The notes under the pieces: generated by a model | Databases searched by the model: none | What the model was told of the DNA's origin: nothing | The model's input: only the letters and a program-made list of their open reading frames with translations | Part shown: in pieces, positions 1 to 64,000 of the stretch | Position numbering within the stretch: position 1 is the stretch's first letter | Layout of the letters: each line of letters opens with the position of its first letter | Program-made: the position numbers and the translations under genes | Assembly (NCBI GenBank): GCA_000091205.1 | Contig: AP006496.2 | Direction: 5' to 3' (one strand) | DNA from: Cyanidioschyzon merolae | Lineage: Eukaryota | Length of the DNA stretch: 64,000 nt

Positions 1-1529
1 GAACACTTGCCGTCTTTGCCACTGTACTCTCGTCATCGTCCTGTTGGGCAAACACTGTTCCTGACCCATTTCCCCTCCTCTGCTTCTTTATTTGATCTTC
101 TCCGTTCGGCTTTAGTCGACAAGAGGATTTTTTCGTTCTTTTCCGGCAGTCGGCGATGTCGGGCCTCGAAAATCCTCGGCGTCCATGTCCATACCTTCTC
201 CTTCGGTTTCTTATTTCTTCAAATCAACGCACTTGCTTATGCCCTTAGATGAAGACATTCCCTGCGGGAGAAGGGCTTGCGGACGGCAGACATGGTATGC
301 CCCACTGTGTCGCCGTGTGCTGAACGCTTCAGCGATTCGCCCAGTGCAGCGATTATTGCGTTTCACGATAGAAAACACTCCTTCGATGGCATTGAAGCAC
401 GTAGAGCACCGAGGAAGGAAAAGCAGCTCTATCCCTATAGAACCGGCAAAATCCCGAACGCAAGGGGAATGGTGAAATGTCACCTGACTTCAGGGAGAAG
501 CCTTCAGTGATTTGGCAAAGCGAGTGTGATTGTGTGAGCCTTCTCTACGAGAAAGACTGCGGCCGCCAAAAGAATCCGCTGCATCTAGAATCGATGATGA
601 TTTCCGAGTTATCTTCGAGTTCGATCGGATATTCAACGGGCTCGCTGCTCCTGGACTATCCGAGCACGCTCCGACCGTATCATCCAAAGGAAGTCGCATC
701 GATTGAAGAAACAAACCGACGTCTCTCTGCTGCATATCGATACTACCTATCCAGGCACGTTGTTGTAGTTACGATTTCGGTGGAAGATGGCCGTGCGTGG
801 AACTGGACCCCATTTTTGCGACTGTATCCCAGTATTTTTAGGACAACAGGAACAAGCTATCGAGAAACAGAGACGCCCATGGTGGCTACTTTAGTCGCTT
901 TCGCTTTCAGTAAAGTCATCGACGAGTCATTTTCTACCATTGGCGGCAAGCACGCAATAAGAATACCCGTTTTTGGCGCGGAGCGCATATGCTTCTTTCT
1001 TTCCGTGTTCCTATATCATCTCTGTATTGTTGCATGACTGATCTGAAGGAGAAAAGTAGTCCTCCTTGAGCTGTTCAGTGCAGAATATATCCTACATGCA
1101 ATTCGTCTAGGATATATACAGTACATTCCAGCATGATTTCGATCCCATCCTATACATCGCAGCTGGGTTGGAGCGTAAATGAGTTGAGACACTTTAGGAG
1201 GCAGTACTGACGCGCGCTTCGGTCCCTGCACTTCCCTATTTATCTAGGCTTGTTCCAGATATACAGCCTCGACACTCAACGTGCACCAGTGAGAACTTAC
1301 GGATGCGTACTTATTTTCATGATTCTCCGGCATAGTTTCGGAGTCACTTTTTCGAGGCCTTACTGCTAGAACGCTTTGCGACGCCCTCGAACAAAGATGC
1401 GTGAATTAAGCGATATCGTTAATCAGTAGGTACTTACCAGATTGTACCCCCTTCTTTCCTTACGTGTAGCACCCTCAGATGACGCATGCTCCAAGTTCAC
1501 AGTCGTTCTATTGTAAGGCAACTCGTTGG

Positions 1530-2660
1530 CGCAACAATGCGCGCTGCTGAATTGAAGAGGAGGAGAAATTCTCCACTTCGTCCATGGTCGAGCTCATTGC
1601 ATGCATATGCTTAGAGTTCACTGAAATATTCGTGTGAAATAATGAATCCCGTTTGAGACGCAAATCCTTTCCTCATTGCAACCATAGACAAAACGGCATT
1701 CCACAATAGCGCGACGCCTCTCAACGGATATGTTCTCGGATGCTTCCGTTTCTTTTCTTTGCGTGGTAAAGGGTTCTGGACTCCGGCTTGAGTCATCGTA
1801 GCGATCGCTATTCGTGCAGAGTGCGTTTCCGCTGTATTCGAAATGTGCGTAGGGAGGAGTCGACGTTTCTTGACTTGATCTCGAGTCTAGATTTTCCTCA
1901 TGGTACGTTTTTCACCATGGACAGCATCGCGTCCCATAAACTCTCTTCTGTTCGAAAAACAGCAGAGAACGGAGGGTGAGTCATCATATTCAACCCCATT
2001 TATTCTGCATCTATCAAACCGATAGAGGACGTCATCGGGGCCGTGAAATGAAGCAGATGGAGAGATTTCGAATGGGACAACTGCACCTAGTTATGCTGCG
2101 GACGGATTACCCGGCGAGGGGATCGTCCAGAAGAAGCCCACGATCGAAGAGCACGACACCAGGCGTGAATACCAAGGGGCTCATCGCGAGGAGCCCTCTT
2201 TACCCGCCGAGGGCCTGTACCAAGCGATGAAGCAAGCATTCACGCGTCACGTGACGGTCCTCAGAGGAGGAGAAGGTCCAAATGATATATAGGAACACCT
2301 TAGCAGGTTCAAGGGCGCCCGTACGCGGGACGCACCGAGCCTGCACACAGAGAAGATGAAAATAGGAAGCGAAACGAAGATCGCATCTTGGGCCAGTCCA
2401 TTTCATCGTTCGACAGCAACTCGGAATCTAGAAATCAGATCTTGAACGCTGCCACCGATACCCTTCGACTGCTGACAACGCTGCTGGAGGGAAAGGAAAG
2501 ACCGGCGTATTTAAAGCCAAAGGTCAGCGAAGCGGAAAGGAGGCTGTCGCAGAATTATCCCCCAACGACTAATGTTCGTGGCAATGGGAAGAGACCCAAA
2601 ATTTAGTTTCTACACCCGAGTCAGCTGACTGGACCGGTTCCACTTTATTCTGAAATAGGT
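1530..2660 (+). mobile_element. Miniature, internally deleted TnpB/Fanzor-like derivative (family 2, copy a)
   Basis: 5-prime block caacaatgcgcgctgctgaattgaag, shared with the other family-2 copies. Mid block ...gacaaaacggcattccacaatagc. 3-prime remnant RNQILNAATDTLRLL (degenerate D-x-NAA-x-NIL RuvC-III motif) at about 2430. Conserved tail ...gtggcaatgggaagagacccaaaatttag...tacacccgagtcag...ttattctgaaatagg ending at about 2655. Confidence 0.6.
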
Positions 2661-2859
2661 GTGAAGCGATGCTCACTTTGGATGAAGTTTAAGGAAACTG
2701 ACCGCTCGTTGCGTCGGGGCGATGGATCTTTGTCGACGCCTTCCACGACCGAAAAACCAACCAAGCCCACAACCACTGCTTCAATGAATAGCGCAACGAA
2801 CGCTCTGCAATCAGCAATTCAAAGAACACCACACCTCATCCGTCACTACATAGAGAAAC

Positions 2860-4287
2860 TCACTGTCCACATCCCGGAACAGAGGGCGCGAAGCCTATGG
2901 ACGAATTCTCGCGATTAAAGACAGTTGTAAAACGCCGGAGGACAAGGTCGCCAATCACAACAAGTGCACCTGTGGGCGAGAGAACCTCTAGGCCCAAGCA
3001 ATAGTACAGCTCTCCAGCGAGTTCCACTCTTATTAGATATGTGTCGCGCGAGATGTTCAGCGTCGCGTCACTGTCGAATCTTATTGTTATGTCCGGGAAA
3101 CTACGGTATGCGGCATCCGAGAGGAGCGTACAGCTAGGTGCCTCCGACCAGAACCTGCTATGGCACAGGTGGGCGTCAGCTGCACAGACAACTGACTTGA
3201 TTTCCTGAATCACTTTGGTGAATGCTTCGCCACCTAACGCCATAAGCGTTGTGCCAGAGTCGAAGACCACTGGATCGGCATATGAGCGCAAGTTGGATCC
3301 ATTTGGGCCAACACGGAACTCCTTGACGCTGGCTGCATAATATGGGACAAGGCTCCGAGGAAGATACCGTACCCAAGAGTAGGGTCCCCGTCGAAAACGC
3401 GTGTCCGCCTCTGCGCCGAGAATGAGAGCGCCACCGGTATCCGATAGGCAAATACTAAAGATATTCCTCGCAACCACGCCCTCCTCGAACATGATGTCGA
3501 ACAGCGGTTTCGGGCATGATGGAGAGCATGCTGCTTCCTGGAATGCGAGCCCCCAAATGCCACCCACATTGCGCCGTTCGAACGTTGGAGAGTCATACAA
3601 AATCGCCGTGTAAAATGCTTTTCGAACGCTCAGCCCTGCACCGGGCAAACTCACAGGGCCTTGATGCAACGCTCCAAACACGTAGGAACCGTCCGCATAC
3701 GACAATATCATGCCGCAGCTTTCAGGATCAAGAAACGAGCAGCATGCTTCGTTCCTGCGAGAGCATGCTCCACAGAGCGCGCTGCAAGTCCCCGATAGAC
3801 ACACGCTGGAGTCGCTGCAGGGAACCCTGGTGGCATTCCAGTCCGATAATCGTATAATGCCGTCACTCCGCGGACAGTCTAGGCATCGTGACACTGCGAA
3901 GGCCAGGTTGGCGCTCCCCGTGTCAATCTGAACGCCAATCTCCTGACCATCTACACCCAACCGGGCGTAGTATTCACCAAGTGGAAGAAGCTCGCCGTGT
4001 AGCGGCTCAACGGCGCCAGCGCGGAATACCGCAGCCGCAGAGGCCCGCTGCACCGCTGGAGCAAAGTTCGCTCCGCCTGCACTCGAACCAAGCGCACCCT
4101 CGAGCCCGGCCCGCACGTGCTGGTACTTGAGCAAAGCGGGCCGCACTTCGGCAACTTTCTGGTGGCGTTTCTCGAGGGGTAGCACCCGTGTTGCTGCAGC
4201 GGCCGCAAGAGTCAGCGCCTCACAGAGCATCACTGCCCATAAGAGAACGGCCAACACCAGCCGCACAGCGCTACTAGTCAAGTGCAT
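2860..4287 (-). CDS. Pepsin-like (A1 family) aspartic protease, secreted or vacuolar
   Basis: Both catalytic motifs are present: VQIDTGSANLAF (DTGS) and VVFDSGTTLMAL (DSGT), with the conserved flap and Cys-rich regions. The track ORF 2860..4464 was trimmed to the in-frame ATG (cat at 4285-4287), which precedes a hydrophobic signal peptide MHLTSSAVRLVLAVLLWAVML. Confidence 0.8.
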   Translation of the reverse strand: MHLTSSAVRLVLAVLLWAVMLCEALTLAAAAATRVLPLEKRHQKVAEVRPALLKYQHVRAGLEGALGSSAGGANFAPAVQRASAAAVFRAGAVEPLHGELLPLGEYYARLGVDGQEIGVQIDTGSANLAFAVSRCLDCPRSDGIIRLSDWNATRVPCSDSSVCLSGTCSALCGACSRRNEACCSFLDPESCGMILSYADGSYVFGALHQGPVSLPGAGLSVRKAFYTAILYDSPTFERRNVGGIWGLAFQEAACSPSCPKPLFDIMFEEGVVARNIFSICLSDTGGALILGAEADTRFRRGPYSWVRYLPRSLVPYYAASVKEFRVGPNGSNLRSYADPVVFDSGTTLMALGGEAFTKVIQEIKSVVCAADAHLCHSRFWSEAPSCTLLSDAAYRSFPDITIRFDSDATLNISRDTYLIRVELAGELYYCLGLEVLSPTGALVVIGDLVLRRFTTVFNRENSSIGFAPSVPGCGQ

Positions 4288-4765
4288 GATAACTGATGCA
4301 GAGAGGCTTAAGTTCAGAAAGCTATGACGCCCAGTAACGTGAAGCGTCACGATGAAGCAATCGTATGAGAGAAAATACAGTATGCTACATCGGCGAGATG
4401 CGCTGAATCCGGCACTTGTGGCGCACACTATACGACCAGATTTGTATTGCTGCTGCAGAATCACTGTAGGCGTGCTGGTGATCCGCGGCGAGGGCGTCAG
4501 GGCATGATCACCTTTTGAGAAAACTATGTAATCAAATGTATCAAGCGGACAGGTGCAAATCGATCACAGACAGCATCCTAGGAGCCTCTAGTTTGATGCG
4601 ATTCCCTTTCTGAACATTTATGGAGTCTCCTGTACTAAACGAACCCAGCCTCAGAGCGCTCCGATCGCATTCCGAGGAGGCATTCCAGCTGACTGCGGAC
4701 GTAAAAGCAGGTATATTGCCGCACTGTATGCACATTCGTCGCTGTTTCTGACTCAGAGGCTGCGG

Positions 4766-5695
4766 ATGGGAACTGCACACGAGTCACTTGTTGTCGCAAC
4801 CTGGGAGTTCTCGCAAAGCGGAGTCGAAAGCTGTTTTGACTGCCTTCGGAAAGGTGGAAAACCGCTCGACGCAGTTGAAACTGGCATACACGTTGTAGAA
4901 CTCGAACCGACTGTGACCTCAGTCGGATACGGAGGCCTGCCGAACGCGAACGGCGAACTAGAGCTCGACGCAGCCATCACGGACGGTGCCCACTTCGGGG
5001 CTGTGTTTGCTTTGAGGGGATATCGCAGCGCGATCGGGATCGCTCGGGGAGTTCTGGAGCGCAGCGAGCATACGGCACTAGCGGGCAACGGCGCTGTGAA
5101 CTTTGCCCAGGAAGTTCTCGGTGAAGCACCCTTGCCCGATTCGGAGCTGCTAACCGAACACGCTCGACGCCGTCTGGCGGAATACCGAGCCGGCAGGTTC
5201 CAAGGACGGCCCAATGAATCGCATGACACCGTAGGGATGATAGCGGCTCAAAGCACAGGTGATATTGCCGCCGGCTGCGCCACTTCGGGATACCCGTTCA
5301 AGCGACCCGGCCGAGTGGGCGACTCACCGCTACCCGGCGGCGGACTTTTCTGTGAATCGGGGCTGGGGGCGGCGGTAGCTACTGGTGATGGTGACGACCT
5401 CATGCGTCTGTGCCCGACGCATCTCATTGTCGAACTCATGCGAAATGGACAGAGTCCCCAGCGCGCATGTGAAGAGGCCGTTCAGCGGGTCATGAGATAC
5501 CGTGAGCAGACAGGTCGAGATTGCCGTGGCGCGTTCATTGCCGTGCGCTGTGATGCCCTCGCTTGGGGTGCACATGCGACGCACGAAGGCTTCGTGGTTG
5601 CCCATGCCGATGGTCGACGCATGGATCAATCATTGCTTATACCTGTTGAGGTACCCGAAGCGAGGAACAAGCCCTGGCGACGCGTCTGTGTCTAG
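4766..5695 (+). CDS. Isoaspartyl peptidase / L-asparaginase (Ntn-hydrolase, plant-type asparaginase family)
   Basis: The autoproteolytic and nucleophile motif HDTVGMIA is present. GRVGDSPLPGGG and GDGDDLMRL blocks are typical of asparaginase_2 / glycosylasparaginase. The start is a true ATG at 4766. The last ~20 codons lie inside a 93-bp tandem repeat. Confidence 0.8.
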   Translation: MGTAHESLVVATWEFSQSGVESCFDCLRKGGKPLDAVETGIHVVELEPTVTSVGYGGLPNANGELELDAAITDGAHFGAVFALRGYRSAIGIARGVLERSEHTALAGNGAVNFAQEVLGEAPLPDSELLTEHARRRLAEYRAGRFQGRPNESHDTVGMIAAQSTGDIAAGCATSGYPFKRPGRVGDSPLPGGGLFCESGLGAAVATGDGDDLMRLCPTHLIVELMRNGQSPQRACEEAVQRVMRYREQTGRDCRGAFIAVRCDALAWGAHATHEGFVVAHADGRRMDQSLLIPVEVPEARNKPWRRVCV

Positions 5696-5900
5696 GCTTG
5701 CCGATGGTCGACACATGAATCCTGCATTGCTTGTATCTGTTAAAGTACCCGAGGCGAGGAACAAGCCCTGGCGACGCGTCTGTGTCTGGGCTTGCGGATG
5801 GTCGACACGTGAATCATGCATTGCTTGTACCTGTTGAAGTACCCGAGGCGAGGAACAAGCCCTGGCGACGCATTTGTGTCTAGGTTTGAGCCGCGTAATG
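5631..5900. repeat. Tandem repeat, about 93-bp unit x about 2.9 copies
   Basis: Units begin at about 5631, 5725 and 5817 (cattgcttatacctgttgaggtacccgaagcgaggaacaagccctggcgacgcgtctgtgtctaggcttgccgatggtcgacacatgaatc...). They are about 90 percent identical. The first unit contains the asparaginase stop codon. Confidence 0.85.
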
Positions 5901-6785
5901 TGGGGTCAGTATCTTTCATGGTGCAAGATCGATGCATCAAACCTGAATCCTAAGCTGCATGAGAATTATCTGCAACCGAAAACAGGAGCTCCGTTCATGT
6001 ATGTATGCTTCCACGTTGCGCACGCAGCAAAGCAGTCGTACAGCTCGGAACAGAGAATGGGTCCGTCCAGAGATCATTCCGGTGCGTCTGCAAGCGTAGG
6101 TGCTCACTGCACCGCCGGAAACACGAACGATGCTGTCGCGTTTTAGAGACAGAACGGCCTTTCGTCGCCATGACGGGCGTCGACTCAAAGCATGTGGCGT
6201 CGATGCATCTGTGACGCAATGCTGCCGCATACAATCATTCTCTCGAGGGTTCCGTGCTTTGCTGTGTGCTTCCTTCTGTAAAGCGTTCAGAATATGCATG
6301 GCATCTCGCGATATACCGGTGGACTTTTTCAGCAACACTTCGAGAGCGCCGTTCCGCCTGATGGAGCGGCAGCTCACAATTTGCACACGGGACGCTCACA
6401 CGAGAATTACGACGTTCATGAACTCAGAAGCGCGAGCATCCGATCAACCGCGAAAACCCTACGTTTACAAGCGCGTTGTTCCCTAAGGAATTGATCCGCT
6501 GAGTTTGGCACAGATGGCTCCGCCAAAGTTTATTCATCGCTTCTACGGACTAGCCTCTGCGAGTGTGTTATATTAAAAGGCTAGGTGGCGTGATTTATGA
6601 TCCAAATGCGTCACAGGAACGTCCTGTAATGAGGACGACTCTGCATCCTGTGCGGAAACGCGGCACGCGCTTCTGCATGAGGCACTATTCGTGCACGTTG
6701 CCCGCGCACGTGTCGTCTCGAAAAGGCCACCCTGACGCTGAGACGAGCATGTGGCAACGGCGGGAGCGGCACGCACCACCCATCC

Positions 6786-7412
6786 TCATACCTTGCGCAG
6801 AATGGATGACGGATATCCCGACGGAGCTTTCAATACTGCTCGAGCGTAGAGCGCTCCACTGAGAACGGTGGTGGACCCCACGACCCAGCAGAGCGCCTGC
6901 AGAACAGGGTCGTCATCACCGGTACCCATTGCTGCTCCCAAACTCGCATACGAGATGGTGCAGAACTGCCCGAAAGTATTCAGCTTGCTGATAAACAGCG
7001 GCGCTACTCGATATGGCCAGGCGTCGCTGCTCTGCGAACGCGCAGGTTGCCCAACTGCGGCGTCCCGACGACGCGCTTCACGATAGAGCTTCACTGCAAA
7101 GTAGGCTCCACCCAGGATGAGGAGCGAGTCTCGAGCCAGAAACACACCGACAAGCCCAAGCGGGAGGACACCCTTCGCACTCAGGGCAGCAGCCGTTGCA
7201 TTGATCACTACTTTGTCCGCCACGGGGTCGAGTATGGACCCCAGCGTCGTCACCTTTTGGTACTTTCTGGCCAAGTATCCGTCCAGAACGTCGCTAACAC
7301 CTGCTGCTGCTACGGCCAAGGCAGCTATACTATAGTAATCGTTTACTATTAGGCCCCCAATAACAGGCGCCGTCACAAGTCGAGCCAGAGAAACCAGGTT
7401 TGCGGCGTGCAT
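6786..7412 (-). CDS. CDP-alcohol phosphatidyltransferase, cardiolipin-synthase-like (eukaryotic CLS type)
   Basis: CDP-OH phosphotransferase motif DGYLARKYQKVTTLGSILDPVADKV (D-G-x2-A-R...G-x3-D-x3-D). The N-terminus NLVSLARLVTAPVIGGL resembles the CRLS1 start. ATG verified at 7410-7412. Confidence 0.8.
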   Translation of the reverse strand: MHAANLVSLARLVTAPVIGGLIVNDYYSIAALAVAAAGVSDVLDGYLARKYQKVTTLGSILDPVADKVVINATAAALSAKGVLPLGLVGVFLARDSLLILGGAYFAVKLYREARRRDAAVGQPARSQSSDAWPYRVAPLFISKLNTFGQFCTISYASLGAAMGTGDDDPVLQALCWVVGSTTVLSGALYARAVLKAPSGYPSSILRKV

Positions 7413-7454
7413 GGCAAGAGCTTCGAACGATAGCTATCCGCGTTCGGGATCGCA

Positions 7455-7880
7455 CGTGGAATAGAAATGCCGTGTAGATGCTTCGATAATAGGCGATACT
7501 TTGGAGGATCCGTTGTCGATGCATCGATAATGAGCGATGCTTTGAAGGATGCCGTGTAGGTGCTTCGATAATAGGCGATACTTTGGAGGATCCGTTGTCG
7601 ATGCATCGATAATGAGCGATGCTTTGAAGGATGCCGTGTAGGTGCTTCGATAATAGGCGATACTTTGGAGGATCCGTTGTCGATGCATCGATTATGAGCG
7701 ATGCTTTGAAGGATGCAGTATAGATGCTTCGATAATAGGCGATACTTTGGAGGATCCGTTGTCGATGCATCGATAATGAGCGATGCTTTGAAGGATGCAG
7801 TATAGATGCTTCGATAATAGGCGATACTTTGGAGGATCCGTTGTCGATGCATCGATAATGAGCGATGCTTTGAAGGATGC
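7455..7880. repeat. 82-bp minisatellite, about 5 copies, plus a degenerate relic at about 7960-8035
   Basis: The string cttcgataat recurs at 7481, 7563 and 7645 (period 82). The unit is gcttcgataataggcgatactttggaggatccgttgtcgatgcatcgataatgagcgatgctttgaaggatgccgtgtaggt. It is rich in ATCGAT and ATGCAT palindromes. Every frame on both strands is open across it, so the track ORFs 7330..8055, 7373..7939 and 7692..8042 are repeat artefacts. Confidence 0.9.
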
Positions 7881-10659
7881 TGGAATCTGGAGGGAAACAG
7901 CTTGCTCTGCCGTGCTTGGTGCCCACAGAAGTTCCGCATGGAACAGAACTGCCGTGCCGATACATCGATTGCGAGCGACGCTTTGAGGGATTATGTGCGG
8001 TTTTATGGTGTAATGTCGATGCATCGAAACAAGCATATCCAAAAGTCCTGTTCAAGGGCTGGAAGCATCAGACTCCAGCAGCGAGGTCGCTACAGCAGCA
8101 ACGAGCGTTATCTCTTTGGCAATATCGCAGAGAGAGCAGGGTGTTACCTAGTATGTTCTCCTCAGCAAAAGGTGTGGCCAACTGTTGCTGGGCTCTATAT
8201 AATGCCCTGAGCACATGGTGAACTCGCGTCTCGCCACAGGAGGCACTTTCTTGAATGTCTTGGTTTTCGTATGACACGTTAAGGCTGGCAAGTTTCGCTG
8301 TAGTACATCAACTTTCGACCCCCTTTAGTCTCCACGCGAGCGTTCCGAGTCCACCATAGGGAGCTACGATGCGAATAGGTCGTACGACTCCTGTCCAATG
8401 CTGTAGGATGGAGGGACCTCTGTTAGAACGCCGCCGAAGACTCCCATACGACCTCTTAACAAGGGACGTTGACAGCACCGTGGTTGGAGCGCGACGACTG
8501 TCAGAGCACCAACGGTGTTCTTCATTGAGAAGTTGCAGAACAAGTTCAGCACCGCAGTATTCACAGAGAGTGCTCGACGAGCTCTGTCAAGGACGCTTCT
8601 CCACTCGGAACTGATGCACTGGGCTGGCCGCCGCTAGCACGGTCCGAGCGGCACGGGCATCTGTGCAAGCCGCTCGATCCAACAATCCTACACTACAAAA
8701 CATGCAATCTGTACGCTTACGTCATCCGTAGAAGGCACCAGACCGCGCCTTGAAATGCTGTCCTATGTGGTGACTCACTCGCACATTTTGCCAGCAACAA
8801 GGCGGCTCCGATGCATGTAGTGAATCCGCTCAATGAGGACACTTCGATGGTGTTCGCTGGCCCTTGTATGCAGGTAAGCGTGCAGCTCGAAATGGAAGCC
8901 TTTCCCTGCCGGTCTGTGAACATGATAGCTCAATGCATACGCCATCGATTTCAGGAGGATATTGCAAATCGGCTACAGGAACGGCATCGCGAACCCAAGG
9001 AGCAACAGGCGGGTCAGTATGACCGGAAACAGCAGCGCACGTCCATGGCCCTCCTCCCGGGAGCGCTGGACTGTTTAGAGGTGGGATTTTCGCCTCGCGT
9101 TTATTCTGCCGTGGGTCTTTCCAATAGTTGTGCCGCTATCTTGTCTTTACCGCGCAGTATAGAGCGAAACTATGCGCGCCCGGCAGGGTTACTATACAGG
9201 TTGGGTCGTTCGCACTCACCTGGGTATGCGTTGCCTACACAAAGTACGGAGCGCATCCACGAGTGTCTCCGAAGCGGGTGCCGCAGTTCGTTTTTTTCGA
9301 ACGGCATTGCAAGTATCCTGTGCTTCATCCGATCGAAAGCACCATCCGCGAACACCTTGTGATACTGGTCTCTATCACTCAACCGATCAGTTCCATACGG
9401 AAGCGCTGTATAAAAATCAGCGCGAACAGCGTCTGGGGTTCAAAGTCGTTAAAGGGTCGGCCCCTCTCAAAAATTCACTGAATGACTGCAGCTCAATGAA
9501 TCTGACTGAGTTTTCAGTTGCCTACGACCAGAGCGCAAGCAGGTCTTTCACAGTGACGAGCGTGCTGTTTCCAAAACCATCAAGGATCATCTTGTGGATT
9601 CTTTCTTCCCCGGGAGGCCGTCGAGCGGAAACTGTGGAGCGTTGCTTTAGCGATGCGTGGGTATTCCCAAAGGAACACGTACCACCATACCAGAATAAGC
9701 ACTGATGTGATTATCGCTGAGTATGGACGGAATGGTAACAGGCACCAAGAAAATGTGATGCAAGCTTCACCAAAAAGCAAAATAGTCCACGGCTGGCACC
9801 AGGGAGGTTTCAGTGCTCGGTAAACTTGCAGAGCATCCTGAGCAGCTGCACGAACTGTGCGACGCCGGAGCGGAGGTTCACGTAGCTGCAAATGTAGGTG
9901 GGTAGAGCCCCGTGACTTGCCACGGCACCTCAGAGACAGCCGCTTTACAGGACATCTCAGCCGTTTTAGGCGGGCACAAGCCTTTGGAACATATGAGGTT
10001 CGGTGAGCCGCACAGTCTGCAACAGCGAACCCGAAAAACAGCGTCCACGGCATGCTTTCACAGCGCACTATCTGGCTGCCTTCCGGAGCGAATGGAAGCC
10101 CTGAGTACTCAATTCGAGTACTGTTCCCACTTCTGTTCCCAGCTTGTCTGACAAAGCCAAGAACGCCTCCTGTAACGCATTCAACGAGCAAGGTAAATGC
10201 TCCAACGCTTCGGAGCGAGGCAGGACGTGCTCCTCAAACGCTTTTTTTCACCTAAAGCTAGTGGAGCTCGTCGAGTGAAATTATGCTCTACAGCGGCAGC
10301 GTCTACGCCGCTGTAAACCTTAAAATAAACCGACCTCTGTGGTTAACAGGTTTCGCTTACGTAAAGATGCACAGGCAAGCGCAGCGTCCCGAAGCAAAAA
10401 CGTTCCAGAACTCTAATATATGCTCAGCAGTTGTTGGTATCGGATGGATCCTGCCGTAGTGCAAGCAGTCCGCACTTTGGGATTCTTTGATCGCGGCCTC
10501 AGTGTCCGAAGTGACGCTGGACCGAATCTTTTCTCTTCAAGCAGCACATAATCGAGTAGTGAACATGTTCCATAGCTAGTCTGTCTGCAGCCGCGCTGTC
10601 TGCATTCGACACGACTCGGGCAGAAAGCCTCTACACCTATGTCAGAGTACAACAGAACA

Positions 10660-11700
10660 AGCCCACTCATCTATCTCGGGTGTCTACACTAGAATATGGG
10701 TCTTCCGACCGCCATCAACATTAGCCTCTGCAGTTTTTTTCTGTGACAGCTTCCTTTTCCATTCTTGTCTCCGGCTTCAAACGCACAGGTCTTTCGCTTC
10801 TCTACAGCTCGGTTCACAGCAGCCGAAGGATGTTTACGGCAATGTGCAAGTCCCGATTTCGCCGTTTCAGGTCGCTGTCTAGGCCTTTCATCAACAGACC
10901 GAAGTTGCTAACTACACATTGCTTGTCACTTTGATCTTCTTCGTATACTACCTTGGTGTGCACTTTTCTGTGGCGACGCGTGGCTGTCGTCAGGTGTTCC
11001 CATTTGTCCACCATAGCTTCTCATCCAAGGGCCGCTCTGTAGCACGTGAACGCCTGCTCGATGTCTCGGTACATGCCGTTGTGAGGTACACAGAGATCGA
11101 CACGATGCATTTCTCCGTTTCCGCGCATGGTACCGCACTTAACGATACAAGGCTTCTTCTGTACGATCCTTCAGCGAGGGACTTGTGCGCTACACATGCG
11201 GAAGCGCACGCAGTGCCATTCTGTTGAGGTTTCGTGGAACGCGATGTTGTCTATGGCGAAACACGGACCGTAACGAAAATCCAGGCTAGAGAAGGAGTCG
11301 AGGACCTTCGATCTGTGTACACTCCTTTCGTGCAAAGCGGTGAAGCGTTCTCCACTATAATTGATCGCTGCGACAACTCAAGTCCGAGTCCAAGCCCCTT
11401 TTTCATGCAAACAGAAGAGAAAGGGGCCCCTGGGAGCATATCCCGTAAGTGCTATCATGCTGTTGATGTCGAATGCCGTTTCTTCGATGGCTACATGGAA
11501 AGTAGGATACGTCTTTCGAAGGAAGTCGATTATTTGGCATGAGAAATTTAGTGAACGGTCCGCATTAGCTTGTGAACAAGTTGTCAAGGGACAACGTCGA
11601 GTTCGTTTCATCGTCAATCCAGCGACCCGCATTGCTGCGCTTTCAGTCTGCTTTGAAACAGAAATAGAACGGTTTGAGAATCCGTAATTTGAACATGCTT
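10660..11700 (-). mobile_element. Miniature TnpB/Fanzor-like derivative (family 2, copy b)
   Basis: On the minus strand: 5-prime block gcaatgcgggtcgctggattgacgatg. Mid block FHVAIEETAFD (track ORF 11378..11632). 3-prime remnant KRRNRDLHIAVNILRLL (track ORF 10814..11014). Conserved tail ctaatgttgatggcggtcggaagacccatattctag...agacacccgagatag. Confidence 0.6.
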
Positions 11701-12105
11701 CGCGTAAGAACAGGGAAAGAGTGTAGGCTCATGCGTATGAGTTTGATATGATATCGTTCATGTTTACGAATCCTTCTTCAAGGGCATCGCAACGTATCTT
11801 ATTTCCGGTGACGTAAAGAATTCAAGCGGCAGAGCCTCGGAGCCGTTCCAGAAGGACGACCGAGAATCCTGAAACTACGTTTGCATCCGTAAACCCTTAT
11901 TGATGCTCTTCAATTATAGAGGCTTTTGCATCTACGAAAAGTTTGAGAAAAATCGAAAGAGAACAATAAAGCGTGCCGTTCTTTATTCCATCTCAATTTA
12001 ACCGAAGTCCAGTGGCTGCGGGCTTGCAAGTAGCGTCGTGCGTTTGTCCAGCCTCGGTTACGCTGTTCGTCGCTGCAGTGCGTTTGGTTGGTGAGTGTTT
12101 TTTCC

Positions 12106-13344
12106 ATGCCGACGCTAGAAACCGTCAGTACAGAGGCGTTGGTGCAGCGCGGCATCACGCTCTTTCGAAAGTGCTTTCCAAACTCTGGGGAACCAACTGT
12201 CGCGAGCGCCGCACCGGGCCGTGTGAACCTCATTGGCGAGCACACGGACTACAACGAGGGCTTCGTGCTACCTATGGCACTCGAGGACCGTGAAACCGTT
12301 TTTGTGGGAACCTCTTTCCTGGACTCAGGCTTTGGGTCCCTTCCAAGGGCACGCCTGGTTTCCGAGCTTTGTCCTGACCAGCCTGTGGAGTTCGCGCTTC
12401 GAAACATATCTCCAGGAGAGGCGTACGCTGGCCCGGCCTGGGCAAACTATATTCGAGGAATGGTCGCTCAGTTTCTGGAGCGATCTGTGCGGGTGCCGTC
12501 TTTTGACGCAGTCGTGGTGTCGGAGGTGCCGCTCGGAGGTGGAGTCTCGTCGTCCGCTGCGCTAGAGATGGCGTGCGCGGTTTTTCTCCAGGAGATAACA
12601 GGTGTTTCCCTCGACCCAGTGGAGCGTGCTCGCATGGGTCAGCGGGTAGAGCATTTATATGCCGGTGTGCCCAGCGGTATCATGGATCAGCTGATCTCCG
12701 CTGCAGGCGTCGCAGGTTCGGCGCTCCTGATCGACTGCCGGACCTTGGAAACACGAGCGATCCCTCTGGATGACCCAGAGATGGTTATTGTTGTTGTGAA
12801 TAGCAACGTGAAGCATTCTCTAGCGGACGGGGAGTATGGGCGAAGGCGAAGAACATGCGAGCAGGCGGCAGCGGCCTTGAATGTCGCTTCACTGCGCGAT
12901 GCGACTAGAGAGCAGCTCGAGGCGAGTCGGACGCGAGGTATTTTGGGTCCACCCGAAGAGAAAGTCTACGAGCGAGCGCTCCACGTGATTGAGGAAAACA
13001 ACAGGGTCCTGCATGCTGTGAGCGCTCTCCAGGAGCGCGACTACGTGCGCTTCGGAAAACTCATGTACGAGAGTCACGAGTCGCTTCGGACCAACTACCA
13101 AGTGAGTTGCGATGAAATCGATGCTCTTGTGGAGATAGCTCGCCAAGTGCCCGGAGTCTACGGCAGCCGCATGACGGGAGGCGGTTTTGGCGGATGCACG
13201 GTGACGCTTGTACGTGCGGACGCGGTAGCGATGCTCCTTGAACGTATTGAGGCACTTTATCCGAAGCGCACTGGAAAGCATCCGACTAGCTTCATAAGCA
13301 AACCCGGTCCTGGTTCACGGCCGCTGGCGATTGAACACTCCTAG
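12106..13344 (+). CDS. Galactokinase (GHMP kinase family)
   Basis: Galactokinase signature GRVNLIGEHTDYNEGFVLPMAL. GHMP ATP-binding motif PLGGGVSSSAALE. C-terminal SRMTGGGFGGCTV block. The track ORF starts with TTG at 12088; the first ATG is at 12106. Confidence 0.9.
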   Translation: MPTLETVSTEALVQRGITLFRKCFPNSGEPTVASAAPGRVNLIGEHTDYNEGFVLPMALEDRETVFVGTSFLDSGFGSLPRARLVSELCPDQPVEFALRNISPGEAYAGPAWANYIRGMVAQFLERSVRVPSFDAVVVSEVPLGGGVSSSAALEMACAVFLQEITGVSLDPVERARMGQRVEHLYAGVPSGIMDQLISAAGVAGSALLIDCRTLETRAIPLDDPEMVIVVVNSNVKHSLADGEYGRRRRTCEQAAAALNVASLRDATREQLEASRTRGILGPPEEKVYERALHVIEENNRVLHAVSALQERDYVRFGKLMYESHESLRTNYQVSCDEIDALVEIARQVPGVYGSRMTGGGFGGCTVTLVRADAVAMLLERIEALYPKRTGKHPTSFISKPGPGSRPLAIEHS

Positions 13345-13374
13345 GAACGTAAGGCGAGCTATACGCTTCGTCGT

Positions 13375-16300
13375 TTACCAGACATCCCCAAAGCGCCCGA
13401 GAATAGTTTGCGCTTCGGTGATGTCCTTCTGGACTTTTCGCCGCCGGTAAAATATCGGACAGTCGCCGTTACTGCAGAGCACGTCCTGGATACAAGAACC
13501 CATACACTCCTGGCACTGTGTCCATAGCGCGCTGAACAGCTGCTCGAGCTCTGCTGTCTGCTTGAGATGACGCAGATACGTCTCCGCCTCAAAGTCCCTG
13601 CAGTGTTCGCAGAGGGCACTTCCTTTGAGGCCTCGTTTCTGTAACTCGGCCTCATTGATGCCGGCGCGGCAGCGGACACACTGGAGGCGGAACTTTGCAA
13701 ACTTCATAATGCCGCTTCCGGTTCTCGGCGTTGCGACTTGGATACTGCGAGTATGCGCGCCGCTGAAGAGCGTCTCTGGTCTTTTCATGACCGCAGAAAA
13801 AATGCGCTCAAGGGGTTTTCGCAGCATATTTTCTAGGTAGTAGTGAGCATCGATGGGGATGCTGTTCTCGAGAACGTATATCGGGTCCTCAGCACGGGTG
13901 TAGGCCTTTTCGTTCTTTGTTGCTCCCTTGATAATGACGTACGGAACCCGATCGCCCAAGGACGGGGCAGAGCCTGAGTCGCGTTTCCGCAACTTCTCCA
14001 CCAGGAAAACGTGCGCCTGCTTGGCTTCGTAGTCAGTTGTGGCTCGAGTCAGCGTCTTGGAGACAACCAGCAGGGAGAGATCGATACGGTTTTGCAGCAA
14101 ATCGGACACGATCTTCTTCACAAACTCGATCGCTCCGTCCACATCCTGCTCAATAAGCAACTTCTGTAGCACGGTGTCCACCACGTTCGCGACAAGCCGG
14201 CAATTGTCGCGCCGCACGGACTCGATGCCTTTGCAGTCCATCTTATCGTGCCGCTCGAGTCTCGTCCAGTAGAGACCAGCGTAGCGTTTCTTTGAAATCA
14301 GCAGATACGGATAGTACACTTTTTCGAACTCCAGTCTAACAGGAGGCGGAAAGATGTTTGTCAGCTGCTTTGCGGCTTCGCGGCCGAGCTCCATCACCTG
14401 TTCCAGAGTCGCGTGATCGTTGAATTTGACCATCACTGAGTCCGTATCGCCATAGATCACCTCGGCACCCGGATAGAGCCGCTCGACCGTGCTCCTCGTT
14501 AGTTCAATCATATTGCGGCCGTACGACGTGACAGAGGCTGAAATCTCCATGCAGGGCAGCTTACCCACGGAGGCTCCCGTGAACCCGTATACAGCGTTTG
14601 CCGATATTTTCAACGCAAGTTGGCGGCCATTCAGAACCTCTCGGAGAAACGGATCCGTCGCGTTTTGCATGTCCCTCTTTGCTGCCTTCCGCGATGCCAG
14701 AAACTCCTCGAGCATCTCACTGAGAATGCCCTTACGTACGGACGGTTTCACAAAGCAGTGGCCCAGAGGCGTGCGGATGTAGTCGTCAGGTTTCAGCTTC
14801 GGGACATCCGACTCGTGCACGAGTGTCGAATAGCAGAGATTGTAAGCCATCATGATGGAGGGATACAGCGAGGCGAAGTCCATGGTGGCTATTGGTGTTC
14901 GGTAGAAGCCCTTCTTTGGCTCGATCACCGTGGCGCCCTCGTACTGCGGACCGCCGTCGCCACTGCGCCCCCCAGCTTCCGTGCGGGGCAGGTCAGGGAC
15001 GAGCAGGTCAGCTTCGTGCGCCTTGCGGTGCAGGAGCGACACAACTTTCACCATGTGACCCCGGCTGAGCAACCAGTCCAGCGGAACACCAGTCACACGA
15101 GCGAGCTCCATATAGTTCGTCAACGACATGAGCTTGTCCATCAGCCGCAGCGGTAGATAGGCATCTTTGAGGCAATAAACCGCAAGACGTCGCCGCGTAT
15201 GCTCGTTACCTGCCTGCAAATCGGTGATGATAGAGTAATGGACGTCCTCCTTCTGTTCGTTGAGGAACTCTGATGACACCGAGTTCAGCGAATACGAGCG
15301 CAGCTTGTGATCGCGAATGATCACCTGCAGCATGTCCATGATGACTCGACCCTCAATGGAGAACGTCATGCTCTCGTGCGTACCAAAAGCGCTCGATGAA
15401 AGACGCGTCCGACGCATGGTTGTGCGTTCGCGACATATACGTCCCAGGTAGGGGAAGCGACTCGCACCAATTGCAGACGCTCTATTCAAAAGGTAGGGTA
15501 GATCAAAATTCACAATATTGTATCCTGTAATGATATCTGGATCGGCAGCAACCAGAAAGTTCCGAAAGCTCTGCAAAAGCTCCTGTTCGCGGTTGAGGGA
15601 AATCACCTGCACACCGGCGACTGGTGCACAGGAGCCGAGCGTGAAGATAGCGCGCACGAGAGGCTCCGTCTTCCCGTACTCCCCGAGGTGACAGCCTATT
15701 TGGATGACGCTGTCATTTTCGGGTTCTGGGAAGATTCCTTTTCTTCCAGCGCACTCGATGTCGAACGAGAGTATTCTAAACGCAGCCGTTCGCAGCCACT
15801 CCCCGCTGGGTGGGTGGCACACCACTGATTGCCAGTGTGCTTCGGCAACGATCTGCGCATAACTCGGGCTCAGCGCATTCGAGACCACTGTATAGGAACC
15901 AGCAGGTACTTCGATCCACGAGCAGCCCATCATTTTGGTATCGATCATGAAGCGCAGCACGAAGTCGACTGATGACTCGAACACATCGAACACGCGACCC
16001 AAGACAGAGCCCTGACTGAGCAGTCCTGCCGCCACGCGCACCAGGTCTGGAGTACGCACGGTAATGCGCAGGAACTCGCTATCGTCTTCGCCCGGCTTGT
16101 AGTACAAGACGGAGCGGCGTCGAACCCGCTCGACACCCAGGATACAATCCCCGGAGCAGTCGGCAACGCGGCCCATTGTTCGGCACTTGTGCTCCAGTTC
16201 GGCTCGAAGTTCGCCAAGAGCGCCGTCCCCGAAACCCTTCGGCGCCGATGCATAGAAGTACGGAGCAAAGCCCTGCACACACAGGAGCACAGACTCGCCA

Positions 16301-16629
16301 CTCAGCGTAACACCGTAGACACGAACCGTTGTGTGCGGCTCAGCAGCGCGATGCCGCTCTACCACATAGTCGCATGTCACCTGGTTAAATAAAAGCGATT
16401 CGGAGGCACTCAGGAGGCTCGTCCGAGCAGCAGGGCGACCGCAAAGCCGCCTGAAGAACTCGATAGACTCTTGGTCCGTCTCGTGACCCGAGAGCGCGCC
16501 CCCGGTCGTTTCCAACACAGGCTCACAATTCGTAAGGTAAGCCGCCTCATCGACGTCTACCTCAAAGCTGTCATCATCGAGAGCATCGTTCGGTTCGTAG
16601 GGATCCGGCGAGAACTGCTGCGGCACCAT
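13375..16629 (-). CDS. POLD1: DNA polymerase delta catalytic subunit (family B), 1084 aa, single exon
   Basis: Exonuclease motifs: FDIECAG (Exo I), YNIVNFDLPYL (Exo II), YCLKDAYL (Exo III). Polymerase motifs: DFASLYPSIM (A), KISANAVYG (B), YGDTDSVMV (C). C-terminal CysA/CysB zinc modules (CEHCRD...CQECMGS...CSNGDCPIFY). ATG verified at 16627-16629. Confidence 0.95.
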   Translation of the reverse strand: MVPQQFSPDPYEPNDALDDDSFEVDVDEAAYLTNCEPVLETTGGALSGHETDQESIEFFRRLCGRPAARTSLLSASESLLFNQVTCDYVVERHRAAEPHTTVRVYGVTLSGESVLLCVQGFAPYFYASAPKGFGDGALGELRAELEHKCRTMGRVADCSGDCILGVERVRRRSVLYYKPGEDDSEFLRITVRTPDLVRVAAGLLSQGSVLGRVFDVFESSVDFVLRFMIDTKMMGCSWIEVPAGSYTVVSNALSPSYAQIVAEAHWQSVVCHPPSGEWLRTAAFRILSFDIECAGRKGIFPEPENDSVIQIGCHLGEYGKTEPLVRAIFTLGSCAPVAGVQVISLNREQELLQSFRNFLVAADPDIITGYNIVNFDLPYLLNRASAIGASRFPYLGRICRERTTMRRTRLSSSAFGTHESMTFSIEGRVIMDMLQVIIRDHKLRSYSLNSVSSEFLNEQKEDVHYSIITDLQAGNEHTRRRLAVYCLKDAYLPLRLMDKLMSLTNYMELARVTGVPLDWLLSRGHMVKVVSLLHRKAHEADLLVPDLPRTEAGGRSGDGGPQYEGATVIEPKKGFYRTPIATMDFASLYPSIMMAYNLCYSTLVHESDVPKLKPDDYIRTPLGHCFVKPSVRKGILSEMLEEFLASRKAAKRDMQNATDPFLREVLNGRQLALKISANAVYGFTGASVGKLPCMEISASVTSYGRNMIELTRSTVERLYPGAEVIYGDTDSVMVKFNDHATLEQVMELGREAAKQLTNIFPPPVRLEFEKVYYPYLLISKKRYAGLYWTRLERHDKMDCKGIESVRRDNCRLVANVVDTVLQKLLIEQDVDGAIEFVKKIVSDLLQNRIDLSLLVVSKTLTRATTDYEAKQAHVFLVEKLRKRDSGSAPSLGDRVPYVIIKGATKNEKAYTRAEDPIYVLENSIPIDAHYYLENMLRKPLERIFSAVMKRPETLFSGAHTRSIQVATPRTGSGIMKFAKFRLQCVRCRAGINEAELQKRGLKGSALCEHCRDFEAETYLRHLKQTAELEQLFSALWTQCQECMGSCIQDVLCSNGDCPIFYRRRKVQKDITEAQTILGRFGDVW

Positions 16630-17089
16630 AGCTGGACGGCAGCAACGAGGCTTTTCAAAAAGATGCCGGTGGCGGCGCTCGTTCCGCTGCTGCGCAATGG
16701 CTTGGCGGCAGTGGCGGCTATACTCGTGTCAGATGAAAATAGAATACGAAAATACTTGCTTTGTTCTTAACTTTCGATTTTTCTTCCGGACTTTCTAGAT
16801 CCACAGACTCGGCATACGAATCACAGCAATAGGGGCTTCCGGATAAACATCTGCTTTTAGAAGTCTGGTTCTTCTTCCCGGAGTGGCTCATTCGACTCTT
16901 TGGCGCTGGAACTCGTTACATTACCGGAATCAAACTGATTCGCGACGCCCTCTAAAAAGGGTTTCTAAATAACCGATATCATGATCGAATTTTTACGTAA
17001 AAAACTCCACGCTTCTCGATTCTTTAGGAATGGCGTGCTCAAATCAGACTTTACTCAAGTTTTCCGCTTTCTGTATCAAGGAAACTTGA

Positions 17090-19215
17090 TGGTGCAGCGA
17101 TGCGCGCTGCTGGATAGGTCAGGAAACGTAATCGGCATCGTCACTCGACGATTTCTTCGCAAGCTCCTGCAGAAAGTTCATCGAAATCCTCATATCAAGC
17201 AACGGATTCCGTTCGCACGACGAAGCCTCCTCGTATCGTTGTTCGCAACGAAACGGCATTTGTCAGCAGCCTGATACCCCTCACGTGATATGCTCCCTGA
17301 GGTTGCGCTTTCTTTTGTCTGCACAGAAAAGCACCACAGACTCGTGCCTAAGTCATTCTAGCGACGGCCCCCAGTACAAAGTGTTTCACCGCTTTGCCAA
17401 GGGAGCATAGACTGATAGAAATCCTCGACTTCTTCGCCGGGGAGGTCTATGAGCGGAAAAGTACGCATTGCGACTCTGAACCATCTCAGCGTCATCTCTC
17501 TCGGCGCGTGATTGAGTCGTTGACGTAAAAGTGAATGCACGAGGACGTAGTCATCAGCCTGGACGACGTGAAGGTTCTCTCTGTGACAGGTGCTTCTTCG
17601 CAGATCATAGGCTCGTCGGATGAAAAGACAGTGAGAAGCCTCAGTCGAGTACCTCCCAAAGGAGACGATGGCGAGAAGATGATGGATCTGGCGCCTTCGA
17701 GTAACCCGCCAACGAGAGCGATTCTACACTTTCGCATCTGAATTGATGCTCCGCAGCTCCCGTAGGGGAGAGATCTTCTCCAGTTTTGAACGCACTTACG
17801 GGTCGCTGCTACGACAACCTCGATTCGCGACTTTTTCGCTTCATTGTGGAGATGAATGCCTGTGCAAAGGCGGCGTAGATGCGTTCGAGGCTCTAAAAGT
17901 AGCGTGGAAGAAGAATAGTAGCTGATTGATAGCATGGAGTTCATGAAGCGGATCGCGTACACGTCGTCCAAAGATTCGGCGGAACTCTTGAGTCGCTGCA
18001 GGAAAGCCAAGCGACGGAAGGCAGAGAAAACTGCGAATGGGAAGAGAAGGGGACGAACGAGACGGCCTCGGTGCGACGAAGAGGCGCGGTGTCCTTCCTC
18101 GAGATTGATGGTGTGGGAGTAGGCATCATGATCAATAGCGAACGTCTTGCAACCGTCCGACCTGAGACGAGCCCCTGATCCCAAGAGGAATCACGCCGTG
18201 GAGCAAGGAGGTATACAGAAGTGTGGCCTCGCGAACTTGGCCTCCATAGCGATTTGCATCGGTCTGGACCCAGAGAGAGCGAACCTCCACACCTGTGCTT
18301 TCATGAGTTTCGAAGAAAAACCCGATTCACCTGGGATAATCGACGACTTACTGGAAGCTCGAATTCCGTCCTATTCGTGTTTCAACTACAATCTTAGGTC
18401 CTAAGCGTGTGCCTAGCATCTTCGTCTCAGCAAACGGGAGCAAACTAGAAAATAGTTCGACCAGCAGGCAAGTGATACGGAAGGGCGTCACAGGCTCCTT
18501 AGCCGCAATGTCGCAATTGAGTGGACCATGTGGAAACTGTGCCCATGACTGTATATATTTCTTCAATGACCGTTACCCTGGTAGGCACGTTTTGTGGGGA
18601 GGGCACTCAGGAACCAAACAGCATGCAGGGACGCCGACTGTGAGCTATTGAATGGACCAGCGTGTGCTTGCACCTGCTGCGGACGGAGTGCTCTAGGATG
18701 GGACCTTTCAAAAGAAGTACCTGATCGTAGAGTACGGTTGTGGGCACGAAACTGGCAGAGGGCATCGAAGAAAGCCCTTTGTAGCCATGAGGAACGCGTC
18801 TCGAGCGGTGAAACAAGCGCTCATGCATTACAGGACGGCTCGCAGCGATGGAGCTGTTGTGTAGAGGTGTGAAAAACTGGCCACAGCCAATTTTCAACGC
18901 CGCCAAGGCCACAACTATGCTATTTACAAATATGATGGAAATGACAAGCGGAGCGGAAATTGCAGCTTCCTTCTGTGCATGAAGTACGTCGAAAACAAGC
19001 GCAAGCAGCGAAATCCTGACCTTCATATTGCTATGAGCATCCTCCAACTGCTCATAACCGAGCTGCAGGGCAGCGAGAGACCGCCATATTTGACGTTCGC
19101 AGAAGAGCGAGAGGAAAAGGAATCTTTCGCTAAAATGTCCCGTAAATGCTCTTGTCAATGACAATAGGAAGAGATCCAAACTTAAGAGTGGACGGCTATG
19201 CTCTGAGATCTGTCC
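17090..19215 (+). mobile_element. TnpB/Fanzor-like derivative (family 2, copy c), longer, with two tandem 3-prime (RuvC-III) segments
   Basis: 5-prime gcgatgcgcgctgctggataggtcagg, encoding QRCALLDRSGNVIGIV. This resembles RuvC-I DPGNTNIITIA of family 1. Mid block aaacggcatttgtcagcagc. A first RuvC-III-like stretch PIFNAAKA at about 18890, a second RNPDLHIAMSILQLL at about 19010. Tail tgtcaatgacaataggaagagatccaaacttaag. Confidence 0.5.
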
Positions 19216-19328
19216 CATTTTATTCGAACGTGGGTGTGGGCTTTGAAAACGGCGCTGGCAACAGTGCTACCGGGAGAAGCATCTGCCGCGCTAAGTAAGA
19301 GCTTTTGGCGGGTTCACTTGAGGCCGGC

Positions 19329-20360
19329 ATGGTGTCGGTAACTGTGCGCCTGCGGGACCCCCGGGGAACCAGGGTCTTGCAGATCGATGAGAACCAAACT
19401 GTGGAAGGATTGAAGGCGCTTCTCAAGGAGCAGACCGGTTTGAAGTCGTTCCGGATACTGCGGGGCTTTCCACCAAACCTGCTGATCGCAGCGCCTGAGG
19501 AGCGAGTCGGCAACGTGTTGGAAAGCGGTGACCTTCTTACTATCGAGGCCGCACAGCAGCAGGAGCAGGACGTTTATAGCGCCGCCAGTGGTAGCGGTAG
19601 TGCCGGCAGTAGTGGTTTTGGTGCCTATGGCGCTGATCGTAGTATACACGACCCGGCTTGCCAGGAAGCGTCCACGCAGGCCGGCCCCAGCCCGGTACGT
19701 TCAGCAGTCGCGTCACCACACAGGCCGCTTGCAGCGACAGCGCCGAGCTTTGAACGCGTCGTGGTCCCCGATGACAACAGTTGCCTCTTTCGGGCGGTCG
19801 CGTTTGTGTTGAAACAGCTGCTGGGAGGCATCGAATTGTTACCGGAAGAGCTCCGAGAGCTGGTCGCCCAGGCAGTTGCGGCCGATCCTTGGACCTACAA
19901 TGATGCTGTTCTTGGTAAAACGAATGAGGAATATCAGGACTGGATTAAGCGCCCAACGAGCTGGGGCGGAGCTATCGAGCTTGGCATATTTGCGAATCAT
20001 TTTGGAGTACAGATAGCGAGTTTTGATGTTCGGACAACTCGAATGGATGTTTTCGGCGAAGCTGCAGCGTATCCATCCCGCGTATATCTCTGCTACGACG
20101 GCATCCACTACGATCCTCTGGCGCTGCGGTCCCACCCAGACGAGTCCACAGACGACCTTTTAACCGTATTTCCCAGTAGTGACGGCGAATCAGAGGCGCT
20201 AGCAGCCGAGCTGATTCAAACGCTGCACGCGAGCCGTTCCTTCACAGACACAGCAAACTTTCTCGTCACATGTCGAGAATGCGGAGCCCAGCTTCGCGGT
20301 GAGGCGGGAGCTCTCGAACATGCACGCAGCACTGGACACGCAGGCTTCATCGAGCAATGA
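19329..20360 (+). CDS. OTU1/YOD1-type deubiquitinase (ubiquitin-like N-terminus, OTU domain, C-terminal C2H2 zinc finger)
   Basis: Ubiquitin-like start MVSVTVRLRDPRGTRVLQIDENQTVEGLKALL. OTU catalytic Cys box VPDDNSCLFRAV. His box YDGIHYDPLA. C-terminal C2H2 finger CRECGAQLRGEAGALEHARSTGH. The track ORF begins with TTG at 19305; the first ATG is at 19329. Confidence 0.85.
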   Translation: MVSVTVRLRDPRGTRVLQIDENQTVEGLKALLKEQTGLKSFRILRGFPPNLLIAAPEERVGNVLESGDLLTIEAAQQQEQDVYSAASGSGSAGSSGFGAYGADRSIHDPACQEASTQAGPSPVRSAVASPHRPLAATAPSFERVVVPDDNSCLFRAVAFVLKQLLGGIELLPEELRELVAQAVAADPWTYNDAVLGKTNEEYQDWIKRPTSWGGAIELGIFANHFGVQIASFDVRTTRMDVFGEAAAYPSRVYLCYDGIHYDPLALRSHPDESTDDLLTVFPSSDGESEALAAELIQTLHASRSFTDTANFLVTCRECGAQLRGEAGALEHARSTGHAGFIEQ

Positions 20361-20651
20361 GTGAAGGGCGCGGCGGCGCATATGCGCCCTTTCAGCGATC
20401 ACCGTCGTATAGCGAGACCAAATCCACAAATTTTCCTGCAGCAGTACAAGGCAGCGATTCACAAGAATCAGTATTGTGGACATACTCGATCGCTCACCCC
20501 GCAGAGATATTGGGTCGCGCTCAGTCGAGTGGCGAGCGCGTTCTTCCCGTCTGCGACCTCGTTGTAGACAGGTACCGCCGCTGGGGCAAGCACCCGCGTG
20601 ATTCTGGTTCTGGATTCGTGATTCTTTTTCCAGCGCAGAGGTAGATTGGAG

Positions 20652-21803
20652 TCAAGCTCGGAAGTCGAGACCCATTTGGCGATAGAGCACAGGGTTTTCG
20701 TCCCATTTGCGGCACTTGATCAAGGTCAGAAGATGAACACGCCTGCCGAGAAGACGCTCCAGCTCCATTCGTGCCTTGACACCGATGGATTTTATGCGAA
20801 CTCCACCAGCGCCGGTGACTATAGCCTTCTGGCTCTGACGTTTGACGTAAATAACGCATCCAATGACCACGGAGCCGTCTTCTTTTGATTCCCACCGCTC
20901 CGTTTCTACCGCGCACTCGTACGGCAGCTCCTGGCGCAGCTGCAGGTACAGTTGTTCGCGCACCACCTCCGCTGCTAGCAGGCGCTCGGGTATATCGGTG
21001 AGTTGCTCACGATCGTAGTGCCATGGCCCCAATGGTGCTAGCTCCGCGATGCGCCTGCGTAGTTCGAAGACGCCCTCTCCAGTCCGGGCGGAGATCTGGT
21101 GGACTTCACGGATCCGTTCAGGGCCTCCCATTTCATGTAGAAGACCATCGCGGACGGCATCCAAGTCTTTACGGGGGATCAGATCGATCTTGTTCACAGC
21201 AAGAAGGATAGGCGTTTTCGCTAGCTCTTCTTTGTCGATCCTGGAAAGCCTCTCAGCGATGCTCGTTTCAGCATGACTCAGCTTGCGGAAATGATGATAG
21301 CGGTTCCCATCGAGCATGACAAGCACAATGTCGGCGCCTCTGCTCGCTTCCCAGGCACTTTTTACCATAGCTTGGTCAAACTTCCGCTTCGGCAGAAATA
21401 CGCCAGGGGTGTCGATAAACACAATCTGTGCATGGAGCGTTTCCTCGATGGCAATGCCCCTTACCTGGAACCTCGTCGTCTGCACCTTCGGCGACACAAT
21501 TGCCACCTTGCTGCCCACCATGGCGTTCACCAAGGTCGACTTCCCGGTATTCGACGGACCAAGAATCGACACGAAGCAGCAGCGCGATTCTGGAGCGACG
21601 CTGAGGTCCCCCCGACGGGTTTCGCTCGCCTCCAGGTCCGACCTCCCTTCGCCTCGGACTTTAAGGACGCCTCCAGGGTGTCGCTGCGGTCGTAGGAACC
21701 GACTCCCCCGCACCGGCACAACTCGTGAAATGCAAAGAAACTTGTTTTTCGATTGCCGATACGGGAACCCGAGAAGCAGTCCGGACGCTTGCAGAAACAT
21801 CAT
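20652..21803 (-). CDS. Era-like GTPase with C-terminal KH domain, probably organelle-targeted (ERAL1-like)
   Basis: G1 GPSNTGKST, G3 DTPG, G4 NKID. Era-type KH domain (VIGCVIYVKRQSQKAIVTGAGGVRIKSIG). The track ORF starts with TTG at 21962; the first ATG is MMFLQ at 21803/21800. The region upstream of G1 looks like a targeting presequence. Confidence 0.8.
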   Translation of the reverse strand: MMFLQASGLLLGFPYRQSKNKFLCISRVVPVRGSRFLRPQRHPGGVLKVRGEGRSDLEASETRRGDLSVAPESRCCFVSILGPSNTGKSTLVNAMVGSKVAIVSPKVQTTRFQVRGIAIEETLHAQIVFIDTPGVFLPKRKFDQAMVKSAWEASRGADIVLVMLDGNRYHHFRKLSHAETSIAERLSRIDKEELAKTPILLAVNKIDLIPRKDLDAVRDGLLHEMGGPERIREVHQISARTGEGVFELRRRIAELAPLGPWHYDREQLTDIPERLLAAEVVREQLYLQLRQELPYECAVETERWESKEDGSVVIGCVIYVKRQSQKAIVTGAGGVRIKSIGVKARMELERLLGRRVHLLTLIKCRKWDENPVLYRQMGLDFRA

Positions 21804-21842
21804 AGAGGTCAGAAGGCTAAATGTGCTGGGCGCCGTACACGC
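21804..21842. promoter_or_regulatory. Very short divergent intergenic segment between the first ATGs of the Era and prenyltransferase genes
   Basis: Era's first ATG (minus strand) is at 21803. The prenyltransferase's first ATG (plus strand) is at 21843. The extended ORFs of the two genes overlap over 21753-21962. This is inferred from ORF geometry only. Confidence 0.35.
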
Positions 21843-23159
21843 ATGAGCGATCGGCTTCGGACAATGCGAACGCGTCAAGGCCCTAGCATCCACTTGGCTC
21901 AGCTGCTGGCTAGTTGTATGTTCATCGTTTCCGCAACATGTTGCTCCTTGGGGAAGAGACAAGCACGCTCCTTTCTAGGACGCTGTTGGAAGGGGACTGG
22001 TGCCGGATGTGCGTTCCGCAGTGGGAACTGCGGCCTCAGAGCTGCGACAGGGTGCTCGTTGCGGGCCTGCAGCTCCGAGTTGGATGCCAGCTCCGACGCA
22101 GTCAGGGCTGGGGACAACTTCGGGCAACGAGCCAGCGACGCTGATCAGGGCCGCCCTGTGCACCAAGTAGGCCGTCAAACGGAAGGCGAGCGCTTCGCGG
22201 TCCGCCGTGCACTGCGCGTTTTTCTCAAGTTCACTCGCCCGCATACGATGTTAGGAAGTGCGGTTTCCATCTGCTCGCTTTCCTTGATGGGAAGCGTATC
22301 TGCCGGGCAGGCTCTAGGTGCAGCCACTTTACCACTTTGGACTCAACTTTTTCCAGTCCTTCTTGTGGGTCTCGTGCCAGCGCTCTTGATGAACATTTAT
22401 ATCGTCGGTCTGAATCAACTGTGTGATATTCCAGTTGACCGTGTGAACAAGCCTTACTTGCCCCTAGCAAGCGGAGAGCTATCGGTTCCCGCTGCAGTTT
22501 CCCTCGTAGGTATGTGTCTTCTGGGATCGTTTAGCCTAGGCTTCTGGCTTCCACAGAGCACCGCGGCCCTACGTTTTGCACTTGTCGCAAGCTGCATCCT
22601 AGGGACGTTATACTCGTTGCCACCGATTCGGTTGAAGCGTTTCCCACTGCTGGCGTCGCTCTGCATTCTAGTCGTAAGAGGTGCGGTCGTGAACATTGGT
22701 TTTTACTTGCACGCGCGCTCAGCTGTCATGTCGCTGAGAGGCCCATGGCTAGCAGAACTTTCCCCACTGATCAAGTTCACGACGGTGTTCTTTGCTGCGT
22801 ACGGGATCGTGATTGCGTTAATGAAAGATATTCCCGATGCGAAAGGTGATAACCAGCATCAACTCAGCAGTTTCACGCTTCAGTTCGGAGAACGGAACAT
22901 CTTCCGCTTTTGCGTCACGATGTTGATCTTCATGTTCATCGCTGGCGGTATATTTTGCATGTCGTCGGCGCTCGCGACGGTCCCGCGGCATCGAGCATTT
23001 GCGGCAGGCGGTTTTCACTTCGTTGCTGCTGCTTGGCTGCGGTGGAGATCGAGAGCCTCCATGATGGAAGCGCATCGTAGCGAGGTGGTGTACAACTTTT
23101 ACATGGACATTTGGAAGCTCTTTTATCTCGAATATGTAGTTCTACCTCTACTGCTTTAA
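21843..23159 (+). CDS. UbiA-family prenyltransferase, homogentisate phytyl/solanesyl-transferase-like (plastid tocopherol/plastoquinone pathway)
   Basis: DRVNKPYLPLASGELS matches the NKPxLPLASGE motif of HPT/HST enzymes. There is a second Asp-rich motif region (KDIPDAKGD) and about 8 predicted TM helices. The N-terminal Arg/Ser-rich extension is consistent with a transit peptide. The track ORF begins with TTG at 21753; ATGs are at 21843, 21861 and 21918. Confidence 0.8.
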   Translation: MSDRLRTMRTRQGPSIHLAQLLASCMFIVSATCCSLGKRQARSFLGRCWKGTGAGCAFRSGNCGLRAATGCSLRACSSELDASSDAVRAGDNFGQRASDADQGRPVHQVGRQTEGERFAVRRALRVFLKFTRPHTMLGSAVSICSLSLMGSVSAGQALGAATLPLWTQLFPVLLVGLVPALLMNIYIVGLNQLCDIPVDRVNKPYLPLASGELSVPAAVSLVGMCLLGSFSLGFWLPQSTAALRFALVASCILGTLYSLPPIRLKRFPLLASLCILVVRGAVVNIGFYLHARSAVMSLRGPWLAELSPLIKFTTVFFAAYGIVIALMKDIPDAKGDNQHQLSSFTLQFGERNIFRFCVTMLIFMFIAGGIFCMSSALATVPRHRAFAAGGFHFVAAAWLRWRSRASMMEAHRSEVVYNFYMDIWKLFYLEYVVLPLLL

Positions 23160-26100
23160 GCTCCGCGGGCCGCGTGCTTTCCGTACTGGAGCCAGTGCCT
23201 CCTAAGAAGATCGCACTAGTTGATCGAACCCTCGGAAGCGCACATGCTATCTAGGGAAGCATCGGTCCATCTTATAAAGCCTAGAATCAAAGCCTTCTCT
23301 GCGAGTCATGCATGCAGACGAATTTGAAAATTTCAGCCAAATCCAATTGGTGCGCGAGACGCAACGCGAAAGGCTAACATCGCTAATTCGACCAAAACTT
23401 TGAAAATGAAATCCTGACAGGGGCGCTTCATAGGGTAGACGGAGAGCCGCCGGTGCCTGCCACAAACTGTACGGGGATTCCAGTCTCATTCTGCGCGTTT
23501 TTCATAATCTCGCCACGAGCATTCCGTTTTCCACTAGCTCCTGGCTGGCGGGGCACCAGAATGCAGGTTACCCACCGCGCGTTACCATATTCCAGTAACT
23601 GCTCGCTCAGATATTGTAGTGTGTGGCTGTTCGTCAAGCAGTCGCAGGCCAAATGCCCCCTGGTCACGTTCCTTCACTGCTCAGTATGTGAACGATAGCG
23701 CGTATGGTTCGAGTCGAGAATATTCATGCGATCCTGCGTGGCGCGTTGCAACACTACTTTCGGGTCAGGCTGACATTGTTTAATAACATGCACGCTCTGT
23801 TTCTGCCTTTCGATTGCTTTTCCAAATTTTTTCAGATACTTAGGCTCGGCATTCGAATTGCCGTCATAGGGCTTATGGATTCAGGTTTCGTTTTAGGATT
23901 CTTCGTCGTCTTTTCAGTGCGGCTCCTTCGGAGATTTGCGAATGGAGCTTGCGTTTTCATAGGAATCAAGATGATTCGCGACGAATCCGAATTGCAGTTC
24001 GTAAAAAACCGACACGATCTCCAATTGATACCAACATGTCTCCATTGTTCTCCTGCCCTTACGTGTAGCATGGGCAAGTCAGGCATTCTTCTCGTTTTCG
24101 ATGTTTCTGTTTCACGGCAAATTGTGGGCGCAACGATTCGCACCGGCGGAGTGGCGAGGAAAAATACTTGACGTCTTCCCTTGACTAATGGTACACAGGC
24201 TCATGCCAAAGGTTCACTGAACTTGTAACGTCAAACATTTGACTCTCTTCGAGAGACAAATCCATCTCTCGAAGTGACCGCGAAGATGCAGTATTCCAGC
24301 GCAGCAAATTACATTCACGGGATACGATCCCATAGGCTCCTGTCTCATTTGTTTGAATCGGTAAGGGTCTTGGACTGGGCTTGAGTCATCTTAGCGATTG
24401 GCTCCAGTGGAGAGTGCGTAACCATTTTGCGCGAAGGAAGCGGGATTGGATCGAAGCATGTCGACTTGATCTCCAGCCTTTTTGATCCTTCCAGTTCGAG
24501 TTGCGTCATGCCCAACATCGCATCCGACAAATCCTCATTGGAACGGAAAGGCGTGCACTTGGGCGTGCAGCAGTCAGAGTGCTCGCAAAGTGGACGAGAA
24601 AGAATCCCGTGCTCGTAGGGTACGGTACTAGTTGCGGAAAGAGAGGGAGGCATCGAAGTGGACATCCTGTACTCGTCAAGGGCATGCACCGAAAGTCGAC
24701 GTAGACGCTCACACTCCACTAAGCGACACTCGGAGGCGGATTCGTGGTGAAACAGTGGAGAATCCTGACCACAGCCATGTTTCACCTGTTCGGAAGGTGC
24801 AACAATGCTGGATTCAAATACGATGAATGTGCCAAGCGAAGCGGGGACCGTAGCTTGCACATGTGATAAAAATGAGGCGAAAACAGCTGGAAAATCTATA
24901 TCGTTGCCTGAGCGCAAGTGTGGAAACACTTCGACTGCTCGTAACAGAGCTCGGGAAAAAGGAAAGCATTGCGAATTTAAAGCCTGAGATGAGAATGAGA
25001 GAAAATGGAAGCAGCCGCAGGAATGGTTCCCAACAAAGCTGACTTTGATGACAGTGGGAAGATATCCATACTTTATTGTGTGAGTCTTCTAAGTATAAAA
25101 GACTGGTTCGATTGTATTCTGGTATAGGTGTTGTACTGCTGCGCGGTCGGGCGTGGCGTGCAGAAATCGAATTTCGCTTGCTGTTCCGGAATCCGCGATT
25201 GGCGAAATAACTCAGGACGAATTTCGATTTCTTGAAATTCAATTTTGACGCATGCCGCGCGACCGCGAAACCGGCCTCCGCTTAGTCGGGCAGTGGTTCG
25301 ATCCGCGTGTCGCGGCTTCGGATGTCTAGTTGCCCGTGTACGGCGCCCTCGCTCCAACACTGATGCAGCCCGGTGCTTGTAAATGGTTGCGCAGTCCTTC
25401 GAATGCATCCGTGCCACTGCCCGGAATCCGCTTAGCGCATGGGTGCTAGTTTGCAATCTGGTATCGGTGTGTCAACGCAGGTCGCAGCGCTGGAATTGGT
25501 AGTTTTGCGCCTGCTTCTGTACATGCAGATGTCCTTAACGAGTAGAGCGAACTCTTGTTTCAGAAGTTCTACTTTCTAAAGGCGAATGCCTTGCGCGGAT
25601 CGGCGCTCCCAAACTTAAATCTCCGTCCTAAATTCCCTGGAAAACTCATATTTTCAAGTAAAGAGTTTCCCGTATAGAGATTTCATGTAATATGCCACGC
25701 GTCGTGTGGGTTGAAGGTACGGCGACTATCCCCATTGTTGCTCGATGAGCTGCGCTTCGGTTTCCTTCTATCTGTTATACTAAGATTCAGTATGTTTCAT
25801 GCTCCAAGGGCGCAGCGGACTCCGAGGAACGCAGTTGGAGCGTTGGAGAGTAGAGATCGAGCTCTTCGTGTCATGGGGGCCGTATGAGTCGCGGGTTTCA
25901 CATGCACGGCGCTCGCTGTACTGCGTAGTAGCTGCACCTTACCAACCAACGCATTAATCGGTCGAATTCGGGGGCAGCGGGATGCTTTATGGTTGGGAAT
26001 CGATGAGACTAAGCAGAGATTTCGTGGAAACGCGTTTGTAAACTGAGCCCAGGGAAGCAACCACCTGAGCACCTCGCCAAATACTCAACGTTCCACTGTT

Positions 26101-26991
26101 TCTAGACAAGAAATCGCCTCGGGATTGGACGCTTGATCTATCCAGCGACTATCCGAGAGCCAAGCCTAACACTGGTTGTTGGAGCGATGCTGGATGATGT
26201 GCCGCAGCCTCGGTCGCCACGCACAGAGACAGAAAGGCCCCACAGCGCCTCTACGGTTCTCGACGGGATACAGCCACACCGAAACGAGACGCAACGGTCT
26301 GATTTCCTTAAGCCGGCGATGCATGTTCTCAGAAAAAGCGGGAGAATCGGAACATTAATCGTAGAGCATTCATTGCATTCTTTCCATTGCTTCCTTGATT
26401 CTTCCCTGACTGCATGCCGTCTTCTACTGAGACGCAGAAAGTCTATCGGTTATTGCGTCTCCGGCCATTTCTGATTCTGCACGGCGCGGTCTCCGAAGGA
26501 AAGCGACTCCATAGTATGCAAGGAACTCGACGCATTCATGGATCCCCGAAGAGAGAGAAACTGAGTCTTTGAATCTAAAACTGACACGGTATCGGCGTAC
26601 TATAAAGAAAGAGATTCCGGTTGCCGAACCCGGGGAGCCGCTGAGCTGCTGAGCTGCTTCGACTTTTTGCTCGCAGCATCCGCGCACTATCGTGGTTACT
26701 GAATGAAGACTTTTAGGCGCTTGATAACGAAAAGATTCGATACATCGATGCTTATGAGTACTATGTGCGCCTGTACTTTAAACACTTGTTTTCGTAGCAC
26801 GCTTTCCTGGCGTTCAGAGACTTCAGCCGTTTACAAGTGCGCCAGCAATGCGTTCGAAACCGTTACAACACAAAAAAAACAGAAAGCAACGCCGATATTG
26901 ATCTCTCGCCCGACGGATACTCTGCGCGGATGCCGTACGAGACATGCGTCCGTCGACACCGTTCGATTGCCGCGGCGCACACTTTCATTCA

Positions 26992-27954
26992 TCAGCCAAT
27001 TATAATCTTGCCATCATCTGTGAATGAATATGTTGGAACTTCAAGATTCAACGGAGCTGGACCTTTCCGCACTCGCCCGCTAACGTCGTAATGACTGCCA
27101 TGGCACGGGCAGAAGAATCCACCCCAGTCGCCAGCGTTTGCGATTGGAACGCATCCCAGATGGGTGCACACGCCAACTACCACGAGCCACTCCGGGTTGA
27201 TGGCTCTTGAGGCGTCGGTCTCGGGGTCCCGCAGCGGAGCATTATCATCACGTCGAGCAGCCTCGATCTCCTCTGGTGTGCGATGCCGAATCATCACAGG
27301 TTTCCCGCGCCATTTGATCGTCGCGGTTTGGCCCAACGGGACAGCCGACAGGTCGACTTCGACCGTACCAAGCGCAAGCACATCCGCAGAGGCGCTCATG
27401 GTGTAGATAAACTTTAAGAGCAGAACACGCACAGCTGAAGCAGCGACAAGCTTCGCCGACCCAAGCATCATATATGTGAAAGCCCGCCTGGTCGGATCGC
27501 CACGAGGTAACAAGTGAGGCTCTCGAAAGTACTCGTCCGCGTACCCAACAGGCAAAGCGGTCGACTGCGGTGCGCGACTGGCGACGGCCCCGTCGCCAGC
27601 CAGGGGCGCGACGCTATCCGAGCTTGAACTCGTGAGCGCCGCGCGCTGTGACTTTCGCAGCGCCTCAGCCGCCAGAAGTGCACCATTCTGCACCGAACTC
27701 AGATGAGATGATGAAGTTTCCGGGCTGCTTAACCGCAAACCTGCGCATGTTACCGAACTTGACAGCAACCTCGCTGTCGCTGCTGCCTCGTAGAGGAGTC
27801 GGCGTTCTGGACCACAGCGCACTGGCTCGTTTGCAGCGCGGGGCGCCTCCACAGCGCAGAGCCCCACGCAGCCTAAGAACCCAGAGCGAGAAAGGATGTG
27901 CGTAGTTTGTACGCTTCGTCGAAAGGCTCTTAGAAGCGCAGCTGTCGTCTGCAT
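26992..27954 (-). CDS. Rieske iron-sulfur protein of the mitochondrial cytochrome bc1 complex
   Basis: Box I CTHLGCVP and box [11 protein letters not shown]. The C-terminus [18 protein letters not shown] is the mitochondrial type. The N-terminal presequence is [18 protein letters not shown] verified at 27952-27954. Confidence 0.9.
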
Positions 27955-28053
27955 TAGTGAACTGCTTCTAAAACGCTGACAAGAAACGCGACGCTGTGCG
28001 TTGCTCGCGCGAACGGATCGCCGCCGACGGCGCAGAACGGCTTGGGATATGCT
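27955..28053. promoter_or_regulatory. Putative bidirectional promoter, about 99 bp, between the Rieske and COX19 start codons
   Basis: The two genes are head-to-head with their ATGs 99 bp apart. Both encode respiratory-chain-related proteins. Confidence 0.4.
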
Positions 28054-28470
28054 ATGACGACCTCGAACGCACTGAGCGGTGGGAAGCCGTCACGGCCATC
28101 CCCGCCTGAGAAGGGCTCTTTTCCGCTAGACCGCGAAGGGCTATGTGCAGACTTTGCCCGGGCTGTGATTCGGTGCCTGCGGGAGCGCGAGGGCCGGACA
28201 GCGGCGTGCCGCGGTGAAGAGCTGGCCTATCTCGAGTGTCGCATGAATCACGGTTTAATGACCCCGGAGAGCCCGGCAGATCTTGGCTTCGATGAAGAAA
28301 ACGACAGAGCACTGTCTGCTGTTAATGAGCGTGATGATGGTAAGGAGCAACTGAAAGTCTCAGACGGGGCATACGTCGCTGGCTTGCGGTACCATCGCAG
28401 CAGGCGGCGCCATCGAGAGCAGGAGGGTCAGCGGCCGGGTTCGTCTAGAGAAGAGTCCCCCGAGGGATAG
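28054..28470 (+). CDS. COX19: COX19 cytochrome c oxidase assembly factor (twin CX9C, CHCH fold)
   Basis: [15 protein letters not shown] is followed by [11 protein letters not shown] and [11 protein letters not shown] (two CX9C pairs), then CRMNHGLM. This is the canonical COX19 pattern. The track ORF starts with TTG at 28042; the ATG is at 28054. There is a long acidic, Arg-rich C-terminal tail. Confidence 0.85.
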
Positions 28471-28623
28471 GAGGTCCTCGTGTTTGGCCTTTTCTGGCCC
28501 AATACGGGTAGGTGAACAGCCGCGACGAACCGCGGAGACGGGTAATGGCGTTCGCCCGGTGATAAATGTCCGCCGAACAGGGTTCGCAGGGTACCTCGCG
28601 TCTGGAGGTGCGCTCTATGGCTT

Positions 28624-30693
28624 TTATGGCACATATACCATATTCGAGGCGTTTCCGCTGGTGTATCCATCGTTTGTGAAGTTGCTCTCACTAGCCTGGA
28701 CTCCGTATAAGAGCGATCGCAGCAAGCTGTCTGTGCTGGCTTGTGCATCGTCGAGTGTTCGCTGCCCAGCAGTTTGAATTGAAGTCGAGCCTACACCGTC
28801 GCGACCCTCTCGGTGAACATCGTTACGCCCCCACTGTTGATTGTTTTCTCTGCTGCTCATTTCAAGTTTTGCTCCGGTTTCCACCGCATCCTGCGGAAAT
28901 CGTGGCGGAGTGCAACTTGTGCACACGGCGGGCGGCTTTGAATACGCGACGCATGCTGCATCGCATGCATTGGCAACTGCAGTCCGAGGCTCAAACGATT
29001 CTGGAGCAAGTGCTGATTCGCTGTCACCGCAGGCACTTATCCATGCATATTGGAGGCGGATGTGGCTCGGTGAACCGCACAACCGATGGATTTCTGACAC
29101 GAGGAGCTGCTCACCTTCGTCGCTCCTACGCATCCAATGTCCGAGTCCGTTTGCCCGCGCCATGCGGCATGCATTCGCGTTCCAGAGCTCGTCAAATTCA
29201 GCTGTTCCGGTCCGGTAAGCCTCGTCGGTACACACCCGTAGGCGGAGCAAATGGGCAGGCGGTAGTTGTTCCCGCATCTCATTTGAGGTTTGCACAGAAG
29301 ATGCGATACAGGATGCCCATTTTTCTGCGAGATGGTCGAACACTGCAGCGAATCTTTTCTTCAAGCGAAGCGTGAGGAGGATGCGAGGGTTGCGGTTCCA
29401 CTGCTCAAGTTTGATTTCTTCAGGACTCCTTGGCAACGGCACGATTTGCAGACTGACTTCCATGTTCAAATTTTTGCCATCGCGAGTATTCGTGAGCGCC
29501 TTGCGAAGTATGCGATCTGGTTCGATATCAACCATGTGCCCAGGCTCCGTATGATGGCTATCTCTTTCGCGGAGCGCGGCGTAGGCCCCGGCACCGGCGC
29601 GGTTCAGCCATGCAGCGCTTGATTCCGGCCTGGCGCTGGCTGCCGTTTCTGCTGTAGGTTCTTGTCGCAGTAGGCTCAAAAGCGCAGCGGCCCAGCTGCA
29701 GGCATCGGACGTCGACGCGCACTTACCGAATGCGGTGGCGGTTTGGTCAGCGATGGAACGGACGCCGTCCTTGTTTTGGATGCCTCTGGTTTCCAGCTGC
29801 CTAGCGGCGAGTAGAGTGCGAATTTGCAGATCCGGCTGTAAAACGCGGTCGAATAAGTGCATGGATTCGGCTATTTCTGCTATCTCCGGGCTAATCATAG
29901 CTGCTCGTTTGACTGGATCGATTGCCCTCCGAAGACATCGATGAAAAACTCCTGTCACCTGGGATGCTGATCTTGTACGAATGATGCGAGCCATAGCCTG
30001 GAAGTCGCGCCCCACCTGCAGAAGCGCTTTGTAAAACATTTCTATTTCATGCTCGCTCCAGACGCCGATGTTAACGGATGGCGCCCCGTCCGTCTTTGGC
30101 AGATGTTTCGTGCCATCCGATGCAAGCTCGGAGGCCGTAGTGGCGGCTCGTGCCGCTGCTGGAGACCTGTGCGCAGCAGTGACTTCCTGGCGCTTTAGGC
30201 CCGCTCCTCGCCACCGCATCCATCCGGCCGATCTCTTCCACGTGCTTCCAGCGGTTCCAGCACCTTGCATATCCGGTCTCAGTGAAGAACCGGTCCCAAA
30301 ATTGGCATTGTTGCTGTTCTCTGTGCGCGGAAGGGCAGCGACTCTGGTTAATCCTGGCGCAGGGTGATCTCTGCTTGTCCCCTCTATCGCAAGACACCAG
30401 TCCGTGCCAGTATCAGAGCCTAGCTTCTGCACTGCTCCGCCTGTTTGGGTATGCCCGAGCAGCGTACTGCTTCCGAAAAGCAGCGAGGGCAACTGATGGA
30501 GGCTCAAACCTTTATCGAGCCCTAGACCAAACAGACTTCCATTGGAGTTCCCGAGCTGCGCTACCCATGGCGAGAGTGACACTGTTCCGAGTTCCTCCGC
30601 AGCCCGCGTGCCAGTTTCGAGCTCGGGAATATTTCTCCCAGCTTCAGCGAGATACGTCTGTGTACCTCTGCGTCCCAAGGCAGTTGAGTCCAT
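28624..30693 (-). CDS. SANT-domain protein, Bdp1 (TFIIIB B-double-prime)-like
   Basis: WSEHEIEMFYKALLQVGRDFQAMARIIRTRSASQVTGVF fits the extended SANT domain of Bdp1 (W-S-x2-E-x3-F-Y-x-A-x2-Q-x-G-x-D-F...R-T/S-x2-Q-V). The rest of the protein is low-complexity. ATG verified at 30691-30693. The product assignment is tentative. Confidence 0.5.
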   Translation of the reverse strand: MDSTALGRRGTQTYLAEAGRNIPELETGTRAAEELGTVSLSPWVAQLGNSNGSLFGLGLDKGLSLHQLPSLLFGSSTLLGHTQTGGAVQKLGSDTGTDWCLAIEGTSRDHPAPGLTRVAALPRTENSNNANFGTGSSLRPDMQGAGTAGSTWKRSAGWMRWRGAGLKRQEVTAAHRSPAAARAATTASELASDGTKHLPKTDGAPSVNIGVWSEHEIEMFYKALLQVGRDFQAMARIIRTRSASQVTGVFHRCLRRAIDPVKRAAMISPEIAEIAESMHLFDRVLQPDLQIRTLLAARQLETRGIQNKDGVRSIADQTATAFGKCASTSDACSWAAALLSLLRQEPTAETAASARPESSAAWLNRAGAGAYAALRERDSHHTEPGHMVDIEPDRILRKALTNTRDGKNLNMEVSLQIVPLPRSPEEIKLEQWNRNPRILLTLRLKKRFAAVFDHLAEKWASCIASSVQTSNEMREQLPPAHLLRLRVCTDEAYRTGTAEFDELWNANACRMARANGLGHWMRRSDEGEQLLVSEIHRLCGSPSHIRLQYAWISACGDSESALAPESFEPRTAVANACDAACVAYSKPPAVCTSCTPPRFPQDAVETGAKLEMSSRENNQQWGRNDVHREGRDGVGSTSIQTAGQRTLDDAQASTDSLLRSLLYGVQASESNFTNDGYTSGNASNMVYVP

Positions 30694-31295
30694 TTCAAGC
30701 GTGATCCTCAGTCTGTGCTAAACCGCAAAAGACAGTCTTCGCACTTGAGTGCGTGTCGAAGTACAGAGCACCCTATGACACCCCGTCGACCAAGACACAG
30801 AACTGCGAATACGATTCACAAACAACAGATCCAGAAACAAAACCCCCGACACCCAAACGAGCAACAACCAAGCAAGTTCCAACTACAGGGGTGTTGAATG
30901 CGAAGCGCCGCCCCTACTACCGCACACCGACACGCTTGAACGGCTCATCGAGCGTATGGCGCGCAGTCGACGCCTGCAGGCACCGAAGGCGCGCCAACTG
31001 CGCCTGATGCATCGGAAGCCCCATGAGGCAGTGCCCTCTGGCGGTAGCGGCATCGACGCCATGCCCCAGATGCAGCGCATCGCCGCCTGCGGCCAAATGG
31101 AAGCCGTTGCACGCATGCATTCACGCACGCACGCACGCATGCACGGTACGCCATGCGTGCCGTCCGGATTTCGAATTCGATTCCCGCCATGCTGCCATGT
31201 CCGAAGCGCTTACGTCACGCGGCAGCATTCTATCTGGGTACCTTTACAGCGCTTTGACTGGTTGCAGCGGGTGACCTGTTTGTTCCTTGCGGAAC

Positions 31296-33164
31296 ATGGC
31301 TTGTGTTCAAGGCACGTTTGGTTACCGTTCCGGAACGAATGAGGGATCCGCGGCGAGCGAGCAGATCTGCTGTTTTGCCGGAGAGGCGGCTGTTGTGCTC
31401 AGCGCGCTGCAGCAGGCGCTGCGCGATCGGCTGCTGAGACAGGCTGAAACGATAACGGACTCGGGGCCGCAGGCTGCAGGCGTCGGTGCTAGTGCGGTGC
31501 CGGAAGGGCTCGGGCACGACGTTGCTGGTCGAGTAGCTGCGCAGCTTGACCTTGGTGATCTCGATCCTGAGCAGCGGCGTTTGTTTTTGGAACGTTTGGT
31601 GGAGCACCAGCGGCGGTTTGTGCAGTATGCGCAAAGAGAGTTAAGCGAGAAAGTTGCGAAGATTCAGTCAGTCTATCCTTACCTATGCCACGAGGAGTGT
31701 GTTGCTGCGATGAACCTGATATCTGAAGAGCGCAGGGAGCTTGACGACAACATTGCCGTGCTCGGCGTGGAGGATGAGGCCGTGACTCGTCTTGCGGATC
31801 GCGGTTTCGAGTTGGTGGTGCGACAGGAGGTCGCTTTCCGGTATATGAAGGAGGTCTCCGCTGCGGCAGCGAGTGGAGGTGCCCTAGCACCAGGACCACC
31901 TCTCGATGCGAGAGCCGGCGGGAGCGGTATGAGGCGCAAGCCGTCCAACCGGGGAACATCGAGGAAGTCGAACAGCGAGCTCATGCTCGAAGGGGTTCGC
32001 ATCGGGCGCAGGCAAGATGGTCGCTTATGCCTGGACGAGGCTCTGCGAAGGATGCAGCAAACGGGGAGCTTTGATGGCTGGAGTGAGGCTCGGATCAAAG
32101 CTTGGCTCAACAAGGATGCGAATCCGAATGCGTATTATTACCGATTTAACGACCCTGGAGAAGAGCAGCGAAACGGCAAGTGGACCAAGCAGGAACACGA
32201 GCGCTTCATGCAGCGACTGAAAGAATGCCACATCGGAGAGAACTACGAGTGGGGAATCTTCTCGATGGCACTGCCTGGGCGGGTCGGGTACCAGTGCAGC
32301 AACTATTACCGCACTCTCCTCAAGAGGGGCATTGTGAAAGATGATAACTACTACTTCAACGAGAAGGGTGAACCCAAGTTTCGTTTCAAAACCAAGAGCG
32401 GTGTCCAGTTGACGTCAGACGAAAACGGAACTAGCTGTGCCGTTTCCAATGCTGCCAGAGTCGCTACGAAACGCAGCGGCCAGCGCCGCCTGGCGAAGCG
32501 AAAACAATCTCTCTGGGACTCGGACGATTCGGACTCTGCCGCCGATGACGACGAGACTGAATACGTTCCGAACCATGCCGTGTCTGCGCAGTCTGTTCGC
32601 CGCTCGGCGCGGTCGCGAAGGATAGTCAACTACGCCGATGTGGAGGACGGGGCGCCTGCAAATGCTGGCGAAATGGAGATGCATCCGGATGGTACCGCTG
32701 CTGTTGGGTCCGGCACGAACCCTAAGCGATCGCGACGGGATACGGAATCAGGTGCTCCGAACAATGAGTTACGGATGATATCCCAAGTTACCGCATCTGC
32801 CTCAGATTCTGGCGAATCATCTTTGCGCTCGAGTTTGAAAGACAGTTCGACGCCGTCCGAGTATTCAGACAAGGCCGGAGCTCTGTGCGAACTCAATGGG
32901 AACGAATTCCGTTCGAGATCTCATGCACGAGATTCGGACAACCCGCTTCCCGACTTTATCGATGTCATTACAATGGAGCCCGTACGTCGACCAGCGATAT
33001 CCCCATCGGGGCACGTATTAGGCTATTTAACCTGGAGGCGACTTCTTCAGCAACACCCCCGAAACACATGTCCATTCACGAAGAAGCCACTTCGACTTGC
33101 TGACTTGACGCTGCTCACGCATGAAAACATCCACGAGTACACACACCGCATTGTTGGTCGATGA
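31296..33164 (+). CDS. Myb/SANT-like plus C-terminal U-box protein (putative E3 ligase of unusual architecture)
   Basis: Myb-like repeat WTKQEHERFMQRLKECHIGENYEWGIFSMALPGRVGYQCSNYYRTLLKRG. The C-terminal DFIDVITMEPVRRPAISPSGHVLGYLTWRRLLQQHPRNTCPFTKKPLRLADLTLLTHENI matches the U-box consensus. The track ORF starts with TTG at 31287; the ATG is at 31296. Confidence 0.65.
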   Translation: MACVQGTFGYRSGTNEGSAASEQICCFAGEAAVVLSALQQALRDRLLRQAETITDSGPQAAGVGASAVPEGLGHDVAGRVAAQLDLGDLDPEQRRLFLERLVEHQRRFVQYAQRELSEKVAKIQSVYPYLCHEECVAAMNLISEERRELDDNIAVLGVEDEAVTRLADRGFELVVRQEVAFRYMKEVSAAAASGGALAPGPPLDARAGGSGMRRKPSNRGTSRKSNSELMLEGVRIGRRQDGRLCLDEALRRMQQTGSFDGWSEARIKAWLNKDANPNAYYYRFNDPGEEQRNGKWTKQEHERFMQRLKECHIGENYEWGIFSMALPGRVGYQCSNYYRTLLKRGIVKDDNYYFNEKGEPKFRFKTKSGVQLTSDENGTSCAVSNAARVATKRSGQRRLAKRKQSLWDSDDSDSAADDDETEYVPNHAVSAQSVRRSARSRRIVNYADVEDGAPANAGEMEMHPDGTAAVGSGTNPKRSRRDTESGAPNNELRMISQVTASASDSGESSLRSSLKDSSTPSEYSDKAGALCELNGNEFRSRSHARDSDNPLPDFIDVITMEPVRRPAISPSGHVLGYLTWRRLLQQHPRNTCPFTKKPLRLADLTLLTHENIHEYTHRIVGR

Positions 33165-33169
33165 AACAT

Positions 33170-34873
33170 CTAGCACCTGAGATCTTGGATCTCTCGCTCA
33201 AGACCTGCAATCGTTCTCTCTAGGATGCGTTTCTCACTTCGACGCAAACGCACAGAGAGTCGCTGCTTGCGCGAGAGAAGCTGCGCCATGGACTTGTCTT
33301 TGAGCGCAGCATCGTCTTCATCGGCGGAAGTCGGATACGCTTGAAGCGCAATCTTACACGCTTGGAGCAGAGCGCTCTTCGCTGCGATTTCATTTTCTCG
33401 ATTTACCGGTTGCGCGACATCGATCTGCTCGAGATCCGAATATCCCGCCGCATCTTGTTCGGTAAGCGAGGCGAATCGCAAAAGCTGCATAAGTTCCAGC
33501 GGATATCGGTCAGCGTACAGGGGGAAGCATTCCGGCTTATCCGGATCGCGCCCACAAGCTAAAAGAAACGATCGTTTCCGGTCGAGAAGCCCAGCACCCG
33601 CGGCCTCTGATCCGGAGAGTGACACGCAGACCTCAACTGAGTTGTATGGGTTGCGGTCCGATACGAAGCCGTAGAGCAAAAGAAGCTCAGCATTGGATTT
33701 TTGACCGTAGGAAACATACACTTGTTCGAATTTGTCGTAAAAGCGGTCTGCATATGCAACGACTTCTCGCTGGGCGTCTTCGCGATAATGGGAAGAGTCT
33801 GTGTTCGCGACTGCGCCGGCATCGTCGCTATTCGGGGCCAGGAATCGTTGCCACCATTGACCGCGCTTTTGTTTCGAGGAAGCGCGAAAAGCGTACGGGA
33901 ACGCTGCGGTGCGGGCATCAATAAACGAAACGCAGAACGCCGAATGATTCGCAAGGTCCGCGTATGGAACCAGCGCGAGCATACCATTCTCCGCCGGAAG
34001 TGAAACCGCCCTTGAGAACAAGACTCCGAAAGCCCAGAGGAAACGCTCCAGGCGAAAGGCACCCTCTAAATCAAAGATATGCGGATGTCGTCGATACAAA
34101 CGTTCGCACGCTTCTGCATATTCCCGCTCGACTTTGGATCGGAGTGCGCGAGCGGACAATAGCGTTGGGCTTCCCTGCAACCACTGCATCTCGTCCTCTG
34201 CCCAGAGCCAAAGGGCATCCAGTGGATCCATCGACAGGGACTCGGCAGGCTCTGCCCCTTTGAATTCCCACGGCACGGGTGGCAGGATGTCGAGGTAAGG
34301 TCCCCAGAAGGAGCCTGGCCCTCGTCCACTCTTTTTCCATGACTCGTCAAGCCCTCTTTCATAGAGAAGAAGTGTAGCAAGCGCAAAAAACTCCTCCTCG
34401 TCTGCAAGCTCGGGAACATTGAGGGCGGCGAACCGCCGCACTGCGACATCCTTTGTGAAGCACAGATGAAACGGAACTTGAAAGAGAACTTCGCCGGCCT
34501 GGATGTCGCGACGAGCAAGGAAACCGCGTCCAGCCGGCTCGCTTTCGATTAGCGTCTGCTCTGCGACAACGAGCGGATGCGATGCTCGCCCCCAGGTCGC
34601 CTTATCTGACACAAAAACCTCGTTCGCAGCGAGCCATTTAACAAAGGCCTCCAGGCGCGAACTCGTCTTGCTCGCTCCGGGCATCTCTGCAACAGCTCGA
34701 AGCTCTCTGCGCCATCGCTTGCTTCGAGCAGCCCTAAAGAACTCCGTGGGTCTCGAGTGCCTCCCCGCAGAGAAGCGCGCCCTGTCGTTGCTCCGCCAAA
34801 GCGAAGAGCGTTGCTGTATGCCAACTATGCTGCTCCCGTGGCAGCCACCCGCTGGTGCAAATGCGCACACCAT
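33170..34873 (-). CDS. SET-domain protein-lysine methyltransferase, Rubisco-LSMT/SETD3-like, likely plastid-targeted
   Basis: SET core with ALVPYADLANHS (NHS motif) and a Rubisco-LSMT-like substrate-binding C-terminus. The track ORF starts with TTG at 34891; the first ATG is at 34873, with an alternative at 34684. The N-terminus is transit-peptide-like. Confidence 0.75.
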   Translation of the reverse strand: MVCAFAPAGGCHGSSIVGIQQRSSLWRSNDRARFSAGRHSRPTEFFRAARSKRWRRELRAVAEMPGASKTSSRLEAFVKWLAANEVFVSDKATWGRASHPLVVAEQTLIESEPAGRGFLARRDIQAGEVLFQVPFHLCFTKDVAVRRFAALNVPELADEEEFFALATLLLYERGLDESWKKSGRGPGSFWGPYLDILPPVPWEFKGAEPAESLSMDPLDALWLWAEDEMQWLQGSPTLLSARALRSKVEREYAEACERLYRRHPHIFDLEGAFRLERFLWAFGVLFSRAVSLPAENGMLALVPYADLANHSAFCVSFIDARTAAFPYAFRASSKQKRGQWWQRFLAPNSDDAGAVANTDSSHYREDAQREVVAYADRFYDKFEQVYVSYGQKSNAELLLLYGFVSDRNPYNSVEVCVSLSGSEAAGAGLLDRKRSFLLACGRDPDKPECFPLYADRYPLELMQLLRFASLTEQDAAGYSDLEQIDVAQPVNRENEIAAKSALLQACKIALQAYPTSADEDDAALKDKSMAQLLSRKQRLSVRLRRSEKRILERTIAGLEREIQDLRC

Positions 34874-35226
34874 ACCACTAACAGACAGCAAAACGCTGTG
34901 AAACGAGTCCTAATCGTTTACAATAACAGGGAGCTGCCGCAGTTGCGAACGCTTCCACTCGTGCAACAACCTCCAGCGTCGAAAAAAGTACTGTGTGCAC
35001 CTCCAGGCGATGAATCGCGTCACGACTGAACCGCAGCGCGGCTGCTGGAAAAAACAGCCGCGCACTATTTTACCGATACAGCGTGGTCGCTCGTGCATCT
35101 GCGCATAACTGGGATGCATGTACCACCGACATGGAGGACGTCAATCGAGTCTAAACGTCGTGCTCTGAGAGGCTGCATGTTATGGCTTGCACGGGCATCC
35201 AGCGGCGATCCGGTGCATAACGAGCG

Positions 35227-36066
35227 TCAGTCGCGTTCTGATAGGCGATGAAGCACTCCATCCACTTCCTGCTCGGTCAGGACCCGGAAGCGCTTCTTCT
35301 CTTTGGTCACGATGGCAATTTCCAGGTCGGAGGGCTTGAGCTCGGCGCTCGTGACGGACTGAAGTGCGCCGATCGCAAGCTCCAGCGTCTCGTCGTCCGA
35401 GAGCGGTATGTCGCAGAGTGGTGCACCGTATCCTGCCTGCACCGCAGCTCCTGATACGGCAAGCCGATCGCGCTGCTCTTCACTGAGCTCTTCTTGTTTC
35501 TCTCGCAACCGTTTCTCCAGCCAATTCTGGGCCTCAACATCTTTCGCCCCGGCGGCACATGCGCGGTATCCGATGCAGTAGCCGGCTGGATCAACCTTAT
35601 AGAGACGTGGTCCACTGTAGCCGCCCTCGTGATCATCCCAGCCCAGGAAGAGCAGCGTCACCCCAAGCGGGCGCATATACGCGTGCTGTGTGTACACCTG
35701 GTTGATGTCCGCAAGCCGCGTCGCCAGATACGACACGGGCGCCTCGTAGCCGTTCTCGTAGCGAAACTCCGAGGCCTCCGCACGAAGTCGTTGAACCTGC
35801 GCTCTTCCGTCTGTAGCCAGGCCAGCAAACACCACACCGTGCTGCTCCGATATTCGCGCAGCGCTCGACACCGAGTCCGGCTCCACAAGACGATCCGGCA
35901 GCTTCCGCTGAACTGCCACACACACACACTGCGTGCCCCGAACTGCAACCGCCGTTGTGCCCGGTAGCTTCACCGCCTTGAAGGCGTATTCTACTTGGAA
36001 CAGCCGTCCTTCAGGTGAAAACACGGTTATATGCCGGTCATAGCCGGCACTAGTCCCGCGACTCAT
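35227..36066 (-). CDS. 20S proteasome subunit alpha type-6 (alpha1)
   Basis: MSRGTSAGYDRHITVFSPEGRLFQVEYAFKAVK is almost identical to the PSMA6 N-terminus. The track ORF extends upstream to 36234, but the conserved start is the Met at 36064-36066. Confidence 0.9.
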   Translation of the reverse strand: MSRGTSAGYDRHITVFSPEGRLFQVEYAFKAVKLPGTTAVAVRGTQCVCVAVQRKLPDRLVEPDSVSSAARISEQHGVVFAGLATDGRAQVQRLRAEASEFRYENGYEAPVSYLATRLADINQVYTQHAYMRPLGVTLLFLGWDDHEGGYSGPRLYKVDPAGYCIGYRACAAGAKDVEAQNWLEKRLREKQEELSEEQRDRLAVSGAAVQAGYGAPLCDIPLSDDETLELAIGALQSVTSAELKPSDLEIAIVTKEKKRFRVLTEQEVDGVLHRLSERD

Positions 36067-37089
36067 CACGCGTTTTACGTCTTCCACTATGAAGCGGGCC
36101 TCGTGCAACTGTAGCTGAAGTTCGCAGCGGCGTAGTGCACGAGACATCCGCGCTGAATCTTCGCCATGACGATTTCTGATGACAAAACGTTCACATTGAC
36201 CATGGATCGCAGGGTGCGAGATGGATATTGGCATTCTGGAAAACGTTCATCATGCTGGATCCTACCTCCGATATCCATTACTTAAACTTCTTCTCGAATT
36301 TACTGGTCGCTTCACACGATCCATCGAGCGCCGAGTGCCTGTTTTGAGCTCCAGCTAAAGCGCCCAAACCGCCAATGCTGAAGCAGCACGGAGACAGAAC
36401 AGCTTTGCCATGCTACAGAGGGCATCGGCTCGAGAAGTGTTTCATCCGACACGGGGTCGAGATTCATTATCATTCTGGGAGCCTGCAAGCTGTGCTGATA
36501 GATCTACTGCCTGCGGCAGCGGGAAGCGATTTACAAGGAGTCCAGTGCGACCGATGCGACGCCCAAACGCACCCTACCTGCCCCTTATCCAAGAATAAAA
36601 TACGTTGCGGACGAGCAGCTCAAGACGCTCCACTGCACCTGCCACCGAGGGTAGCATGAAGCACCAGTCCGGCAGACTCAGCCGGCTCGCGGGACTTTCC
36701 GACTAGAATGTAAAAGTTCGACAATATGGAAACCTATTCCCCGTTCAACGTTTATCCTAGAGGGGAACGAAATTGTTATCTTGGCGCTAGTTAGTGGTCA
36801 GTTTCTGTTCTTTGTTCTATAGAGCGCAGTCGATATGCGTACATACAAATCTGGCATGCATGAGACACGAGGCGCATCTCGCCGTTGAAAGGAAACACGA
36901 TCCTTACCACTAGTTGACTTGTTGCTCTATTGGGCATGTTGCATTTGCGTTGAAGTCGTAGCAAAGAAAGTTTTCAGTTCAATCGTATTTCAAACCGCAA
37001 GCAAGCATATTCTAGTGTTTTTCGGTGTTTATAACAGAAGTGTTCGAAGCGGGTTCGTTTTCAAAAAAAAAGAAAAGTTATCGAAATGG

Positions 37090-39320
37090 AAAGGGAGGAC
37101 CCTGGAGGGCCAGTATCGCTGGTTGGCGGAAGAAACCAAAAGCATGACGGAGCAAAGAGGTACAAGAGAAGACGAGGAAGCATAAGGGGGAGACCCGACG
37201 TTAATGGCTGCACGAAAGACGACACCACGACAAGAAGTTGGTGAAAGCCTGTCTTCTGAGACATATCAAGAGCCCGTACTACCAAAAGTTGCAAAAGGCT
37301 GTCAGAAAGCCTGTCAAGTCGTACTCCACGAGTGTGGGTGACGTTTCTTTAAGACTGATGCGTATGGCGAGAGATCTGTATCGCGAATTGCTGCACATGG
37401 AAAGATTCGGGTTCCGTAAGAGTTTTTCAACAGGATCTTCACCAGCTACCTGATGGCTGGAACAGGGAAAACGTCTTGGAGAGACGAGCGAGTGCACGTC
37501 CTCCAGGAAAACTTCGCGGAGTACCGCTTCAACGGTACGTCATACAAGGATGACTCGCATATTTACGAATACGGGGTGATGAAGTACCTCACGAACCTGA
37601 AGAACCACATGATCGTGCGCCTCGAACGCTTCATGGTACGCTCTTTCTTTGCACTCTACCCGGGACTGTCTCGCAAAGGGATATGGGCCATCATCCACGG
37701 TATCACGAAAGATCGTCATCATGAACAGTAGATAGAATTCATCGACAAGAAGAAATCACACAGGAGAAAGAATCAGGGTTATGTAATATGTGTGGCTATT
37801 CAAGAGCACCGTTCGGTCCTGGAGCTTGTCAACCCACAGTGGGAGTATCAGATATGAAAAAAGATGAAGAAAGATGTCATCTCCTCATCCTGCGCTATGT
37901 CGTGTTTTTGAATCGAGAACTCGAACGCAAGGCAGAGATGGATCAGGATATGGAAGAAAATGAAGCGTCGGTGGAACGGAATGCTATGCCTTTGAAGAAG
38001 ATCTTCTATGTCGTTCCGCTATGCAACACCAAGTCACATTTTGTGACGATCGACTCCAGAATCTTTTACGGCGTCATGAAGGAGATCCGCTCGGAGTTCG
38101 ATGTAAGCAGGTAGGAGTTCACTGGCAAAAACTGGGAGACGTACTGGAAGAATACCTTCCATTTCAAACGTCTCAAAACGAGCAAGCAAGGGCTATTCAC
38201 GGAGATCACCGAAACCGATGGAGTATCCATTTGCGCACACTATAGTCGCTTGAAGGCGGATCGTCCTATTGTGTTTTCGGCTTCGCCCTCGCTGAAGCAT
38301 GAAGATGAGAGGGAAGCAGGCCATAAGACGAAGGAGATGCAAGAGAACGACTCCCTGGTCAGCGCAGATCCTGGGAACACGAATATCATAACCATCGCGG
38401 CACGCAAGTGTCGGGAAGATGGTATCGACGGCAACTTACGTCACAAAGACATGCGTCTTTTGAAGTTCTCAAGAGCGAGATACTACCGAGAATCGGGAAT
38501 AATGAATTGGAGGAGGAAAAGTGAGAAATGGAATGCAGGAGTGAGGGAGCAACTGGAAGCGATCAGCCAGGTGACTAGCCATGGGGCGGACTTCAAAGCT
38601 TACCTAGAGTTCATAGAAACTCAAGCTGCTCATTACGAGGAGCTGCGGAAAGAGTACACAAAGCCCCCGCGGGCTCGTCTGCTTATGAACTTGTACTGTG
38701 GGTAGCAGCGTGCATTTGCCAAACTTTTCAATCAGATGAGCACCCTCAAGGAGGTCAAGAGTCAAAGACTCGTAGTAGCTTATGGAGCACGGCGCTGGAG
38801 GCCCAACAGAAGAGCATACCAGCTCTATCAACGAGAGCGTACAAGGAGTGCGCCATTCGTTTCGTCACGGTACCGATAGATGAGTTTCGAACGACCTATG
38901 TGCACCACGAGCTGGGGTGCCTGCTCCAGAGGATCGAGATGCAGTGAAGGCAGCGGAGCCCTGAGGATATAGAAAAGTACGGAGAGCTCACAGAGAAGGA
39001 TGTGGAGTAGAGAGCACGAGTTCGAGGACGACTTGCCCCAGAGAGTACAACCAGCGGCGGCAATAAACGCATGGATTTTGTGAAGCTTGAATTGAACACC
39101 TCCCTCAATGGCAGACGATGTGTGGTATTGAAGACGAGACCCGCCGAGCTGACGCGATCCAACTTTGTGGGCAGCCTGTCAGGTTCGAACCGTACAAGGG
39201 AAAGCCAATGCCGATGGCAAGGCGCCGGCCAAAATAGGCGGGAGGCGTCTGCAGGTGGTTGTGTATATATAGACTCTCTCGTCGGTATGTATTCGCCATG
39301 ACGATGAGAATCAACAGCAC
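37090..39320 (+). pseudogene. Fanzor/TnpB-like (RuvC-type RNA-guided nuclease) element, family 1, copy 1. Frameshifted, and the RuvC-III Asp is lost.
   Basis: Coding pieces lie in frames 2/1/0/2/0/2 (track ORFs 37238.., 37453.., 37788.., 38021.., 38250.., 39071..). RuvC-I SADPGNTNIITIAARKCREDGIDGNLRHKDMRLLKFSRARYY at about 38360. RuvC-II-like RFVTVPIDEFRTTYV at about 38850. The position homologous to RuvC-III reads LELNTSLNG, where copy 2 has NRDFNAATNI. It is paralogous along its whole length to 59440-61620. Confidence 0.7.
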
Positions 39321-40167
39321 TTCTCCCTGCGATTCGCTTGGCTACAGGAGCGGTAGTTTGAGGAACTTTGGAGATGAAGATAGTTGGAAATAAAGGGAGC
39401 AATGGCATCCGAGGTGGCGCCAAATTTATCATGGCTACTGAATGAAGGATTTGTGCAGTCTGCGGATGCTGGTGGATGCGGCTGCTCGTGGTAGCACAGT
39501 TGAAACGAAGTTCAGCTGTACAGCGACGGCGCATCGGCCTCGAGTCCCGTCATTCGTGCAAGGCTTCAAGCTTTCAGAGCTCGAATTCGAAAATGATTAC
39601 TAGGTCCCAGTGATCCCTGTTTTTATGTGACGGGCCTATCGGTGAAGACGACAACGCATAGCGGCTTCAGCTGACTGTCCGCCTGCGCTGCCAACAACCT
39701 GTTGCAGGCGCCTGTTACGTGCGAGCAACGTTCTCGTTGAGATTGCGGGCGATCTTTCACCAGCGGTAAGCAGGGCGTTGCGTCTCCTGTGTTGCAAGCT
39801 CGCCATGTCCAGCGGGTTCTGAGACAGAGCACTGGCTGCATAGCGCTGCAGTTGAGAGACGGAACCTGTCTCAAGTTGATCGCGTGCGCCTTAGCGCTGT
39901 ACCGCAGGCAATGCAGTTGGAGTATTTGTCGCCCGGTAGCTGGCGACAGCCGCAGCATTTGTCCCGAGCTCGTTGCACCGGCGAGATGCGCACCCCAAAA
40001 CTCGTGCGCTAGATTAGGATTTCGCACTTGTTTCGATCACTCCACTCTGGAAACAAGGAGTGCGAAAGCAGGTAACACAAGAAGGTCTTTGTAATGTGTC
40101 ATGATCGATGCGTGGAATGTACACAGGCATGCGAGCTCGGGCATGCCTGGTGATTCTAACCGGTTTC

Positions 40168-41142
40168 TTAGTCTGAATCCGAAGCAGAGCTTTCGCTATC
40201 GTCGTCCCCTTCATCGTCCGCGGGCACCTCTCGGTTACGCAGCTCCAACTCTTCCATGAGATTCGACAGCAGGCGATCATCGCGCTCGCTCACGACGCGG
40301 GGAGCAACTTTCACTACGCATTTGCCCCGACGGGCTTCAATCTCATTGCGGATGACTTCGATGACCTTCGCAAGCGCTTCCAGGCCTTCTTGCCGCTGTA
40401 GCGCACTCGTTGTGAGTATGTACGTTGGCGGCGCTAACAGACGAATTTTCACGGAATTCGACGTCTGCGTGATGCACTCAGTGCCAAGGCGCAATGCCTC
40501 TTTGATAGCGTCGATACCCTCAAAGTCGAAACAAGTGACATCAATATCGGCTCTAATTTTCGTCGCCTGCGGAGTAAGCTTTCGACGAATGCTCTTCAGT
40601 AGCTCCTCCTTCTCCTCGGGACCAATATCCAGAGAGCCCAGCACCGAAGATACGTTCGCCTCGACGGCCACGGGGTTGTCAATGTTCCCGTCGGCCACCA
40701 TGAGGCGAAAGGCGTCGAACGCATGGCCATATTTGCGGTAGAGCGGCCAACCTACGCGCTTGTAAAGATCTTCTAGGTCTACTCCAACAGATTCAGCAGT
40801 GTGCCGCATGATCGAGTGCACAGTGCGCGACTTGGACCATTTTTCCTCCATTTTCTGCACGTCCTCGGGAGAGACGCGCCGCTTGCTTAAGTCGATGTAT
40901 CCCTTCTCCTGATCAACACGTACAACCATACAAACCTCCTGCCTGCCAACACGAAGAAGCCGGTTGATCGAACGTATTCTTCGCCTTGAAACTTCACTCA
41001 GCATAATCATGCCTTGGCAGTCTGCGTACTCGGGGAGTGTCACGTACGCGCCCATTTCTTGGATGTCTCGCACAACTGCTATTACGAGATCGTCGGGGTC
41101 TGGAAAGGGATTCTCGTACATACGACATTGCAGATTCACCAT
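40168..41142 (-). CDS. Translation initiation factor eIF2 alpha subunit
   Basis: S1 domain, plus the regulatory phospho-site context IMLSEVSRRRIRSINRLLRVGRQE (equivalent to human LSELSRRRIRSI, Ser51). The N-terminus MVNLQCRMYENPFPDPDDLV matches eIF2-alpha. ATG verified at 41140-41142. Confidence 0.9.
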   Translation of the reverse strand: MVNLQCRMYENPFPDPDDLVIAVVRDIQEMGAYVTLPEYADCQGMIMLSEVSRRRIRSINRLLRVGRQEVCMVVRVDQEKGYIDLSKRRVSPEDVQKMEEKWSKSRTVHSIMRHTAESVGVDLEDLYKRVGWPLYRKYGHAFDAFRLMVADGNIDNPVAVEANVSSVLGSLDIGPEEKEELLKSIRRKLTPQATKIRADIDVTCFDFEGIDAIKEALRLGTECITQTSNSVKIRLLAPPTYILTTSALQRQEGLEALAKVIEVIRNEIEARRGKCVVKVAPRVVSERDDRLLSNLMEELELRNREVPADDEGDDDSESSASDSD

Positions 41143-41699
41143 CCTGGACGTAGCCTGAGCCTCGAACCCAAGCTCTGTGGCCTTTGTTCCTATGCTCGTC
41201 CGTTTGCAGGCTGTCTCGAATGCGACGACCGCTTATACGCAGCGCAGCGGGAGCTGGACTGTATTGATATGTAGGAATATGTACTTATGCGAATACTTCA
41301 TGACAAGAGTAAAAGAAGTTGGACACAAGCAATGCGCATCGACGGCTTGCGAGCGATGTACTCGACCCTCGTTCACAAAAAATGCAGCACTGAACTGCTC
41401 GCTCTGATCATGTATTTCGAAATTTTCCATAATTTTTTGGATGAGCAGCCTCAAACTTCGCAGCAGATCAATAGGGACGTACTGACTCAAACGCGGATTG
41501 AGGAAACTCACCCGTCTTTTCAATGTGGCCTCTTCGATCACTTGCCACTGAATTTCGTTACGTCACGGGAATTAAGATGATTCGAATTACCCCAAAAAAG
41601 GTCCCTGTAATAAAGGATAGCATTACCCGTTTCATACGCACAAGCCTCCACTCCTCGCCTTTTTACGTATAGATGCTCAAATCACGTGTTGTTTTAATT

Positions 41700-42700
41700 T
41701 GCGACTTTTTCATCGCAACTCGTGTGCGCTGCCACTCGAGCCGCAGTATTGGCGACACAAAACAGTGAACGCTGTCCCTTGACGTCTTCAGCACATGCTC
41801 ATGCCGAAAGTTCTCTGAAATTTTCATGTCAAGTAATTGATTACTTTCGAGAAACACTTACTCCTCACTTCGTGGCTCTCGACAAAACGGCATTCGACAG
41901 CAGCATACTACTTCAAATGGGATCTGCTTCCACAAGATTCTGCGTCTTCCTACTACAAGGAATATGGTCATAGACGGTGCTTGCAGTCATTGCGGCAATC
42001 CCTTGCACTGAAGAGCTCGCCACCGCATCAGTAGAAGAGGATTAGACGAGTCGAAATTTCCCGACTTGATATCGAATCTGTATTGTGCTTCCGTTGTTAT
42101 TTTTACTATGGAAAACATCGCGTCCGAAAAGTAGTCTGTTGAATGTAACAGTGTGCACCTGTGTGAGCAGGGGACAGAGTAGTTGTCGAAGGGATCGCGC
42201 AGAAGCAGCTCGTCCTTGTAGGGTGCGGCACTGGTGGCTGAAACGGAGGAGGTCATAGAGGGATGTCCCCTGTACACGTCAAGGGCGTATACTGACATGA
42301 AGTAAACGTTCATGCGCCACCGGTCGACGCTCGGAAGATGAGATCTGGTGAACATATGTGTACAACTCACCACAGCAATGCATCAGCGCTGCGAAGGGTG
42401 CGTCATAGCTGTATCCATAGAAGATGAAAATGGCAAGAAATGCATAGATTCTTACTTCCGCATGTACGTGAATTGTGCCGGCAATATCGGACAGCGATTA
42501 AACCAGGACCTGAACGCTGGCATCAACCTCCTTTAAGCACTGACAACGGAGCTCGAGGGTAAGGATAGGCCGGCATTTTTGAATCCAGATACAAGAGAGA
42601 GGAAAATGAAGCAGACTCAGAAAAAGCACGAATGGTTTGTGTTGATGGCAAAGGGAAGAAAACAAAACATTAGAATGCACGCCTGAGCTACCTAGGAAGG
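41700..42700 (+). mobile_element. Miniature TnpB/Fanzor-like derivative (family 2, copy d)
   Basis: Mid block SLKFSCQVIDYFRETLTPHFVALDKTAFD (track ORF 41722..41973), about 75 percent identical in nucleotides to copy b. 3-prime VIAVSIEDENGKKCIDSYFRMYVNCAGNIGQRLNQDLNAGINLL (track ORF 42348..42536; the RuvC-III motif DLNAGINLL is preceded by Cys residues). Tail ctgacaacggagctcgagggtaaggataggccggca...tgttgatggcaaagggaagaaaacaaaacattagaatg...cacgcctgagctacctagg. Confidence 0.6.
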
Positions 42701-44280
42701 AATGTTCCCGCTTCGTGTGTCATGGTTGTATTCGTCGCTCATTTGCGTTGCAGTTGGAGTTCAAGACGCCCACGGTGCGCCTTGTTGCTGCCAAAATGAG
42801 TTGAACCGCGAGCCACTGACCTAAACAATAGACCTGGGAATGCAATGGCGAGCGCTGGACTTCTGGGTGTGCCGCTCGACTGGAGCGCTTGGGGCATGCG
42901 CCACGCAAGCGCGCATCATCGACGGGGCGGCACTTTGTTCACTGGGTATTAGAAGTGTTGCAGCTTTCCGCTATAGGTCCGGTGAGGAAGCCACGACGCC
43001 CTTAAACGTTGAAGTGCAGTCCAAGAGGCGGAGATGTGAGCACAGGTGCTAGCGTGTTCAGAAGAAACTGGGCCCCGGCGCTAACCTTCCGGGACGCGGT
43101 AGACGTCCATCGCGACGAGCATCCGATCCGCATGGACTCGACCAAGACAACATATAGCGCAGCGGTCTGAAAAACGCGTTCTGGATCCCCATGCACTGTA
43201 ATGCCGTGTGAGAATCTCGGGCGAACCGATGTCTCTACTTGTGAATCAGAATATATGCGCCCTTAGATTGGTACTGGGGTTGCAATTCGTCGGCAGAAAG
43301 TGACGCTTTCGCCCCAGAGATGCACTGCAACCAATAATGCGACTCTAGTGGAGTCGCTTTTTCTCTGCATGACGACTGCAGCAGCGGCGGAGAATCCAAT
43401 GTTGCAGCAAGCGCCCGCTATTGGCTAGGTACAAGGAGAGTTGACGGATGAATCGAAGCGCGTTCCGCCGACCGCCTTTGAATGATGGATAGCTATCTAG
43501 TGTATGAGCAGTACAGAAGGATATGGGAAGCAGCAGCCTGGAAAAGTACTTTATCGAACAATGGTTCGTTGAACGCTGGTACCCGTCCGGCGATGCGTAG
43601 GATACCGCATGACTGAATCGCCGAAAGAATATATGTTGTTGTCATTCTCCTCCCTTTTCTTTGTGAACTGCGGGTTCGTCCGTCTTGGAGAATCCCACAC
43701 ACAGGTCAAGCATTTCTCCAGACTCAAGTCTCTTTCGGCGAAACAAATACGAGTGCTGTCTATGTTAGGAGTTCGCGTTTCAGTGCGATATCAAAAATGT
43801 TCTAGTCAAGTGGCGACGATTTGACACAGAAACCTGCTTTATTCTTTCTCCATACGTGTCTCCTCAATACCTTTCATGTCAAGGGCATGAAACTTCAAAT
43901 CCTCTGACTAGATTGATAGTACTTGCGAGAGAACACATGCGGTTGAATGAATTTACGAATTGGCAATCTTGTGTGCAGTGTGCGATGAGCTCTACTCGGG
44001 ATGAAAGCCCTTCAGGATAGGGACCCTGAGATGCGCAGCTCATCCACCTGCTGCCCACAGAATGACTGACTTAAAGAGGTGAGGCAGTTTTTCGCAAGAT
44101 AGCGATGGCTGCATATAGTCCTTCCAGGATCTTCCTCCAATCTATAGGAAACATTCCCTTTGTTGGACACAGGCGAGAAACACAGATAAAAGAAAAAGGG
44201 TCTGATCATACACGCATACCGGAACTCATTCGTCTAGATACACCAATGCAAGCACCAGAGAACGCCATCTACTTCTTCTA

Positions 44281-45576
44281 TCATTCGGCTTTGCGCACTT
44301 CGTCGGCCAATGAAGGCTTCGGTTCCGCCGTTTGAACTGACCACGGGACACGGCCCGGTACCTGGTCTTCAACAGAATCGTCCACACCGTCGTTCGCATG
44401 GGCATCGCTTGCGCTTAATATATCTGTACGGCTCTGCACCTGGGATTCGACAAGGTTCGGTAACTCTCCACCGCGGACTGCCTCTCGTCTCTTGGGTGCA
44501 ACGCTCGAAACCGGTCGCTCTGGCAACGATGGACCGATTCGAGGGCGCAAACCCGCCACAGCACCTCCGTCGGGGCGGCTTCTGCCAAACCCCACAGTTA
44601 GCGAATCCTCAGCTCGAGCGCTTGGCGTATCTTCCACCGAGAGCGTCCCGGGTGCATCGGTCGCATGCCATGCAGAGCCGCTGGCTCTATCTGTCTCGAG
44701 CTGCCACGGCGTCTCTATCTCAAGCGAAACTTGATCATTGTCGAATGGAGCTGTTGTGTCATGTTGCCGCAGCCAGTGCTCAATCTCGTCGCGACGAATA
44801 CTCTGTTGGAGGATTTTCATTGCCCTCTCCGTAAGCAGACCCGCACCAGTGCGCCCTGGCCCGGCCATGGGAGCGTCTTCATTCGCGGCAAGTTCCGGCG
44901 ACGACGCTCCGTCCGCAAGTTCGCCAGACTCCGCGGCCGTACTTGAGTAGTTTGGGCTGCTGCCAACGAGCTCCAGGGACTGCTTCGCATCCTGGAGAAT
45001 GAAGCGAATCTCGTTCGCCATAGCAGAGCGTGGGCCAAGAGCAAGCAGGTCCTCCAGGCAGTACGTGCCGGTGCGCTGGGCTCCATAGTAAGCCCCTATC
45101 AAGGTGCCACACGTCACGAGGACGCCTCTCCTCCAGGCGGGGGCTCGATCCGCTCTAGTCACTCTGGAAGCAGCGCTGTGCGGAAGTGTTTGTGATCCCT
45201 CAGGATGCGGTCCGGCATCGGCAGCAGGGCCGCTGCTCGGAGACCCACCGGTTTCGCCGAATCCCGACCTGCCTAGCGAGTCAGGCGCGACAGACCCAGA
45301 GGATCTACTCTGCCAACCCCCGCCGTTTCTGCCAAGTGGACTCTGGCGCCATAGGTTAAACCGCAGGAGGCCAAGAGCGCCCCAGCTTGTGCTCAACGGC
45401 CGCGAAAGGAAAAGCCACGCTATTACGGCCGCTGCTCCTCCTCCGAAAAAGGCGCTTCGTAGCGCTTTCGAGCGACACTTTTCCAAGGTCTCACGCTCCT
45501 CTGGACTGGGAGAATACTTGTTCCTGATTATTCGCGCCTGCAGCTCAGCGTAAACCAGCTGCTCGACGGCGCCCAT
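44281..45576 (-). CDS. Hypothetical low-complexity (Ser/Pro/Ala/Gly-rich) protein with one predicted TM segment
   Basis: Long ORF. The first ATG is at 45576 (the track ORF starts with TTG at 45591). One hydrophobic segment, AFFGGGAAAVIAWLFL. The antisense strand also carries a 174-aa ORF, so the coding strand is uncertain. Confidence 0.3.
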   Translation of the reverse strand: MGAVEQLVYAELQARIIRNKYSPSPEERETLEKCRSKALRSAFFGGGAAAVIAWLFLSRPLSTSWGALGLLRFNLWRQSPLGRNGGGWQSRSSGSVAPDSLGRSGFGETGGSPSSGPAADAGPHPEGSQTLPHSAASRVTRADRAPAWRRGVLVTCGTLIGAYYGAQRTGTYCLEDLLALGPRSAMANEIRFILQDAKQSLELVGSSPNYSSTAAESGELADGASSPELAANEDAPMAGPGRTGAGLLTERAMKILQQSIRRDEIEHWLRQHDTTAPFDNDQVSLEIETPWQLETDRASGSAWHATDAPGTLSVEDTPSARAEDSLTVGFGRSRPDGGAVAGLRPRIGPSLPERPVSSVAPKRREAVRGGELPNLVESQVQSRTDILSASDAHANDGVDDSVEDQVPGRVPWSVQTAEPKPSLADEVRKAE

Positions 45577-46639
45577 ACAAGCTGTCGACAACTCACGATA
45601 GCAGCGACACGATACTCCTCTGCGCCAGCGTCAGGTATAAAAATGGAACGCTGTATTTCCGTTACGTTTATGCATGTCGCGTTTTCCGTGCATTTTTAGA
45701 TACATAGCCTTGGCATTGGAAACGCAGGTATATGTGCTTACAGATTCATACGAAGTTCTAGGATTCTCGGTTGTGTTCTCAGAGTGGCCCCTTCGACACT
45801 GCAGCTGGAATTCGATTCGTCACCCTGGTTCAAGATGATTCACGATAGCATCGAACAAGGGTTCATAAAATAACCGATGTATTATATGATGCTTTTGTGT
45901 AGGCTTCAACTCTTCTCCTTTGCTTATGTGCAGCACGCACAGATAACAACTTCTGCAAGCTTTTTACCTTTTCGTTTGAAGGGAGCACGTTGATGCAGCC
46001 ACTCCTGCCAATAGATTGACGAGGAAACCTATGAATTGACCTAGTCCCTTGACGATATTTTCACGAGATCATCCCGAACGTTCAATGCATTCATCACGCC
46101 AAAAAAATTGATTCCTTTCAAAACACGGATGCTCCGATCTGTATCGTCACCTGTGATTTTTGGAATTCGACATTTGCTTGATTCCAGTCTGGGGATATGA
46201 TCCCAAACGCTCCCTGTCTCTTCTGGTTGAGTGGATAAGAGTGTTGGACTTTGACTTGATTCACAGCAGTGATTGCTTTCCGAGGCGAGTGCGTCACCGT
46301 CTCTCATATCGGTAGCGTCGACGAACCGAAAATTCTCGAGTTGTTCTCAAGCCCTGGTTTTCCATCATGTACTCGTTCAGTAATCGACAATATCGCATTC
46401 CACAAATCCACTATCGACAAGAACAGCGGACGTTTCCGCGTTCAGCATACAGATTGGTCGCCAAGGGGATCCTTTTGAAGAAACCCGTGAGCGCAGGATG
46501 CGACACCGATAGCGGAAACGGTGGAAGGAATCGAGGGTAGTCTGCTAAAGCCTTCGACGCCATATATTTGACGATGAAGCAAGCGTTCGCTCGCCACAGT
46601 GCGAAGCTTGGAGCAGGATCTTTGGTGAATACATATGGG

Positions 46640-47010
46640 AACACCTGTCGACCGTCAACTGTCAACGCTGCGAACAGCTAACCGGGGGATGCATCCAATG
46701 AAGATGCAATTGGAGAGTGAAGCGCATATCGCAATTTCCGCCTGCGCAGGAAATATACCGACAACAGCTGGAAACAACTCCATTGGGAATTTAAGGCTGC
46801 CATGAACATGCTTTCAGTGCAGAAAATGGAGCTGGAGGTGAAGCAGAGGACGGTGTATTTAGAGCCTTGAATAAGGAAGAAGAAAAGGAATCAGTCGCAG
46901 ACAAGGCCCATAGATACTTTCGTTGATGACAATGGGAGGAGGCCCAAACTTTAGAATGTATGCCCGAGTGAGCGTAATGGGGTGCTTCGAATTAATTCTG
47001 AAATAGGCAT
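46640..47010 (+). mobile_element. 3-prime terminal fragment of a TnpB/Fanzor-like element (family 2, copy e)
   Basis: Tail cgttgatgacaatgggaggaggcccaaactttagaatgtatgcccgagtgagcg...ttaattctgaaataggcatc, homologous to the tails of copies a, b and d. Degenerate NAA-like stretches at about 46665 and about 46775. Confidence 0.5.
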
Positions 47011-47175
47011 CTAGGGCCGTCCTTTCCATGAGATCAAATCGATGATGGACCGAACGAGCGACACAAAATGGGATCCACTTCGGTGCCTGTGTTCTCCGAG
47101 AGAGCGTGATCGGTAGCCTCCTGAGGTCCATTTCAACGCTCTCATTTCCATGCAGCATGATCCAGCCGCATCACA

Positions 47176-47310
47176 GGGATCCCCTAAAGCGCGTTGGTGT
47201 TCATGACATTTTATCGATGGACCTACCTGGGATCCCCTGCACTGCGCATTGATGTTCATGACATTTTAGCGATGGACCTCCCTGGGATCCCCTGCAGTGC
47301 GCTTTCGATG
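47176..47310. repeat. Tandem repeat, about 55-bp unit x about 2.4
   Basis: gggatcccctgcactgcgcattgatgttcatgacattttagcgatggacctccct is repeated; it starts about 165 bp after the copy-e terminus. Confidence 0.8.
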
Positions 47311-47593
47311 ATCTGCTGCGGAAGGCTTGCTCTCCGGGCTAGACCCCGGCAGGCTGCGATTTCGGTATCATGTAAGATCTATGAACCTTAACGGTTCCCC
47401 CTGGATGTGTGCGAGATACCAGAGCAATCATCTGAGATCATGGTTCCTTGTGCTATACTGAAGCCTATGCGAAACTCCAGTGGATGATGTCCCCGGAAAA
47501 TAGAAACCAAATCGCTGCGAAGCAGAAAAATCGACATGGCGCGAACGCAGACAAGCGATTCGAACAGACTGCACAAGCCAGACTCGACTCGCT

Positions 47594-50344
47594 ATGTGGC
47601 TTCGTACGGTCCGCGGCAAAGCGAATCGCCGGCAGCATGAACAGCAACTAGCGCCTCAGCAGACGGAATCTGCACTCTTGAATGCACTTACCGTGCGGGA
47701 CGAAGGTGAGCGGGGAGTTTCGAAACAGGGGACAGCCACGGCGGACCCTAGCGACGCGGAGCGTCAACTGCGGCTTGCGCTTGCAGCCTCTCAGCAGGAA
47801 GTATCCGTGCTGCAACGGGTCCTTCGCGATATGGAGATAGACCAGTCTAGAAAAGTGGCTTCTGCTCGGCATACCTGGCGCCCTGGAGAGTCGCGAGCAC
47901 CCGACAGTAGGCGTTCGGGTCGCGAGGAGCTGCGCGCGGTGACGCTGGAACTTCAGGAGCTGCGCGAGCGAAACGCACAACTCGAGAGGGAAATCGAGCG
48001 CGCTCATAGCAAAGACGGGCAGCTCGTACAGCGGACCTCCGATGACGGCTATGTTCGCCAGATGCGGGCGCGCCTGCGGCAGAAGGAGGCTATTATGGAG
48101 GCCGAACGAGAACGTTTCCAGTGCCTTGAGCGCGAGCACCGACAGCTCCAGAAAGAGACCCTGGCATTGCAACAGGACACCGAGCTCCTTTTGAATGAAT
48201 ACGAATCAGCCCAGCAGATCATTCTTTCGTTGCGGAAAGAGCTGAAACACTACGCTCTGCAGGAGCAGCACCAATCGATACCTGAGGCCCGCAAGCGAGA
48301 CGCACCCGCACAACAGCTCAAAGCGGGAGGTCCACATGAAAGAGGCAAAGCTCACGCACTTAAGGATTTCGCGCAACAGGAGGTAGGTTCAGCTAGCGTT
48401 TTAGATCATATGATGCAACCGATGCTGGAGAAGGAGTTCGGAGAAGAGTGCATTCGTTGCGAGCGGTGTGGTGCGCGCATGCGGCTTCCGGTGTGCAATA
48501 TCCGGAGTGCTGGTGCCACCGCGGATGTTCCGACAAGAGATACGACACAGACTGGAGCACACAACAAGTTCTCGCAGGAGGCTCCAAGTGAGCAGAAAGA
48601 GAATCCGCAAGGTCAGTGCCCAGAAGCGGGATCTTCTCTGGGTCCGCAGGATATCCGGAGTTGTTCCGCAACGGATCCGACGCCACCGCCACCGCCACCG
48701 CCACCACCACCGCCAACATCCCTGGGTGCACAGGCTGGACGATTGAGCGGGCAAGAGGTGGAAAGTGCAGGGGGTCCGCCGCCACCGCCACCACCGCCGC
48801 CACCGCCACCACCGCCGCCACCGCCGCCACCGCTGCATGATGCTCCCAAAAGCATACAGAATGAAGAAAAACATTTCGTACGAAAGTCGGGTTCTATGGA
48901 TGCGCTCCAACCGCGAAAACCGCCCATCCATCCCCGGGTGGAAATGCGGAGTTTCTTCTGGAAGCGCATTATTCTACCGGCTAGCAGCTCTAGCAGATCT
49001 TCCAATGATCAAGCAGCGAACAAACCAGATGAGACGATCTGGTCCCAGATTCACGAAGTACCTTTCGATCTCGATGAATTTGAGAGTCTTTTTGCTCGCA
49101 AACCACCCAGCAAAAATAAGCAAGCAGTCATTCCAGGAAATGGGTCAGAGAAGACGATGCCACTCCAGGGCAATCGGGATCAACGTTCCCGAGCATTGGA
49201 CCAGTCTTCGGTGTTGTTGGAGCACTCGGGCTTGTTGAATGCATCGTCCTCTGGTACTGGATCGCGACGGACTGCCGCAGATGAGCCCGCTCTTTTGGAT
49301 CCGAAGCGAGCGCATCTTATAGGCTTGCTCACTGCATCGCTGCCGCCTATAGAGCGCGTCAAAGAGGCCTTGCTGCGTATGGACGAGCAGGCTCTCAGTC
49401 GTGGAGATTGCGATGCGCTAATGAAAATCATTCCAACGGACGAGGAGGCATCCAGGTTGTTGCAGGTCCATCCGGGCCGTGCTCTGAACAAAACCGAGCA
49501 GTATCTGCGGGAGCTCGCGAGACTCAGGTCTGCTCCGATCCGACTACGGGCCCTGATCTACCGGCAGTCATTTGAGGAGCGCGCTGAACAGATTCTAGCA
49601 CCACTGGAGACCATTCAAACGGCATGTCGTTCCATTCGCTCTTCCGATGCGTTGCGGACGATTCTAGCGGTTATGCTTTCGCTGGGAAACTACATGAACG
49701 GCGGCACCAGTCGCGGGCAAGCCGACGGGTTCGAGTTGATATCCGCTCTCGACAAGCTCGGAGACACCAAGGCGCTTGATGGCCAAATGACGCTTCTGAC
49801 TTACGTTGCGTGCATCTGTGGGCGATTTTTTGCCGAAGAACGACCACCAAATGATTCTCGCGGCGAGCAGCGCAGGGCAGGGCAGCGCACAAACACCGAT
49901 GGCGAGTGCAAAGCTCTTTCATCGTTGGAGAAACTCCAGCGTTCGTGCCGCGCTGCCGCGCGGGAGTCGCTCAAAGACGTTCAGACTGAGGTAGCTGGAA
50001 TGCGAACTGAACTGGAGGCTCTTCTTGATTCGATCCATTTGGCGGTCAACGACACTAAACAGTGTCCTCGAGGCAGCTCAGATGCTCACGAAAACAGTCA
50101 ACTCGCACATTGCATGGAAGCGTTCGCGCGGGAAGCCCGAGAGGCGCTCCATGATATTCAGGAAACGGTGCGACTGGCTGTTCAGGAGTACCAACGTACC
50201 CTCCGCTTTCTGGGTTACAGCTCTGCAGAGGCCCAGTCCATCCAACCGGAGGAATTCTTTGGACCGCTCAGTCGTTTTCTGGAGAGGTTTCGAAATTGCC
50301 TCGGTGGGCGCCTCACCAGGAAAGAAGCCGTAACAGGCAGGTAA
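47594..50344 (+). CDS. Formin (FH1 polyproline tract plus FH2 domain), 916 aa, single exon
   Basis: N-terminal coiled coil. FH1 PPPPPPPPPPPTSLGAQ...GGPPPPPPPPPPPPPPPPPPPLHD at about 48660-48840. FH2 blocks RKPPIHPRVEMRSFFWKRI and LLDPKRAHLIGLLTASLPP...IIPTDEEASRL. ATG at 47594. Confidence 0.85.
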   Translation: MWLRTVRGKANRRQHEQQLAPQQTESALLNALTVRDEGERGVSKQGTATADPSDAERQLRLALAASQQEVSVLQRVLRDMEIDQSRKVASARHTWRPGESRAPDSRRSGREELRAVTLELQELRERNAQLEREIERAHSKDGQLVQRTSDDGYVRQMRARLRQKEAIMEAERERFQCLEREHRQLQKETLALQQDTELLLNEYESAQQIILSLRKELKHYALQEQHQSIPEARKRDAPAQQLKAGGPHERGKAHALKDFAQQEVGSASVLDHMMQPMLEKEFGEECIRCERCGARMRLPVCNIRSAGATADVPTRDTTQTGAHNKFSQEAPSEQKENPQGQCPEAGSSLGPQDIRSCSATDPTPPPPPPPPPPPTSLGAQAGRLSGQEVESAGGPPPPPPPPPPPPPPPPPPPLHDAPKSIQNEEKHFVRKSGSMDALQPRKPPIHPRVEMRSFFWKRIILPASSSSRSSNDQAANKPDETIWSQIHEVPFDLDEFESLFARKPPSKNKQAVIPGNGSEKTMPLQGNRDQRSRALDQSSVLLEHSGLLNASSSGTGSRRTAADEPALLDPKRAHLIGLLTASLPPIERVKEALLRMDEQALSRGDCDALMKIIPTDEEASRLLQVHPGRALNKTEQYLRELARLRSAPIRLRALIYRQSFEERAEQILAPLETIQTACRSIRSSDALRTILAVMLSLGNYMNGGTSRGQADGFELISALDKLGDTKALDGQMTLLTYVACICGRFFAEERPPNDSRGEQRRAGQRTNTDGECKALSSLEKLQRSCRAAARESLKDVQTEVAGMRTELEALLDSIHLAVNDTKQCPRGSSDAHENSQLAHCMEAFAREAREALHDIQETVRLAVQEYQRTLRFLGYSSAEAQSIQPEEFFGPLSRFLERFRNCLGGRLTRKEAVTGR
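48655..48840 (+). repeat. CCN-rich imperfect hexanucleotide array (ccaccg/ccgcca) encoding the formin FH1 polyproline tract
   Basis: Runs of ccgccaccgccaccgcc. The antisense ORFs full of G/A repeats (48393..48830, 48613..49005) are artefacts of this array. Confidence 0.85.
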
Positions 50345-50402
50345 GCCATGTGGTTCAGCGCGATCCATCTCCGCAGTAGCAATGCTCGCTGCTGAGCGGC
50401 GT

Positions 50403-50957
50403 TCACTCGTATTGTTTTCGTTTTTCTTTAGACAAGAGCGTAATCCTTTGGATGCACAGCGTTCCATGAGGAATCTCGGTACATGCCTTGAATCCTCCCT
50501 TGCAAACATCGTACAGGGCGAGCGCCGCAGCAGCAGCGCCCGTCAACGCCTCCATTTCCACTCCAGTCTTAGCAGTTGCCGAAACCTGGACGCGTATTCT
50601 AACGCTGAGTGTCTGAGGATCGGGGTCCAGCTCCACGTTGACCATGTCGAGGGGTAGCGCCGGGTGACACAGCGGGACGAGCGTGCTCGTTTGCTTTGCT
50701 CCTTGAATCCCGGCGAGTCGCGCGACAGCAAAAGCGTCCCCCTTGGGAAGCGCGCCTTGGAGCAGAGCAGTGAAGACGCCTTGGTCGCCGATATTCAGGC
50801 TCGCTTCTGCCTGGGCCTTTCTAAAACAGGCTTCCTTAGTACTAATATCCACCATGCGCGCTTCTCCGCGCTCATTCAGGTGAGAGAGCACCGAATAACG
50901 CCTCAGGCTTTGTCGCAAGGAGCCGAACGTCCCTGCGAACGCCCAGTGCCGGAGCAT
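50403..50957 (-). CDS. MoaC, cyclic pyranopterin monophosphate synthase (molybdenum cofactor biosynthesis)
   Basis: LSHLNERGEARMVDISTKEACFRKAQAEA and LVPLCHPALPLDMVNVELD...GVEMEALTGAAAAALALYDVCKG are MoaC hallmark blocks. ATG verified at 50955-50957. It is convergent with the formin: the formin stop at 50344 and the MoaC stop at 50403 are 59 bp apart. Confidence 0.9.
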   Translation of the reverse strand: MLRHWAFAGTFGSLRQSLRRYSVLSHLNERGEARMVDISTKEACFRKAQAEASLNIGDQGVFTALLQGALPKGDAFAVARLAGIQGAKQTSTLVPLCHPALPLDMVNVELDPDPQTLSVRIRVQVSATAKTGVEMEALTGAAAAALALYDVCKGGFKACTEIPHGTLCIQRITLLSKEKRKQYE

Positions 50958-51893
50958 ACTAGTCGAGGTTTTCGATCAGTTTCCGCAGTGCAAGTGCCTG
51001 CCAGCAAAGTCCTCCGCCCCTACCCAATCTGGCTTCTCGGTCAGGCCAAGGGCGACACAGAACCCGATACTCCAGGCAGCTGGCAAGCTTCTCAGCCAGG
51101 TTTCTTCCAGCAGTGTAAGTCCGTAGCGCCGGGTAACGGTCCTTTGGTCGCCGCTGCTCGCGTTACGCTAGGGGAGCACGCACCAACTGGCAAGTATACC
51201 AGCGGTACGCACCGCAGAAAGTGTGCGCCGTTGTTTTTGATCGACCCGCTCTGTGATGGATCGGACTGACCAGACGAAGCTCTCTATGCTACGCGTCAAG
51301 CTCCGTCTCTGTAGCTAACTTCGAATAAAGCGCATCCAAGAAAAACGAATCTGGCGGGGAAACTCACAAGTCGCAGATCGAAAGCATGTATTCTGGACGG
51401 CGCTCGGGGTGCAGTACCATTTGCATAGAGCATCGCATGCTCAACGTGCCGAGCCGTACACCTAGGCTCTGCAGCAGGCTTTATTGCTCGTTCAGCAGCA
51501 CAAGTGCATCCACTTGCTTCGTGCGAGGAGGGAGCATCCCTCACGCATAGAGCGGCGTTTGAGCGCATGATGCGGTGCTAACTTATAGCGCGTCACCGCT
51601 TCACAGGATACCGTATAGGAGCATGACACGGGTGCATCCCTGCTCATGAGACTGACTTTACTGACTCGTGTCCGTGCTGGTCGCTGATTTGCGGCAAGCA
51701 TCCCACTGACAAGGGTTCTTCGAGTTTTTCTCCATCGAATGTCGATGGATATTGATAGCGCCTTTCTGTGGTGTGGTGCGAGACGAGGTGCAAACTCGGC
51801 CTGTCCCCTTTAAACTGGGGGCGTTTTCGTGGACCTATGAATTTGGAACCTCCGGAGACGGGTATCTAGATGAAATAGGCAACTGAAGGATGT

Positions 51894-51918
51894 GACGCGA
51901 CGCGACGCGACGCGACGC
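51894..51918. repeat. (GACGC)5 microsatellite
   Basis: gacgcgacgcgacgcgacgcgacgc is seen directly. Confidence 0.9.
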
Positions 51919-52402
51919 CACAAAGATATGAGCATCCGTCCTCAGCCCTCATGTGCTTTATGCGGCCGCTGGAGATCCGCTTTTGCGATAAGGCATTTCG
52001 GAACCTTTTCATCGTATTCGAGTTGAGCCTGTATTATGCACGTGTTGTTCGTGCCCGCCTGGAGATACACACATGTGTTGGCAGAAACGAGGAGTGCTTG
52101 TACCAAATGCCCTGAACGGAGCGACGCACCGCCTGATCCTCTACAGCTTTGTTCAGGTACAAGCACTCCTGCGTTTACGCCAACACATGCACAGCTGCTC
52201 TGCATGCGTGGCATCAGGGATTTGCGGTGAGTCAGACGCAGACCCCCGGTGTCAAGAGGCGCTCGCAGGGCAAGCTAATCCTTCCGGGGCTGAGCTCTGG
52301 TACCATCGCGCGGTCGTAAACGCGGATGCCTCTGCGTCCAGGGTCTTCTCAGAAGACGATCATTCAACTAGGTCTCTTTCTCAGTGCCTGTCGTCGCCAC
52401 GT

Positions 52403-54031
52403 TCATGTTACGGAAGCGTTCCCTGAAGGCACGCTCCATTGCGCGGACCTGATGAGACCGCGGCTCTCAAGCATAGAGGATAGTGCTCGATGCAGTTCAA
52501 GCTGTTCCTGGAAGCTCAGGTCCGCGATATAGGCAAGTAAGTTTCCCACGTCTGGTGCCGAGACACTAACCGCGTTGAGTCGGTACACAAAAGTGAAAGC
52601 GCCCATGAGAAGCTGGCAGTCCATGCGGTCCGTTACTCCACCATGGCCGGGAATCAGGTCCGCGAAATCCTTCACTCGGAAGGCCCGCTTAACGCCTGAG
52701 GCAAAGAATCCCCCAAATGGCCCCAAAGTCGAGGCAAATGCCGCTAGCACCATCCCATGAATGATGATCGGTTTGATCAACAGAACGTCACGCTTGAGAA
52801 ACGGTCGAGCCCAGCTGGGAACCGCAAAAGGCTGGGGAAGAAACGTCGGCGGGACACTGCAGTGGAGCGGTGGATCCGGCCGAAGGATATCGCAATCGCC
52901 AAAATCAGTCTTGGGACAGACCATGTACTCAAAGCGTGAGAGGTGATGGGTGAGCAGAATACCGGCAACGAAAGTGAAAATGGCGCCCCCGATGTAGCCC
53001 TCCCAGGTTTTTTTCGGCGACAGCGCGGTCAATCGTGTGCGGCCGAAAAAGAACCCCACACAATAGGACATGATATCGTTAGTGATGATCATCAGTGCCG
53101 GCAGCAGAAACCAGATGAGACCCTCTTTGATGTTGAAGATGATGAAGTTCGCCTGCGCAACGACCACTAAAAGCAGCATAAGCATACGAGCGAACTCATT
53201 CAGCTGGTGGCGATAGCATCCCGGGCGGAGTGAGAGCACAAACATCATGAAGCCGATAAGGAAGAGCCAAAACGAGACGAACGTATGGTGCATGAGTAAG
53301 AATACGAGCGGTCGCTTTGTCATGAACGCGAATCTCTTGTCGTAAAAGTGACTCAGCGTGCGTTTCCCGTAAATGAAGTACATCGCACTAAGCAGGAACC
53401 ATGTATTGATCGTCCGAAAGAGCGGAATGCGGCGTTTGCTGGCCTGCAGATATCCAATGGAAAGCACTTCCTTCGCAATGAGTGCTTGCAGCACAAAGAC
53501 CATCAAGGCAACTTTCTGGTGCCCCAGGTAGACAATGCGAGTGAAAATCGTGAGCATGACGAGCGTAAAAACCGCTCTGACTGCAAAAGAGCGCAGTTTC
53601 TGAAGTAACCCGTCGCTTTTCGCGCGGACTTCCCTAAGGCTGTGTCCTCCGCGCAAACCCTGGAGGGCAGTGCTTCCGTCGCCGGTTGCTGTGTCGACTG
53701 GTCGGCTCCGAACGCGCCTCTGCTCCCAGGGGAGCGCCTGTCTGCGGAGGCTGCCAGGAGGCGTGCTTTCGCCAGCTTCCCAAGCGTGTTCAGCAGTACG
53801 TGTGTGCAACTTGCGTGCCGAATAAGGTGTTTCGACTTCCGGCTGGCGCCTGTGCTCGTTCGTTTCGGCGGTGTCGTCCGTGTCCGAGCCGCTCGTCGTG
53901 TCCGGCTCCGTTTCTGAGCAGATGTGCAGACTCTGGTTTACGAAAGCTTTCGGCACCTGGGACAGCTCCTTTCTGCCATTTCGTGTTCGACGAGCTTCCA
54001 TGCCAGCAGCGTCCGGTCCTCCGCTGCGCAT
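52403..54031 (-). CDS. Phosphatidate cytidylyltransferase (CDP-diacylglycerol synthase)
   Basis: CDS signature GHGGVTDRMDCQLLMGAF, plus a multi-TM body. The track ORF starts with TTG at 54067; the first ATG is at 54031. There is a long hydrophilic N-terminal extension. Confidence 0.85.
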   Translation of the reverse strand: MRSGGPDAAGMEARRTRNGRKELSQVPKAFVNQSLHICSETEPDTTSGSDTDDTAETNEHRRQPEVETPYSARKLHTRTAEHAWEAGESTPPGSLRRQALPWEQRRVRSRPVDTATGDGSTALQGLRGGHSLREVRAKSDGLLQKLRSFAVRAVFTLVMLTIFTRIVYLGHQKVALMVFVLQALIAKEVLSIGYLQASKRRIPLFRTINTWFLLSAMYFIYGKRTLSHFYDKRFAFMTKRPLVFLLMHHTFVSFWLFLIGFMMFVLSLRPGCYRHQLNEFARMLMLLLVVVAQANFIIFNIKEGLIWFLLPALMIITNDIMSYCVGFFFGRTRLTALSPKKTWEGYIGGAIFTFVAGILLTHHLSRFEYMVCPKTDFGDCDILRPDPPLHCSVPPTFLPQPFAVPSWARPFLKRDVLLIKPIIIHGMVLAAFASTLGPFGGFFASGVKRAFRVKDFADLIPGHGGVTDRMDCQLLMGAFTFVYRLNAVSVSAPDVGNLLAYIADLSFQEQLELHRALSSMLESRGLIRSAQWSVPSGNASVT

Positions 54032-54948
54032 CTCGTGAGTTCCGTACCAAAAGCAGGCAGCTCCCAAGTGCCCAGTCGCCGTAGGGCGATCAGTCCGCCA
54101 CCTTTGTCAGAGGCCAAGCCGCTGGCTCGTGTTCTCTCGTAGCCAGCGGAGCGCCTACAGCGTTTCCTAGCAGGGCACCGAGCGTCCTGAACGTCTCCGC
54201 AAACTTTCAGAGTTGTGGGAGCTCAGTCTGGTACCTATACAAGTGCTTACGAATGCGTACGGGTGTGCTTCAGCTACGAATGCGCGTGAGAGCAACCGCG
54301 AGTAATGCGCTGCGCTTCCTGGACTGGACAGGAAGCTGCGTTAAGAAGCCGTTTGGGAAAGCGTTATTAAATTTTGCTGTGTTTCAGTATCGTGGAGCTT
54401 TTGAGTTCCACCATTTAATGAAGAGACTTTATGGAGCCGTTTAGGGTACAAGTATCACCAGAACCGGATCAAAAACACACAATAAGGTGTTCGGTACTGG
54501 GAGCTCTACACTGACCACGCGTGGAAAACACATAGCGGGTAGCTGCTCACGGGTTCGGGCGTGTCTCGTTACCCGAATGCTGACATGGCTTGCAACTATT
54601 TTTCAGAGGTGTTGGGGAACCGAACCTAGCGTGTGGGGCTCGCGTGGCTGGCGCTGTCGTGGTGCGCCGCTTCAAGGGCGCTCTGCTTGATGTTCGCTTT
54701 GCGTAACGGGTCCTCTGTCCATAGGTTCGCTCTTCGGTTCGTGGTGCCCTGGGCGAGCGCCGATAGCCGTTAGCGTCGCTAGAGCACGTACGAGTATTAC
54801 TCAGGGAACGTGTATGCAACCGTCAGGGCAACGCTTCGCCGACAAGACTGCTGCTCCCTCAAGGTGTTTGGGCGCCTTCCCGTAGCCGATGCAAATGCTC
54901 CCCGCAGCCGTTCTCCACCGTCATTCTAAACGGATCTGTTTGTGCAGA

Positions 54949-55066
54949 ATATGCAGGCATGCACATTGTCGCATGCTTTTACATGCCTGGAAGATTCACT
55001 TTGAGCTATATATGCAGGCATGCACATTGTCGCATGCTTTCAGCACTGCAAACTCTACATACATGC
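54949..55066. repeat. Direct repeat of about 59 bp, 2 copies
   Basis: atatgcaggcatgcacattgtcgcatgcttt... occurs at 54949 and again at 55008. Confidence 0.75.
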
Positions 55067-55431
55067 ACGAGAGGTTCCTCATCTCGCGGTGCATAGAGGC
55101 GACCGCTTAGCAGTATGCCTTGTGTATATCGATGTCATTATTTTGTGTGTCCGTCAATTGCGGTCCTCTGCCTTACTTGCAACCTCCGAGAGGTTAGCCA
55201 CGAAGAAGTGGTATCGTGCGCATGCACTGCTCAGTTTGGCGTTCCTGGACCTCACCTATTCAAGGATGCATCGTCACAGTCGCGGAAGTATTCGCAGAGG
55301 CGGATAATTTGAGGCACTGTACCCGGCAGCTACTGGGTGTCCAGTAGCGCGGGGTTCCGCCTTCTGTCACAACACTCCAATGGATCGTTGCAATGTCGGA
55401 GGCGTTGGTGCTAGCTCCGTCAGCGTATCGC

Positions 55432-56022
55432 TCAGTGTCTGGGGTATTTCGCTAGTTTTGTTGCCGGAGGGTTATCTCCTGCATCCATCAGAGCACACTG
55501 GATTTCGGGCTGTGGGTCCCTGACTGCATGCATCTCTTGCATGAGAATGAGACGCTCAGCGCGTAGTTCAGCAAGCCGCTGCTCGAGGCTAGCTATGCTA
55601 TCCTGCAGGCGTAGTTCTGAGAGTTCGCTGCCCCCGAAACAGGAGCTTACAACTTTCTTCATTCTCGGAAAATATTCGAGCAGAAGCGCATCCTTCAGTC
55701 GCTCCAACTCCCGACGCTTTTCCCGCAGCATCAGAGCGCTGACCTCGTCAGCACGTTGCTGCCAAGAAGCAGCGTCATCTGCACGTTCGTCTCCATCCGA
55801 GGGTTCTCTACCAGATTGTTCACGAGCAAGTTCCAACTCCGGTACGGTGTCTACGTGCAGGGTGTCGAGTGCAAGCTCTAAGGCACGCGCCACTCTGGGC
55901 AGGAAGCAGAAAGCGCTCAAGATGTCTTCTGTAACCAGCTCACCGCGAGTTTCTAGCCGGGACAGCGCTTCTGCGAGAGCAGCCGGCTGGCTCTGCGACC
56001 ATTGCTGGCTCCCAGCTTCCAT
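55432..56022 (-). CDS. Hypothetical coiled-coil protein (196 aa)
   Basis: ATG verified at 56020-56022. Heptad-like Leu/Glu/Arg-rich segments. No family-specific motif recognised. It is divergent from the Maf gene, with about 210 bp between the ATGs. Confidence 0.35.
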   Translation of the reverse strand: MEAGSQQWSQSQPAALAEALSRLETRGELVTEDILSAFCFLPRVARALELALDTLHVDTVPELELAREQSGREPSDGDERADDAASWQQRADEVSALMLREKRRELERLKDALLLEYFPRMKKVVSSCFGGSELSELRLQDSIASLEQRLAELRAERLILMQEMHAVRDPQPEIQCALMDAGDNPPATKLAKYPRH

Positions 56023-56232
56023 TTACGTATCGATGAAGGCCTCCAAAACGAGGGTCTTGCGTTAGCAGCGAGCTCGAAAGCGTACAAACAAGTACATTCC
56101 ACGTCGACGGAGCGGTAGCGCCAGCATCCCAGTGCTGTTGCAGCTGGCAGTGCCCTTGAGCCGTACGCAGCGAGCTGCAAAGAACCTCCTTTGCACGTTC
56201 TTGGAAAGGTGAGCGACTGTAGGCGCGTGGGC

Positions 56233-56877
56233 ATGATCTTGCATAAACTGGAGTACTTGCGGAAGAAAACTATCTTGCTAGCGAGTCAATCGCCACGAAG
56301 GAGAGAGATCTTGCGTCTACTAGGTTTAGAGCCTGTCGTCGTGCCGTCCGGATTCGATGAGGAGTCTCTTGACAAAGGAGTCTTTGTAACGCCAGCGGCA
56401 TACGCAGAAGAGAACTCCCGACGAAAAGCATTCGCGGTCTTGGAAAAGCTGAAAGACCGGAACGCGTTGAAAGTGGAAACGGAGCCGCTGAAACCGGACT
56501 TTATCGTGAGCAGCGATACGATCGTCGTCCTGGACGGGCATATACTGGAGAAGCCAACGGACGAAGGCGACGCCTTTCGAATGCTCCAGCTTCTATCGGG
56601 ACGCAAGCACTTGGTCATCTCCGCGGTTACAGTGCTGAATGTCATTAACCTAGAGAGCCGTACCTTCCACATGGAAACTGAGGTTGAGTTTGCGGAACTG
56701 ACGCCCGAAGAGACCTGGGCATATATTCGGACTGGGGAACCCATGGACAAGTCCGGCGCCTACGGCATCCAAGGATACGGTGGTGCTCTGGTTCGTCGGA
56801 TCGAAGGCGACTTCTTCTGCGTCATGGGGCTGCCCATGCATGAATTCTGTAAAGTGCTGTCAGAAATGCTGGATTAA
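56233..56877 (+). CDS. Maf-like nucleoside-triphosphate pyrophosphatase
   Basis: LLASQSPRRREILRLLGL, IVSSDTIVVLDGHILEKP and SGAYGIQG are Maf-family motifs. The track ORF starts at 56191; the conserved start is MILHKLEY at about 56233. Confidence 0.8.
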   Translation: MILHKLEYLRKKTILLASQSPRRREILRLLGLEPVVVPSGFDEESLDKGVFVTPAAYAEENSRRKAFAVLEKLKDRNALKVETEPLKPDFIVSSDTIVVLDGHILEKPTDEGDAFRMLQLLSGRKHLVISAVTVLNVINLESRTFHMETEVEFAELTPEETWAYIRTGEPMDKSGAYGIQGYGGALVRRIEGDFFCVMGLPMHEFCKVLSEMLD

Positions 56878-57339
56878 GATGACGGCTCACTAGGATGCAG
56901 TTCTTGAACGTGCTCCGTGCCGCATGCCGCTAGAAGTACGCAACCTGTTTGGGATAGGTTCACGAAGAAGTTATGCTCCCGAAATGTTCGCCTGTGCTGG
57001 CGTCTGTGACTTGTTTTCTCTTGCACAGGCGCTTAGAGTCATAAGTATGTTTGTTTCCGTCTGTAATAAGTCAAATTAGTGCGATTGTGGAAGCTGCCTT
57101 CATTGCAATGCCCTCGACGTGAGAGGCTCCTTGCCGGAGGCTGATTCCGAACGACACGCTGCTTGGTCACGATCCTGGAATACGCAGTGTGTGTAGATGA
57201 TTGCAGGCTCCATTTTCGGCTGTTTCATATATGCGACAGAAGGCGCTGGGCATGACGAGGTCTTGCAATGACCCAAATGGCGCACCTGAACGATCTCCGG
57301 ATTGTAAACCGCTCCTCGGGGCTTCCGTGCTCGCTGCAG

Positions 57340-57730
57340 ATCCATAAAGCGTAACTACAGAGCACTTAGCATCTGTTGCACGAGTAGGAAACTGGATGGA
57401 ATGCTCCACTCCAACCTGCGGCGATGCAGCACAGCAGATCCAGATACAATATTTGCAGGACATTTCGCGTCAAGTGCACAGGTAGGAAACTGAAAAGAGT
57501 GCTCCGCTCCAACCTGCGGCGATACAGCACATCAGATACAGGTAGAGTCTTTGCAAGACATTTCGCGTCAGTTGCACAGTTAGGAACCTGACAAGAGCAC
57601 TCCACTCCAGCGAACCGCAATGCAACACAGCAGATCCAAATAAGTCTTTGCTGGACATTTCGCGTCAAGTACACAGATAGGAACCTGAGAAGAGCGCTAC
57701 GCTCCAGCGTGCTGCACCGCAGCCCGAGCT
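57340..57730. repeat. Tandem repeat, about 96-bp unit x about 4
   Basis: The unit (gacatttcgcgtcaagtgcacaggtaggaaactgaaaagagtgctccgctccaacctgcggcgatacagcacatcagatacaggtagagtctttgcaa) recurs four times at 80-90 percent identity. It lies between the convergent Maf and 57925-59115 genes. Confidence 0.85.
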
Positions 57731-57924
57731 CTATACACGAGATACGCGCTGAAGCGAGGCTCCCGAGCACATCCAGAGCTACTAGCGACTGTCCAGGGCC
57801 CACCGGACGTCGATGCGTCACTAGGATTAGACAGGTCCGCGGGAATTGAACATTTAATCGAAGATCAATGGTTCCGATTTCATCTCGACTTTATGATTGC
57901 CAGGAAGTGGTGCGTTAATCGCGA

Positions 57925-59115
57925 TTACATAAGCGCTTCGGGCTCTTCCAGCTCCATCAGCTTCGCGCACAAGGACGGCACAACCTGTGCAGGCCAGAGA
58001 CCCTCGACGATTCGCTCCCTACCGAGCAGGATCAAGCGTAGGTCGTAACTGTAGGGGCTGCCCGAGGCGCCTAGCCACATCAAACTGCTCTCGAACTCGG
58101 CAACAATTCTGCTGCTTTCTCCGTCAGACGCGTTCCACGAAATTCGCTCCTTACAAAACCCATCCCCCGAATGCACGGGTACACCTTGCGCGGTGGGTTT
58201 CGACGCCACGCCATTCATTATATCGCCCATTTTGTACTGTAGGGCCTGCACCAGCCTCCGAAAATGCCGGAATTCCTCGCGCGAGAGTGCAATCGTCCAA
58301 TGATCATCGCCCACGAGAGCACAGTCAGACGGCGGTGCCGCGGGATCGTGGCCGATCTTGAAACCTGGCCCGCTGAAAACATACTGGGGACGTACGCCTC
58401 GCGGTGCCGAATGATCGCCATCGCGTACTATAAGCGAGCAGCAGCCATTGATATCGCACTCCACGATCATTTGCGCAGGCTCACTTTTCTGGATTGGGAG
58501 CTCCATGGCAGGAGCAGAGTATTCATCGCCTTGCAGTTGCTGCCCCATTTCGTCCAGATTTGGAGTCGACGCTGCTGTGTAGGTTACGCTGTTTGCATAG
58601 TCGTCACCGGCATCGTTCAGGCCCGTCCGAGGAAGCTGGTACCAGCCGGTAGTGTCCTGCTCGGGCTCGACAAACAGCTCCGCATCGGAGACCGCAACTT
58701 TCCTTCCGACTTGCGCGCGAACTGCCTCTTGTCCGGACGCCGCCTTGCCCTCTTCTGGGCGCATCTTTGCCCGCACCTCTTGCAGCAGCTCGTCGAGCTG
58801 TGAGCGCAAATCGTCCAGTGCTTTCATCGCCTGCTTGCGCATCCGCTCCCTTCGTTCGCTGATTGCCCTCAGCTCAGCCTTAAGCTGCTCCTGTGTCTTC
58901 CGCGGCCGCATAGGAAGCACGCTGGGAATATCCGCATGCGACTCGCCTGAATCGCTGGACGGTATCGAAGACGACTCCTGGAGCGTTATCAGCGGTGCCG
59001 TCGCGCCACGGCGTCGCCTGCCGGTGCCCTTAGCATCGACCCTGGAGCTTGATCTCGCTGCCACGGCAACCGAGGGACACAGACTCCAGGCACCGGGATA
59101 CGCAAAACCAATCAT
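57925..59115 (-). CDS. Hypothetical protein, 396 aa (N-terminal coiled coil, Cys-containing C-terminal region)
   Basis: Long ORF. ATG at 59113-59115 (the track start at 59121 is GTG). No recognised domain; it contains ECDINGCCSLIVRDGDHSAP. The real gene status is uncertain. Confidence 0.4.
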   Translation of the reverse strand: MIGFAYPGAWSLCPSVAVAARSSSRVDAKGTGRRRRGATAPLITLQESSSIPSSDSGESHADIPSVLPMRPRKTQEQLKAELRAISERRERMRKQAMKALDDLRSQLDELLQEVRAKMRPEEGKAASGQEAVRAQVGRKVAVSDAELFVEPEQDTTGWYQLPRTGLNDAGDDYANSVTYTAASTPNLDEMGQQLQGDEYSAPAMELPIQKSEPAQMIVECDINGCCSLIVRDGDHSAPRGVRPQYVFSGPGFKIGHDPAAPPSDCALVGDDHWTIALSREEFRHFRRLVQALQYKMGDIMNGVASKPTAQGVPVHSGDGFCKERISWNASDGESSRIVAEFESSLMWLGASGSPYSYDLRLILLGRERIVEGLWPAQVVPSLCAKLMELEEPEALM

Positions 59116-59439
59116 AAGCACAAAAATAAACGCGTATCTCTGCGCAGCTCAGAGAAACTCCAACGGTGTCACCGCTTGCAGCAGCGAATCGAGGAGAGTT
59201 TTCTCGGAATGAACTGCGAACGTGCACCGGGTCGCGACGGTGCTCAGCTGGAAGTCGCCGCCGCCGCCGCCGCCGTGCTGCACATCTGAATGGATTGACG
59301 GGCGATACAGGATGTTGTTGTGGTACAGTCTTTCATCTCCATTGTGTTCCATCCCCGGGGTTCTTGTTATCAAATGCTTTTCGCAGTTTATAGCAGATTC
59401 GGCACAAGTGCGTTCATTTAAAAGAAGTACAAATTCCAA

Positions 59440-61620
59440 AGGAGCGGTACGGACATGGAAGTCTAGGATCCTGGAGGGTCGATGTCGGCGCCTGCTGGAA
59501 AAAGCACGGAATACAATGCCGAGCTCAGAGGACCAAGAGAAGATGAAGAGGCAAAAGCAGGAGGTCCGACGTCAACAGCAATTCGAAAGGCTAGACTGTG
59601 AAGAGATTGTAGTGGAAGCCAGTCTTCATCGACATATCAATGATCCGCACAAGCGAAATATGCAAGAGGCCATCAGAAACCGTATCGCGTCGTACTCTAC
59701 GAGTGTTTGTATCGCTTCTCCAGGAATAATCCGTTTGGTGAGGGAGATGGATCACGACGTGACGGAGATCAAAACAGTCGAGGTTTCGGGGGAATTTTTC
59801 GACAGGACCTTTATTCGTTACCTGATGGTTGGCACAGGGGAAATGTCGAGGAGAAATGAGCGAGTGCAAGCCCCGCACGAAAATCATGCTGAATAACGCT
59901 TCAACGGTACTAGATATAGGGACACTGGCGAATCTACGAATACGGCGTGATGGACAACATCACGAACCTGAAGAGCCATATGACCGTGAACCTCAAACGC
60001 TTCATGATACGCTCCATCTTTGCGTTCTTCCCTGGCCTGTCTCGCAAGCGGACATGGGCCATCATCGATGTCAGCATGAACGATCGTCGGAACGAAGAGG
60101 AGATCGAAATTGTCGGTAAGAAGACGCCACGCAAGAGAAAGAATGAAGCTTCTGTAATCCGCGCGACTATTCATGAGCACCGTGCGGTCTTGGGTCTTGT
60201 AAATCCAACAGAAAAGGTAACAGATACAAAAAAGACGCTATCCCCTCATCCTGCGCTGTTTCGTCCTCCTGAACCGAGAGCTCGAACGCAAGCCCGATAT
60301 GGAGCAGCGTGCGGAAGAAAAAGCAGAGTCGGTGGAACGGAAGGTTTCCCTACTTGGGAAGCGCTTCGGCGTCGTTCTGTTGTGCAACATAAAGTCATGT
60401 TTCATGAGTATCGATTCCAGCGTCCTTTACGGTATTATGAGGGATATGTGTCCGGAGTTCTTTATCAGCAACAAGGAGTTTACAGGTCAAAACCGGGAAA
60501 CTTATTGGAGAAATAGATTCGATTCAAGCGTTTCAACACGAGCAAGAAAAGGGTACGCACGGGGCGATCGAAACCGATGTATTAGCCATGCGTGTGCACT
60601 ATCAGCGCTTAACGGCAGATTGTCCAGTTCCGTCGTCGGCTTCGCCCTCGGCGAAGCACAAAAAGAAGAAGGCGGGCCCTGGAACGTATAATCCCCCGGA
60701 GAACAACTTTGTCGTCGGCGTGGGCCCGGAGAACAAGGATATCATGAGCATCGCTGTGTCCAAGTGTGGGGAGGATGGTATCGACGGCAACTTATGCCAA
60801 AAAGACATGCATCTTTTAAAGCTATCGAGAGCGAAATATTACAGAGATTCTGGGGTATTTAATGCGAGGAAACTAATTGAGATATGGAACTCAGGAGTAA
60901 AGGAGCATCTGGAAGCGATCAGCAATGTAACGCTCCGCGGAGTGTACTTTCGAGTTTTTCCGGAATTCATGGAAACCCAAGCTGCTCATTACGAGGAGCT
61001 GCGGAAAGAGTACACAAAGCCGCGTTGGGCTCGTCAGCGTATGAACCTGTACAGACTGAAGCAGCACGCACTCGCCGACTTCCTTAATCTGTTGACCGCC
61101 CTCAAGGAGGACAAGAGTCAAAGGCTTTTATTGGCACACGGAGCAGGGAACTGGGCGTCCAAAAAAGGGAGCATACGAGCTCTATCGGCACGAGCGGACA
61201 TGGAGTGCGCACTGCGTTTTGTCACAATATCGATACATGAGTTCCGAATAGCGTACGTGCTCGATGGGCTGGAGTGTACACTTCAGAAGGTCGATACGGA
61301 CAGAAGCCAGCCGAGCGTTTCGGAGACAGAAAAGTCCGGAGAGCGGACAGAAGAGCAAATGGAACGGAGGGCACGAGTTCGGGGAATCCTTGCATATTTG
61401 AGTACAGCCAGCGGCAATGCTGGAAAGAGTCGGTGAATCGAGACTTCAACGCCGCCACCAATATCAGGAAATGTGCGGTGCTGGAGAAGAGACCCCAGGA
61501 GCTGACGCGATCCAACTTTGTCGTGCAGCCTATCAGGGTCGAAGTGTACAAGTAGCTGAAGACGATAGCAGCGGGCCAGTCAAAATAGGCCGTAAGGCGC
61601 CTGCGCGTTGGTATGAATTT
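59440..61620 (+). mobile_element. Fanzor/TnpB-like (OrfB-type, RuvC nuclease) element, family 1, copy 2. Frameshifted, and the RuvC-I Asp is lost.
   Basis: Coding pieces are track ORFs 59222.., 59947.., 60299.., 60588.. and 61274... RuvC-I position GVGPENKDIMSIAVSKCGEDGIDGNLCQKDMHLLKLSRAKYY at about 60720. RuvC-II-like RFVTISIHEFRIAYV at about 61200. Cys cluster plus RuvC-III CIFEYSQRQCWKESVNRDFNAATNI at about 61430-61480. The stop is at 61555, followed by a conserved non-coding tail. Confidence 0.75.
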
Positions 61621-62756
61621 ATCCAACACGGCCGAGAGAAAGTTTTCGTTTCACTGAGCGTTTGTGAAAGTTGTGTGGCTTTGTTGACGGGCGCATGGTT
61701 GCTTTCTTGCAAAGTGGCGCGTTTCCGCTCAACGGCAAGCTATGGAGTTGGACGGCGTCTCCTAAAGGGAGGCCTCTTCGCTGCGAGCGGACCCGGAAGC
61801 TGTCGTGGCGTAGAGGCCGTGGCTCCTGGTCGGTGCGGGCGTCGCACTCGGGCGAGACGGACCCACGACTGGTGCAACTTGGTGGAACAGACCGCACAGG
61901 AACCTCAGGCGACCACGAAAGGTTGCTGTGGGAGGCGTTAGAGCGCGACGTGAGCGAAGCTGAAACCGTAGGTAAGCTTCCACAGCCTTTGAGGACAGAG
62001 CTTTTGTCGAAAATAAGGGAATTTGTAGAAGAGGTAGCGCAGCGTCAGTCAGTGCACGATCTGAAAAGTGCGGATTTCGCACTTAAGGATGAGGCCCTAG
62101 CGCCCGACAGTCAGTGGCAGCTCGTTGAACCTAACGAACCGTCGGACGCGGTTCGCTCCACCCAGCCCAGGCGTGCATCGAGTTTTGGGCCGGCTGCTGA
62201 CTGCCTCACACAAAGCCCGCGAGATCGGCTCGCTTCTCAGCCCGGAGGCGCGGACTTTAATCAAAACGGCCAAGAACGCCTTGCAGGCATCAATACCTCA
62301 GGCGTGGACAGCCCTGAGAAAAGGTCAGTGTGTCCGCCCACTGCCGTACACAGAAGGAGCACTGTTTCCGTTCACGCGGAAGAGTGGACTTGGTCAGATG
62401 ATAGCGCGTACGACCCGGTTGATGGAGCGAATGAATACAGACCCGAACAACAACTCAACTCTGATACGCCAAACCCGATACGAGGGAGTGCAAAAGACCC
62501 CTCTGAAAGAGATATCAAAGCCCAGGAGTCCGCGCACCACGCTACCGAGGATCGAGAAATCCTCTCAGAATTGTCGGAAGTCGAGCATGCCAACGACGAT
62601 CGTACCCTGGACACACGCGATGCGTATGGGCGGATGCAGCAGCGCTTGCGCCCAGCGTCACGCACGCAAATGCGCATGGATGTGCCTGGCAACGACACGC
62701 AGCGCGCGCGCGAAGATGCACGAATCGGCCCCGAGCAGCCTGTGTCGCAAGCATCG

Positions 62757-64000
62757 ATGCGCCCTGGGAAACGCTATCGACGGCGAACTGGGAACGGGAC
62801 ACGTGTCGGGATAGCGACCCCCGAGCCGGAGCAGCCTCCGGCATCGCGCGCCCTGCCAGAGCGGCTCGCGAAAGATGCCCATGACTCCGCAACGGATGAG
62901 GAAGTCTTCAGGCTGGCCCGAATGTATTATGCTCAGTTTCGAGGGATGCTAAGTCTCGCACTTCGAGAGGTATCGGAGTGCAACGCTGAACGGTGGAATC
63001 GACGCGAGAGGCTCACGAGTCGTCTCCGCTCGACCCTGGAGGGTGCCATCGCGCTTCTGGGAGAAGCGGGCACCGAAAGACTCGTGACTACCAATGACAT
63101 GAACGATCTGCTGAGCTGCCTCGCGGGGCTGCGTTTCCTCGACGAGCTGGAGGAGGTCCTCGAACTGATGGAGTCGCGAAATATTCCACGTGACAATCGC
63201 ACGTATACCCTCGTGCTAGACGCCCTCTGCAAGGCGAAGCGCATTGATACCGCCATCGATATATTTGAGAACTATGTGGTTCGTGGGGCCGCCCAGGATG
63301 GAGCACCCTGCGGCGGTCGGCATCAACGCGCTAGTCGAGTGCATCCTACCCTTGTGATGTACAATATACTTATTGGGGGCTGCGCACGGACCCTGCGTCT
63401 GGACAAGGCGTTTGAGTTTTTCGAACGCCTACAGAGTCCTCCTGACAACTTTTCGCCGGATACCCATACATACTGCGCTCTTCTGGATGCCTGCGCTAGG
63501 TGCAGTAACACGGAGCTCGCGCTGCACGTCTTTGAAGAAATCGAGCGCAAGGGCGAGCAGATAGACAGTGCGGTGTACGGAGCTCTGCTCGCGGCAGTTG
63601 CCCGCTCTGGAGACCGTCGCCTCGCGTTCGCTGTTCGCGGACTCATGCGACGCCGTGGCCTTGCTCCGACGACTGCGGTGTTTGCCAACTTGATGGAGCT
63701 CTGTGCGGCGGATGGGGACTATTTAAGCGGCTTTGCACTTCTCCGGGAGATGCGGGCCTGGGGTAGGGATCCCACGCATCCCATTTACGTGAATCTCATG
63801 AATGCCTGTGGACGCAGTGGCCAACCAGAGTACGCAATGGCGGTTCTGGACTTGATGAAGTCGAATGGCGTTGCTCCATCGGAGTCAGCGTACTGTGCTC
63901 TTATCGACGCCTGGGCGCGCATCAAGCGCCTTGATCGAGCGTTCGGAGTCTGGAGAGATATGCGAGCCGGCGGCTTTGAGCCGCGGCTGCGTACGGCGAG
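62757..64000 (+). CDS. Pentatricopeptide-repeat (PPR) protein, 5-prime partial. The ORF runs off the window end.
   Basis: The reading frame stays open from a TGA at about 62505 to the end of the window, so the ORF track cannot list it. The first in-frame ATG is at 62757 (MRPGKRYRRR...). There are at least six PPR-like 35-aa units, for example TYTLVLDALCKAKRIDTAIDIF, VMYNILIGGCARTLRLDKAFEFF, THTYCALLDACARCSNTELALHVF, AVYGALLAAVARSGDRRLAF, HPIYVNLMNACGRSGQPEYAMAVLDLM and SAYCALIDAWARIKRLDRAFGVW. The exact start is uncertain. Confidence 0.65.
   Translation, partial: MRPGKRYRRRTGNGTRVGIATPEPEQPPASRALPERLAKDAHDSATDEEVFRLARMYYAQFRGMLSLALREVSECNAERWNRRERLTSRLRSTLEGAIALLGEAGTERLVTTNDMNDLLSCLAGLRFLDELEEVLELMESRNIPRDNRTYTLVLDALCKAKRIDTAIDIFENYVVRGAAQDGAPCGGRHQRASRVHPTLVMYNILIGGCARTLRLDKAFEFFERLQSPPDNFSPDTHTYCALLDACARCSNTELALHVFEEIERKGEQIDSAVYGALLAAVARSGDRRLAFAVRGLMRRRGLAPTTAVFANLMELCAADGDYLSGFALLREMRAWGRDPTHPIYVNLMNACGRSGQPEYAMAVLDLMKSNGVAPSESAYCALIDAWARIKRLDRAFGVWRDMRAGGFEPRLRTA

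Follow-up and report, generated by a model that had tools for sequence, protein, structure and literature searches.

The 64,000-nt stretch of DNA analysed here (the window) belongs to the nuclear genome of Cyanidioschyzon merolae 10D, with genes of the CMN series. Among seven ORFs that were looked up, five housekeeping ORFs are exact C. merolae 10D NCBI proteins (including Pol delta, BAM81299.1, CMN205C), a sixth housekeeping ORF maps to the 90% cluster of an annotated 10D protein, and the formin ORF has no entry in the protein collection. Transposon remnants make up 23% of the window, about one quarter. They comprise eight sizeable copies, six of one family (B) and two of another (family A, CMe-1A), plus two fragments at the left edge (Table 1), and none of their internal ORFs matches an NCBI-annotated C. 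merolae protein. Each family has homology to Fanzor, a eukaryotic protein homologous to TnpB, the RNA-guided nuclease of bacteria.

The original prediction, made from the letters of the window, was of at least seven TnpB-like remnants, none intact, with one in every long intergenic spacer. Fanzor/TnpB-homologous sequence is indeed present in all seven intervals that it named. No window copy remains functional: A1 and A2 carry frameshifts, stops and lost RuvC motifs, and both ORFs are incomplete in the short copies. The seven loci stand, but B4 and the two left-edge fragments had been missed, and A1, B3 and B6 are larger than proposed, only the 3′ part of B6 (46.6-47.0 kb) having been listed. 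A remnant is present in each of the eight ORF-free gaps of at least 1.8 kb, while eight other spacers of 0.85-1.6 kb, including 42708-44280 beside B5, have no detected remnant, so the rule for long spacers is valid only above about 1.8 kb. The C. merolae genome is ~16.5 Mb in size. At this size, the 1755 TEs of its published EDTA annotation amount to about 7 per 64 kb, and the density of the window, described as high in the original prediction, is therefore unexceptional.

Table 1. Transposon remnants in the window, with the matches that define them
Element	Position	Strand	Evidence and content
CMe-1A fragment	79..255	-	Consensus 843-1011; nhmmer with published CMe-1A consensus E 9.7e-11; blastn 75.7% identity; 5′ leader and first ~35 Fanzor1 codons; extends beyond the window's left boundary
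Decayed colinear Tc1/mariner-like (DDE_3) transposase ORF remnant	283..1126	-	tblastn with L023 transposase: residues 225-290 at 489->283 (E 8e-7), 14-112 at 1099->815; Pfam DDE_3 E 9.3e-6, 26 bits (slightly below the 28.6-bit cut-off); transposase profile E 1.7e-8
B1, 1.4-kb deletion derivative of DDE-transposase and Fanzor1 composite	1238..2679	+	nhmmer B profile score 1158; transposase and Fanzor profile matches; 3′ terminal repeat ends at 2661
B2, 1.35-kb deletion derivative	10617..11985	-	nhmmer and transposase/Fanzor searches; transposase residues ~80-236 at 11704->11225; Fanzor C-terminus at 11170->10778
B3, 2.5-kb less-deleted derivative	16721..19236	+	nhmmer and Fanzor profile; Fanzor profile matches at 18026-18148 and 18709-19131
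B4, 1.35-kb deletion derivative	23781..25149	+	nhmmer score 1245; transposase profile matches 23868-24168; Fanzor profile match 24537-24692
A1, full-length CMe-1A copy, 3.1 kb	36177..39291	+	Consensus 2-3094; 80.5% identity; nhmmer score 2094 over consensus 2-3089
B5, 1.3-kb deletion derivative	41389..42707	+	nhmmer score 1155; Fanzor C-terminal matches 42348-42626
B6, 1.35-kb deletion derivative	45671..47028	+	nhmmer score 1209; transposase matches 45718-46412; Fanzor matches 46331-46888
A2, 5′-truncated CMe-1A copy	59321..61622	+	Consensus 783-3096; 77.7% identity; nhmmer score 1438

The long elements

The 2.2-3.1-kb type (A1, A2 and the fragment at 79..255) is the CMe-1A Fanzor1 element (Bao & Jurka 2013, Mob DNA 4:12; PMC3627910), a ~3.2-kb element whose sole encoded protein is a 734-aa Fanzor1. 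All three align at the nucleotide level to the published 3169-bp consensus, A1 and A2 across 3.0 and 2.2 kb, and the 734-aa frame is recognisable throughout the window copies. The ORF remnant of A1 (~37080-39260) contains nine frameshifts and nine stops and has lost RuvC-III (NRD to KLE); A2, with nine frameshifts and four stops, has lost RuvC-I (GADPG to GVGPE) and retains RuvC-III (NRDFNAA). A perfect 14-bp direct repeat, TTCGCCATGACGAT, flanks A1 at 36160-36173 and 39292-39305. Immediately upstream of the left-edge fragment, in identical orientation, lies the decayed DDE_3 transposase remnant.

Family A itself encodes no transposase and has no recognisable inverted ends resembling those of its relatives. 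Proteins related to that of CMe-1 carry GADPG, VDEFRTS and NRDFNAA. On metagenome contigs L026 and L027, relatives of the CMe-1 protein lie in elements with TA at both flanks, inverted ends of 28 nt and 41 nt, respectively, and a DDE_3 transposase. Bao and Jurka reported about 150 genomic copies of CMe-1A, the single Fanzor family that they listed for C. merolae; its target-site duplications were not determinable and its element class was left unknown (PMC3627910). They also termed the family 'non-autonomous' (PMC3627910). The long type had been predicted to be autonomous, a label that does not apply because it encodes only Fanzor, a nuclease rather than a transposase. The expectation of intact members elsewhere fared better: one relative (P0324) is uninterrupted, with 752 aa and the catalytic D, E and D, and certain CMe-1A copies in the genome remain intact according to Bao and Jurka (PMC3627910).

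The short elements and their relation to CMe-1A

The 1.35-kb type (six copies, of which B3 is 2.5 kb) is a different, older family than CMe-1A. Family B arose by internal deletion from a Tc1/mariner-like (Pfam DDE_3) transposon that also bore a Fanzor1, distinct from that of CMe-1A. Of the parental ORFs, the first ~70% survives for the transposase and the final ~30% for Fanzor, with transposase residue ~236 joined to Fanzor residue ~545 in tblastn and profile searches. The 5′ half of the B consensus matches Pfam DDE_3 (30.6 bits, cut-off 28.6) over profile positions 2-96 of 146, indicating that the transposase domain is truncated by the deletion. The 3′ half, which reads WEHLTTAKCHRC...FRLCMKC...NRDLNAAMNIL, matches Pfam Cas12f1-like_TNB (33.3 bits, cut-off 26.3). 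Two copies retain more than this: B1 has a further 119 nt of transposase, to about residue 267 and including the PIE region, and B3 combines the ends of the other B copies with ~1 kb more (17630-18661) that carries additional Fanzor, including the WED motif LEIDGVGV and a RuvC-I remnant, IGLDPERANLHT.

The 3′ ends of the window copies are well conserved (CACCTATGTCAGAATAAAATGGAAC on the reverse strand) and ~76% identical, by hand alignment, to the 5′ repeat of the relative L023. Terminal inverted repeats are only weakly detectable in the window copies, with the 5′ ends of three of the six copies exceeding the 95th percentile of the null when compared with the independent L023 repeat (B2 at the 99th percentile, B6 above it). 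A TA dinucleotide lies immediately outside the 5′ end of B3 and flanks the 3′ ends of B2 and B5; elsewhere the inner base alone survives. No intact family B parent lies within the window. Full-length relatives on metagenome contigs (L023 and L021) are intact 3.6-kb composites of a 329-aa transposase and a 786-aa Fanzor1, with inverted ends of 27-28 nt and TA on both sides. Their transposases match DDE_3 (E 4e-28; 98.5 and 90.1 bits) and have an HTH_33 domain too. These relatives come from other organisms (GC 42-57%) and share ~35-40% protein identity with the window copies.

We read both families against the Fanzor1 motif of Bao and Jurka, D-X(125,275)-[TS][TS]-X-X-[C4 zinc finger]-X(5,50)-RD. 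The RuvC-I aspartate lies in GADPGNT in the family A consensus and relatives and in GLDPGRVN in the family B relatives; in the window it appears in A1 (SADPGNT) and the B3 remnant (IGLDPERAN), is lost from A2 (GVGPENK) and is deleted from B1, B2, B4, B5 and B6. The RuvC-II glutamate with [TS][TS] reads VDEFRTS in family A (IDEFRTT in A1, IHEFRIA in A2) and WEHLTT in the family B consensus. The C4 zinc finger of family B reads CHRC...CMKC in the window consensus, and relatives have CxxC...CxxC. That of family A is degenerate, just HHELGC...C with the second CxxC pair missing and no Pfam match; even so, Bao and Jurka, who defined Fanzor1, assigned CMe-1 to it (2013, PMC3627910). The RuvC-III RD motif is NRDFNAAINI in family A (kept in A2, KLELNTS in A1) and NRDLNAAMNIL in the family B consensus.

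Comparisons with solved structures point the same way. A profile of the full-length B-type relatives matches Fanzor1 structures 9cf0 (PpFz, E 9.8e-11) and 8gkh (SpuFz, E 4.8e-5), and the A-type and B-type Fanzor profiles match each other (hhalign probability 99.3%, E 4.6e-20). A low-confidence AlphaFold model of the A-type protein (mean pLDDT 53.5) has significant PDB matches solely to Fanzor1 (SpuFz, GtFz and PpFz); for this poor model, the best six Foldseek PDB matches are all Fanzor1 (E 2e-10 to 3e-8, TM 0.33-0.51). As regards a bacterial TnpB element, the host is eukaryotic and the transposase remnants found are DDE_3 only, without TnpA (Y1 or serine).

The original prediction treated the two size classes as a single TnpB-like family, in which a 2.2-kb autonomous form gave rise to ~1-kb internal-deletion derivatives sharing its 3′ tail. 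Both classes do end in a TnpB-type RuvC-III motif, NRD(F/L)NAA(I/M)NI, and their proteins are distant homologues, but this protein motif is all that the supposed tail has in common. The classes show no DNA similarity by blastn or nhmmer, nor by tblastn with the CMe-1 protein, and the 3′-end alignment scores 20, no better than shuffles (14.6 +/- 2.4, maximum 24). Moreover, the long class lacks both the canonical CxxC...CxxC finger and the DDE_3 transposase half of the short class, its transposase being wholly missing. We consider a single family very improbable; on sequence grounds A and B are separate families, with Fanzors that are homologous but only ~18% identical.

Dispersal, decay and origin of the copies

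The presence of six B copies inside 47 kb could suggest local segmental duplication in this chromosome region rather than transposition. All 15 pairwise identities, however, fall in a narrow band of 55-62%, star-like and uniform along the element, with neighbours no closer than others. The flanks are unrelated, homology ends at identical element ends in each copy, and both orientations are represented. The same 1.35-kb junction form also lies beside other, unrelated genes on other contigs (L004/6/7/8, two copies in L009-11, and L025), and ~150 genomic copies are reported for family A (PMC3627910). Dispersed copies and star-like divergence together argue for ancient transposition, as originally predicted, and make local duplication most unlikely.

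A further alternative is that some remnants persist through a benefit to the host, serving divergent housekeeping genes as promoter or spacer DNA or giving rise to guide-like RNA. In six of the eight elements, a divergently transcribed gene has its start codon 95-250 bp from the element's 5′ end, and B3 occupies 2515 of the 2699 bp separating the Pol delta gene and its neighbour. Yet divergent intergenic regions have gene starts on both flanks anyway, and compact genomes commonly take insertions in nucleosome-free DNA close to promoters. No conserved block interrupts the uniform decay along the element, and substitutions in A1 and A2 are near-even over codon positions, so that retention for host use appears unlikely. 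The uniform decay of the window copies likewise leaves no signal for a guide RNA at the 3′ end. Very probably, what fills the large intergenic spacers is the neutrally decaying remains of two ancient families of DNA transposon, both of which once bore a Fanzor1 gene.

The family B parent would have been ~3.6 kb long and ordered as TA, a ~27-bp terminal inverted repeat, the DDE_3 transposase, Fanzor1, the inverted repeat and TA. One internal deletion would have produced the 1.35-kb non-autonomous element with both ends kept, which the DDE transposase of full-length copies could then have spread in trans by cut-and-paste. Fanzor1c associates with Mariner/Tc1 elements, and Fanzor guide RNAs come from the 3′ region adjoining the right end (Jiang et al. 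2023, PMC10530073). In active parents, Fanzor with a 3′-encoded guide RNA would most likely have cleaved sites that the element had vacated or that were empty, and repair would re-copy the element, as is known for TnpB. CMe-1A, encoding Fanzor1 alone, would depend on something else for movement. The predicted once-active, RNA-guided transposon family is thus upheld as to proliferating elements with a TnpB-like Fanzor1 nuclease, but there are two families, and no observation here points to RNA guidance of the transposition step itself; the mover of family B was a cut-and-paste DDE transposase.

Comparison with known systems

The phenomenon is largely known already, CMe-1A having been described in 2013; no description of family B was found in the literature searched. 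A1, A2 and the left-edge fragment are ordinary dead members of CMe-1A, and their ~80% identity agrees with the published description (PMC3627910). The 14-bp direct repeat flanking A1 and the DDE_3 transposase contexts of L026 and L027 go beyond that paper.

Like the TnpB proteins of bacterial IS200/IS605 and IS607 elements, these Fanzors have RuvC-I, II and III, with a zinc finger, degenerate in family A, separating II from III; the B consensus matches Cas12f1-like_TNB, and they are presumed to have acted as RNA-guided nucleases carried by transposons. In contrast to the bacterial systems, the host is eukaryotic, protein length is about 730-790 aa rather than ~400 aa, the associated transposase is a DDE enzyme instead of TnpA (Y1 or serine recombinase), and the solved structures matched are those of Fanzor1, not TnpB.

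The closest plan is that of PUl-1 from Pythium ultimum, a 3620-bp element with 24-bp TIRs, a TA duplication, a Mariner transposase and an 802-aa Fanzor1 (PMC3627910). The family B parent, as represented by L023 and L021, shares this arrangement, with Fanzor1 co-oriented with the transposase in about 3.6 kb. An association of Fanzor1c with Mariner/Tc1 is also described by Jiang et al. 2023 (PMC10530073), and non-autonomous relatives that keep the ends have been described in the PUl-1-type group too. Family B differs in its lineage, in its red-algal host and in the form that multiplied here, a specific internal-deletion chimera in which ~70% of the transposase ORF is fused to the final ~30% of the Fanzor ORF.

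Transposon remnants in the intergenic spacers

The window (G+C ~54%) is populated by long uninterrupted open reading frames (ORFs) for eukaryotic housekeeping proteins, including DNA polymerase delta, a formin, a RubisCO-LSMT-like SET protein, an aspartyl protease and galactokinase. Of seven such ORFs queried against the NCBI proteins of C. merolae 10D, five matched exactly (e.g. BAM81299.1, CYME_CMN205C) and a sixth fell inside the 90% cluster of an annotated 10D protein; the formin ORF is absent from the collection. We take the CMN locus-tag prefix to denote chromosome 14, following the convention for this species. Scans for tRNA genes and Rfam families found none in the window.

Self-comparison of the window revealed two repeat families, unrelated to each other: family A, with two long copies and a left-edge fragment, and family B, with six copies of ~1.35 kb whose extents were set with an nhmmer profile (see table). 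Remnant DNA adds up to 14.9 kb (23% of the window): old transposon DNA is still recognizable in about one quarter of this 'compact' red-alga sequence. The original prediction had counted at least seven TnpB-like remnants, with one in every long spacer. The remnants are real, but the count was somewhat too low, as it included five of the six B copies, missed B4 and recognized only the 3′ third of B6. Similarly, all eight ORF-free gaps of at least 1.8 kb carry one element each, but none of the eight gaps of 0.85-1.6 kb contains a detectable one. Pfam scans of single remnant ORF fragments returned nothing, and a tblastx self-comparison of the window matched in all frames and was uninformative; success came only through consensus and profile approaches.

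Coordinates of element copies and of tandem or nearly tandem repeats that lie within or close to intergenic DNA
Feature	Position	Strand	CMe-1A consensus	Identity to consensus	Repeat structure
A1	about 36178-39257	+	2-3089	80.5%	
A2	about 59321-61616	+	783-3096	77.7%	
CMe-1A fragment	79-255	-	843-1011	75.7%	
B1	1238-2679	+			
B2	10617-11985	-			
B3	about 16745-19259	+			
B4	23781-25149	+			
B5	41389-42707	+			
B6	45671-47028	+			
Tandem/near-tandem repeat	5605-5888				94 nt x 3
Tandem/near-tandem repeat	57377-57706				98 nt x 3.4
Tandem/near-tandem repeat	47189-47310				55 nt x 2.2
Near-tandem pair	54939-55040				41-nt units, 61 nt apart

For six of eight elements (B2, B3, A1, B5, B6 and A2), the 5′ end lies 95-250 bp from a divergent housekeeping start codon, the facing genes being galactokinase, Pol delta, proteasome alpha1, eIF2-alpha and the ORFs at 44281-45576 and 57925-59115. 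Pol delta and its neighboring gene are 2699 bp apart, of which B3 takes up 2515 bp. The 1.57-kb spacer at 42708-44280 holds no ORF of at least 80 aa, no detectable transposon and neither a tRNA nor an Rfam match; a weak tblastn match to a transposase at 42.7-44.3 kb (E 0.008) was unsupported by profile search and was rejected. Minus-strand ORFs of 194-230 aa inside remnants (17492-18184, 18607-19218, 24345-24929 and 38896-39534) are probably spurious, as the NCBI C. merolae annotation does not include them; the first three have no Pfam match, and metagenome pipelines label antisense ORFs inside remnants 'hypothetical proteins'. At 7467-7880, an 82-nt unit that itself consists of two diverged 41-nt halves is repeated five times in tandem, at 98% identity. 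None of the three minus-strand frames is interrupted across this array, and the 241-aa ORF at 7330-8055 may therefore be spurious as well.

Family A and the Fanzor1 element CMe-1A

We aligned the 3169-bp CMe-1A consensus from the supplement of Bao & Jurka to the window. By this alignment, family A is CMe-1A, an element in the literature since 2013. CMe-1A encodes a 734-aa Fanzor1, lacks inverted ends and is of unknown class; it was reported at ~150 copies in C. merolae, each ~80% identical to a ~3-kb consensus and some still intact, and was the only Fanzor1 lineage given for the species (Bao & Jurka 2013, PMC3627910). The two long copies are 71.6% identical to each other, and family A ORF fragments hold VSADPGNTNIITIA and NRDFNAATNIRK, which resemble the RuvC-I and RuvC-III motifs. 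Both long copies are dead: the A1 ORF carries nine frameshifting indels and nine in-frame stops, with the RuvC-III NRD changed to KLE, and the A2 ORF carries nine frameshifts and four stops, with the RuvC-I GADPG changed to GVGPE. Mismatches are spread nearly evenly over the codon positions (0.21/0.16/0.24 in A1 and 0.20/0.18/0.25 in A2), as neutral decay predicts.

A perfect 14-bp direct repeat, TTCGCCATGACGAT, brackets A1 (36160-36173 and 39292-39305), longer than the longest word common to any of 2000 random window pairs (12 bases). We consider it a candidate target-site duplication, for an element whose duplications were previously reported to be undeterminable. Its perfection is surprising given the 20% divergence of A1 from the consensus, and it is a single observation, as three other full-length CMe-1A copies (on metagenome contigs L025 and L028/L029) show no repeat of this kind. 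Direct repeats of variable length, 7-19 bp, have been reported for Helitron2 elements that bear Fanzor. The ends of CMe-1A do not match the inverted repeats of its relatives; consensus positions 5-19 do match ~3093-3107 in inverted orientation over 15 nt, but the score of 11 against a null of 6.9 +/- 1.1 (maximum 12) is too weak to call. CMe-1-type Fanzors also carry, just before RuvC-I, an acidic unit of ~25 aa (...KHEEKKEADPATQEVQDNDFVV...) in tandem and in variable copy number. Such arrays occur in the relatives P0324, P0005, P0013 and P0014 (L025 6221-6374; L029 6426-6651), and the unit is visible as recurrent matches to CMe-1A consensus positions 2117-2196.

Coding content and parentage of family B

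The six-copy consensus of family B, with frameshifts bridged, encodes two protein pieces that are unrelated to each other and lie on the same strand. The 5′ piece (...LIVAIDETAFDSSMIPLTGYAPRGS...CFAMDNIASHKS) matches the Pfam transposase family DDE_3 (E 3.6e-7; 30.6 bits, cut-off 28.6), over profile positions 2-96 of 146 only. The 3′ piece (...GNGGGHRGEPSVPVK...VVNIWEHLTTAKCHRC...FRLCMKC...NRDLNAAMNILRLL) matches Cas12f1-like_TNB, formerly OrfB_Zn_ribbon (E 5.4e-8; 33.3 bits, cut-off 26.3). We built a profile from the few database relatives of the 3′ piece, searched 1.8 billion representative proteins with it and recovered full-length proteins of 680-790 aa with the motifs SIETDGVG, GLDPGRVNLYT, WEHLTTxKCxxC, FRxCxxC and NRDFNAAINIL. 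Their profile matches solved Fanzor1 proteins (9cf0, E 9.8e-11; 8gkh, E 4.8e-5). Direct PDB sequence searches with one CMe-1-type protein, with the metagenome relative P0176 alone or with an A-type profile returned no Fanzor, which was found instead by the B-type profile and by fold search.

The original prediction held the ~1-kb class to be deletion derivatives of an autonomous 2.2-kb type, with which it would share a 3′ tail. The families do share Fanzor1 ancestry: their Fanzor profiles align with an hhalign probability of 99.3% (E 4.6e-20) over ~350 columns, the B-type profile also picks up A1 and A2 in six-frame translation, and the sole significant PDB matches of a predicted CMe-1-type model, albeit a poor one (pLDDT 53.5), are the three solved Fanzor1 proteins. 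But identity over the aligned columns is only ~18%, A and B have no similarity at the DNA level, and aligning their 3′ ends gives no better result than aligning shuffled sequence. Both families are therefore Fanzor1, in two separate lineages. Judged by these comparisons, B elements are not deletion derivatives of A elements, and a common tail is not supported. The label 'autonomous' is also wrong; no transposase remnant was found within CMe-1A.

A metagenome scan recovered a complete parental layout on contig L023 and, independently inserted, on L021. Each of these ~3.6-kb elements opens with a TA and a terminal inverted repeat of 27-28 nt (TACAACCGTGAAAATTAAAATGGAACA). A transposase of 329 aa (DDE_3, E 4e-28, with an HTH_33 domain as well) comes next, followed by a co-oriented Fanzor1 whose 786-aa frame is uninterrupted; the second inverted repeat and a TA close the element. 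Mapping L023-type proteins back to the window placed the B breakpoints: the standard element joins transposase residues ~1-236 to Fanzor residues ~545-786. B1 retains an extra 119 nt of transposase, to the ...YSASIKPIEDV region, and B3 ~1 kb of additional Fanzor including LEIDGVGV and IGLDPERANLHT. The 3′ ends of B are well conserved, with the reverse strand CACCTATGTCAGAATAAAATGGAAC ~76% identical to the L023 5′ repeat by hand count; compared with that independent repeat, three of six B 5′ ends exceed the 95th percentile, and the TA flanks are only partly preserved. Family B is thus a chimera left by internal deletion of an element other than CMe-1A.

Dispersal, possible mobilization and relatives

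All 15 pairwise identities among B copies fall within 55-62%, uniformly along the element, and neighboring pairs are no closer than others. Their flanks are unrelated, and homology ends at the same points in every copy. The junction form, in which transposase residue ~236 is fused to Fanzor residue ~545, also occurs elsewhere: beside a P5A-ATPase gene on metagenome contigs L004/6/7/8, in two copies on L009-11, and on L025, which also bears a CMe-1 copy. Even identities, unrelated flanks and different neighbors fit a single ancient burst of a non-autonomous element, a pattern that does not fit segmental duplication. The original view of old, proliferated elements bearing Fanzor/TnpB, spread by transposition rather than local duplication, is broadly correct.

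DDE_3 transposases of the Tc1/mariner-IS630 type cut and paste at TA sites and recognize inverted ends, so an internally deleted copy with both ends should be movable in trans. We propose that internally deleted B copies that kept both ends would have been moved in this way. In characterized TnpB/Fanzor systems, the last part of the ORF and the right end encode the guide-RNA scaffold. Fanzor is an RNA-guided DNA endonuclease, and its guide originates at the 3′ end, beside the element's right end (PMC10530073). TnpB is reported to use such guides to cut vacated sites, with repair then restoring the element (PMC10690162). Family B retains both inverted ends, the final ~30% of the Fanzor ORF and the right end. 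The 1.35-kb element may not be a mere random deletion product, as it would keep the cis requirements of two machines. If B were a guide-RNA-carrying miniature element, this would help explain why the junction form outnumbers everything else here.

Several observations touch on the class of CMe-1A. On L026 (3-3456) and L027 (304-3804), distant relatives of the CMe-1 Fanzor (43% and 33% identical) follow a DDE_3 transposase inside elements that are bounded by TA and have inverted ends of 28 and 41 nt, respectively; this arrangement suggests that the 'unclassified' CMe-1A has Tc1/mariner-like ancestry. At the left edge, on the minus strand, a colinear DDE_3 remnant (1126 to 283) ends 28 nt before a CMe-1A copy of the same orientation begins (255 to 79, where the window edge cuts it), mimicking the composite transposase-to-Fanzor order. 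We do not claim this remnant as CMe-1's own transposase, since it is nearer the B-type than the CMe-1-linked one. Together, the left-edge order and the DDE_3-linked relatives suggest descent of CMe-1A from the Tc1/mariner-Fanzor composite lineage that also gave B, in which case the 14-bp repeat at A1 would hint at a later, different mode of mobilization. That B is a guide-RNA-carrying miniature element using both transposase and Fanzor in trans, and that CMe-1A also stems from such a composite lineage, is as a joint reading rather unlikely.

The window copies are inert, but intact relatives exist. Searching with the CMe-1 consensus returned P0324, an uninterrupted 752-aa protein, 71% identical, from a 49-kb metagenome contig, with the motifs GADPGNT, VDEFRTS and NRDFNAA; P0176 (756 aa) and the L023 Fanzor1, which has its own transposase, are likewise uninterrupted. 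No NCBI C. merolae protein was among the matches of that search, so intact copies in strain 10D rest on the statement of Bao & Jurka (PMC3627910). In non-coding DNA, relatives are too diverged to be aligned. The contigs of the intact relatives come from the same public metagenome collections as near-identical C. merolae-type contigs. C. merolae inhabits hot acidic habitats; if the source sites are hot and acidic, these Fanzor1s could be candidate heat-tolerant RNA-guided nucleases.

These findings leave the understanding of Fanzor biology unchanged. They indicate at least two Fanzor1 lineages once present in C. merolae, against one listed in 2013, and relatives of both inside Tc1/mariner-like elements, which helps place CMe-1A. 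An automated transposon annotation of C. merolae lists Mutator, Helitron, CACTA and 40% 'unknown', with no Tc1/mariner class; family B may make up part of that 'unknown' share. We found no description of family B for the C. merolae genome in the papers searched. Mariner/Tc1 elements carrying Fanzor1 are a known class, of which family B is an ordinary new member.

What the first reader, a model, noticed from the sequence alone, without database searches (positions are those of the whole stretch)
2380..2665. Shared about 130-nt non-coding 3-prime tail with terminal motif TTCTGAAATAGG across the TnpB-like remnants: candidate omegaRNA scaffold / right end
The same block recurs downstream of the degenerate RuvC-III codons in copies a (2500-2655), b (10660-10800, minus strand), c (19150-19215), d (42540-42700) and e (46900-47005). 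It is ...ctggag-g/a-rich...agaccg..., then aatgttgatggcaatgggaagagacccaaaatttaga, then tacacccgagtcag, and it ends in ttctgaaatagg in copies a, b and e. A non-coding terminus conserved across many decayed copies is expected for a transposon right end that doubles as a guide-RNA scaffold. The 16 to 20 nt immediately beyond the terminus would be the guide and target-adjacent region.
Basis: partly seen in the sequence, partly recalled or inferred. Interest (0 to 1): 0.75.

Follow-up and report, generated by a model that had tools for sequence, protein, structure and literature searches.

The report
Dead mariner–Fanzor transposon right ends

Summary
The repeat is real. The window is C. merolae 10D chromosome 14.

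Each copy is a non-autonomous internal-deletion derivative of a Tc1/mariner–Fanzor1 transposon. The layout is: left TIR, truncated DDE_3 transposase, last ~180 codons of Fanzor1 (no RuvC-I), stop codon, ~56 nt non-coding, TA.

Most of the "130-nt non-coding tail" is former coding sequence. The tail is no better conserved than the rest of the element (0.595 against 0.565–0.622 pairwise identity), so in this window it decays neutrally.

Intact 3.5–3.6-kb relatives exist in metagenomes: a full transposase plus a 745–800-aa Fanzor1 whose predicted fold matches SpuFz. Their right ends carry an invariant, right-end-specific UACGCC box that pairs with the TIR tip plus TA (GGUGUA). A seventh pair covaries. 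A conserved C precedes the left TA, the analogue of SpuFz1's CA+TA = CATA TAM.

This matches the published Fanzor1 guide-RNA layout. Verdict: a new member of a known kind, of modest interest.

The parts
1179..2663 (+). Copy a, whole non-autonomous element: degraded left end, truncated DDE_3 remnant, private 119-nt insertion at ~1963-2082, Fanzor C-terminal remnant, tail.
   Evidence: Self-BLAST and tblastx collinearity; alignments; end coordinates.
10632..12011 (-). Copy b, whole element on the minus strand. Its right end is at 10632 and it keeps GGTG|TA.
16719..19238 (+). Copy c, whole element, interrupted by an unrelated ~1.2-kb insertion at about 17441-18644.
23755..25132 (+). Copy f, whole element.
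41362..42730 (+). Copy d, whole element.
45621..47011 (+). Copy e, whole element.
1515..1950 (+). Copy a: decayed remnant of a Tc1/mariner-type DDE_3 transposase, cut off right after the second catalytic D motif (DNIASHKS in the consensus).
   Evidence: Consensus translation hits PF13358 DDE_3 at 30.6 bits (cut-off 28.6), profile positions 2-102 of 146.
2083..2606 (+). Copy a: decayed last ~180 codons of a Fanzor1 gene. It has the RuvC-II E, a CxxC...CxxC zinc ribbon, RuvC-III (remnant codons at 2430-2474) and a basic C-terminal tail. RuvC-I is absent. The start coordinate is approximate.
   Evidence: Consensus hits PF07282 Cas12f1-like_TNB at 34.3 bits (cut-off 26.3). Open frame in the 8-copy consensus. 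BLASTP to published Fanzor1 CRe-1 and PUl-1 at E ~1e-7.
2604..2606 (+). Conserved TAG, the ancestral Fanzor stop codon. It is kept in copies a, b, d and e.
2611..2616 (+). TACACC, the decayed form of the invariant right-end box TACGCC. In intact relatives the box pairs with the terminal GGUGUA.
2636..2661 (+). Right terminal inverted repeat (26 nt).
   Evidence: Consensus left against reverse-complemented right end: GTCAGATTAAAATGGAA vs GTCAGAATAAAATGGAA, 16 of 17, 1 of 5000 shuffles. Explicit TIRs in intact relatives.
2662..2663 (+). Remnant of the TA target-site duplication, now TG.
   Evidence: All intact relatives end GGTG|TA and have TA at the left junction. Window copies.
2664..2683 (+). 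Where a guide would lie if this copy were ever transcribed as a Fanzor guide RNA. This is inference only. The sequence is unique to this copy.
   Evidence: By analogy with PMC10711439 (guide ~15 nt beyond the TSD). Flanks beyond the TA are unrelated among copies.
10632..10870 (-). Tail of copy b, from RuvC-III to the terminus.
19005..19238 (+). Tail of copy c.
24893..25132 (+). Tail of copy f.
42497..42730 (+). Tail of copy d.
46778..47011 (+). Tail of copy e.

Best explanation
The block is the right end of an extinct, non-autonomous Tc1/mariner-type DNA transposon that carries part of a Fanzor1 gene.

The autonomous ancestor (~3.5 kb) had this layout: TA | 26-bp TIR | DDE_3 transposase | ~750-800-aa Fanzor1 | stop | UACGCC box | 0-36-nt spacer | TIR | TA. 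One internal deletion joined the transposase, just after its second catalytic D, to the last ~180 codons of Fanzor. That 1.38-kb derivative kept both TIRs, so it could be moved in trans, and it multiplied. Six copies lie in this window. All have since decayed to ~59% pairwise identity.

The tail is therefore former Fanzor C-terminal coding sequence, then ~56 nt of non-coding sequence ending in the right TIR.

Inferred from intact relatives and from published Fanzor1 biology, and not shown here: in the living ancestor this end was transcribed as the 3' part of the guide (omega) RNA. The scaffold closed with a 6-7-bp helix between UACGCC and the TIR tip plus TA (GGUGUA). The guide began right after the TA. 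The C preceding the left TA was part of the TAM (about 5'-NCTA).

In this window the feature has no present function.
For: Identity of the element:
- The host is C. merolae 10D chromosome 14.
- Six collinear copies share a common terminus.
- The consensus hits DDE_3 and Cas12f1-like_TNB above Pfam cut-offs.
- The same deletion junction is seen in metagenome copies.
- TIRs are supported, and TA is present on both flanks of intact elements.

Intact relatives:
- Complete elements L016 1301-4779 and L020 22-3634 carry a full DDE_3 transposase (90-98 bits) and a Fanzor ORF.
- The Fanzor signature D-X(177-196)-TT-XX-CxxC-X(64-72)-CxxC-X11-RD is met.
- BLASTP to published Fanzor1 CMe-1 gives E 8.5e-12.
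- The AF2 model's top seven PDB matches are all Fanzor1 (SpuFz E 1e-12, TM 0.44-0.55).
- The proteins are under purifying selection.

Dead in the window:
- Decay is uniform, tail 0.595 against 0.565-0.622.
- No frame is preserved.
- RuvC-I is absent.

Guide-RNA inference:
- TACGCC is invariant in 16 of 16 intact-type right ends. It occurs once per element and never in the left 200 nt or the interior.
- It pairs with GGUGUA. The 7th pair shows UA6/AU3/CG3/GU1. 96% of cells are paired against 22-57% in slid registers. The covariation score is 0.132 against 0.036, reached by 1 of 500 shuffles.
- The helix is in the MFE of 8 of 13 single folds.
- The block GA(W)SMCCCMMCRCT is conserved whether it is coding or non-coding.
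- C precedes the left TA in 5 of 5 intact-type and 11 of 14 derivative junctions. This parallels SpuFz1's conserved CA plus TA = TAM CATA (PMC10432273).
- Published Fanzor1 reRNAs include the TIR and TSD in the scaffold (PMC10711439).
Against: - There are no expression data of any kind.
- Folding energies of the last 120 nt are unremarkable, with z from -1.3 to +1.9.
- Only one base pair covaries. 3 of 16 sequences are mismatched there, and the sequences are related, so the shuffle control overstates the significance.
- RNAalifold finds no further conserved helix.
- Synonymous variation is not suppressed at the ORF's 3' end.
- Sequence and profile searches against the PDB found nothing, and Rfam has no match.
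- The TACGCC box could be a DNA-level signal instead.
- The left-junction C could be a transposase target preference rather than a TAM.
Confidence: 0.75

Rival explanations
1. The tail is only a transposon end plus a 3' UTR, and no guide RNA was ever made from it. On this view the conserved TACGCC box and the upstream block are DNA-level signals, such as a subterminal transposase-binding site, a polyadenylation or termination signal, or a target-primed repair signal. The complementarity to GGTGTA would then be incidental.
For: Fold energies are no better than shuffles. There is a single covarying pair with 3 of 16 mismatches. No other conserved helix is found, and synonymous variation is not suppressed at the ORF end. 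TIR and TA alone explain the common terminus.
Against: The box is strictly right-end specific and has no inverted counterpart at the left end, which is unusual for a transposase-binding site. It is complementary in register to the TIR tip plus TA. The 7th pair changes on both sides. The associated protein is a bona fide Fanzor1 by fold, and every Fanzor1 tested so far uses a right-end RNA that includes the TIR and TSD (PMC10711439, PMC10432273).
Confidence: 0.2
2. The six tails in this window are living guide-RNA (or other small-RNA) genes of C. merolae, kept by selection and served in trans by a Fanzor encoded elsewhere, for example by CMe-1A.
For: Two CMe-1A Fanzor1 copies lie in the same window. 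Window tails still keep 5-6 of the 7 helix pairs. ORF-less 'ghost' elements carrying omega-RNA regions exist for SpuFz1 (PMC10432273).
Against: The tail decays at the same rate as the dead coding parts. The TACGCC box is mutated in all six copies, and the TA is lost in four. CMe-1A is unrelated at the DNA level and has a different 3' end. No intact protein of this family turned up in any NCBI-derived record; all hits are from metagenomes.
Confidence: 0.03
3. The copies are not transposons. They are a dispersed family of paralogous host pseudogenes or intergenic regulatory modules that share a 3' end.
For: Every copy lies between ordinary genes.
Against: The copies contain transposase and Fanzor domains. 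TIRs and TA are present. The same unit sits at unrelated loci in other genomes, and identical elements occur at different insertion sites (L020/L025 and L015/L016).
Confidence: 0.01

Closest known systems
Mariner-Fanzor1 elements PUl-1 and PUl-2 of Pythium ultimum (Bao & Jurka 2013, PMC3627910)
   Same: A mariner-type transposase gene is followed by a Fanzor1 gene in a ~3.5-3.8-kb element with 24-33-bp TIRs and a TA target-site duplication. The Fanzor C-terminus ends in NRD.NAA.N(I/M)L.LL. Non-autonomous relatives exist.
   Different: Only ~24-30% identity over the Fanzor C-terminal half. The host is a red alga (Cyanidiales). The window copies are a specific internal-deletion derivative that fuses the truncated transposase to the last third of Fanzor. 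This family is not in the 2013 list, which gives only CMe-1 for C. merolae.
SpuFz1 locus and 'ghost' Spu-1 elements of Spizellomyces punctatus (Saito et al. 2023, PMC10432273; PDB 8GKH)
   Same: A Fanzor1 flanked by ~30-nt inverted repeats. Two conserved bases lie upstream of the left repeat and, together with TA, form the TAM (CATA there, about NCTA predicted here). The omega RNA is at the right end. There are many ORF-less derivatives that keep the ends. The predicted fold matches best (Foldseek E 1e-12).
   Different: 15-16% sequence identity. No transposase is described in the Spu element. For this family there are no RNA, TAM or cleavage data. The window derivatives keep fragments of both ORFs and are far more decayed.
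SfAV Fanzor1 reRNA (Yoon et al. 2023, PMC10711439)
   Same: A Fanzor1 in a TIR/TSD cut-and-paste transposon. The TIR and TSD are folded into the guide-RNA scaffold as a stem, and the guide extends ~15 nt beyond the TSD. This is the arrangement suggested by the UACGCC:GGUGUA helix.
   Different: It belongs to a different, unclassified transposon family in insect viruses. It is supported there by small-RNA sequencing, but here only by conservation and one covarying pair.
CMe-1A, the published Fanzor1 family of C. merolae (Bao & Jurka 2013)
   Same: Same genome and same protein superfamily. It is also old (~80% identity to its consensus) and multi-copy. Two copies lie in this window (36178-39190, 59323-61543).
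   Different: No nucleotide similarity (best E 0.64). It is 3.17 kb with no TIRs reported and no transposase, and it has a different C-terminus and 3' end.
IS200/IS605 and IS607 TnpB omega RNA (reRNA)
   Same: The working principle is the same. The guide RNA is transcribed from the transposon's right end, its scaffold overlaps the nuclease gene's 3' end, and the guide is the flanking DNA.
   Different: Those are prokaryotic elements with a different transposase (HUH or serine recombinase), no TIR/TA duplication, and pseudoknotted scaffolds. There is no Rfam match here.

Membership tests
Fanzor1 (eukaryotic TnpB-like RNA-guided nuclease) | Signature D-X(125,275)-[TS][TS]-X-X-[C4 zinc finger]-X(5,50)-RD (Bao & Jurka 2013), checked in intact relatives of the family | tested here: met
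   L020, L016 and L010: D (GLDPGR) - 177-196 aa - TT - XX - CxxC - 64-72 aa - CxxC - 11 aa - RD.
Fanzor1 (eukaryotic TnpB-like RNA-guided nuclease) | The same complete signature (all three RuvC motifs), checked in the window copies themselves | tested here: not met
   The window family starts at MEQRALARAAD, downstream of RuvC-I. Only RuvC-II, the zinc ribbon and RuvC-III remain, and they are decayed. The copies are remnants, not genes.
Fanzor1 (eukaryotic TnpB-like RNA-guided nuclease) | Sequence homology to published Fanzor1 proteins | tested here: met
   L016 Fanzor against CMe-1, E 8.5e-12 over 365 aa. Against the PUl-1 C-terminus, E 3e-6. Window consensus against CRe-1 4e-8 and PUl-1 9e-8.
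Fanzor1 (eukaryotic TnpB-like RNA-guided nuclease) | Fanzor1 three-dimensional architecture (WED/REC/RuvC/NUC) | tested here: met
   AF2 model of P0096 has pLDDT 73 and pTM 0.58. The seven best Foldseek PDB matches are SpuFz, PpFz and GtFz (E 1e-12 to 3e-6, TM up to 0.55), followed by Cas12f. Sequence-only PDB searches found nothing.
Fanzor1 (eukaryotic TnpB-like RNA-guided nuclease) | A structured guide RNA encoded at the transposon's right end, including the TIR and TSD, with the guide in the flank | tested here: inconclusive
   In favour: the invariant right-end-specific UACGCC box pairs with GGUGUA, and one pair covaries. Against: fold energies are not significant and no further helix is found.
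Fanzor1 (eukaryotic TnpB-like RNA-guided nuclease) | RNA-guided, TAM-dependent DNA cleavage | not testable with these tools
   Only an indirect hint: a conserved C before the left TA, analogous to SpuFz1's CA+TA = CATA (PMC10432273).
Tc1/mariner (IS630-Tc1-mariner) DNA transposon | DDE_3-type transposase with N-terminal HTH | tested here: met
   L020 ORF 103-1083: DDE_3 98.5 bits plus HTH_33. L016 ORF 1416-2369: DDE_3 90.1 bits. The window consensus has a truncated DDE_3 at 30.6 bits, profile positions 2-102 of 146.
Tc1/mariner (IS630-Tc1-mariner) DNA transposon | Terminal inverted repeats | tested here: met
   L020 left CAACCGTGAAAATTAAAATGGAACAC against reverse-complemented right CACCAGAGAAAGTAGAAATGGAACAC, 20 of 26. 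Window consensus 16 of 17, 1 of 5000 shuffles. Not detectable in single decayed copies.
Tc1/mariner (IS630-Tc1-mariner) DNA transposon | TA target-site duplication | tested here: met
   TA is present at every defined junction of intact-type elements: 5 left and 15 right, of which one right junction, L029, ends GGTA|TA. In the window the right TA survives in b and d only and the left TA in c and f. No empty site was available to prove duplication.
CMe-1A (published C. merolae Fanzor1 family) | Nucleotide similarity to the 3169-bp consensus | tested here: not met
   Best E is 0.64 between the CMe-1A consensus and the consensus of the six copies, whereas true CMe-1A copies in the window score 78-81% over 2.2-3.0 kb.
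Any curated RNA family (Rfam 15) | Match above the gathering score | tested here: not met
   No match anywhere in the window.

The most novel reading that the evidence does not exclude
The 1.38-kb derivative did not spread merely as a passive deletion product. On this reading it spread as a 'double parasite' that kept exactly the two modules usable in trans: both TIRs for the transposase, and the right-end guide-RNA module (Fanzor 3' end, UACGCC box, TIR, TA) for the Fanzor of autonomous elements. Each copy would then make its own flank-specific guide and gain Fanzor-mediated homing or retention without encoding either protein. The conserved C|TA at left junctions would be the trace of that TAM-dependent retention. 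The intact relatives from hot-spring metagenomes would also be a new, possibly thermostable, Fanzor1 clade with a predicted NCTA TAM.
Probability: 0.15. Interest if true: 0.55.

Novelty: new member of a known kind. Interest (0 to 1): 0.3.

Why it matters
For this window it matters little. These are dead transposon ends and should be masked as repeats, not annotated as RNA genes.

More widely, three points follow.

First, C. merolae is usually described as almost free of transposons, and it was reported as the one surveyed species without MITEs (PMC3964958). It nevertheless holds a second, undescribed Fanzor-bearing family. Together with CMe-1A, that family fills about 23% of this 64-kb stretch.

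Second, the intact relatives recovered here are unnamed, and are seen only in metagenome assemblies. They define a Cyanidiales mariner–Fanzor1 clade with clear ends, a candidate guide-RNA terminal helix and a candidate TAM (about NCTA). All of these can be tested directly.

Third, if these relatives come from thermoacidophilic algae, the nuclease could be of practical interest. That origin is presumed, not shown.

Tried and rejected
- TIR search within single decayed copies and by motif matching: nothing found. The TIR shows up only in consensus sequences and intact relatives.
- Copy c's extra 1.2 kb as retained internal sequence: rejected. It has no similarity to anything and no Pfam domain.
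- CMe-1A identity for the six copies: rejected.
- Exact look-up of the Pol delta ORF in the contig index failed. The organism was identified through cluster look-up instead.
A 3-sequence alignment worked.
- Thermodynamic test of the tails: not significant.
- Suppressed synonymous variation at the ORF's 3' end: not seen.
- The right end as a nested inverted copy of the TIR forming a long hairpin: holds only for L010, L062 and L064, and not for the window consensus.
- Sequence and profile searches of the PDB: no Fanzor hit. The fold search was needed.
- Orthologous loci of the window copies among the fetched contigs: none found. Every hit was element to element, so no empty-site or orthologue test was possible.
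- Palindromic CTAG target preference: rejected. G after the right TA appears in only about a third of sites, whereas C before the left TA appears in ~84%.
Full report
**1. What the window is**

Long intron-poor ORFs encode DNA polymerase delta, a formin, a eukaryotic aspartyl protease, a Rubisco-LSMT-type SET protein and galactokinase. Exact protein look-ups identify the sequence as Cyanidioschyzon merolae 10D chromosome 14, an 852,727-bp record with CMN locus tags. There are no tRNA genes and no Rfam matches. Any "TnpB" here must therefore be the eukaryotic homologue, Fanzor.

**2. Checking the observation**

- A self-comparison finds six collinear, diverged copies (64-74% identity in BLAST segments) of a ~1.4-kb unit.
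- Their coordinates are: a 1179-2663, b 10632-12011 (minus strand), c 16719-19238, f 23755-25132, d 41362-42730, e 45621-47011.
Copy f is new.
- Copy c contains an unrelated 1.2-kb insertion. Copy a has a private 119-nt insertion.
- In a multiple alignment all six tails run in register to ...ATTCTGA(A/C)ATAGGTGT, and similarity then stops. The termini do share one end point.
- The exact 12-mer occurs only in copies a and e. Copy b differs from it at two positions.

**3. What the unit is**

tblastx matches occur equally in all six frames, so no frame is preserved. The consensus, however, restores two reading frames.

- The 5' half is a Tc1/mariner/IS630-type DDE_3 transposase. It scores 30.6 bits against a cut-off of 28.6 and is truncated at profile position 102 of 146.
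- Directly joined to it is the last part of a Fanzor/TnpB protein. It hits Cas12f1-like_TNB at 34.3 bits against a cut-off of 26.3.
- The Fanzor part reads ...VVDIWEHLTTAKCHRCEG...RLCMKC...NRDLNAAINILRLLTTELEGKERPAYL...GNGKRPKL*.
- RuvC-I is absent.

The unit is therefore an internal-deletion derivative that could never have made either enzyme. The same junction is seen in related copies on metagenome contigs.

It is not the published C. merolae Fanzor1 family CMe-1A. I took that 3169-bp consensus from the supplement of PMC3627910. It matches two other places in the window (36178-39190, 59323-61543) but shows no similarity to the six copies.

**4. Intact relatives**

A metagenome scan with the consensus protein gave 50 loci.

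- L016 (1301-4779) and L020 (22-3634) are complete elements. L025 is the same element as L020 at 99% identity, at a different insertion site.
- Each carries a 317-326-aa transposase with a full DDE_3 domain (90-98 bits) and an HTH, followed by a 765-780-aa Fanzor ORF.
- Their ends are explicit. L020 has left tcTA|CAACCGTGAAAATTAAAATGGAACAC and right (reverse complement) TA|CACCAGAGAAAGTAGAAATGGAACAC. That is 20 of 26 matching positions, with TA on both flanks.
- The window consensus shows the same TIR core: GTCAGATTAAAATGGAA against GTCAGAATAAAATGGAA, 16 of 17 at symmetric positions. Only 1 of 5000 shuffles reaches that score.
This is the architecture Bao & Jurka described for PUl-1 and PUl-2.

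The proteins are Fanzor1 by four tests.

- They meet the signature D-X(177-196)-TT-XX-CxxC-X(64-72)-CxxC-X11-RD.
- They align with published CMe-1 (E 8.5e-12) and PUl-1.
- An AlphaFold model (pLDDT 73) has SpuFz, PpFz and GtFz as its seven best PDB matches, with E down to 1e-12 and TM up to 0.55.
- They evolve under purifying selection.

A second protein search found 15 relatives. All are from environmental assemblies and none is named.

**5. Anatomy of the tail**

- In intact elements, and in the 8-copy consensus of the window family, the Fanzor frame stays open to a conserved TAG (copy a: 2604-2606).
  - zinc-ribbon, RuvC-III and basic-tail codons up to 2606;
  - then 56 nt of non-coding sequence: a short linker, the box TACACC (ancestrally TACGCC, 2611-2616), a spacer, and the 26-nt TIR (2636-2661);
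  - then the TA remnant (2662-2663).
- In intact relatives the non-coding stretch is 36-105 nt.

**6. Is the tail specially conserved in the window?**

No. Mean pairwise identity in the tail is 0.595. The other parts of the element range from 0.565 to 0.622, and the flanks from 0.26 to 0.34. The tail is similar among copies because the whole unit descends from one ancestor.

**7. Is there evidence for a guide RNA?**

The published expectation: in Fanzor1 elements with TIRs, the reRNA/omega RNA lies at the right end, the TIR and TSD form part of the scaffold, and the guide runs ~15 nt past the TSD (PMC10711439; PMC10530073; PMC10432273).

Evidence in favour:

- The hexamer TACGCC is invariant among 16 distinct intact-type right ends, whose proteins are down to 38% identical. 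It lies just after the stop codon, occurs once per element, and never appears in the left 200 nt or the interior on either strand.
- It is complementary, in register, to the terminal GGUGUA (TIR tip plus TA). RNAalifold returns exactly this helix and nothing else.
- On an anchored alignment the six core pairs are invariant. The seventh shows U-A x6, A-U x3, C-G x3, G-U x1 and three mismatches.
- 96% of cells are paired, against 22-57% in slid registers. The covariation score is 0.132 against 0.036 +/- 0.020, reached by 1 of 500 shuffles (first pass).
- The helix appears in 8 of 13 single-sequence MFE folds.
- A second block, GA(W)SMCCCMMCRCT, is conserved at nucleotide level whether it is translated (L010, L016, L024) or lies after the stop (L017, L020, L026, L030).

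Evidence against:

- Fold energies do not differ from shuffles, with z from -1.3 to +1.9.
- Only one pair covaries, among related sequences.
- A longer hairpin holds in only three elements.
- Synonymous variation is not reduced at the ORF end.

My reading is that the intact ancestor very probably made a Fanzor guide RNA whose scaffold ended in this helix. This is inference, not demonstration.

In the window the box is mutated in all six copies and 5-6 of the 7 pairs survive. That is what ~75% identity to the ancestor would leave.

**8. Flanks**

Beyond the right TA the sequences are unrelated. That is expected if each copy's flank would be its own guide. At the left junction the base before TA is C in 5 of 5 intact-type and 11 of 14 derivative junctions. 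G after the right TA is seen in only about a third of sites. [quoted passage not shown] It predicts a TAM of about NCTA, though a transposase target preference is not excluded.

**9. Comparison and verdict**

The element works like, and belongs with, the mariner–Fanzor1 elements of Bao & Jurka (2013). Its short derivatives parallel the ORF-less "ghost" elements of S. punctatus. No paper in the searched library describes this family for C. merolae.

It is a new member of a known kind. In this window the feature is a fossil.

Noticed in passing
window 36178-39190 (+), 59323-61543 (+), 129-234 (-): Two decayed copies of the published Fanzor1 family CMe-1A: 80.5% identity over consensus 2-3021, and 77.7% over consensus 785-3020. 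There is also a small fragment. This family is separate from the one in the finding. With the six mariner-Fanzor copies, about 23% of this 64-kb stretch is Fanzor-related repeat, in a genome usually described as nearly transposon-free.
   Followed up: partly
window 17441-18644 (inside copy c): A 1.2-kb insertion with no similarity to anything else in the window or to CMe-1A. Its 230-aa minus-strand ORF (17492-18184) has no Pfam domain. Origin unknown.
   Followed up: partly
window 200-1146 and 61263-61659; L001:6089-7446: Another ~70%-identical repeated sequence, shared between two places in the window and a metagenome contig. It lies outside the mariner-Fanzor copies. Window 61263-61659, however, overlaps the 3' part of the CMe-1A copy at 59323-61543. 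Not identified.
   Followed up: no
window 5605-5888, 7467-7880, 57336-57715: Three tandem-repeat arrays, with periods of about 94, 82 and 98 nt and 77-98% identity, seen in the self-comparison.
   Followed up: no
L024:1733-4789: A 1019-aa open frame whose N-terminus looks like the transposase HTH region (MTYMLDYRIAAMKA..., weak HTH_33 hit) joined in frame to a complete Fanzor1. It may be another deletion derivative or a natural HTH-Fanzor fusion.
   Followed up: partly
L020:48-62 and 3570-3585; L016:1330-1345 and 4705-4720 (approximate): A C-rich motif, CCCC(N)CG(Y), lies just inside the left TIR (ACCCCCCGTC) and ~25-60 nt inside the right TIR (ATCCCCACGCT). The two are in direct, not inverted, orientation. 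Meaning unknown.
   Followed up: no
L010-L031, L060-L064 (metagenome contigs): Intact Fanzor1 proteins of this family (682-814 aa) were found only in environmental assemblies (JGI, ENA, Logan). None has a name and none is in an NCBI genome record. Several derivative copies sit next to Cyanidiales-like housekeeping genes. The clade seems undescribed.
   Followed up: partly
L010:2525-4821, L014, L002: Fanzor-only versions of the element, with no DDE hit upstream and the same right end. L002/L014-type copies carry a frameshift. So several kinds of non-autonomous derivative exist, and all of them keep the right end.
   Followed up: no

Follow-up and report, generated by a model that had tools for sequence, protein, structure and literature searches.

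Composite Mariner elements that carry a Fanzor1 gene, i.e. those of the PUl-1 and PGv-1 type, have been described by Bao and Jurka (2013; PMC3627910), and the red alga Cyanidioschyzon merolae has a known Fanzor1 element, CMe-1A (PMC3627910). We infer that CMe-1A is the ~3.2 kb 'WSV486-like' repeat for which Nozaki et al. (2007; PMC1955436) found 253 copies in C. merolae. The genome has been advertised as nearly free of transposons, with 0.7% of the sequence and 8 class II elements (PMC1955436), and a 2024 paper on the 'dispersed repeats' of C. merolae makes no mention of transposase, Mariner or Fanzor. TnpB and Fanzor1 proteins carry the C-terminal signature [TS][TS]-x-x-[C4 zinc finger]-x(5,50)-RD (PMC3627910). 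In the Fanzors the canonical RuvC-II position is non-acidic, and an alternative Glu is located ~45 residues downstream (PMC10530073).

The DNA studied here is a 64 kb stretch (the window) of nuclear DNA from C. merolae 10D, bearing CMN locus tags. Exact matching of its proteins leads to the C. merolae 10D proteins BAM81294-81313, although the polymerase ORF of 1084 amino acids has no exact match. A bacterial or pseudogene-rich genome was rejected as the source, since the proteins encoded in the window include eukaryotic domains, i.e. FH2, a polymerase delta zinc finger and a eukaryotic Asp protease. The window contains an element on the minus strand (copy b) that is, with a probability of about 0.8, a dead non-autonomous copy of a cut-and-paste DNA transposon of the Tc1/mariner-IS630 (DDE_3) type that has a Fanzor1 tail. 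In the ~1.4 kb family to which it belongs, the first part of a gene for a Tc1/mariner-IS630 transposase is joined to the last third of a gene for Fanzor1, the eukaryotic TnpB.

Full-length copies and their termini

The copies in the window, and the ends of copy b, are as follows.

10634 to 12009, minus strand: copy b, whole element (nhmmer family matches; termini from 9- and 18-copy end alignments and coordinate mapping)
11984 to 12009, minus strand: decayed 5′ terminal inverted repeat (TIR) of copy b, beginning GACTTCGGTTAAATTGAGATGGAA, with the flanking dinucleotide TG at 12010-12011
10634 to 10704, minus strand: 3′ untranslated end and 3′ TIR of copy b (TTCTGTTGTACTCTGACATAGGTG at 10634-10657), with TA directly outside at 10632-10633
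1241 to 2667, plus strand: copy a (nhmmer), in which a further ~120 bp (1972-2094) are retained that encode the transposase's third catalytic block, VIIFNPIYSASIKPIEDVIGAVK
16709 to 19242, plus strand: copy c (nhmmer), with a unique ~1.2 kb insert (17441-18646) in place of the block of the second Asp
23744 to 25167, plus strand: copy d (nhmmer with copy b as query, E 3e-120)
41301 to 42731, plus strand: copy e (nhmmer with copy b as query)
45568 to 47015, plus strand: copy f (nhmmer with copy b as query)

The original prediction placed a copy of a non-autonomous repeat on the minus strand, and this is borne out by the five other full-length copies in the window that are matched by copy b (nhmmer, E 1e-39 to 1e-120). 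The extent then proposed, 10660-11700, was too short and missed the 5′ quarter of the element. At least 12 further copies are present in related hot-spring metagenome contigs, giving 18 distinct full-length copies in all; these have the same architecture, each covering positions ~5-1389 of the family HMM. The copies are 73-80% identical to the consensus and 56-61% identical to each other, in a star-like pattern. The 5′ and middle blocks of copies b and d had been put at about 75 percent identity; the measured value for the two copies is 61%, both overall and within 10660-11700, and the best 100-nt segments (11347-11621) reach only 70-72%. The insert of copy c has no similarity to the PUl-1 transposase, the PUl-1 Fanzor or the CMe-1 Fanzor, and since it is unique in the window it cannot be treated as a retained piece of the progenitor.

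The consensus of the 18 copies begins with a TIR of 26 bp, CACCCGTGTCAGATTAAAATGGAACA, that matches the reverse complement of the 3′ end at 24 of 26 positions. The score of the local alignment is 21, compared with 6.4 ± 1.1 for shuffled sequences and a maximum of 13 in 5000 shuffles. The TIRs are visible in the consensus only, being undetectable inside single copies. The consensus has TA on both flanks, probably a target duplication; as read from the end alignments this is intact at four of 17 5′ ends and seven of 18 3′ ends, and most of the other flanks are one base away from TA. Weak inverted similarity extends ~5 nt past the TA, so that the ends can be placed only to within a few bases.

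We note that the family is poorly described as a MITE, taking that term to mean an element of less than about 800 bp with TIR and TSD and no coding remnant. The copies are 1.38-1.43 kb in length and consist almost entirely of coding remnants, so deletion-derived non-autonomous element is the better term.

Transposase and Fanzor1 remnants

The coding remnants of copy b are arranged as follows, all on the minus strand and in order from the 5′ end of the element.

11615 to 11852: remnant of the HTH region of the transposase N-terminus, SGTAPRLCRL ... SVSKQTESAAMRVAGL (consensus Pfam matches; mapped coordinates)
11471 to 11494: first catalytic motif of the DDE transposase, VAIEETAF in copy b, VAIDETAF in the consensus (Pfam DDE_3, tblastn)
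11372 to 11392: in-frame TGA, WTRT(stop)VV, also given as WTRA(stop)VI (projected translations, six of six window copies)
11231 to 11254: second catalytic motif of the DDE transposase, IDNIAFHE (Pfam alignment and coordinate mapping)
11194 to 11224: junction of transposase and Fanzor, TEWHCV, frame change, VAHKSLAEG (the consensus needs a frame switch)
10778 to 11193: Fanzor1 C-terminal remnant (Pfam PF07282, hhalign, NCBIfam), containing the five features below
11132 to 11152: canonical RuvC-II strand, PCIVKCG (hhalign to Fanzor1 and mapping)
10985 to 11005: relocated Fanzor Glu in KWEHLTT (hhalign to Fanzor1 and mapping; PMC10530073)
10967 to 10978 and 10883 to 10894: decayed zinc ribbon, RRHR and LMKG (mapped coordinates)
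10817 to 10858: RuvC-III, NRDLHIAVNILRLL
10778 to 10795: ERPVRL

The 5′ part of the family is homologous to DDE_3 transposases. The consensus matches Pfam DDE_3 with 30.6 bits (cutoff 28.6, E 3.6e-7), and when the extra block of copy a is added to it the score becomes 51.4 bits (E 1.4e-13), covering positions 3-131 of the 146 of the profile. With that block included the IS630 model NF033545 is matched with E 1.1e-15, the score falling short of the full-length cutoff of that model (100 bits). Copy b alone, after frame correction, matches DDE_3 with E 7e-4, and the Mariner transposase of PUl-1 finds the family by tblastn (E 3e-5). HTH_33 (E 5.9e-5) and HTH_Tnp_Tc3_2 (E 4.8e-4) match the consensus, both below the Pfam cutoffs. 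The first and second catalytic aspartates are present in the consensus (AIDET and MDNIA), and the third block, YSASIKPIE, is found only in copy a; the ancestral transposase probably had all three catalytic residues. In copy b the first position is Glu and the second Asp is retained, and no copy has an intact transposase gene.

The peptide FHVAIEETAFD does lie where it was originally reported, in the minus-strand ORF 11378-11632, and had been put forward as a diverged RuvC-II region, a reading at odds with a match of this mid block to any unrelated family. The mid block is DDE_3 transposase, and the peptide is the first Asp motif of that IS630/Tc1-mariner domain, aligning to the Mariner transposase of PUl-1.

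The 3′ part is homologous to the C-terminus of Fanzor1. The consensus matches the Pfam family Cas12f1-like_TNB (PF07282) with 33.4-33.6 bits (cutoff 26.3, E 5e-8 and 4.3e-8), and the tails of the family align with seven Fanzor1 C-termini (taken from PMC3627910) over 114 columns, with an hhalign probability of 97.4 and E 1.3e-11. The aligned features are the relocated Fanzor glutamate, the zinc ribbon, NRDxNAAxNI and the RPxxL tail. In addition the tail matches the NCBIfam model guided_TnpB (NF040570; E 4.6e-4), and the C-terminus of the PUl-1 Fanzor aligns to the consensus with E 3e-5. Taken alone, the tail of copy b has no Pfam match; it does align along 31 columns with the profile of Fanzor1 C-termini (hhalign probability 75%, E 2.5e-5). 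The minus-strand ORF 10814-11014, which ends in KQCVVSNFGLLMKGLDSDLKRRNRDLHIAVNILRLL followed by a stop, reads as originally given, and the assignment of a TnpB-family tail with RuvC-III is upheld by these profile matches.

The consensus contains the C-terminal signature, TTAKCHRC...CMKC...NRDLNAA. Copy b retains the TT and RD but none of the four cysteines (CHRC to RRHR, CMKC to LMKG). The Cys-containing stretch noticed earlier in copy b is thus at the position of the zinc ribbon as suggested, but provides no zinc ligand; its single Cys (KQC) corresponds to a Ser in the consensus (GKRSVD).

The equivalents of RuvC-II are located further 3′ than had been proposed, at the PCIVKCG strand and the Glu of KWEHLTT. 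The corresponding strand of the consensus, VIVEYG, which itself contains a Glu, is aligned with the VVVAYG/GWG strand of Fanzor1. The Glu of WEHLTT, ~48 residues past the VIVEYG strand, is aligned with the invariant Glu of DE[YF]RTS. The RuvC-I Asp would be expected 125-275 residues upstream of these, and is absent; what lies upstream of the tail in every copy is the DDE_3 transposase. Thus the tail is a fragment of a Fanzor and not a Fanzor gene, and the element is a chimera of transposase and Fanzor rather than a miniature TnpB gene. The junction between the two halves is the same in every copy, including the database ORFs P0098, P0099, P0101 and P0105.

All the copies are pseudogenes. Each window copy has six to eight stops in the transposase frame and one to five in the tail frame (three in copy b), together with frameshifting indels; some of these lesions are common to several copies and some are private. 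Divergence is equal at the three codon positions (0.40/0.40/0.42 and 0.41/0.42/0.42), i.e. the pattern of substitution is neutral. No copy in the window has an open frame in its tail for a potentially active nuclease, and copy b is a molecular fossil that is non-functional as a nuclease. The TGA at 11372-11392 is found in six of six window copies and retained in the 9-copy consensus, so that the master element was amplifying with its transposase frame already broken.

Origin of the family and alternative explanations

The best reading of these data is that the 1.4 kb family is an extinct, trans-mobilized deletion derivative of a Mariner plus Fanzor1 composite like PUl-1. The founder would have had TIRs of ~26 bp with, probably, a TA target duplication on either side. 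It would have been filled by a transposase gene with the HTH and the two Asp motifs, and in the oldest form the YSxxxxPIE block as well; a few codons past its catalytic core this gene would have run into the last ~135 codons of Fanzor1 and the 3′ untranslated end. The simplest origin would be an internal deletion within a composite of Mariner and Fanzor1 similar to PUl-1 from Pythium, by which the transposase lost its end and the Fanzor its N-terminal two thirds, RuvC-I included. The shortened element would already have carried in-frame stops when it was amplified, being moved in trans by an autonomous partner that is now missing. Amplification would have occurred in the Cyanidioschyzon lineage, probably after the split from Cyanidiococcus, with neutral decay of every copy since. 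There is no match to the family in the Cyanidiococcus locus that spans the intervals of copies e and f, and the intergenic region orthologous to the site of copy f is just 133 bp.

No autonomous progenitor with a complete transposase and a complete Fanzor1 was found among the sequences searched, so that the deletion model is one without a direct parent. Searches of 5.8 billion proteins revealed no intact homologue; two of them yielded nothing but ORFs of this family, 5 and 6 in number, all short and broken. In sequence searches of solved structures, the profile and the consensus of the tail and the consensus of the transposase gave 0 matches at E ≤ 10, and no relative appeared in a scan of viral contigs.

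It is conceivable, though unlikely, that copies have been co-opted, the 5′ end serving as promoter or 5′ regulatory DNA of a neighboring gene, or the 3′ end giving a structured RNA that resembles omega or fRNA. All 18 copies are close to full length, and the 5′ ends of copies b, c, e and f fall between ~160 bp upstream of, and 8 bp inside, the ATG of a divergent gene (by the initial nhmmer boundaries), the neighbors being galK, DNA polymerase delta, eIF2-alpha and CMN211C; there is a like arrangement at another locus (L011). However, copies a and d are away from gene starts, Cyanidiococcus lacks the copies that adjoin eIF2-alpha and CMN211C, and the positions can be accounted for by the preference that DNA transposons have for sites near promoters. 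At the 3′ end, 230 nt of the consensus fold better than shuffled sequences (z = -2.7, where most other segments give z around 0), but this is a weak effect for a consensus. Moreover, per-site divergence is uniform along the element, both ends being as diverged as the rest.

Guide RNAs of Fanzor and TnpB are encoded at the 3′ or right end of the element. The deletion might have been non-arbitrary, creating a guide-RNA hitch-hiker; on a second reading, several copies would now serve as promoter DNA for the housekeeping genes beside them. We give either of these little weight. If the former were true, the parts kept would be both TIRs, for a transposase acting in trans, and the 3′ end of the Fanzor together with the right end. 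This would make the family a eukaryotic equivalent of the bacterial omegaRNA-only non-autonomous elements, with a Fanzor acting in trans for retention or homing.

Less probable again is that the founder encoded a functional fusion protein, comprising the DNA-binding part of the transposase, a partial RNase H fold and the C-terminal lobe of Fanzor, and did not arise by a random deletion. The identity of the junction across copies would fit this, but is predicted equally well by amplification of one deleted master. The consensus in the Fanzor frame is an uninterrupted ORF of 187 codons from an ATG, and the database ORFs P0098 and P0099 cross the junction in one frame. Against this, the consensus requires a change of frame at the junction and has three stops in the transposase frame, one of them in all six window copies; the Fanzor RuvC-I Asp is missing, as is the third catalytic residue of the transposase except in copy a, and there is no codon-position bias.

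That the whole element is a miniaturized, decayed TnpB or Fanzor gene, in which the mid block contains RuvC-II and the terminal part RuvC-III, is scarcely credible: the tail is truly TnpB/Fanzor-like and 'vaiEe' superficially resembles a RuvC-II strand, but the mid block and all the sequence 5′ of it match DDE_3/IS630 and not TnpB, the consensus residue is Asp within a classic xxDExxF motif that is followed at the spacing typical of DDE_3 by DNxxxHK and, in copy a, YSxxxxPIE, the Fanzor RuvC-II equivalents align elsewhere and RuvC-I is absent.

Relation to known systems

With this family, C. merolae has a second, independent Fanzor1 lineage, where one Fanzor family was listed before (PMC3627910), and the association of Mariner with Fanzor1 gains a red-algal example. 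The six family copies and two copies of CMe-1A occupy about 14 kb of the 64 kb window, and thus much of the 'empty' intergenic DNA of C. merolae may be fossil transposon. There is a caution for annotation too; since DDE transposases and RuvC nucleases have look-alike motifs, a RuvC-III-like motif beside a 'vaiDE' strand need not mean TnpB. Because no copy is intact, the family has no direct biotechnological value.

The CMe-1A copies were located by blastn with the CMe-1A consensus.

36178 to 39190: CMe-1A copy
59323 to 61543: CMe-1A copy

CMe-1A shares with the family its genome, a similar age (78-81% identity to its own consensus in the window) and a RuvC-III motif of Fanzor1 type, NRDFNAAINI. 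We can nevertheless reject membership of CMe-1A, since blastn against the family consensus gives only chance matches of 10-17 nt, and at the protein level the only similarity is in the 17 residues of the RuvC-III motif (E 0.03). CMe-1A is 3.2 kb in length with a Fanzor ORF of 734 amino acids in its consensus, and has neither a transposase remnant nor TIRs.

Bacterial TnpB of IS200-IS605 elements resembles the tail in its C-terminal zinc ribbon and RuvC-III, seen in the matches to PF07282 and NF040570. However, the family lacks TnpA (Y1 or serine recombinase) as well as RuvC-I and subterminal hairpins, and its tail has the relocated Glu and the RPxxL tail that are specific to Fanzor1.

The likeness to IS630/Tc1-mariner elements is in the DDE_3 core, the remnants of an N-terminal HTH, the short TIRs and the likely TA duplication, and to their non-autonomous forms in being an amplified, internally deleted master. 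Ordinary deletion derivatives of this group contain transposase remnants only, whereas the C. merolae family has in addition a tail of the TnpB family. Among the Fanzor1a-d clades, Fanzor1c is reported to be the one associated with Mariner/Tc1.

The closest likeness in organization is to PUl-1, with a Tc1/mariner-type transposase at the 5′ side and Fanzor1 at the 3′ side of one element bounded by TIRs and flanked by TA, and both PUl-1 proteins align to their respective halves of the family consensus with E 3e-5 each. PUl-1 is 3.6 kb in length with two complete ORFs and resides in an oomycete (Pythium), whereas the family of the red alga is 1.4 kb, and entirely pseudogenes; its transposase lacks the end, about two thirds of its Fanzor are gone, and the remnants abut.

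Copies of the family

The original prediction had placed a miniature element with a RuvC-III remnant on the minus strand at 10660-11700, and both of its peptides are found on that strand. Searching with this element (copy b) using blastn and nhmmer identified five further copies in the window. The coordinates of copies a, c, d, e and f are nhmmer hit boundaries, and only copy b has refined termini.

Copies of the 1.4 kb family in the window
1241-2667, plus strand: copy a, with an extra ~120 bp at 1972-2094
10634-12009, minus strand: copy b, containing the flagged finding; refined termini
16709-19242, plus strand: copy c, with a 1.2 kb insert at 17441-18646
23744-25167, plus strand: copy d
41301-42731, plus strand: copy e
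45568-47015, plus strand: copy f

Three additional copies were located on contigs found via protein matches, and a metagenome scan gave 31 loci. Removal of near-identical orthologues left 18 distinct full-length copies, each spanning essentially the whole 1.4 kb model. The identity of copies b and d, put earlier at about 75% for the 5′ and middle blocks, was measured as 61% overall, with the best 100-nt windows at 70-72%.

The copy c insert takes the place of the second-Asp block. It resembles neither the transposase nor the Fanzor references and occurs once in the window; it holds a 230-aa minus-strand ORF (17492-18184), and no annotated protein accession lies between the flanking DNA polymerase delta and OTU genes. 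Among the metagenome loci, L025/L026 (1556-3511) and L032-L034 (4137-4881) are partial copies, inverted or nested, beside a full copy; L024/L041 carry an internal duplication of ~90 bp, and L042 has lost internal sequence.

Transposase and Fanzor1 halves

The majority consensus of the copies translates to two recognisable pieces in different frames. The 5′ 800 nt contain helix-turn-helix remnants (HTH_33, E 5.9e-5; HTH_Tnp_Tc3_2, E 4.8e-4; both under the Pfam cutoffs) and a DDE_3 domain scoring 30.6 bits against a Pfam cutoff of 28.6, with the motifs LFVAIDETAF, GSVDESKFLDLISSL and MDNIAFHKS in order. This half also matches the Mariner transposase of PUl-1, a composite element of Pythium ultimum whose sequence is given in the supplement to Bao & Jurka 2013 (E 3e-5). 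The extra 120 bases at 1972-2094, in copy a alone, read VIIFNPIYSASIKPIEDVIGAVK, the YSPxLNPIE third catalytic block of a DDE_3 transposase. Its inclusion lifts DDE_3 to 51.4 bits (E 1.4e-13; positions 3-131 of the 146 in the profile) and brings a match to the IS630-family transposase NF033545 with E 1.1e-15. None of the remaining 17 distinct full-length copies has the block, so copy a belongs to an older subfamily that has lost less sequence. Given the DDE_3, IS630 and PUl-1 matches, the 'vaiEe' block previously proposed as RuvC-II is instead the first catalytic Asp motif of the transposase (VAIEETAF in copy b, 11471-11494; consensus VAIDETAF), in which a mutation in copy b has turned the Asp into Glu.

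The 3′ 450 nt of the consensus read AADRVLAEGIVQKKPVIVEYGTGRGNGGGHRGEPSVPVKGMYRAMKQ...VVNIWEHLTTAKCHRCEG...RNFRLCMKC...NRDLNAAINILRLLTTELEGKERPAYL. This tail passes the Pfam model Cas12f1-like_TNB (33.4 bits, cutoff 26.3), matches NCBIfam guided_TnpB (E 4.6e-4) and aligns with the C-terminus of the PUl-1 Fanzor1 (E 3e-5). Profile-profile comparison of eleven family tails with seven published Fanzor1 C-termini gave a probability of 97.4 (E 1.3e-11) over 114 columns. In this alignment the family VIVEYG pairs with the Fanzor1 VVVAYG/GWG strand, WEHLTT with the invariant DE[YF]RTS, the two CxxC pairs with the zinc ribbon, NRDLNAA with NRDxNAA, and ERPAYL with the RPxxL tail. The TnpB-type RuvC-III remnant claimed for copy b is upheld by the Cas12f1-like_TNB match of the consensus and the NRDxNAA pairing. 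Taken alone the copy b tail is under Pfam detection, and it aligns to the Fanzor1 profile with E 2.5e-5.

Fanzor1-derived features of copy b (minus strand)
11132-11152: canonical RuvC-II strand, PCIVKCG
10985-11005: relocated Glu, KWEHLTT
10967-10978: zinc ribbon pair 1, now RRHR
10883-10894: zinc ribbon pair 2, now LMKG
10817-10858: RuvC-III, NRDLHIAVNILRLL
10778-10795: ERPVRL

In Fanzors the canonical RuvC-II Glu is reportedly lost and a conserved Glu ~45 residues downstream used instead (PMC10530073); the corresponding spacing in the family is ~48 residues. The suggestion of a Cys-containing stretch at the zinc-finger position stands in part: the family has the ribbon, and the single Cys that had been noted replaces a consensus Ser, all four zinc ligands being lost in copy b.

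The transposase-derived part stops a few codons past the catalytic core (IEWNSV), and the Fanzor-derived part begins AADRVLAEG in another frame. All copies share this junction, as do the database ORFs P0098, P0099, P0101 and P0105. No counterpart of RuvC-I or the Fanzor N-terminal half is present in any copy.

Termini, decay and genomic setting

Conservation starts and stops sharply at the ends. The 18-copy consensus starts TA/CACCCGTGTCAGATTAAAATGGAACA and ends TGTTCCATTTTATTCTGACATGGGTG/TA, with a 26 bp inverted repeat (24 matches); on a 9-copy consensus the repeat has a local alignment score of 21, compared with 6.4±1.1 (maximum 13) in 5000 shuffles. It is no longer detectable within single copies. 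As we read the end alignments, 4/17 copies at the 5′ end and 7/18 at the 3′ end still have the flanking TA, and most of the others are one substitution away from it; this fits ~25% decay per site without amounting to proof.

Every copy is broken by stop codons, 6-8 in the transposase frame and 1-5 in that of the tail, and by several frameshifting indels. A TGA at WTRA*VI is common to all six window copies and two other stops persist in the consensus, so the transposase of the amplifying master was already broken. Pairwise divergence at codon positions 1/2/3 is 0.40/0.40/0.42 in the transposase part and 0.41/0.42/0.42 in the tail, the 3′ non-coding part being similar. Copies are 73-80% identical to the consensus and 56-61% to each other, a star-like pattern that would be expected of a single burst followed by neutral decay. 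A search of 5.8 billion proteins returned only the family's own short broken ORFs, and the viral contigs scanned held no relative.

The locus syntenic with window ~35-54 kb in Cyanidiococcus yangmingshanensis (JANCYV010000008.1, 232979-253956) spans CTP-transferase through eIF2-alpha, proteasome alpha-1 and a SET-domain protein, and matches neither the family model nor the published C. merolae Fanzor1 element CMe-1A. Between formin and CMN211C, where copy f lies, the Cyanidiococcus intergenic region measures 133 bp; in the window it measures 2.0 kb. The window's insertions within the syntenic stretch are thus either specific to the Cyanidioschyzon lineage or lost in its sister.

C. merolae is a red alga, nearly without introns and with ~55% non-coding DNA. 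Eukaryotic domains are found in the window's long ORFs: a family B polymerase together with the polymerase-delta zinc finger, FH2, a eukaryotic aspartyl protease, and SET alongside a Rubisco-LSMT substrate-binding domain. Nine ORFs match C. merolae 10D proteins exactly, including galactokinase (galK, BAM81298, 12106-13344), eIF2-alpha (BAM81309, 40168-41142, minus) and CYME_CMN211C (44281-45576, minus). Tandem arrays lie at 5594-5888 (94-nt unit x3), 7385-7880 (41-nt unit, ~12 repeats), 47189-47298 (55-nt unit x2) and 57336-57721 (98-nt unit x4), and a CCACCG(Pro)-rich run at 48668-48837 within the formin gene. Downstream of copy b a 203-aa ORF (9580-10191, minus) matches Pfam DUF6737 in precomputed metagenome gene calls; from this match it is probably a real gene, which would place copy b in a divergent intergenic region between it and galK. 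Copy c fills the entire polymerase delta/OTU divergent intergenic region.

The neighbours are known for nine copies, and in five of these the element's 5′ end is no more than ~200 bp from the start codon of a divergent gene. By the initial nhmmer boundaries the ends of b, c, e and f range from ~160 bp upstream of the ATG to 8 bp within it; the position listed for copy b is its refined terminus.

Element 5′ ends and neighbouring start codons
copy b: 12009; galK ATG 12106 (97 bp apart, refined terminus)
copy c: 16709; DNA polymerase delta ATG 16629
copy e: 41301; eIF2-alpha ATG 41142
copy f: 45568; CMN211C ATG 45576 (overlap 8 bp)
L011, a related locus outside the window: ~7230; ATG ~7030 of an unnamed gene

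These positions could reflect insertion preference or promoter co-option. Fanzor and TnpB guide RNAs are normally encoded between RuvC-III and the element 3′ end. The last 230 nt of the consensus (RuvC-III to the 3′ TIR; ~10634-10858 in copy b) have a fold z of -2.7, with 2/200 shuffles as good, and most other 230-nt consensus windows have z ~0. The gene-start positions and the fold both fit insertion preference and chance; they leave a small probability that the retained Fanzor 3′ end mattered in the role of a guide-RNA module, or that copies acquired a regulatory role through co-option.

We envisage an internal deletion in a composite Mariner+Fanzor1 element that spared its two ends, the greater part of the transposase gene and the 3′ end of Fanzor. 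In the common ancestor of every copy but a, a later deletion of 120 bp would have taken out the PIE block, and the deleted element would have been mobilised in trans by cut-and-paste transposition, inserting mostly into promoter-proximal intergenic DNA. It is long dead and encodes nothing functional today.

Relation to published elements

Capture of Fanzor1 genes by the Mariner elements PUl-1 and PGv-1 was described by Bao & Jurka (PMC3627910), where the sole Fanzor family listed for C. merolae is CMe-1A (3169 bp, ~150 copies, no TIRs). Nozaki et al. reported a ~3.2 kb repeat (253 copies; its truncated ORF is weakly similar to WSV486), which from its size we infer to be CMe-1A, and 'eight transposase-related elements' akin to those of bacteria (PMC1955436); some copies of the 1.4 kb family may be among these eight 'class II' hits. 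By blastn against the 3169 bp consensus, CMe-1A is present in the window at 36178-39190 (80.5% identity, nearly full length) and 59323-61543 (77.7%); these are presumably the 'family 1' of the original prediction. CMe-1A and the 1.4 kb family have no DNA similarity by blastn, and a 17-residue RuvC-III motif is their sole likeness at the protein level. On these comparisons the 1.4 kb family is a distinct, second Fanzor1 relic of C. merolae.

Follow-up and report, generated by a model that had tools for sequence, protein, structure and literature searches.

A dead, internally deleted mariner-Fanzor1 transposon very probably occupies the POLD1-OTU1 spacer of Cyanidioschyzon merolae

The DNA between the POLD1 and OTU1 genes of Cyanidioschyzon merolae is filled almost entirely by an ordinary transposon fossil. 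Positions 16719-19238 (+ strand) of the window, that is, the 64,000-nucleotide stretch of contig AP006496.2 (assembly GCA_000091205.1) analysed here, very probably represent one dead copy of a non-autonomous cut-and-paste Tc1/mariner (IS630-like) family, which descends from a Fanzor1-bearing ancestor and was shortened by internal deletion. Fanzor1 is a eukaryotic homologue of the RNA-guided nuclease TnpB. The original prediction described this element, called copy c of family-2, as a copy of a repeated TnpB/Fanzor-related element with an unusual length for its family. Both points are supported, copy c being ca 1.15 kb longer than the common family-2 form. Its location in the POLD1-OTU1 spacer is borne out by Pfam, and the limits proposed for it, 17090-19215, were too narrow. 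The copy ends in 28-bp terminal inverted repeats and accounts for 2520 bp of the 2699 bp that separate the two start codons; that of POLD1 (16629, minus strand) lies 89 bp from the 5' repeat and that of OTU1 (19329) 90 bp from the 3' repeat. No orthologue of the spacer was found among 37 loci. The parts of the element are given in Table 1.

Table 1. Parts of family-2 copy c, in window coordinates.
Feature	Position	Strand	Evidence
5' terminal inverted repeat, TATACTCGTGTCAGATGAAAATAGAATA	16719..16746	+	mapped from the 14-copy consensus termini
Tc1/mariner (IS630-like, DDE_3) transposase relic, from the N-terminus through the helix-turn-helix to the second catalytic Asp	16799..17497	+	Pfam match of the consensus, tblastn
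Deletion-junction segment between the two relics (231 bp)	17498..17728	+	no match (searches in text)
Mid-protein Fanzor1 relic	17729..18193	+	tblastn P0066 aa 9-133 (linked E 1e-4), P0072 aa 109-230 (E 0.002)
Likely Fanzor1 RuvC-I relic, ICIGLDPERANLHTCA	18228..18314	+	colinear tblastn with three relatives
C-terminal third of the Fanzor1 relic	18487..19161	+	tblastn P0064, P0072, P0058
3' terminal inverted repeat, TGTCCCATTTTATTCGAACGTGGGTGTG	19211..19238	+	mapped from the 14-copy consensus termini

That a repeat family exists is confirmed by self-BLAST, which detects six colinear family-2 copies in the window. At least eight further distinct copies are present in metagenome contigs of the same alga, two of which are 99.2-99.7% identical to the window itself. 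In a consensus built from 14 copies, the 5' half corresponds to a Tc1/mariner (IS630-like) transposase that reaches as far as the second catalytic Asp, and the 3' half to the C-terminal end of Fanzor1, which includes the Glu of RuvC-II as well as a C4 zinc finger and RuvC-III. This combination identifies family-2 as an internally deleted, non-autonomous mariner-Fanzor1 element. The terminal inverted repeats are visible in the 14-copy consensus only (28 bp, 24 of 28 matching, a score reached in 0 of 2000 shuffles), no consistent ones being detected in single copies; those of copy c match at only 16 of 28 positions. Both arms of the consensus start with TA, and a TA target-site duplication is inseparable from these first two bases of the repeat because the ends of single copies are too decayed.

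The copies of the family decay neutrally, and stops and frameshifts occur in all of them. Mismatches to the consensus are equal over the three codon positions (0.25/0.25/0.26 and 0.24/0.23/0.25), and every pair of copies is 56-61% identical. In every copy the transposase half is interrupted by 3-7 stops and the nuclease half by 1-7, adding up to 7-11 per copy. A fusion open reading frame over the transposase/Fanzor junction was considered and rejected, as the two halves lie in different consensus frames and every copy has stops.

The consensus matches Pfam DDE_3 with 40.2 bits (cut-off 28.6, E 3.8e-10) over profile positions 3-99 of 146. Coverage stops at position 99 because the part carrying the third acidic residue has been deleted; this part survives in copy a as KPIED. 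The putative N-terminal helix-turn-helix region can be aligned colinearly with the intact relatives P0001 and P0004, and the matches of the consensus to HTH_Tnp_Tc3_2, HTH_33 and HTH_32 are all below the cut-offs (E 0.002-0.02). In copy c, tblastn with the related proteins P0002, P0003 and P0005 covers 16886-17393. The first catalytic Asp is now Asn (VVRNETAF, 17238-17261), the codon of the second is found at 17472-17474, and the projected frame contains six stops. Near 17100 the conserved transposase frame (position modulo 3 = 0) reads SVSRKLDGAAMRAAG (17070-17114), which belongs to the helix-turn-helix part. All three peptide strings quoted in the original prediction are present where they were placed, as judged from frames and coordinates. 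The first of them, the supposed RuvC-I segment QRCALLDRSGNVIGIV (17095-17142, + strand), is in the frame with position modulo 3 = 1 and turns out to be an out-of-frame (+1) reading of this helix-turn-helix region; the likely RuvC-I relic (18261-18293) sits 1.1 kb further on.

The nuclease half of the consensus scores 75.8 bits against an HMM made from published Fanzor1 proteins. The consensus also matches the Pfam profile Cas12f1-like_TNB (PF07282, TNB/OrfB zinc ribbon) with 32.8 bits (cut-off 26.3), a profile to which the stitched translation of copy c gives no match. In blastp, the nuclease half finds CRe-4 (32% identical, E 9e-10), CRe-1, CRe-2, CVu-1, VCa-1 and CMe-1 with E values from 9e-10 to 6e-5, compared with E 7.6 for the Fanzor2 protein ACa-1 and no match for ACa-2. 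By sequence comparison it is thus closer to Fanzor1 than to Fanzor2/IS607-type TnpB. Among solved structures, neither the family-2 nuclease half nor CMe-1 found meaningful matches by sequence. The published Fanzor1 motif, D-X(125-275)-[TS][TS]-X-X-C4 zinc finger-X(5-50)-RD (Bao & Jurka 2013, PMC3627910), appears in the consensus as TTAKCHRC...CMKC...NRD. In copy c, the Asp codon at 18267 stands ca 204 codons before LATAN (18877-18891), PD is found at 19015-19020, and the zinc finger is ruined, three of its four Cys being lost.

The extra sequence of copy c is located at the transposase/Fanzor junction. In the common short form of 1.38 kb, transposase residue ~220, just past the second catalytic Asp, is joined to the last ~175 residues of Fanzor1, and this junction maps to 18645 in copy c. 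Copy a is 116 bp longer than the short form, and these 116 bp code for the next part of the transposase, up to and including the third catalytic Glu (tblastn P0004 aa 204-264, E 1e-8), which means that the short-form junction is a deletion. The greater length of copy c can probably be attributed to a smaller loss by internal deletion.

Positions 17729-18645 of copy c align with the middle of full-length Fanzor1 relatives, and no other copy is matched by this part of the relatives (17729-18145, 18228-18314 and 18487-19092, colinear and on the same strand). The relic follows full-length Fanzor1 colinearly, starting at about residue 270 in P0067 numbering and reaching the C-terminus. Its mid-protein part, found in copy c only, carries GRCYDNLDSRLF (17801-17836) and six in-frame stops, and the conserved ETDGVG strand reads EIDGVGVGI (18101-18127). 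The motif GLDPERANLHT (18261-18293, Asp codon 18267-18269) is likely the RuvC-I relic. This assignment is based on colinear alignments with E values of only 1e-4 to 6e-4, namely to P0066 aa 171-191 (62% identical), P0065 aa 65-93 (45%, E 6e-4) and P0058 aa 21-81 (36%, E 4e-4). Searched for alone over the whole window, the motif ranks 12th by PSSM, with shuffled windows scoring higher, and the Fanzor1 HMM gives no match. The second-best PSSM candidate for RuvC-I, at 47324, was discarded, since it falls inside the shuffle range and is not matched by Fanzor proteins.

The C-terminal part is matched in tblastn by three relatives (P0064 aa 262-510, E 7e-16; P0072, E 4e-14; P0058 aa 118-226, ungapped, E 4e-12). 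A helical linker is followed by the G-x-G stretch IVEYGCG (18724-18744), by the RuvC-II Glu within RCEKLAT (Glu codon 18871-18873) and, beyond the zinc finger, by RNPDLHIAMSILQLL (19009-19053, Asp codon 19018-19020); the stop is at 19159-19161. The prediction of a RuvC-III at ca 19010 holds, as RNPDLHIAMSILQLL is in frame and homologous to the family consensus NRDLNAAINILRLL, and it is therefore a genuine, degenerate RuvC-III. With at least nine stops and two frameshifts in its Fanzor part, and with stops in all six window copies, copy c is a Fanzor1 relic and not a functional member, and it is predicted to encode nothing functional.

The most likely scenario is that the ancestor was an element of ca 3.6-3.8 kb with the arrangement TA, 28-bp inverted repeat, DD35E transposase, Fanzor1 of ca 700-750 residues, inverted repeat, TA. 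Transposase followed by Fanzor is also the gene order in two unrelated contigs, L042 and L003. Internal deletions would have produced shorter derivatives, mobile only with transposase supplied in trans, and a burst of insertions would have been followed by neutral decay of the copies. Copy c would have retained the extra 1.15 kb, corresponding roughly to the C-terminal two thirds of Fanzor1, that is, part of the N-terminal half, RuvC-I, RuvC-II, the zinc finger and RuvC-III. No full-length autonomous copy of the family was found in the sampled loci of this genome.

One alternative is that the ends of family-2 elements are kept by the host as promoter or spacer for flanking divergent genes, here POLD1 and OTU1. 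The positions would fit, with only 89 and 90 bp left on the two sides of copy c, and with a divergent open reading frame starting ca 30-220 bp from the 5' end in copies b, c, e and f; copy length has also been maintained despite ca 25% substitution in a compact genome. However, substitution is uniform along the element and over codon positions, decay has also affected the inverted repeats of copy c, and the positions are accounted for equally well if DNA transposons prefer open promoter DNA. We consider host use unlikely.

It is also conceivable that a short family-2 copy secondarily took up Fanzor sequence from a longer element by recombination or gene conversion. Internally deleted Fanzor-only relatives do occur in related genomes (L038), and the long c-type form was found only once, all the other 13 copies that were examined showing the short or the a-type junction. 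Furthermore, the 231 bp at the left side of the extra segment are matched significantly by neither transposase C-termini nor Fanzor proteins and have no Pfam match, and six-frame translations of 17400-18700 likewise give none in Pfam. Against this, the extra segment begins within a few bases of the family's own transposase-side deletion junction and runs into the right arm unrearranged and in the same orientation. It is as diverged from its relatives as the arms are and thus gives no indication of being younger. BLASTN with this segment found no match in any locus, which means that it is no common independent repeat within the ca 330 kb sampled, and family-1 frames (tblastn) and the extra 116 bp of copy a (BLASTN) match it at chance level only. 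A different deletion end-point, as in copy a, is the simpler explanation, and a secondary gain seems quite improbable.

A further idea concerns the last ca 200 residues of Fanzor1 and the 3' end of the element, which may be kept for a reason. At least two and possibly three separate deletions, in L042 and in the family-2 forms, have Fanzor-side end-points that lie no more than ca 12 codons apart. L042 comes from another AT-rich genome, and its remaining 216-codon piece (P0052) is an intact open reading frame that lacks RuvC-I; the family-2 copy a and short form are possibly successive steps of one lineage. If true, the segment could act in cis, as a guide-RNA gene or as a sequence required for mobilisation, or its product could be a nuclease-dead zinc-ribbon protein that has its own role, and the long retention of ca 1.4-kb copies beside promoters in a compact genome could reflect host use. 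The 203 nt at the 3' end of the consensus fold with z = -1.66 relative to shuffles, and covariation is not expected in neutrally decaying copies; on this basis we make no claim of a guide (omega) RNA at the 3' end. Rfam and tRNA scans of the window gave no match. We regard such retained function as very doubtful.

Finally, the original prediction had one element end inserted in another, leaving two RuvC-III-like 3' segments 100 bp apart as a possible sign of Fanzor self-targeting. The length of copy c and a 13-nt exact match to the family-1 RuvC-III codons RDFNAATNI (FNAA, 18893-18905) may seem to favour this model, but it has next to nothing left in its favour. The upstream segment PIFNAAKA (18887-18910, + strand) is in frame 2, whereas Fanzor is in frame 1 there (RCEKLATAN, 18865-18891), and it overlies the first Cys pair of the zinc finger. 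The 13-nt word has no extension (E 6.2 against the whole window) and is a chance match outside the conserved frame. In a nucleotide alignment, 18860-18960 follows the single-copy family consensus colinearly in the stretch preceding RuvC-III (74% over 88 bp, E 2e-11). The upstream NAA stretch thus has no extended alignment, the outcome named beforehand as refuting the nested or tandem model. The extra sequence, moreover, lies 240-1400 bp upstream of the PIFNAAKA site and is internal Fanzor1 coding sequence in the expected order, deleted from the shorter copies. Neither a second inverted repeat, nor a duplicated 3' end, nor target-site evidence of a nested insertion was found in copy c.

A deletion derivative of a mariner-Fanzor1 element has close counterparts. 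Fanzor1 is carried by the mariner/Tc1 elements PUl-1 (3620 bp), PUl-2 (3820 bp) and PUl-4 of Pythium ultimum and PGv-1 of Phaeocystis globosa virus, which have 24-33-bp inverted repeats and TA, and some of which have lost one gene (Bao & Jurka 2013, PMC3627910). Family-2 shares with them a Tc1/mariner-type transposase and Fanzor1 inside one inverted-repeat element, and the length proposed for its ancestor matches PUl-1 and PUl-2. It differs in its host, a Cyanidioschyzon-like red alga, and in that all copies are dead deletion chimeras, with the N-terminal two thirds of the transposase joined directly to a C-terminal piece of Fanzor. The full-length Fanzor1 relatives from metagenomes, P0067 (756 aa), P0071 (682 aa) and P0064 (551 aa), are open reading frames, unlike the broken sequence of copy c. 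MITE-like derivatives arise from autonomous Tc1/mariner elements through internal deletion. As in other internally deleted non-autonomous transposons, the ends were kept and the interior lost, the break-points vary (short form, copy a, copy c, L042) and one form was amplified. Compared to typical MITEs, however, family-2 copies are much larger, 1.4-2.5 kb, and contain recognisable coding relics of two genes.

The family-1 of the original prediction is CMe-1A (window 37150-39270 and 59521-61622), as the published CMe-1 protein covers both copies in tblastn with 57-68% identity. CMe-1A is the only Fanzor1 family reported for Cyanidioschyzon, unclassified and without inverted repeats (Bao & Jurka 2013, PMC3627910). 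It resides in the same genome as family-2, belongs to the same protein superfamily and is equally old in its decay, but has neither inverted repeats nor a transposase. The proposed kinship of the two families does not extend to DNA, where no similarity was detected, and at the protein level the match is limited to the 20-residue RuvC-III motif.

These results remove a false lead, namely self-targeting or a nested Fanzor insertion at POLD1-OTU1. They add a second, mariner-borne Fanzor1 lineage for Cyanidioschyzon-type red algae, for which only the unclassified CMe-1A had been described, and the clear deletion series in family-2 illustrates the way in which such elements become shorter. In a very compact genome, a dead transposon of 2.5 kb fills nearly the whole divergent promoter region of two housekeeping genes, and copy c thereby offers a small, testable case of whether transposon ends supply promoters.

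The original prediction placed the element between POLD1 and OTU1 in a repeat family, and self-BLAST of the window confirms this: the family, family-2, has six copies (a-f) with pairwise identities of about 56-61%. Its consensus, built from these copies and refined with eight more distinct copies from metagenome contigs, holds two coding relics. The 5' half, which contains one stop, corresponds to the ~220-residue N-terminal part of a Tc1/mariner (IS630-like) transposase, recognisable as ...VSRQLVGAAIRAAGLTRK...LFVAIDETAFD...GYAPRG...CFIMDNIAFHKS. It matches Pfam DDE_3 with 40.2 bits (cut-off 28.6), ending at profile position 99 of 146, and is colinear with the intact relatives P0001 and P0004. 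The 3' half is a 177-codon open frame, which starts MEQRALARAADRVLAEGIAQKKPVIVGYGTGRGNGGGH, continues ...DIWEHLTTAK(C)HRCEG...FRLCMKC...NRDLNAAINILRLLTTELEGKERPAYL, and carries the Fanzor1 G-x-G stretch, the RuvC-II Glu, a C4 zinc finger and RuvC-III. It scores 32.8 bits against Pfam Cas12f1-like_TNB (cut-off 26.3) and 75.8 bits against an HMM made from published Fanzor1 proteins; its closest pairwise match is the green-algal CRe-4 (32% identity), and the Fanzor2 proteins compared gave no match. The consensus ends form a 28-bp inverted repeat (TAGACTCGTGTCAGATTAAAATGGAACA vs the reverse complement TACACCCATGTCAGAATAAAATGGAACA) with 24 of 28 positions matching, a score reached by 0 of 2000 shuffles. 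Together, the transposase half, the Fanzor1 half and the inverted repeats identify family-2 as an internally deleted mariner-type element and former Fanzor1 carrier.

The junction between the two halves is a deletion. In copy a it is longer by 116 bp and encodes the transposase onward through the third catalytic residue, with HKLSSVRKTAENGG*VIIFNPIYSASIKPIEDVIGAVK aligning to P0004 HKTHAVRAAAAEMGFDMLFTPPYCPEFNPIELVFGVVK (E 1e-8); in our reading of the frames, about 12 extra Fanzor codons are also retained. The order transposase-then-Fanzor is directly visible in two other contigs. In L003 the intact transposase P0004 precedes an open frame with weak similarity to Fanzor N-termini (E 4e-4), and L042, from an AT-rich genome distinct from that of the family-2 forms, has a transposase C-terminus and then Fanzor residues 1-23 fused to 540-751 (numbering of the Fanzor relative P0067). 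This L042 remnant, P0052, is an intact 216-codon open reading frame without RuvC-I. The Fanzor-side deletion ends of the family-2 forms and L042 lie at most about 12 codons apart, around ...NDERYKKKMVQFRLAQRAL. The short form and copy a are possibly successive steps of one deletion lineage.

The alignment of copy c to the consensus is split into two arms (16722-17431 and 18645-19172), which lie 1.2 kb apart; the corresponding distance in the other copies is about 70 bp. Searching exhaustively by HMMER with the Fanzor fragment P0058, which belongs to the family-2 nuclease lineage, recovered full-length relatives (680-760 aa), and within the window their middle parts match copy c only, colinearly and on the plus strand (see table). 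The remaining five copies are matched by the relative P0064 only from about residue 294 on. Copy c is therefore a long form retaining approximately the C-terminal two thirds of Fanzor1, with 17498-17728 outside this account. A RuvC-I relic colinear with three relatives is probable rather than proven, because the site taken alone gives a weak signal (twelfth in the PSSM ranking, missed by the HMM). Antisense to the Fanzor relic runs a 230-codon open frame with no sign of being a gene; in this G+C-rich genome, long frames antisense to coding or formerly coding sequence are common.

Features of the window and of comparison loci
Feature	Position	Strand	Details
Family-2 copy a	~1208-2663	plus	
Family-2 copy b	12011-10632	minus	5' end 12011; ORF start 12088; gap ~77 bp
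Family-2 copy c	16719-19238	plus	5' end 16719; ORF start 16629; gap ~89 bp
Family-2 copy d	23755-25130	plus	
Family-2 copy e	41362-42730	plus	5' end 41362; ORF start 41142; gap ~219 bp
Family-2 copy f	45621-47011	plus	5' end 45621; ORF start 45591; gap ~29 bp
Near-coincident Fanzor-side ends	L042 370-1073; window 2040-2075 (copy a); consensus ~800		family junction at consensus ~800
P0066 residues 9-133	copy c 17729-18145	plus	linked E 1e-4; GRCYDNLDSRLF; EIDGVGVGI = conserved ETDGVG strand
P0066 residues 171-191	copy c 18237-18299	plus	62% identical; ICIGLDPERANLHTCA vs ICRGLDPGRVNLYTTA; probable RuvC-I
P0065 residues 65-93	copy c 18228-18314	plus	E 6e-4; probable RuvC-I
P0058 residues 118-226	copy c 18487-18813	plus	ungapped, E 4e-12
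P0064 residues 262-510	copy c 18487-19092	plus	E 7e-16
230-codon open frame	17492-18184	minus	
POLD1, family-B DNA polymerase, delta type	13375-16629	minus	Pfam
OTU1 deubiquitinase	start 19329	plus	Pfam
Tandem direct repeats	5605-5888		unit ~94 bp, 87-89% identical
Tandem direct repeats	7467-7880		unit 82 bp, 96-98% identical
Tandem direct repeats	57336-57715		unit ~98 bp, 77% identical

The architecture originally proposed for copy c was a RuvC-I-like segment at the 5' end and two tandem RuvC-III-like segments at the 3' end, suggestive of a nested or tandem insertion and possibly of self-targeting. All three peptides quoted for it exist in the sequence, and RNPDLHIAMSILQLL is indeed RuvC-III, in frame and homologous to NRDLNAAINILRLL. 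The supposed RuvC-I, QRCALLDRSGNVIGIV, sits in frame 1, the transposase there being in frame 0. PIFNAAKA, taken as the second RuvC-III, lies in frame 2, while Fanzor runs in frame 1, and it overlies the zinc finger's first pair of Cys; the DNA at this point is colinear with the family-2 consensus (E 2e-11), and only 13 nt are common to the RuvC-III codons of family-1, the other Fanzor family. Copy c has a single 3' end and gives no indication of nested insertion or self-targeting.

Mismatch to the consensus does not differ between the three codon positions, at 0.25/0.25/0.26 in the nuclease half and 0.24/0.23/0.25 in the transposase half, the copies are about equidistant in all pairs, and every copy contains several stops; the family's history is thus best read as a single old burst followed by neutral decay. 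In copy c, the Fanzor relic has nine or more stops and, passing through frames 2, 0 and 1, at least two frameshifts, the first Asp of the transposase is changed to Asn, three of the four zinc-finger Cys are gone, and the inverted repeats match at 16 of 28 positions.

The window itself has about 55% G+C and is dense in genes with long uninterrupted reading frames; it also contains three arrays of tandem direct repeats. JGI metagenome contigs, in particular Ga0078972_1000949, match parts of it at 99.2-99.9% identity. In the divergent POLD1-OTU1 spacer, 179 bp lie outside the dead 2.5-kb copy c. For four of the six copies (b, c, e and f), a divergent ORF (mechanical ORF list, putative start codons) begins ~30-220 bp from the 5' end, which suggests that the copies inserted into promoter regions or were retained there. 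L001, a Logan contig from an independent assembly of the same genome (SRR35626486), spans 25025-36534 and breaks near position 25130, where copy d has its 3' end, and at 36534, within the 5' portion of the first family-1 element; these break points are consistent with both repeats being numerous genome-wide.

Family-1 (36300-39270 and 59458-61622) corresponds to the published CMe-1A Fanzor1 family. CMe-1, the Cyanidioschyzon merolae Fanzor1 protein given in Additional file 3 of Bao & Jurka 2013 (PMC3627910), matches the family-1 copies at 37080-39172 and 59458-61609 with 57-68% amino-acid identity. Together with the metagenome contig matches, this marks the source of the window as a Cyanidioschyzon-like red alga. 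Both are pseudogenes, and in copy 2 the RuvC-I motif is GVGPEN, with the Asp lost. A short fragment at 130-235 (minus) matches the 5' end of copy 2 (59405-59502, 74% identical) and CMe-1 residues 1-21, and is probably a truncated CMe-1A or a TE-N2_CMe-like piece. The second-best Fanzor1 RuvC-I PSSM match, GLLSGLDPGRLRFRYHVR (47324-47377, plus), 300 bp downstream of copy f, is probably due to chance: its score is within the shuffled-sequence range, and Fanzor proteins gave no match there.

In the searchable literature, CMe-1A is the only Fanzor1 family described for the Cyanidioschyzon-type red algae. The arrangement of family-2, with Fanzor1 carried by a mariner-type element, is known from Pythium and a Phaeocystis virus (PMC3627910); mariner-borne Fanzor1 elements and non-autonomous deletion derivatives are a kind already known. 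The family-2 ancestor would have moved by cut-and-paste transposition at TA through a DD35E transposase, with Fanzor1 as a passenger RNA-guided nuclease, and its internally deleted derivatives would have relied on transposase supplied in trans.
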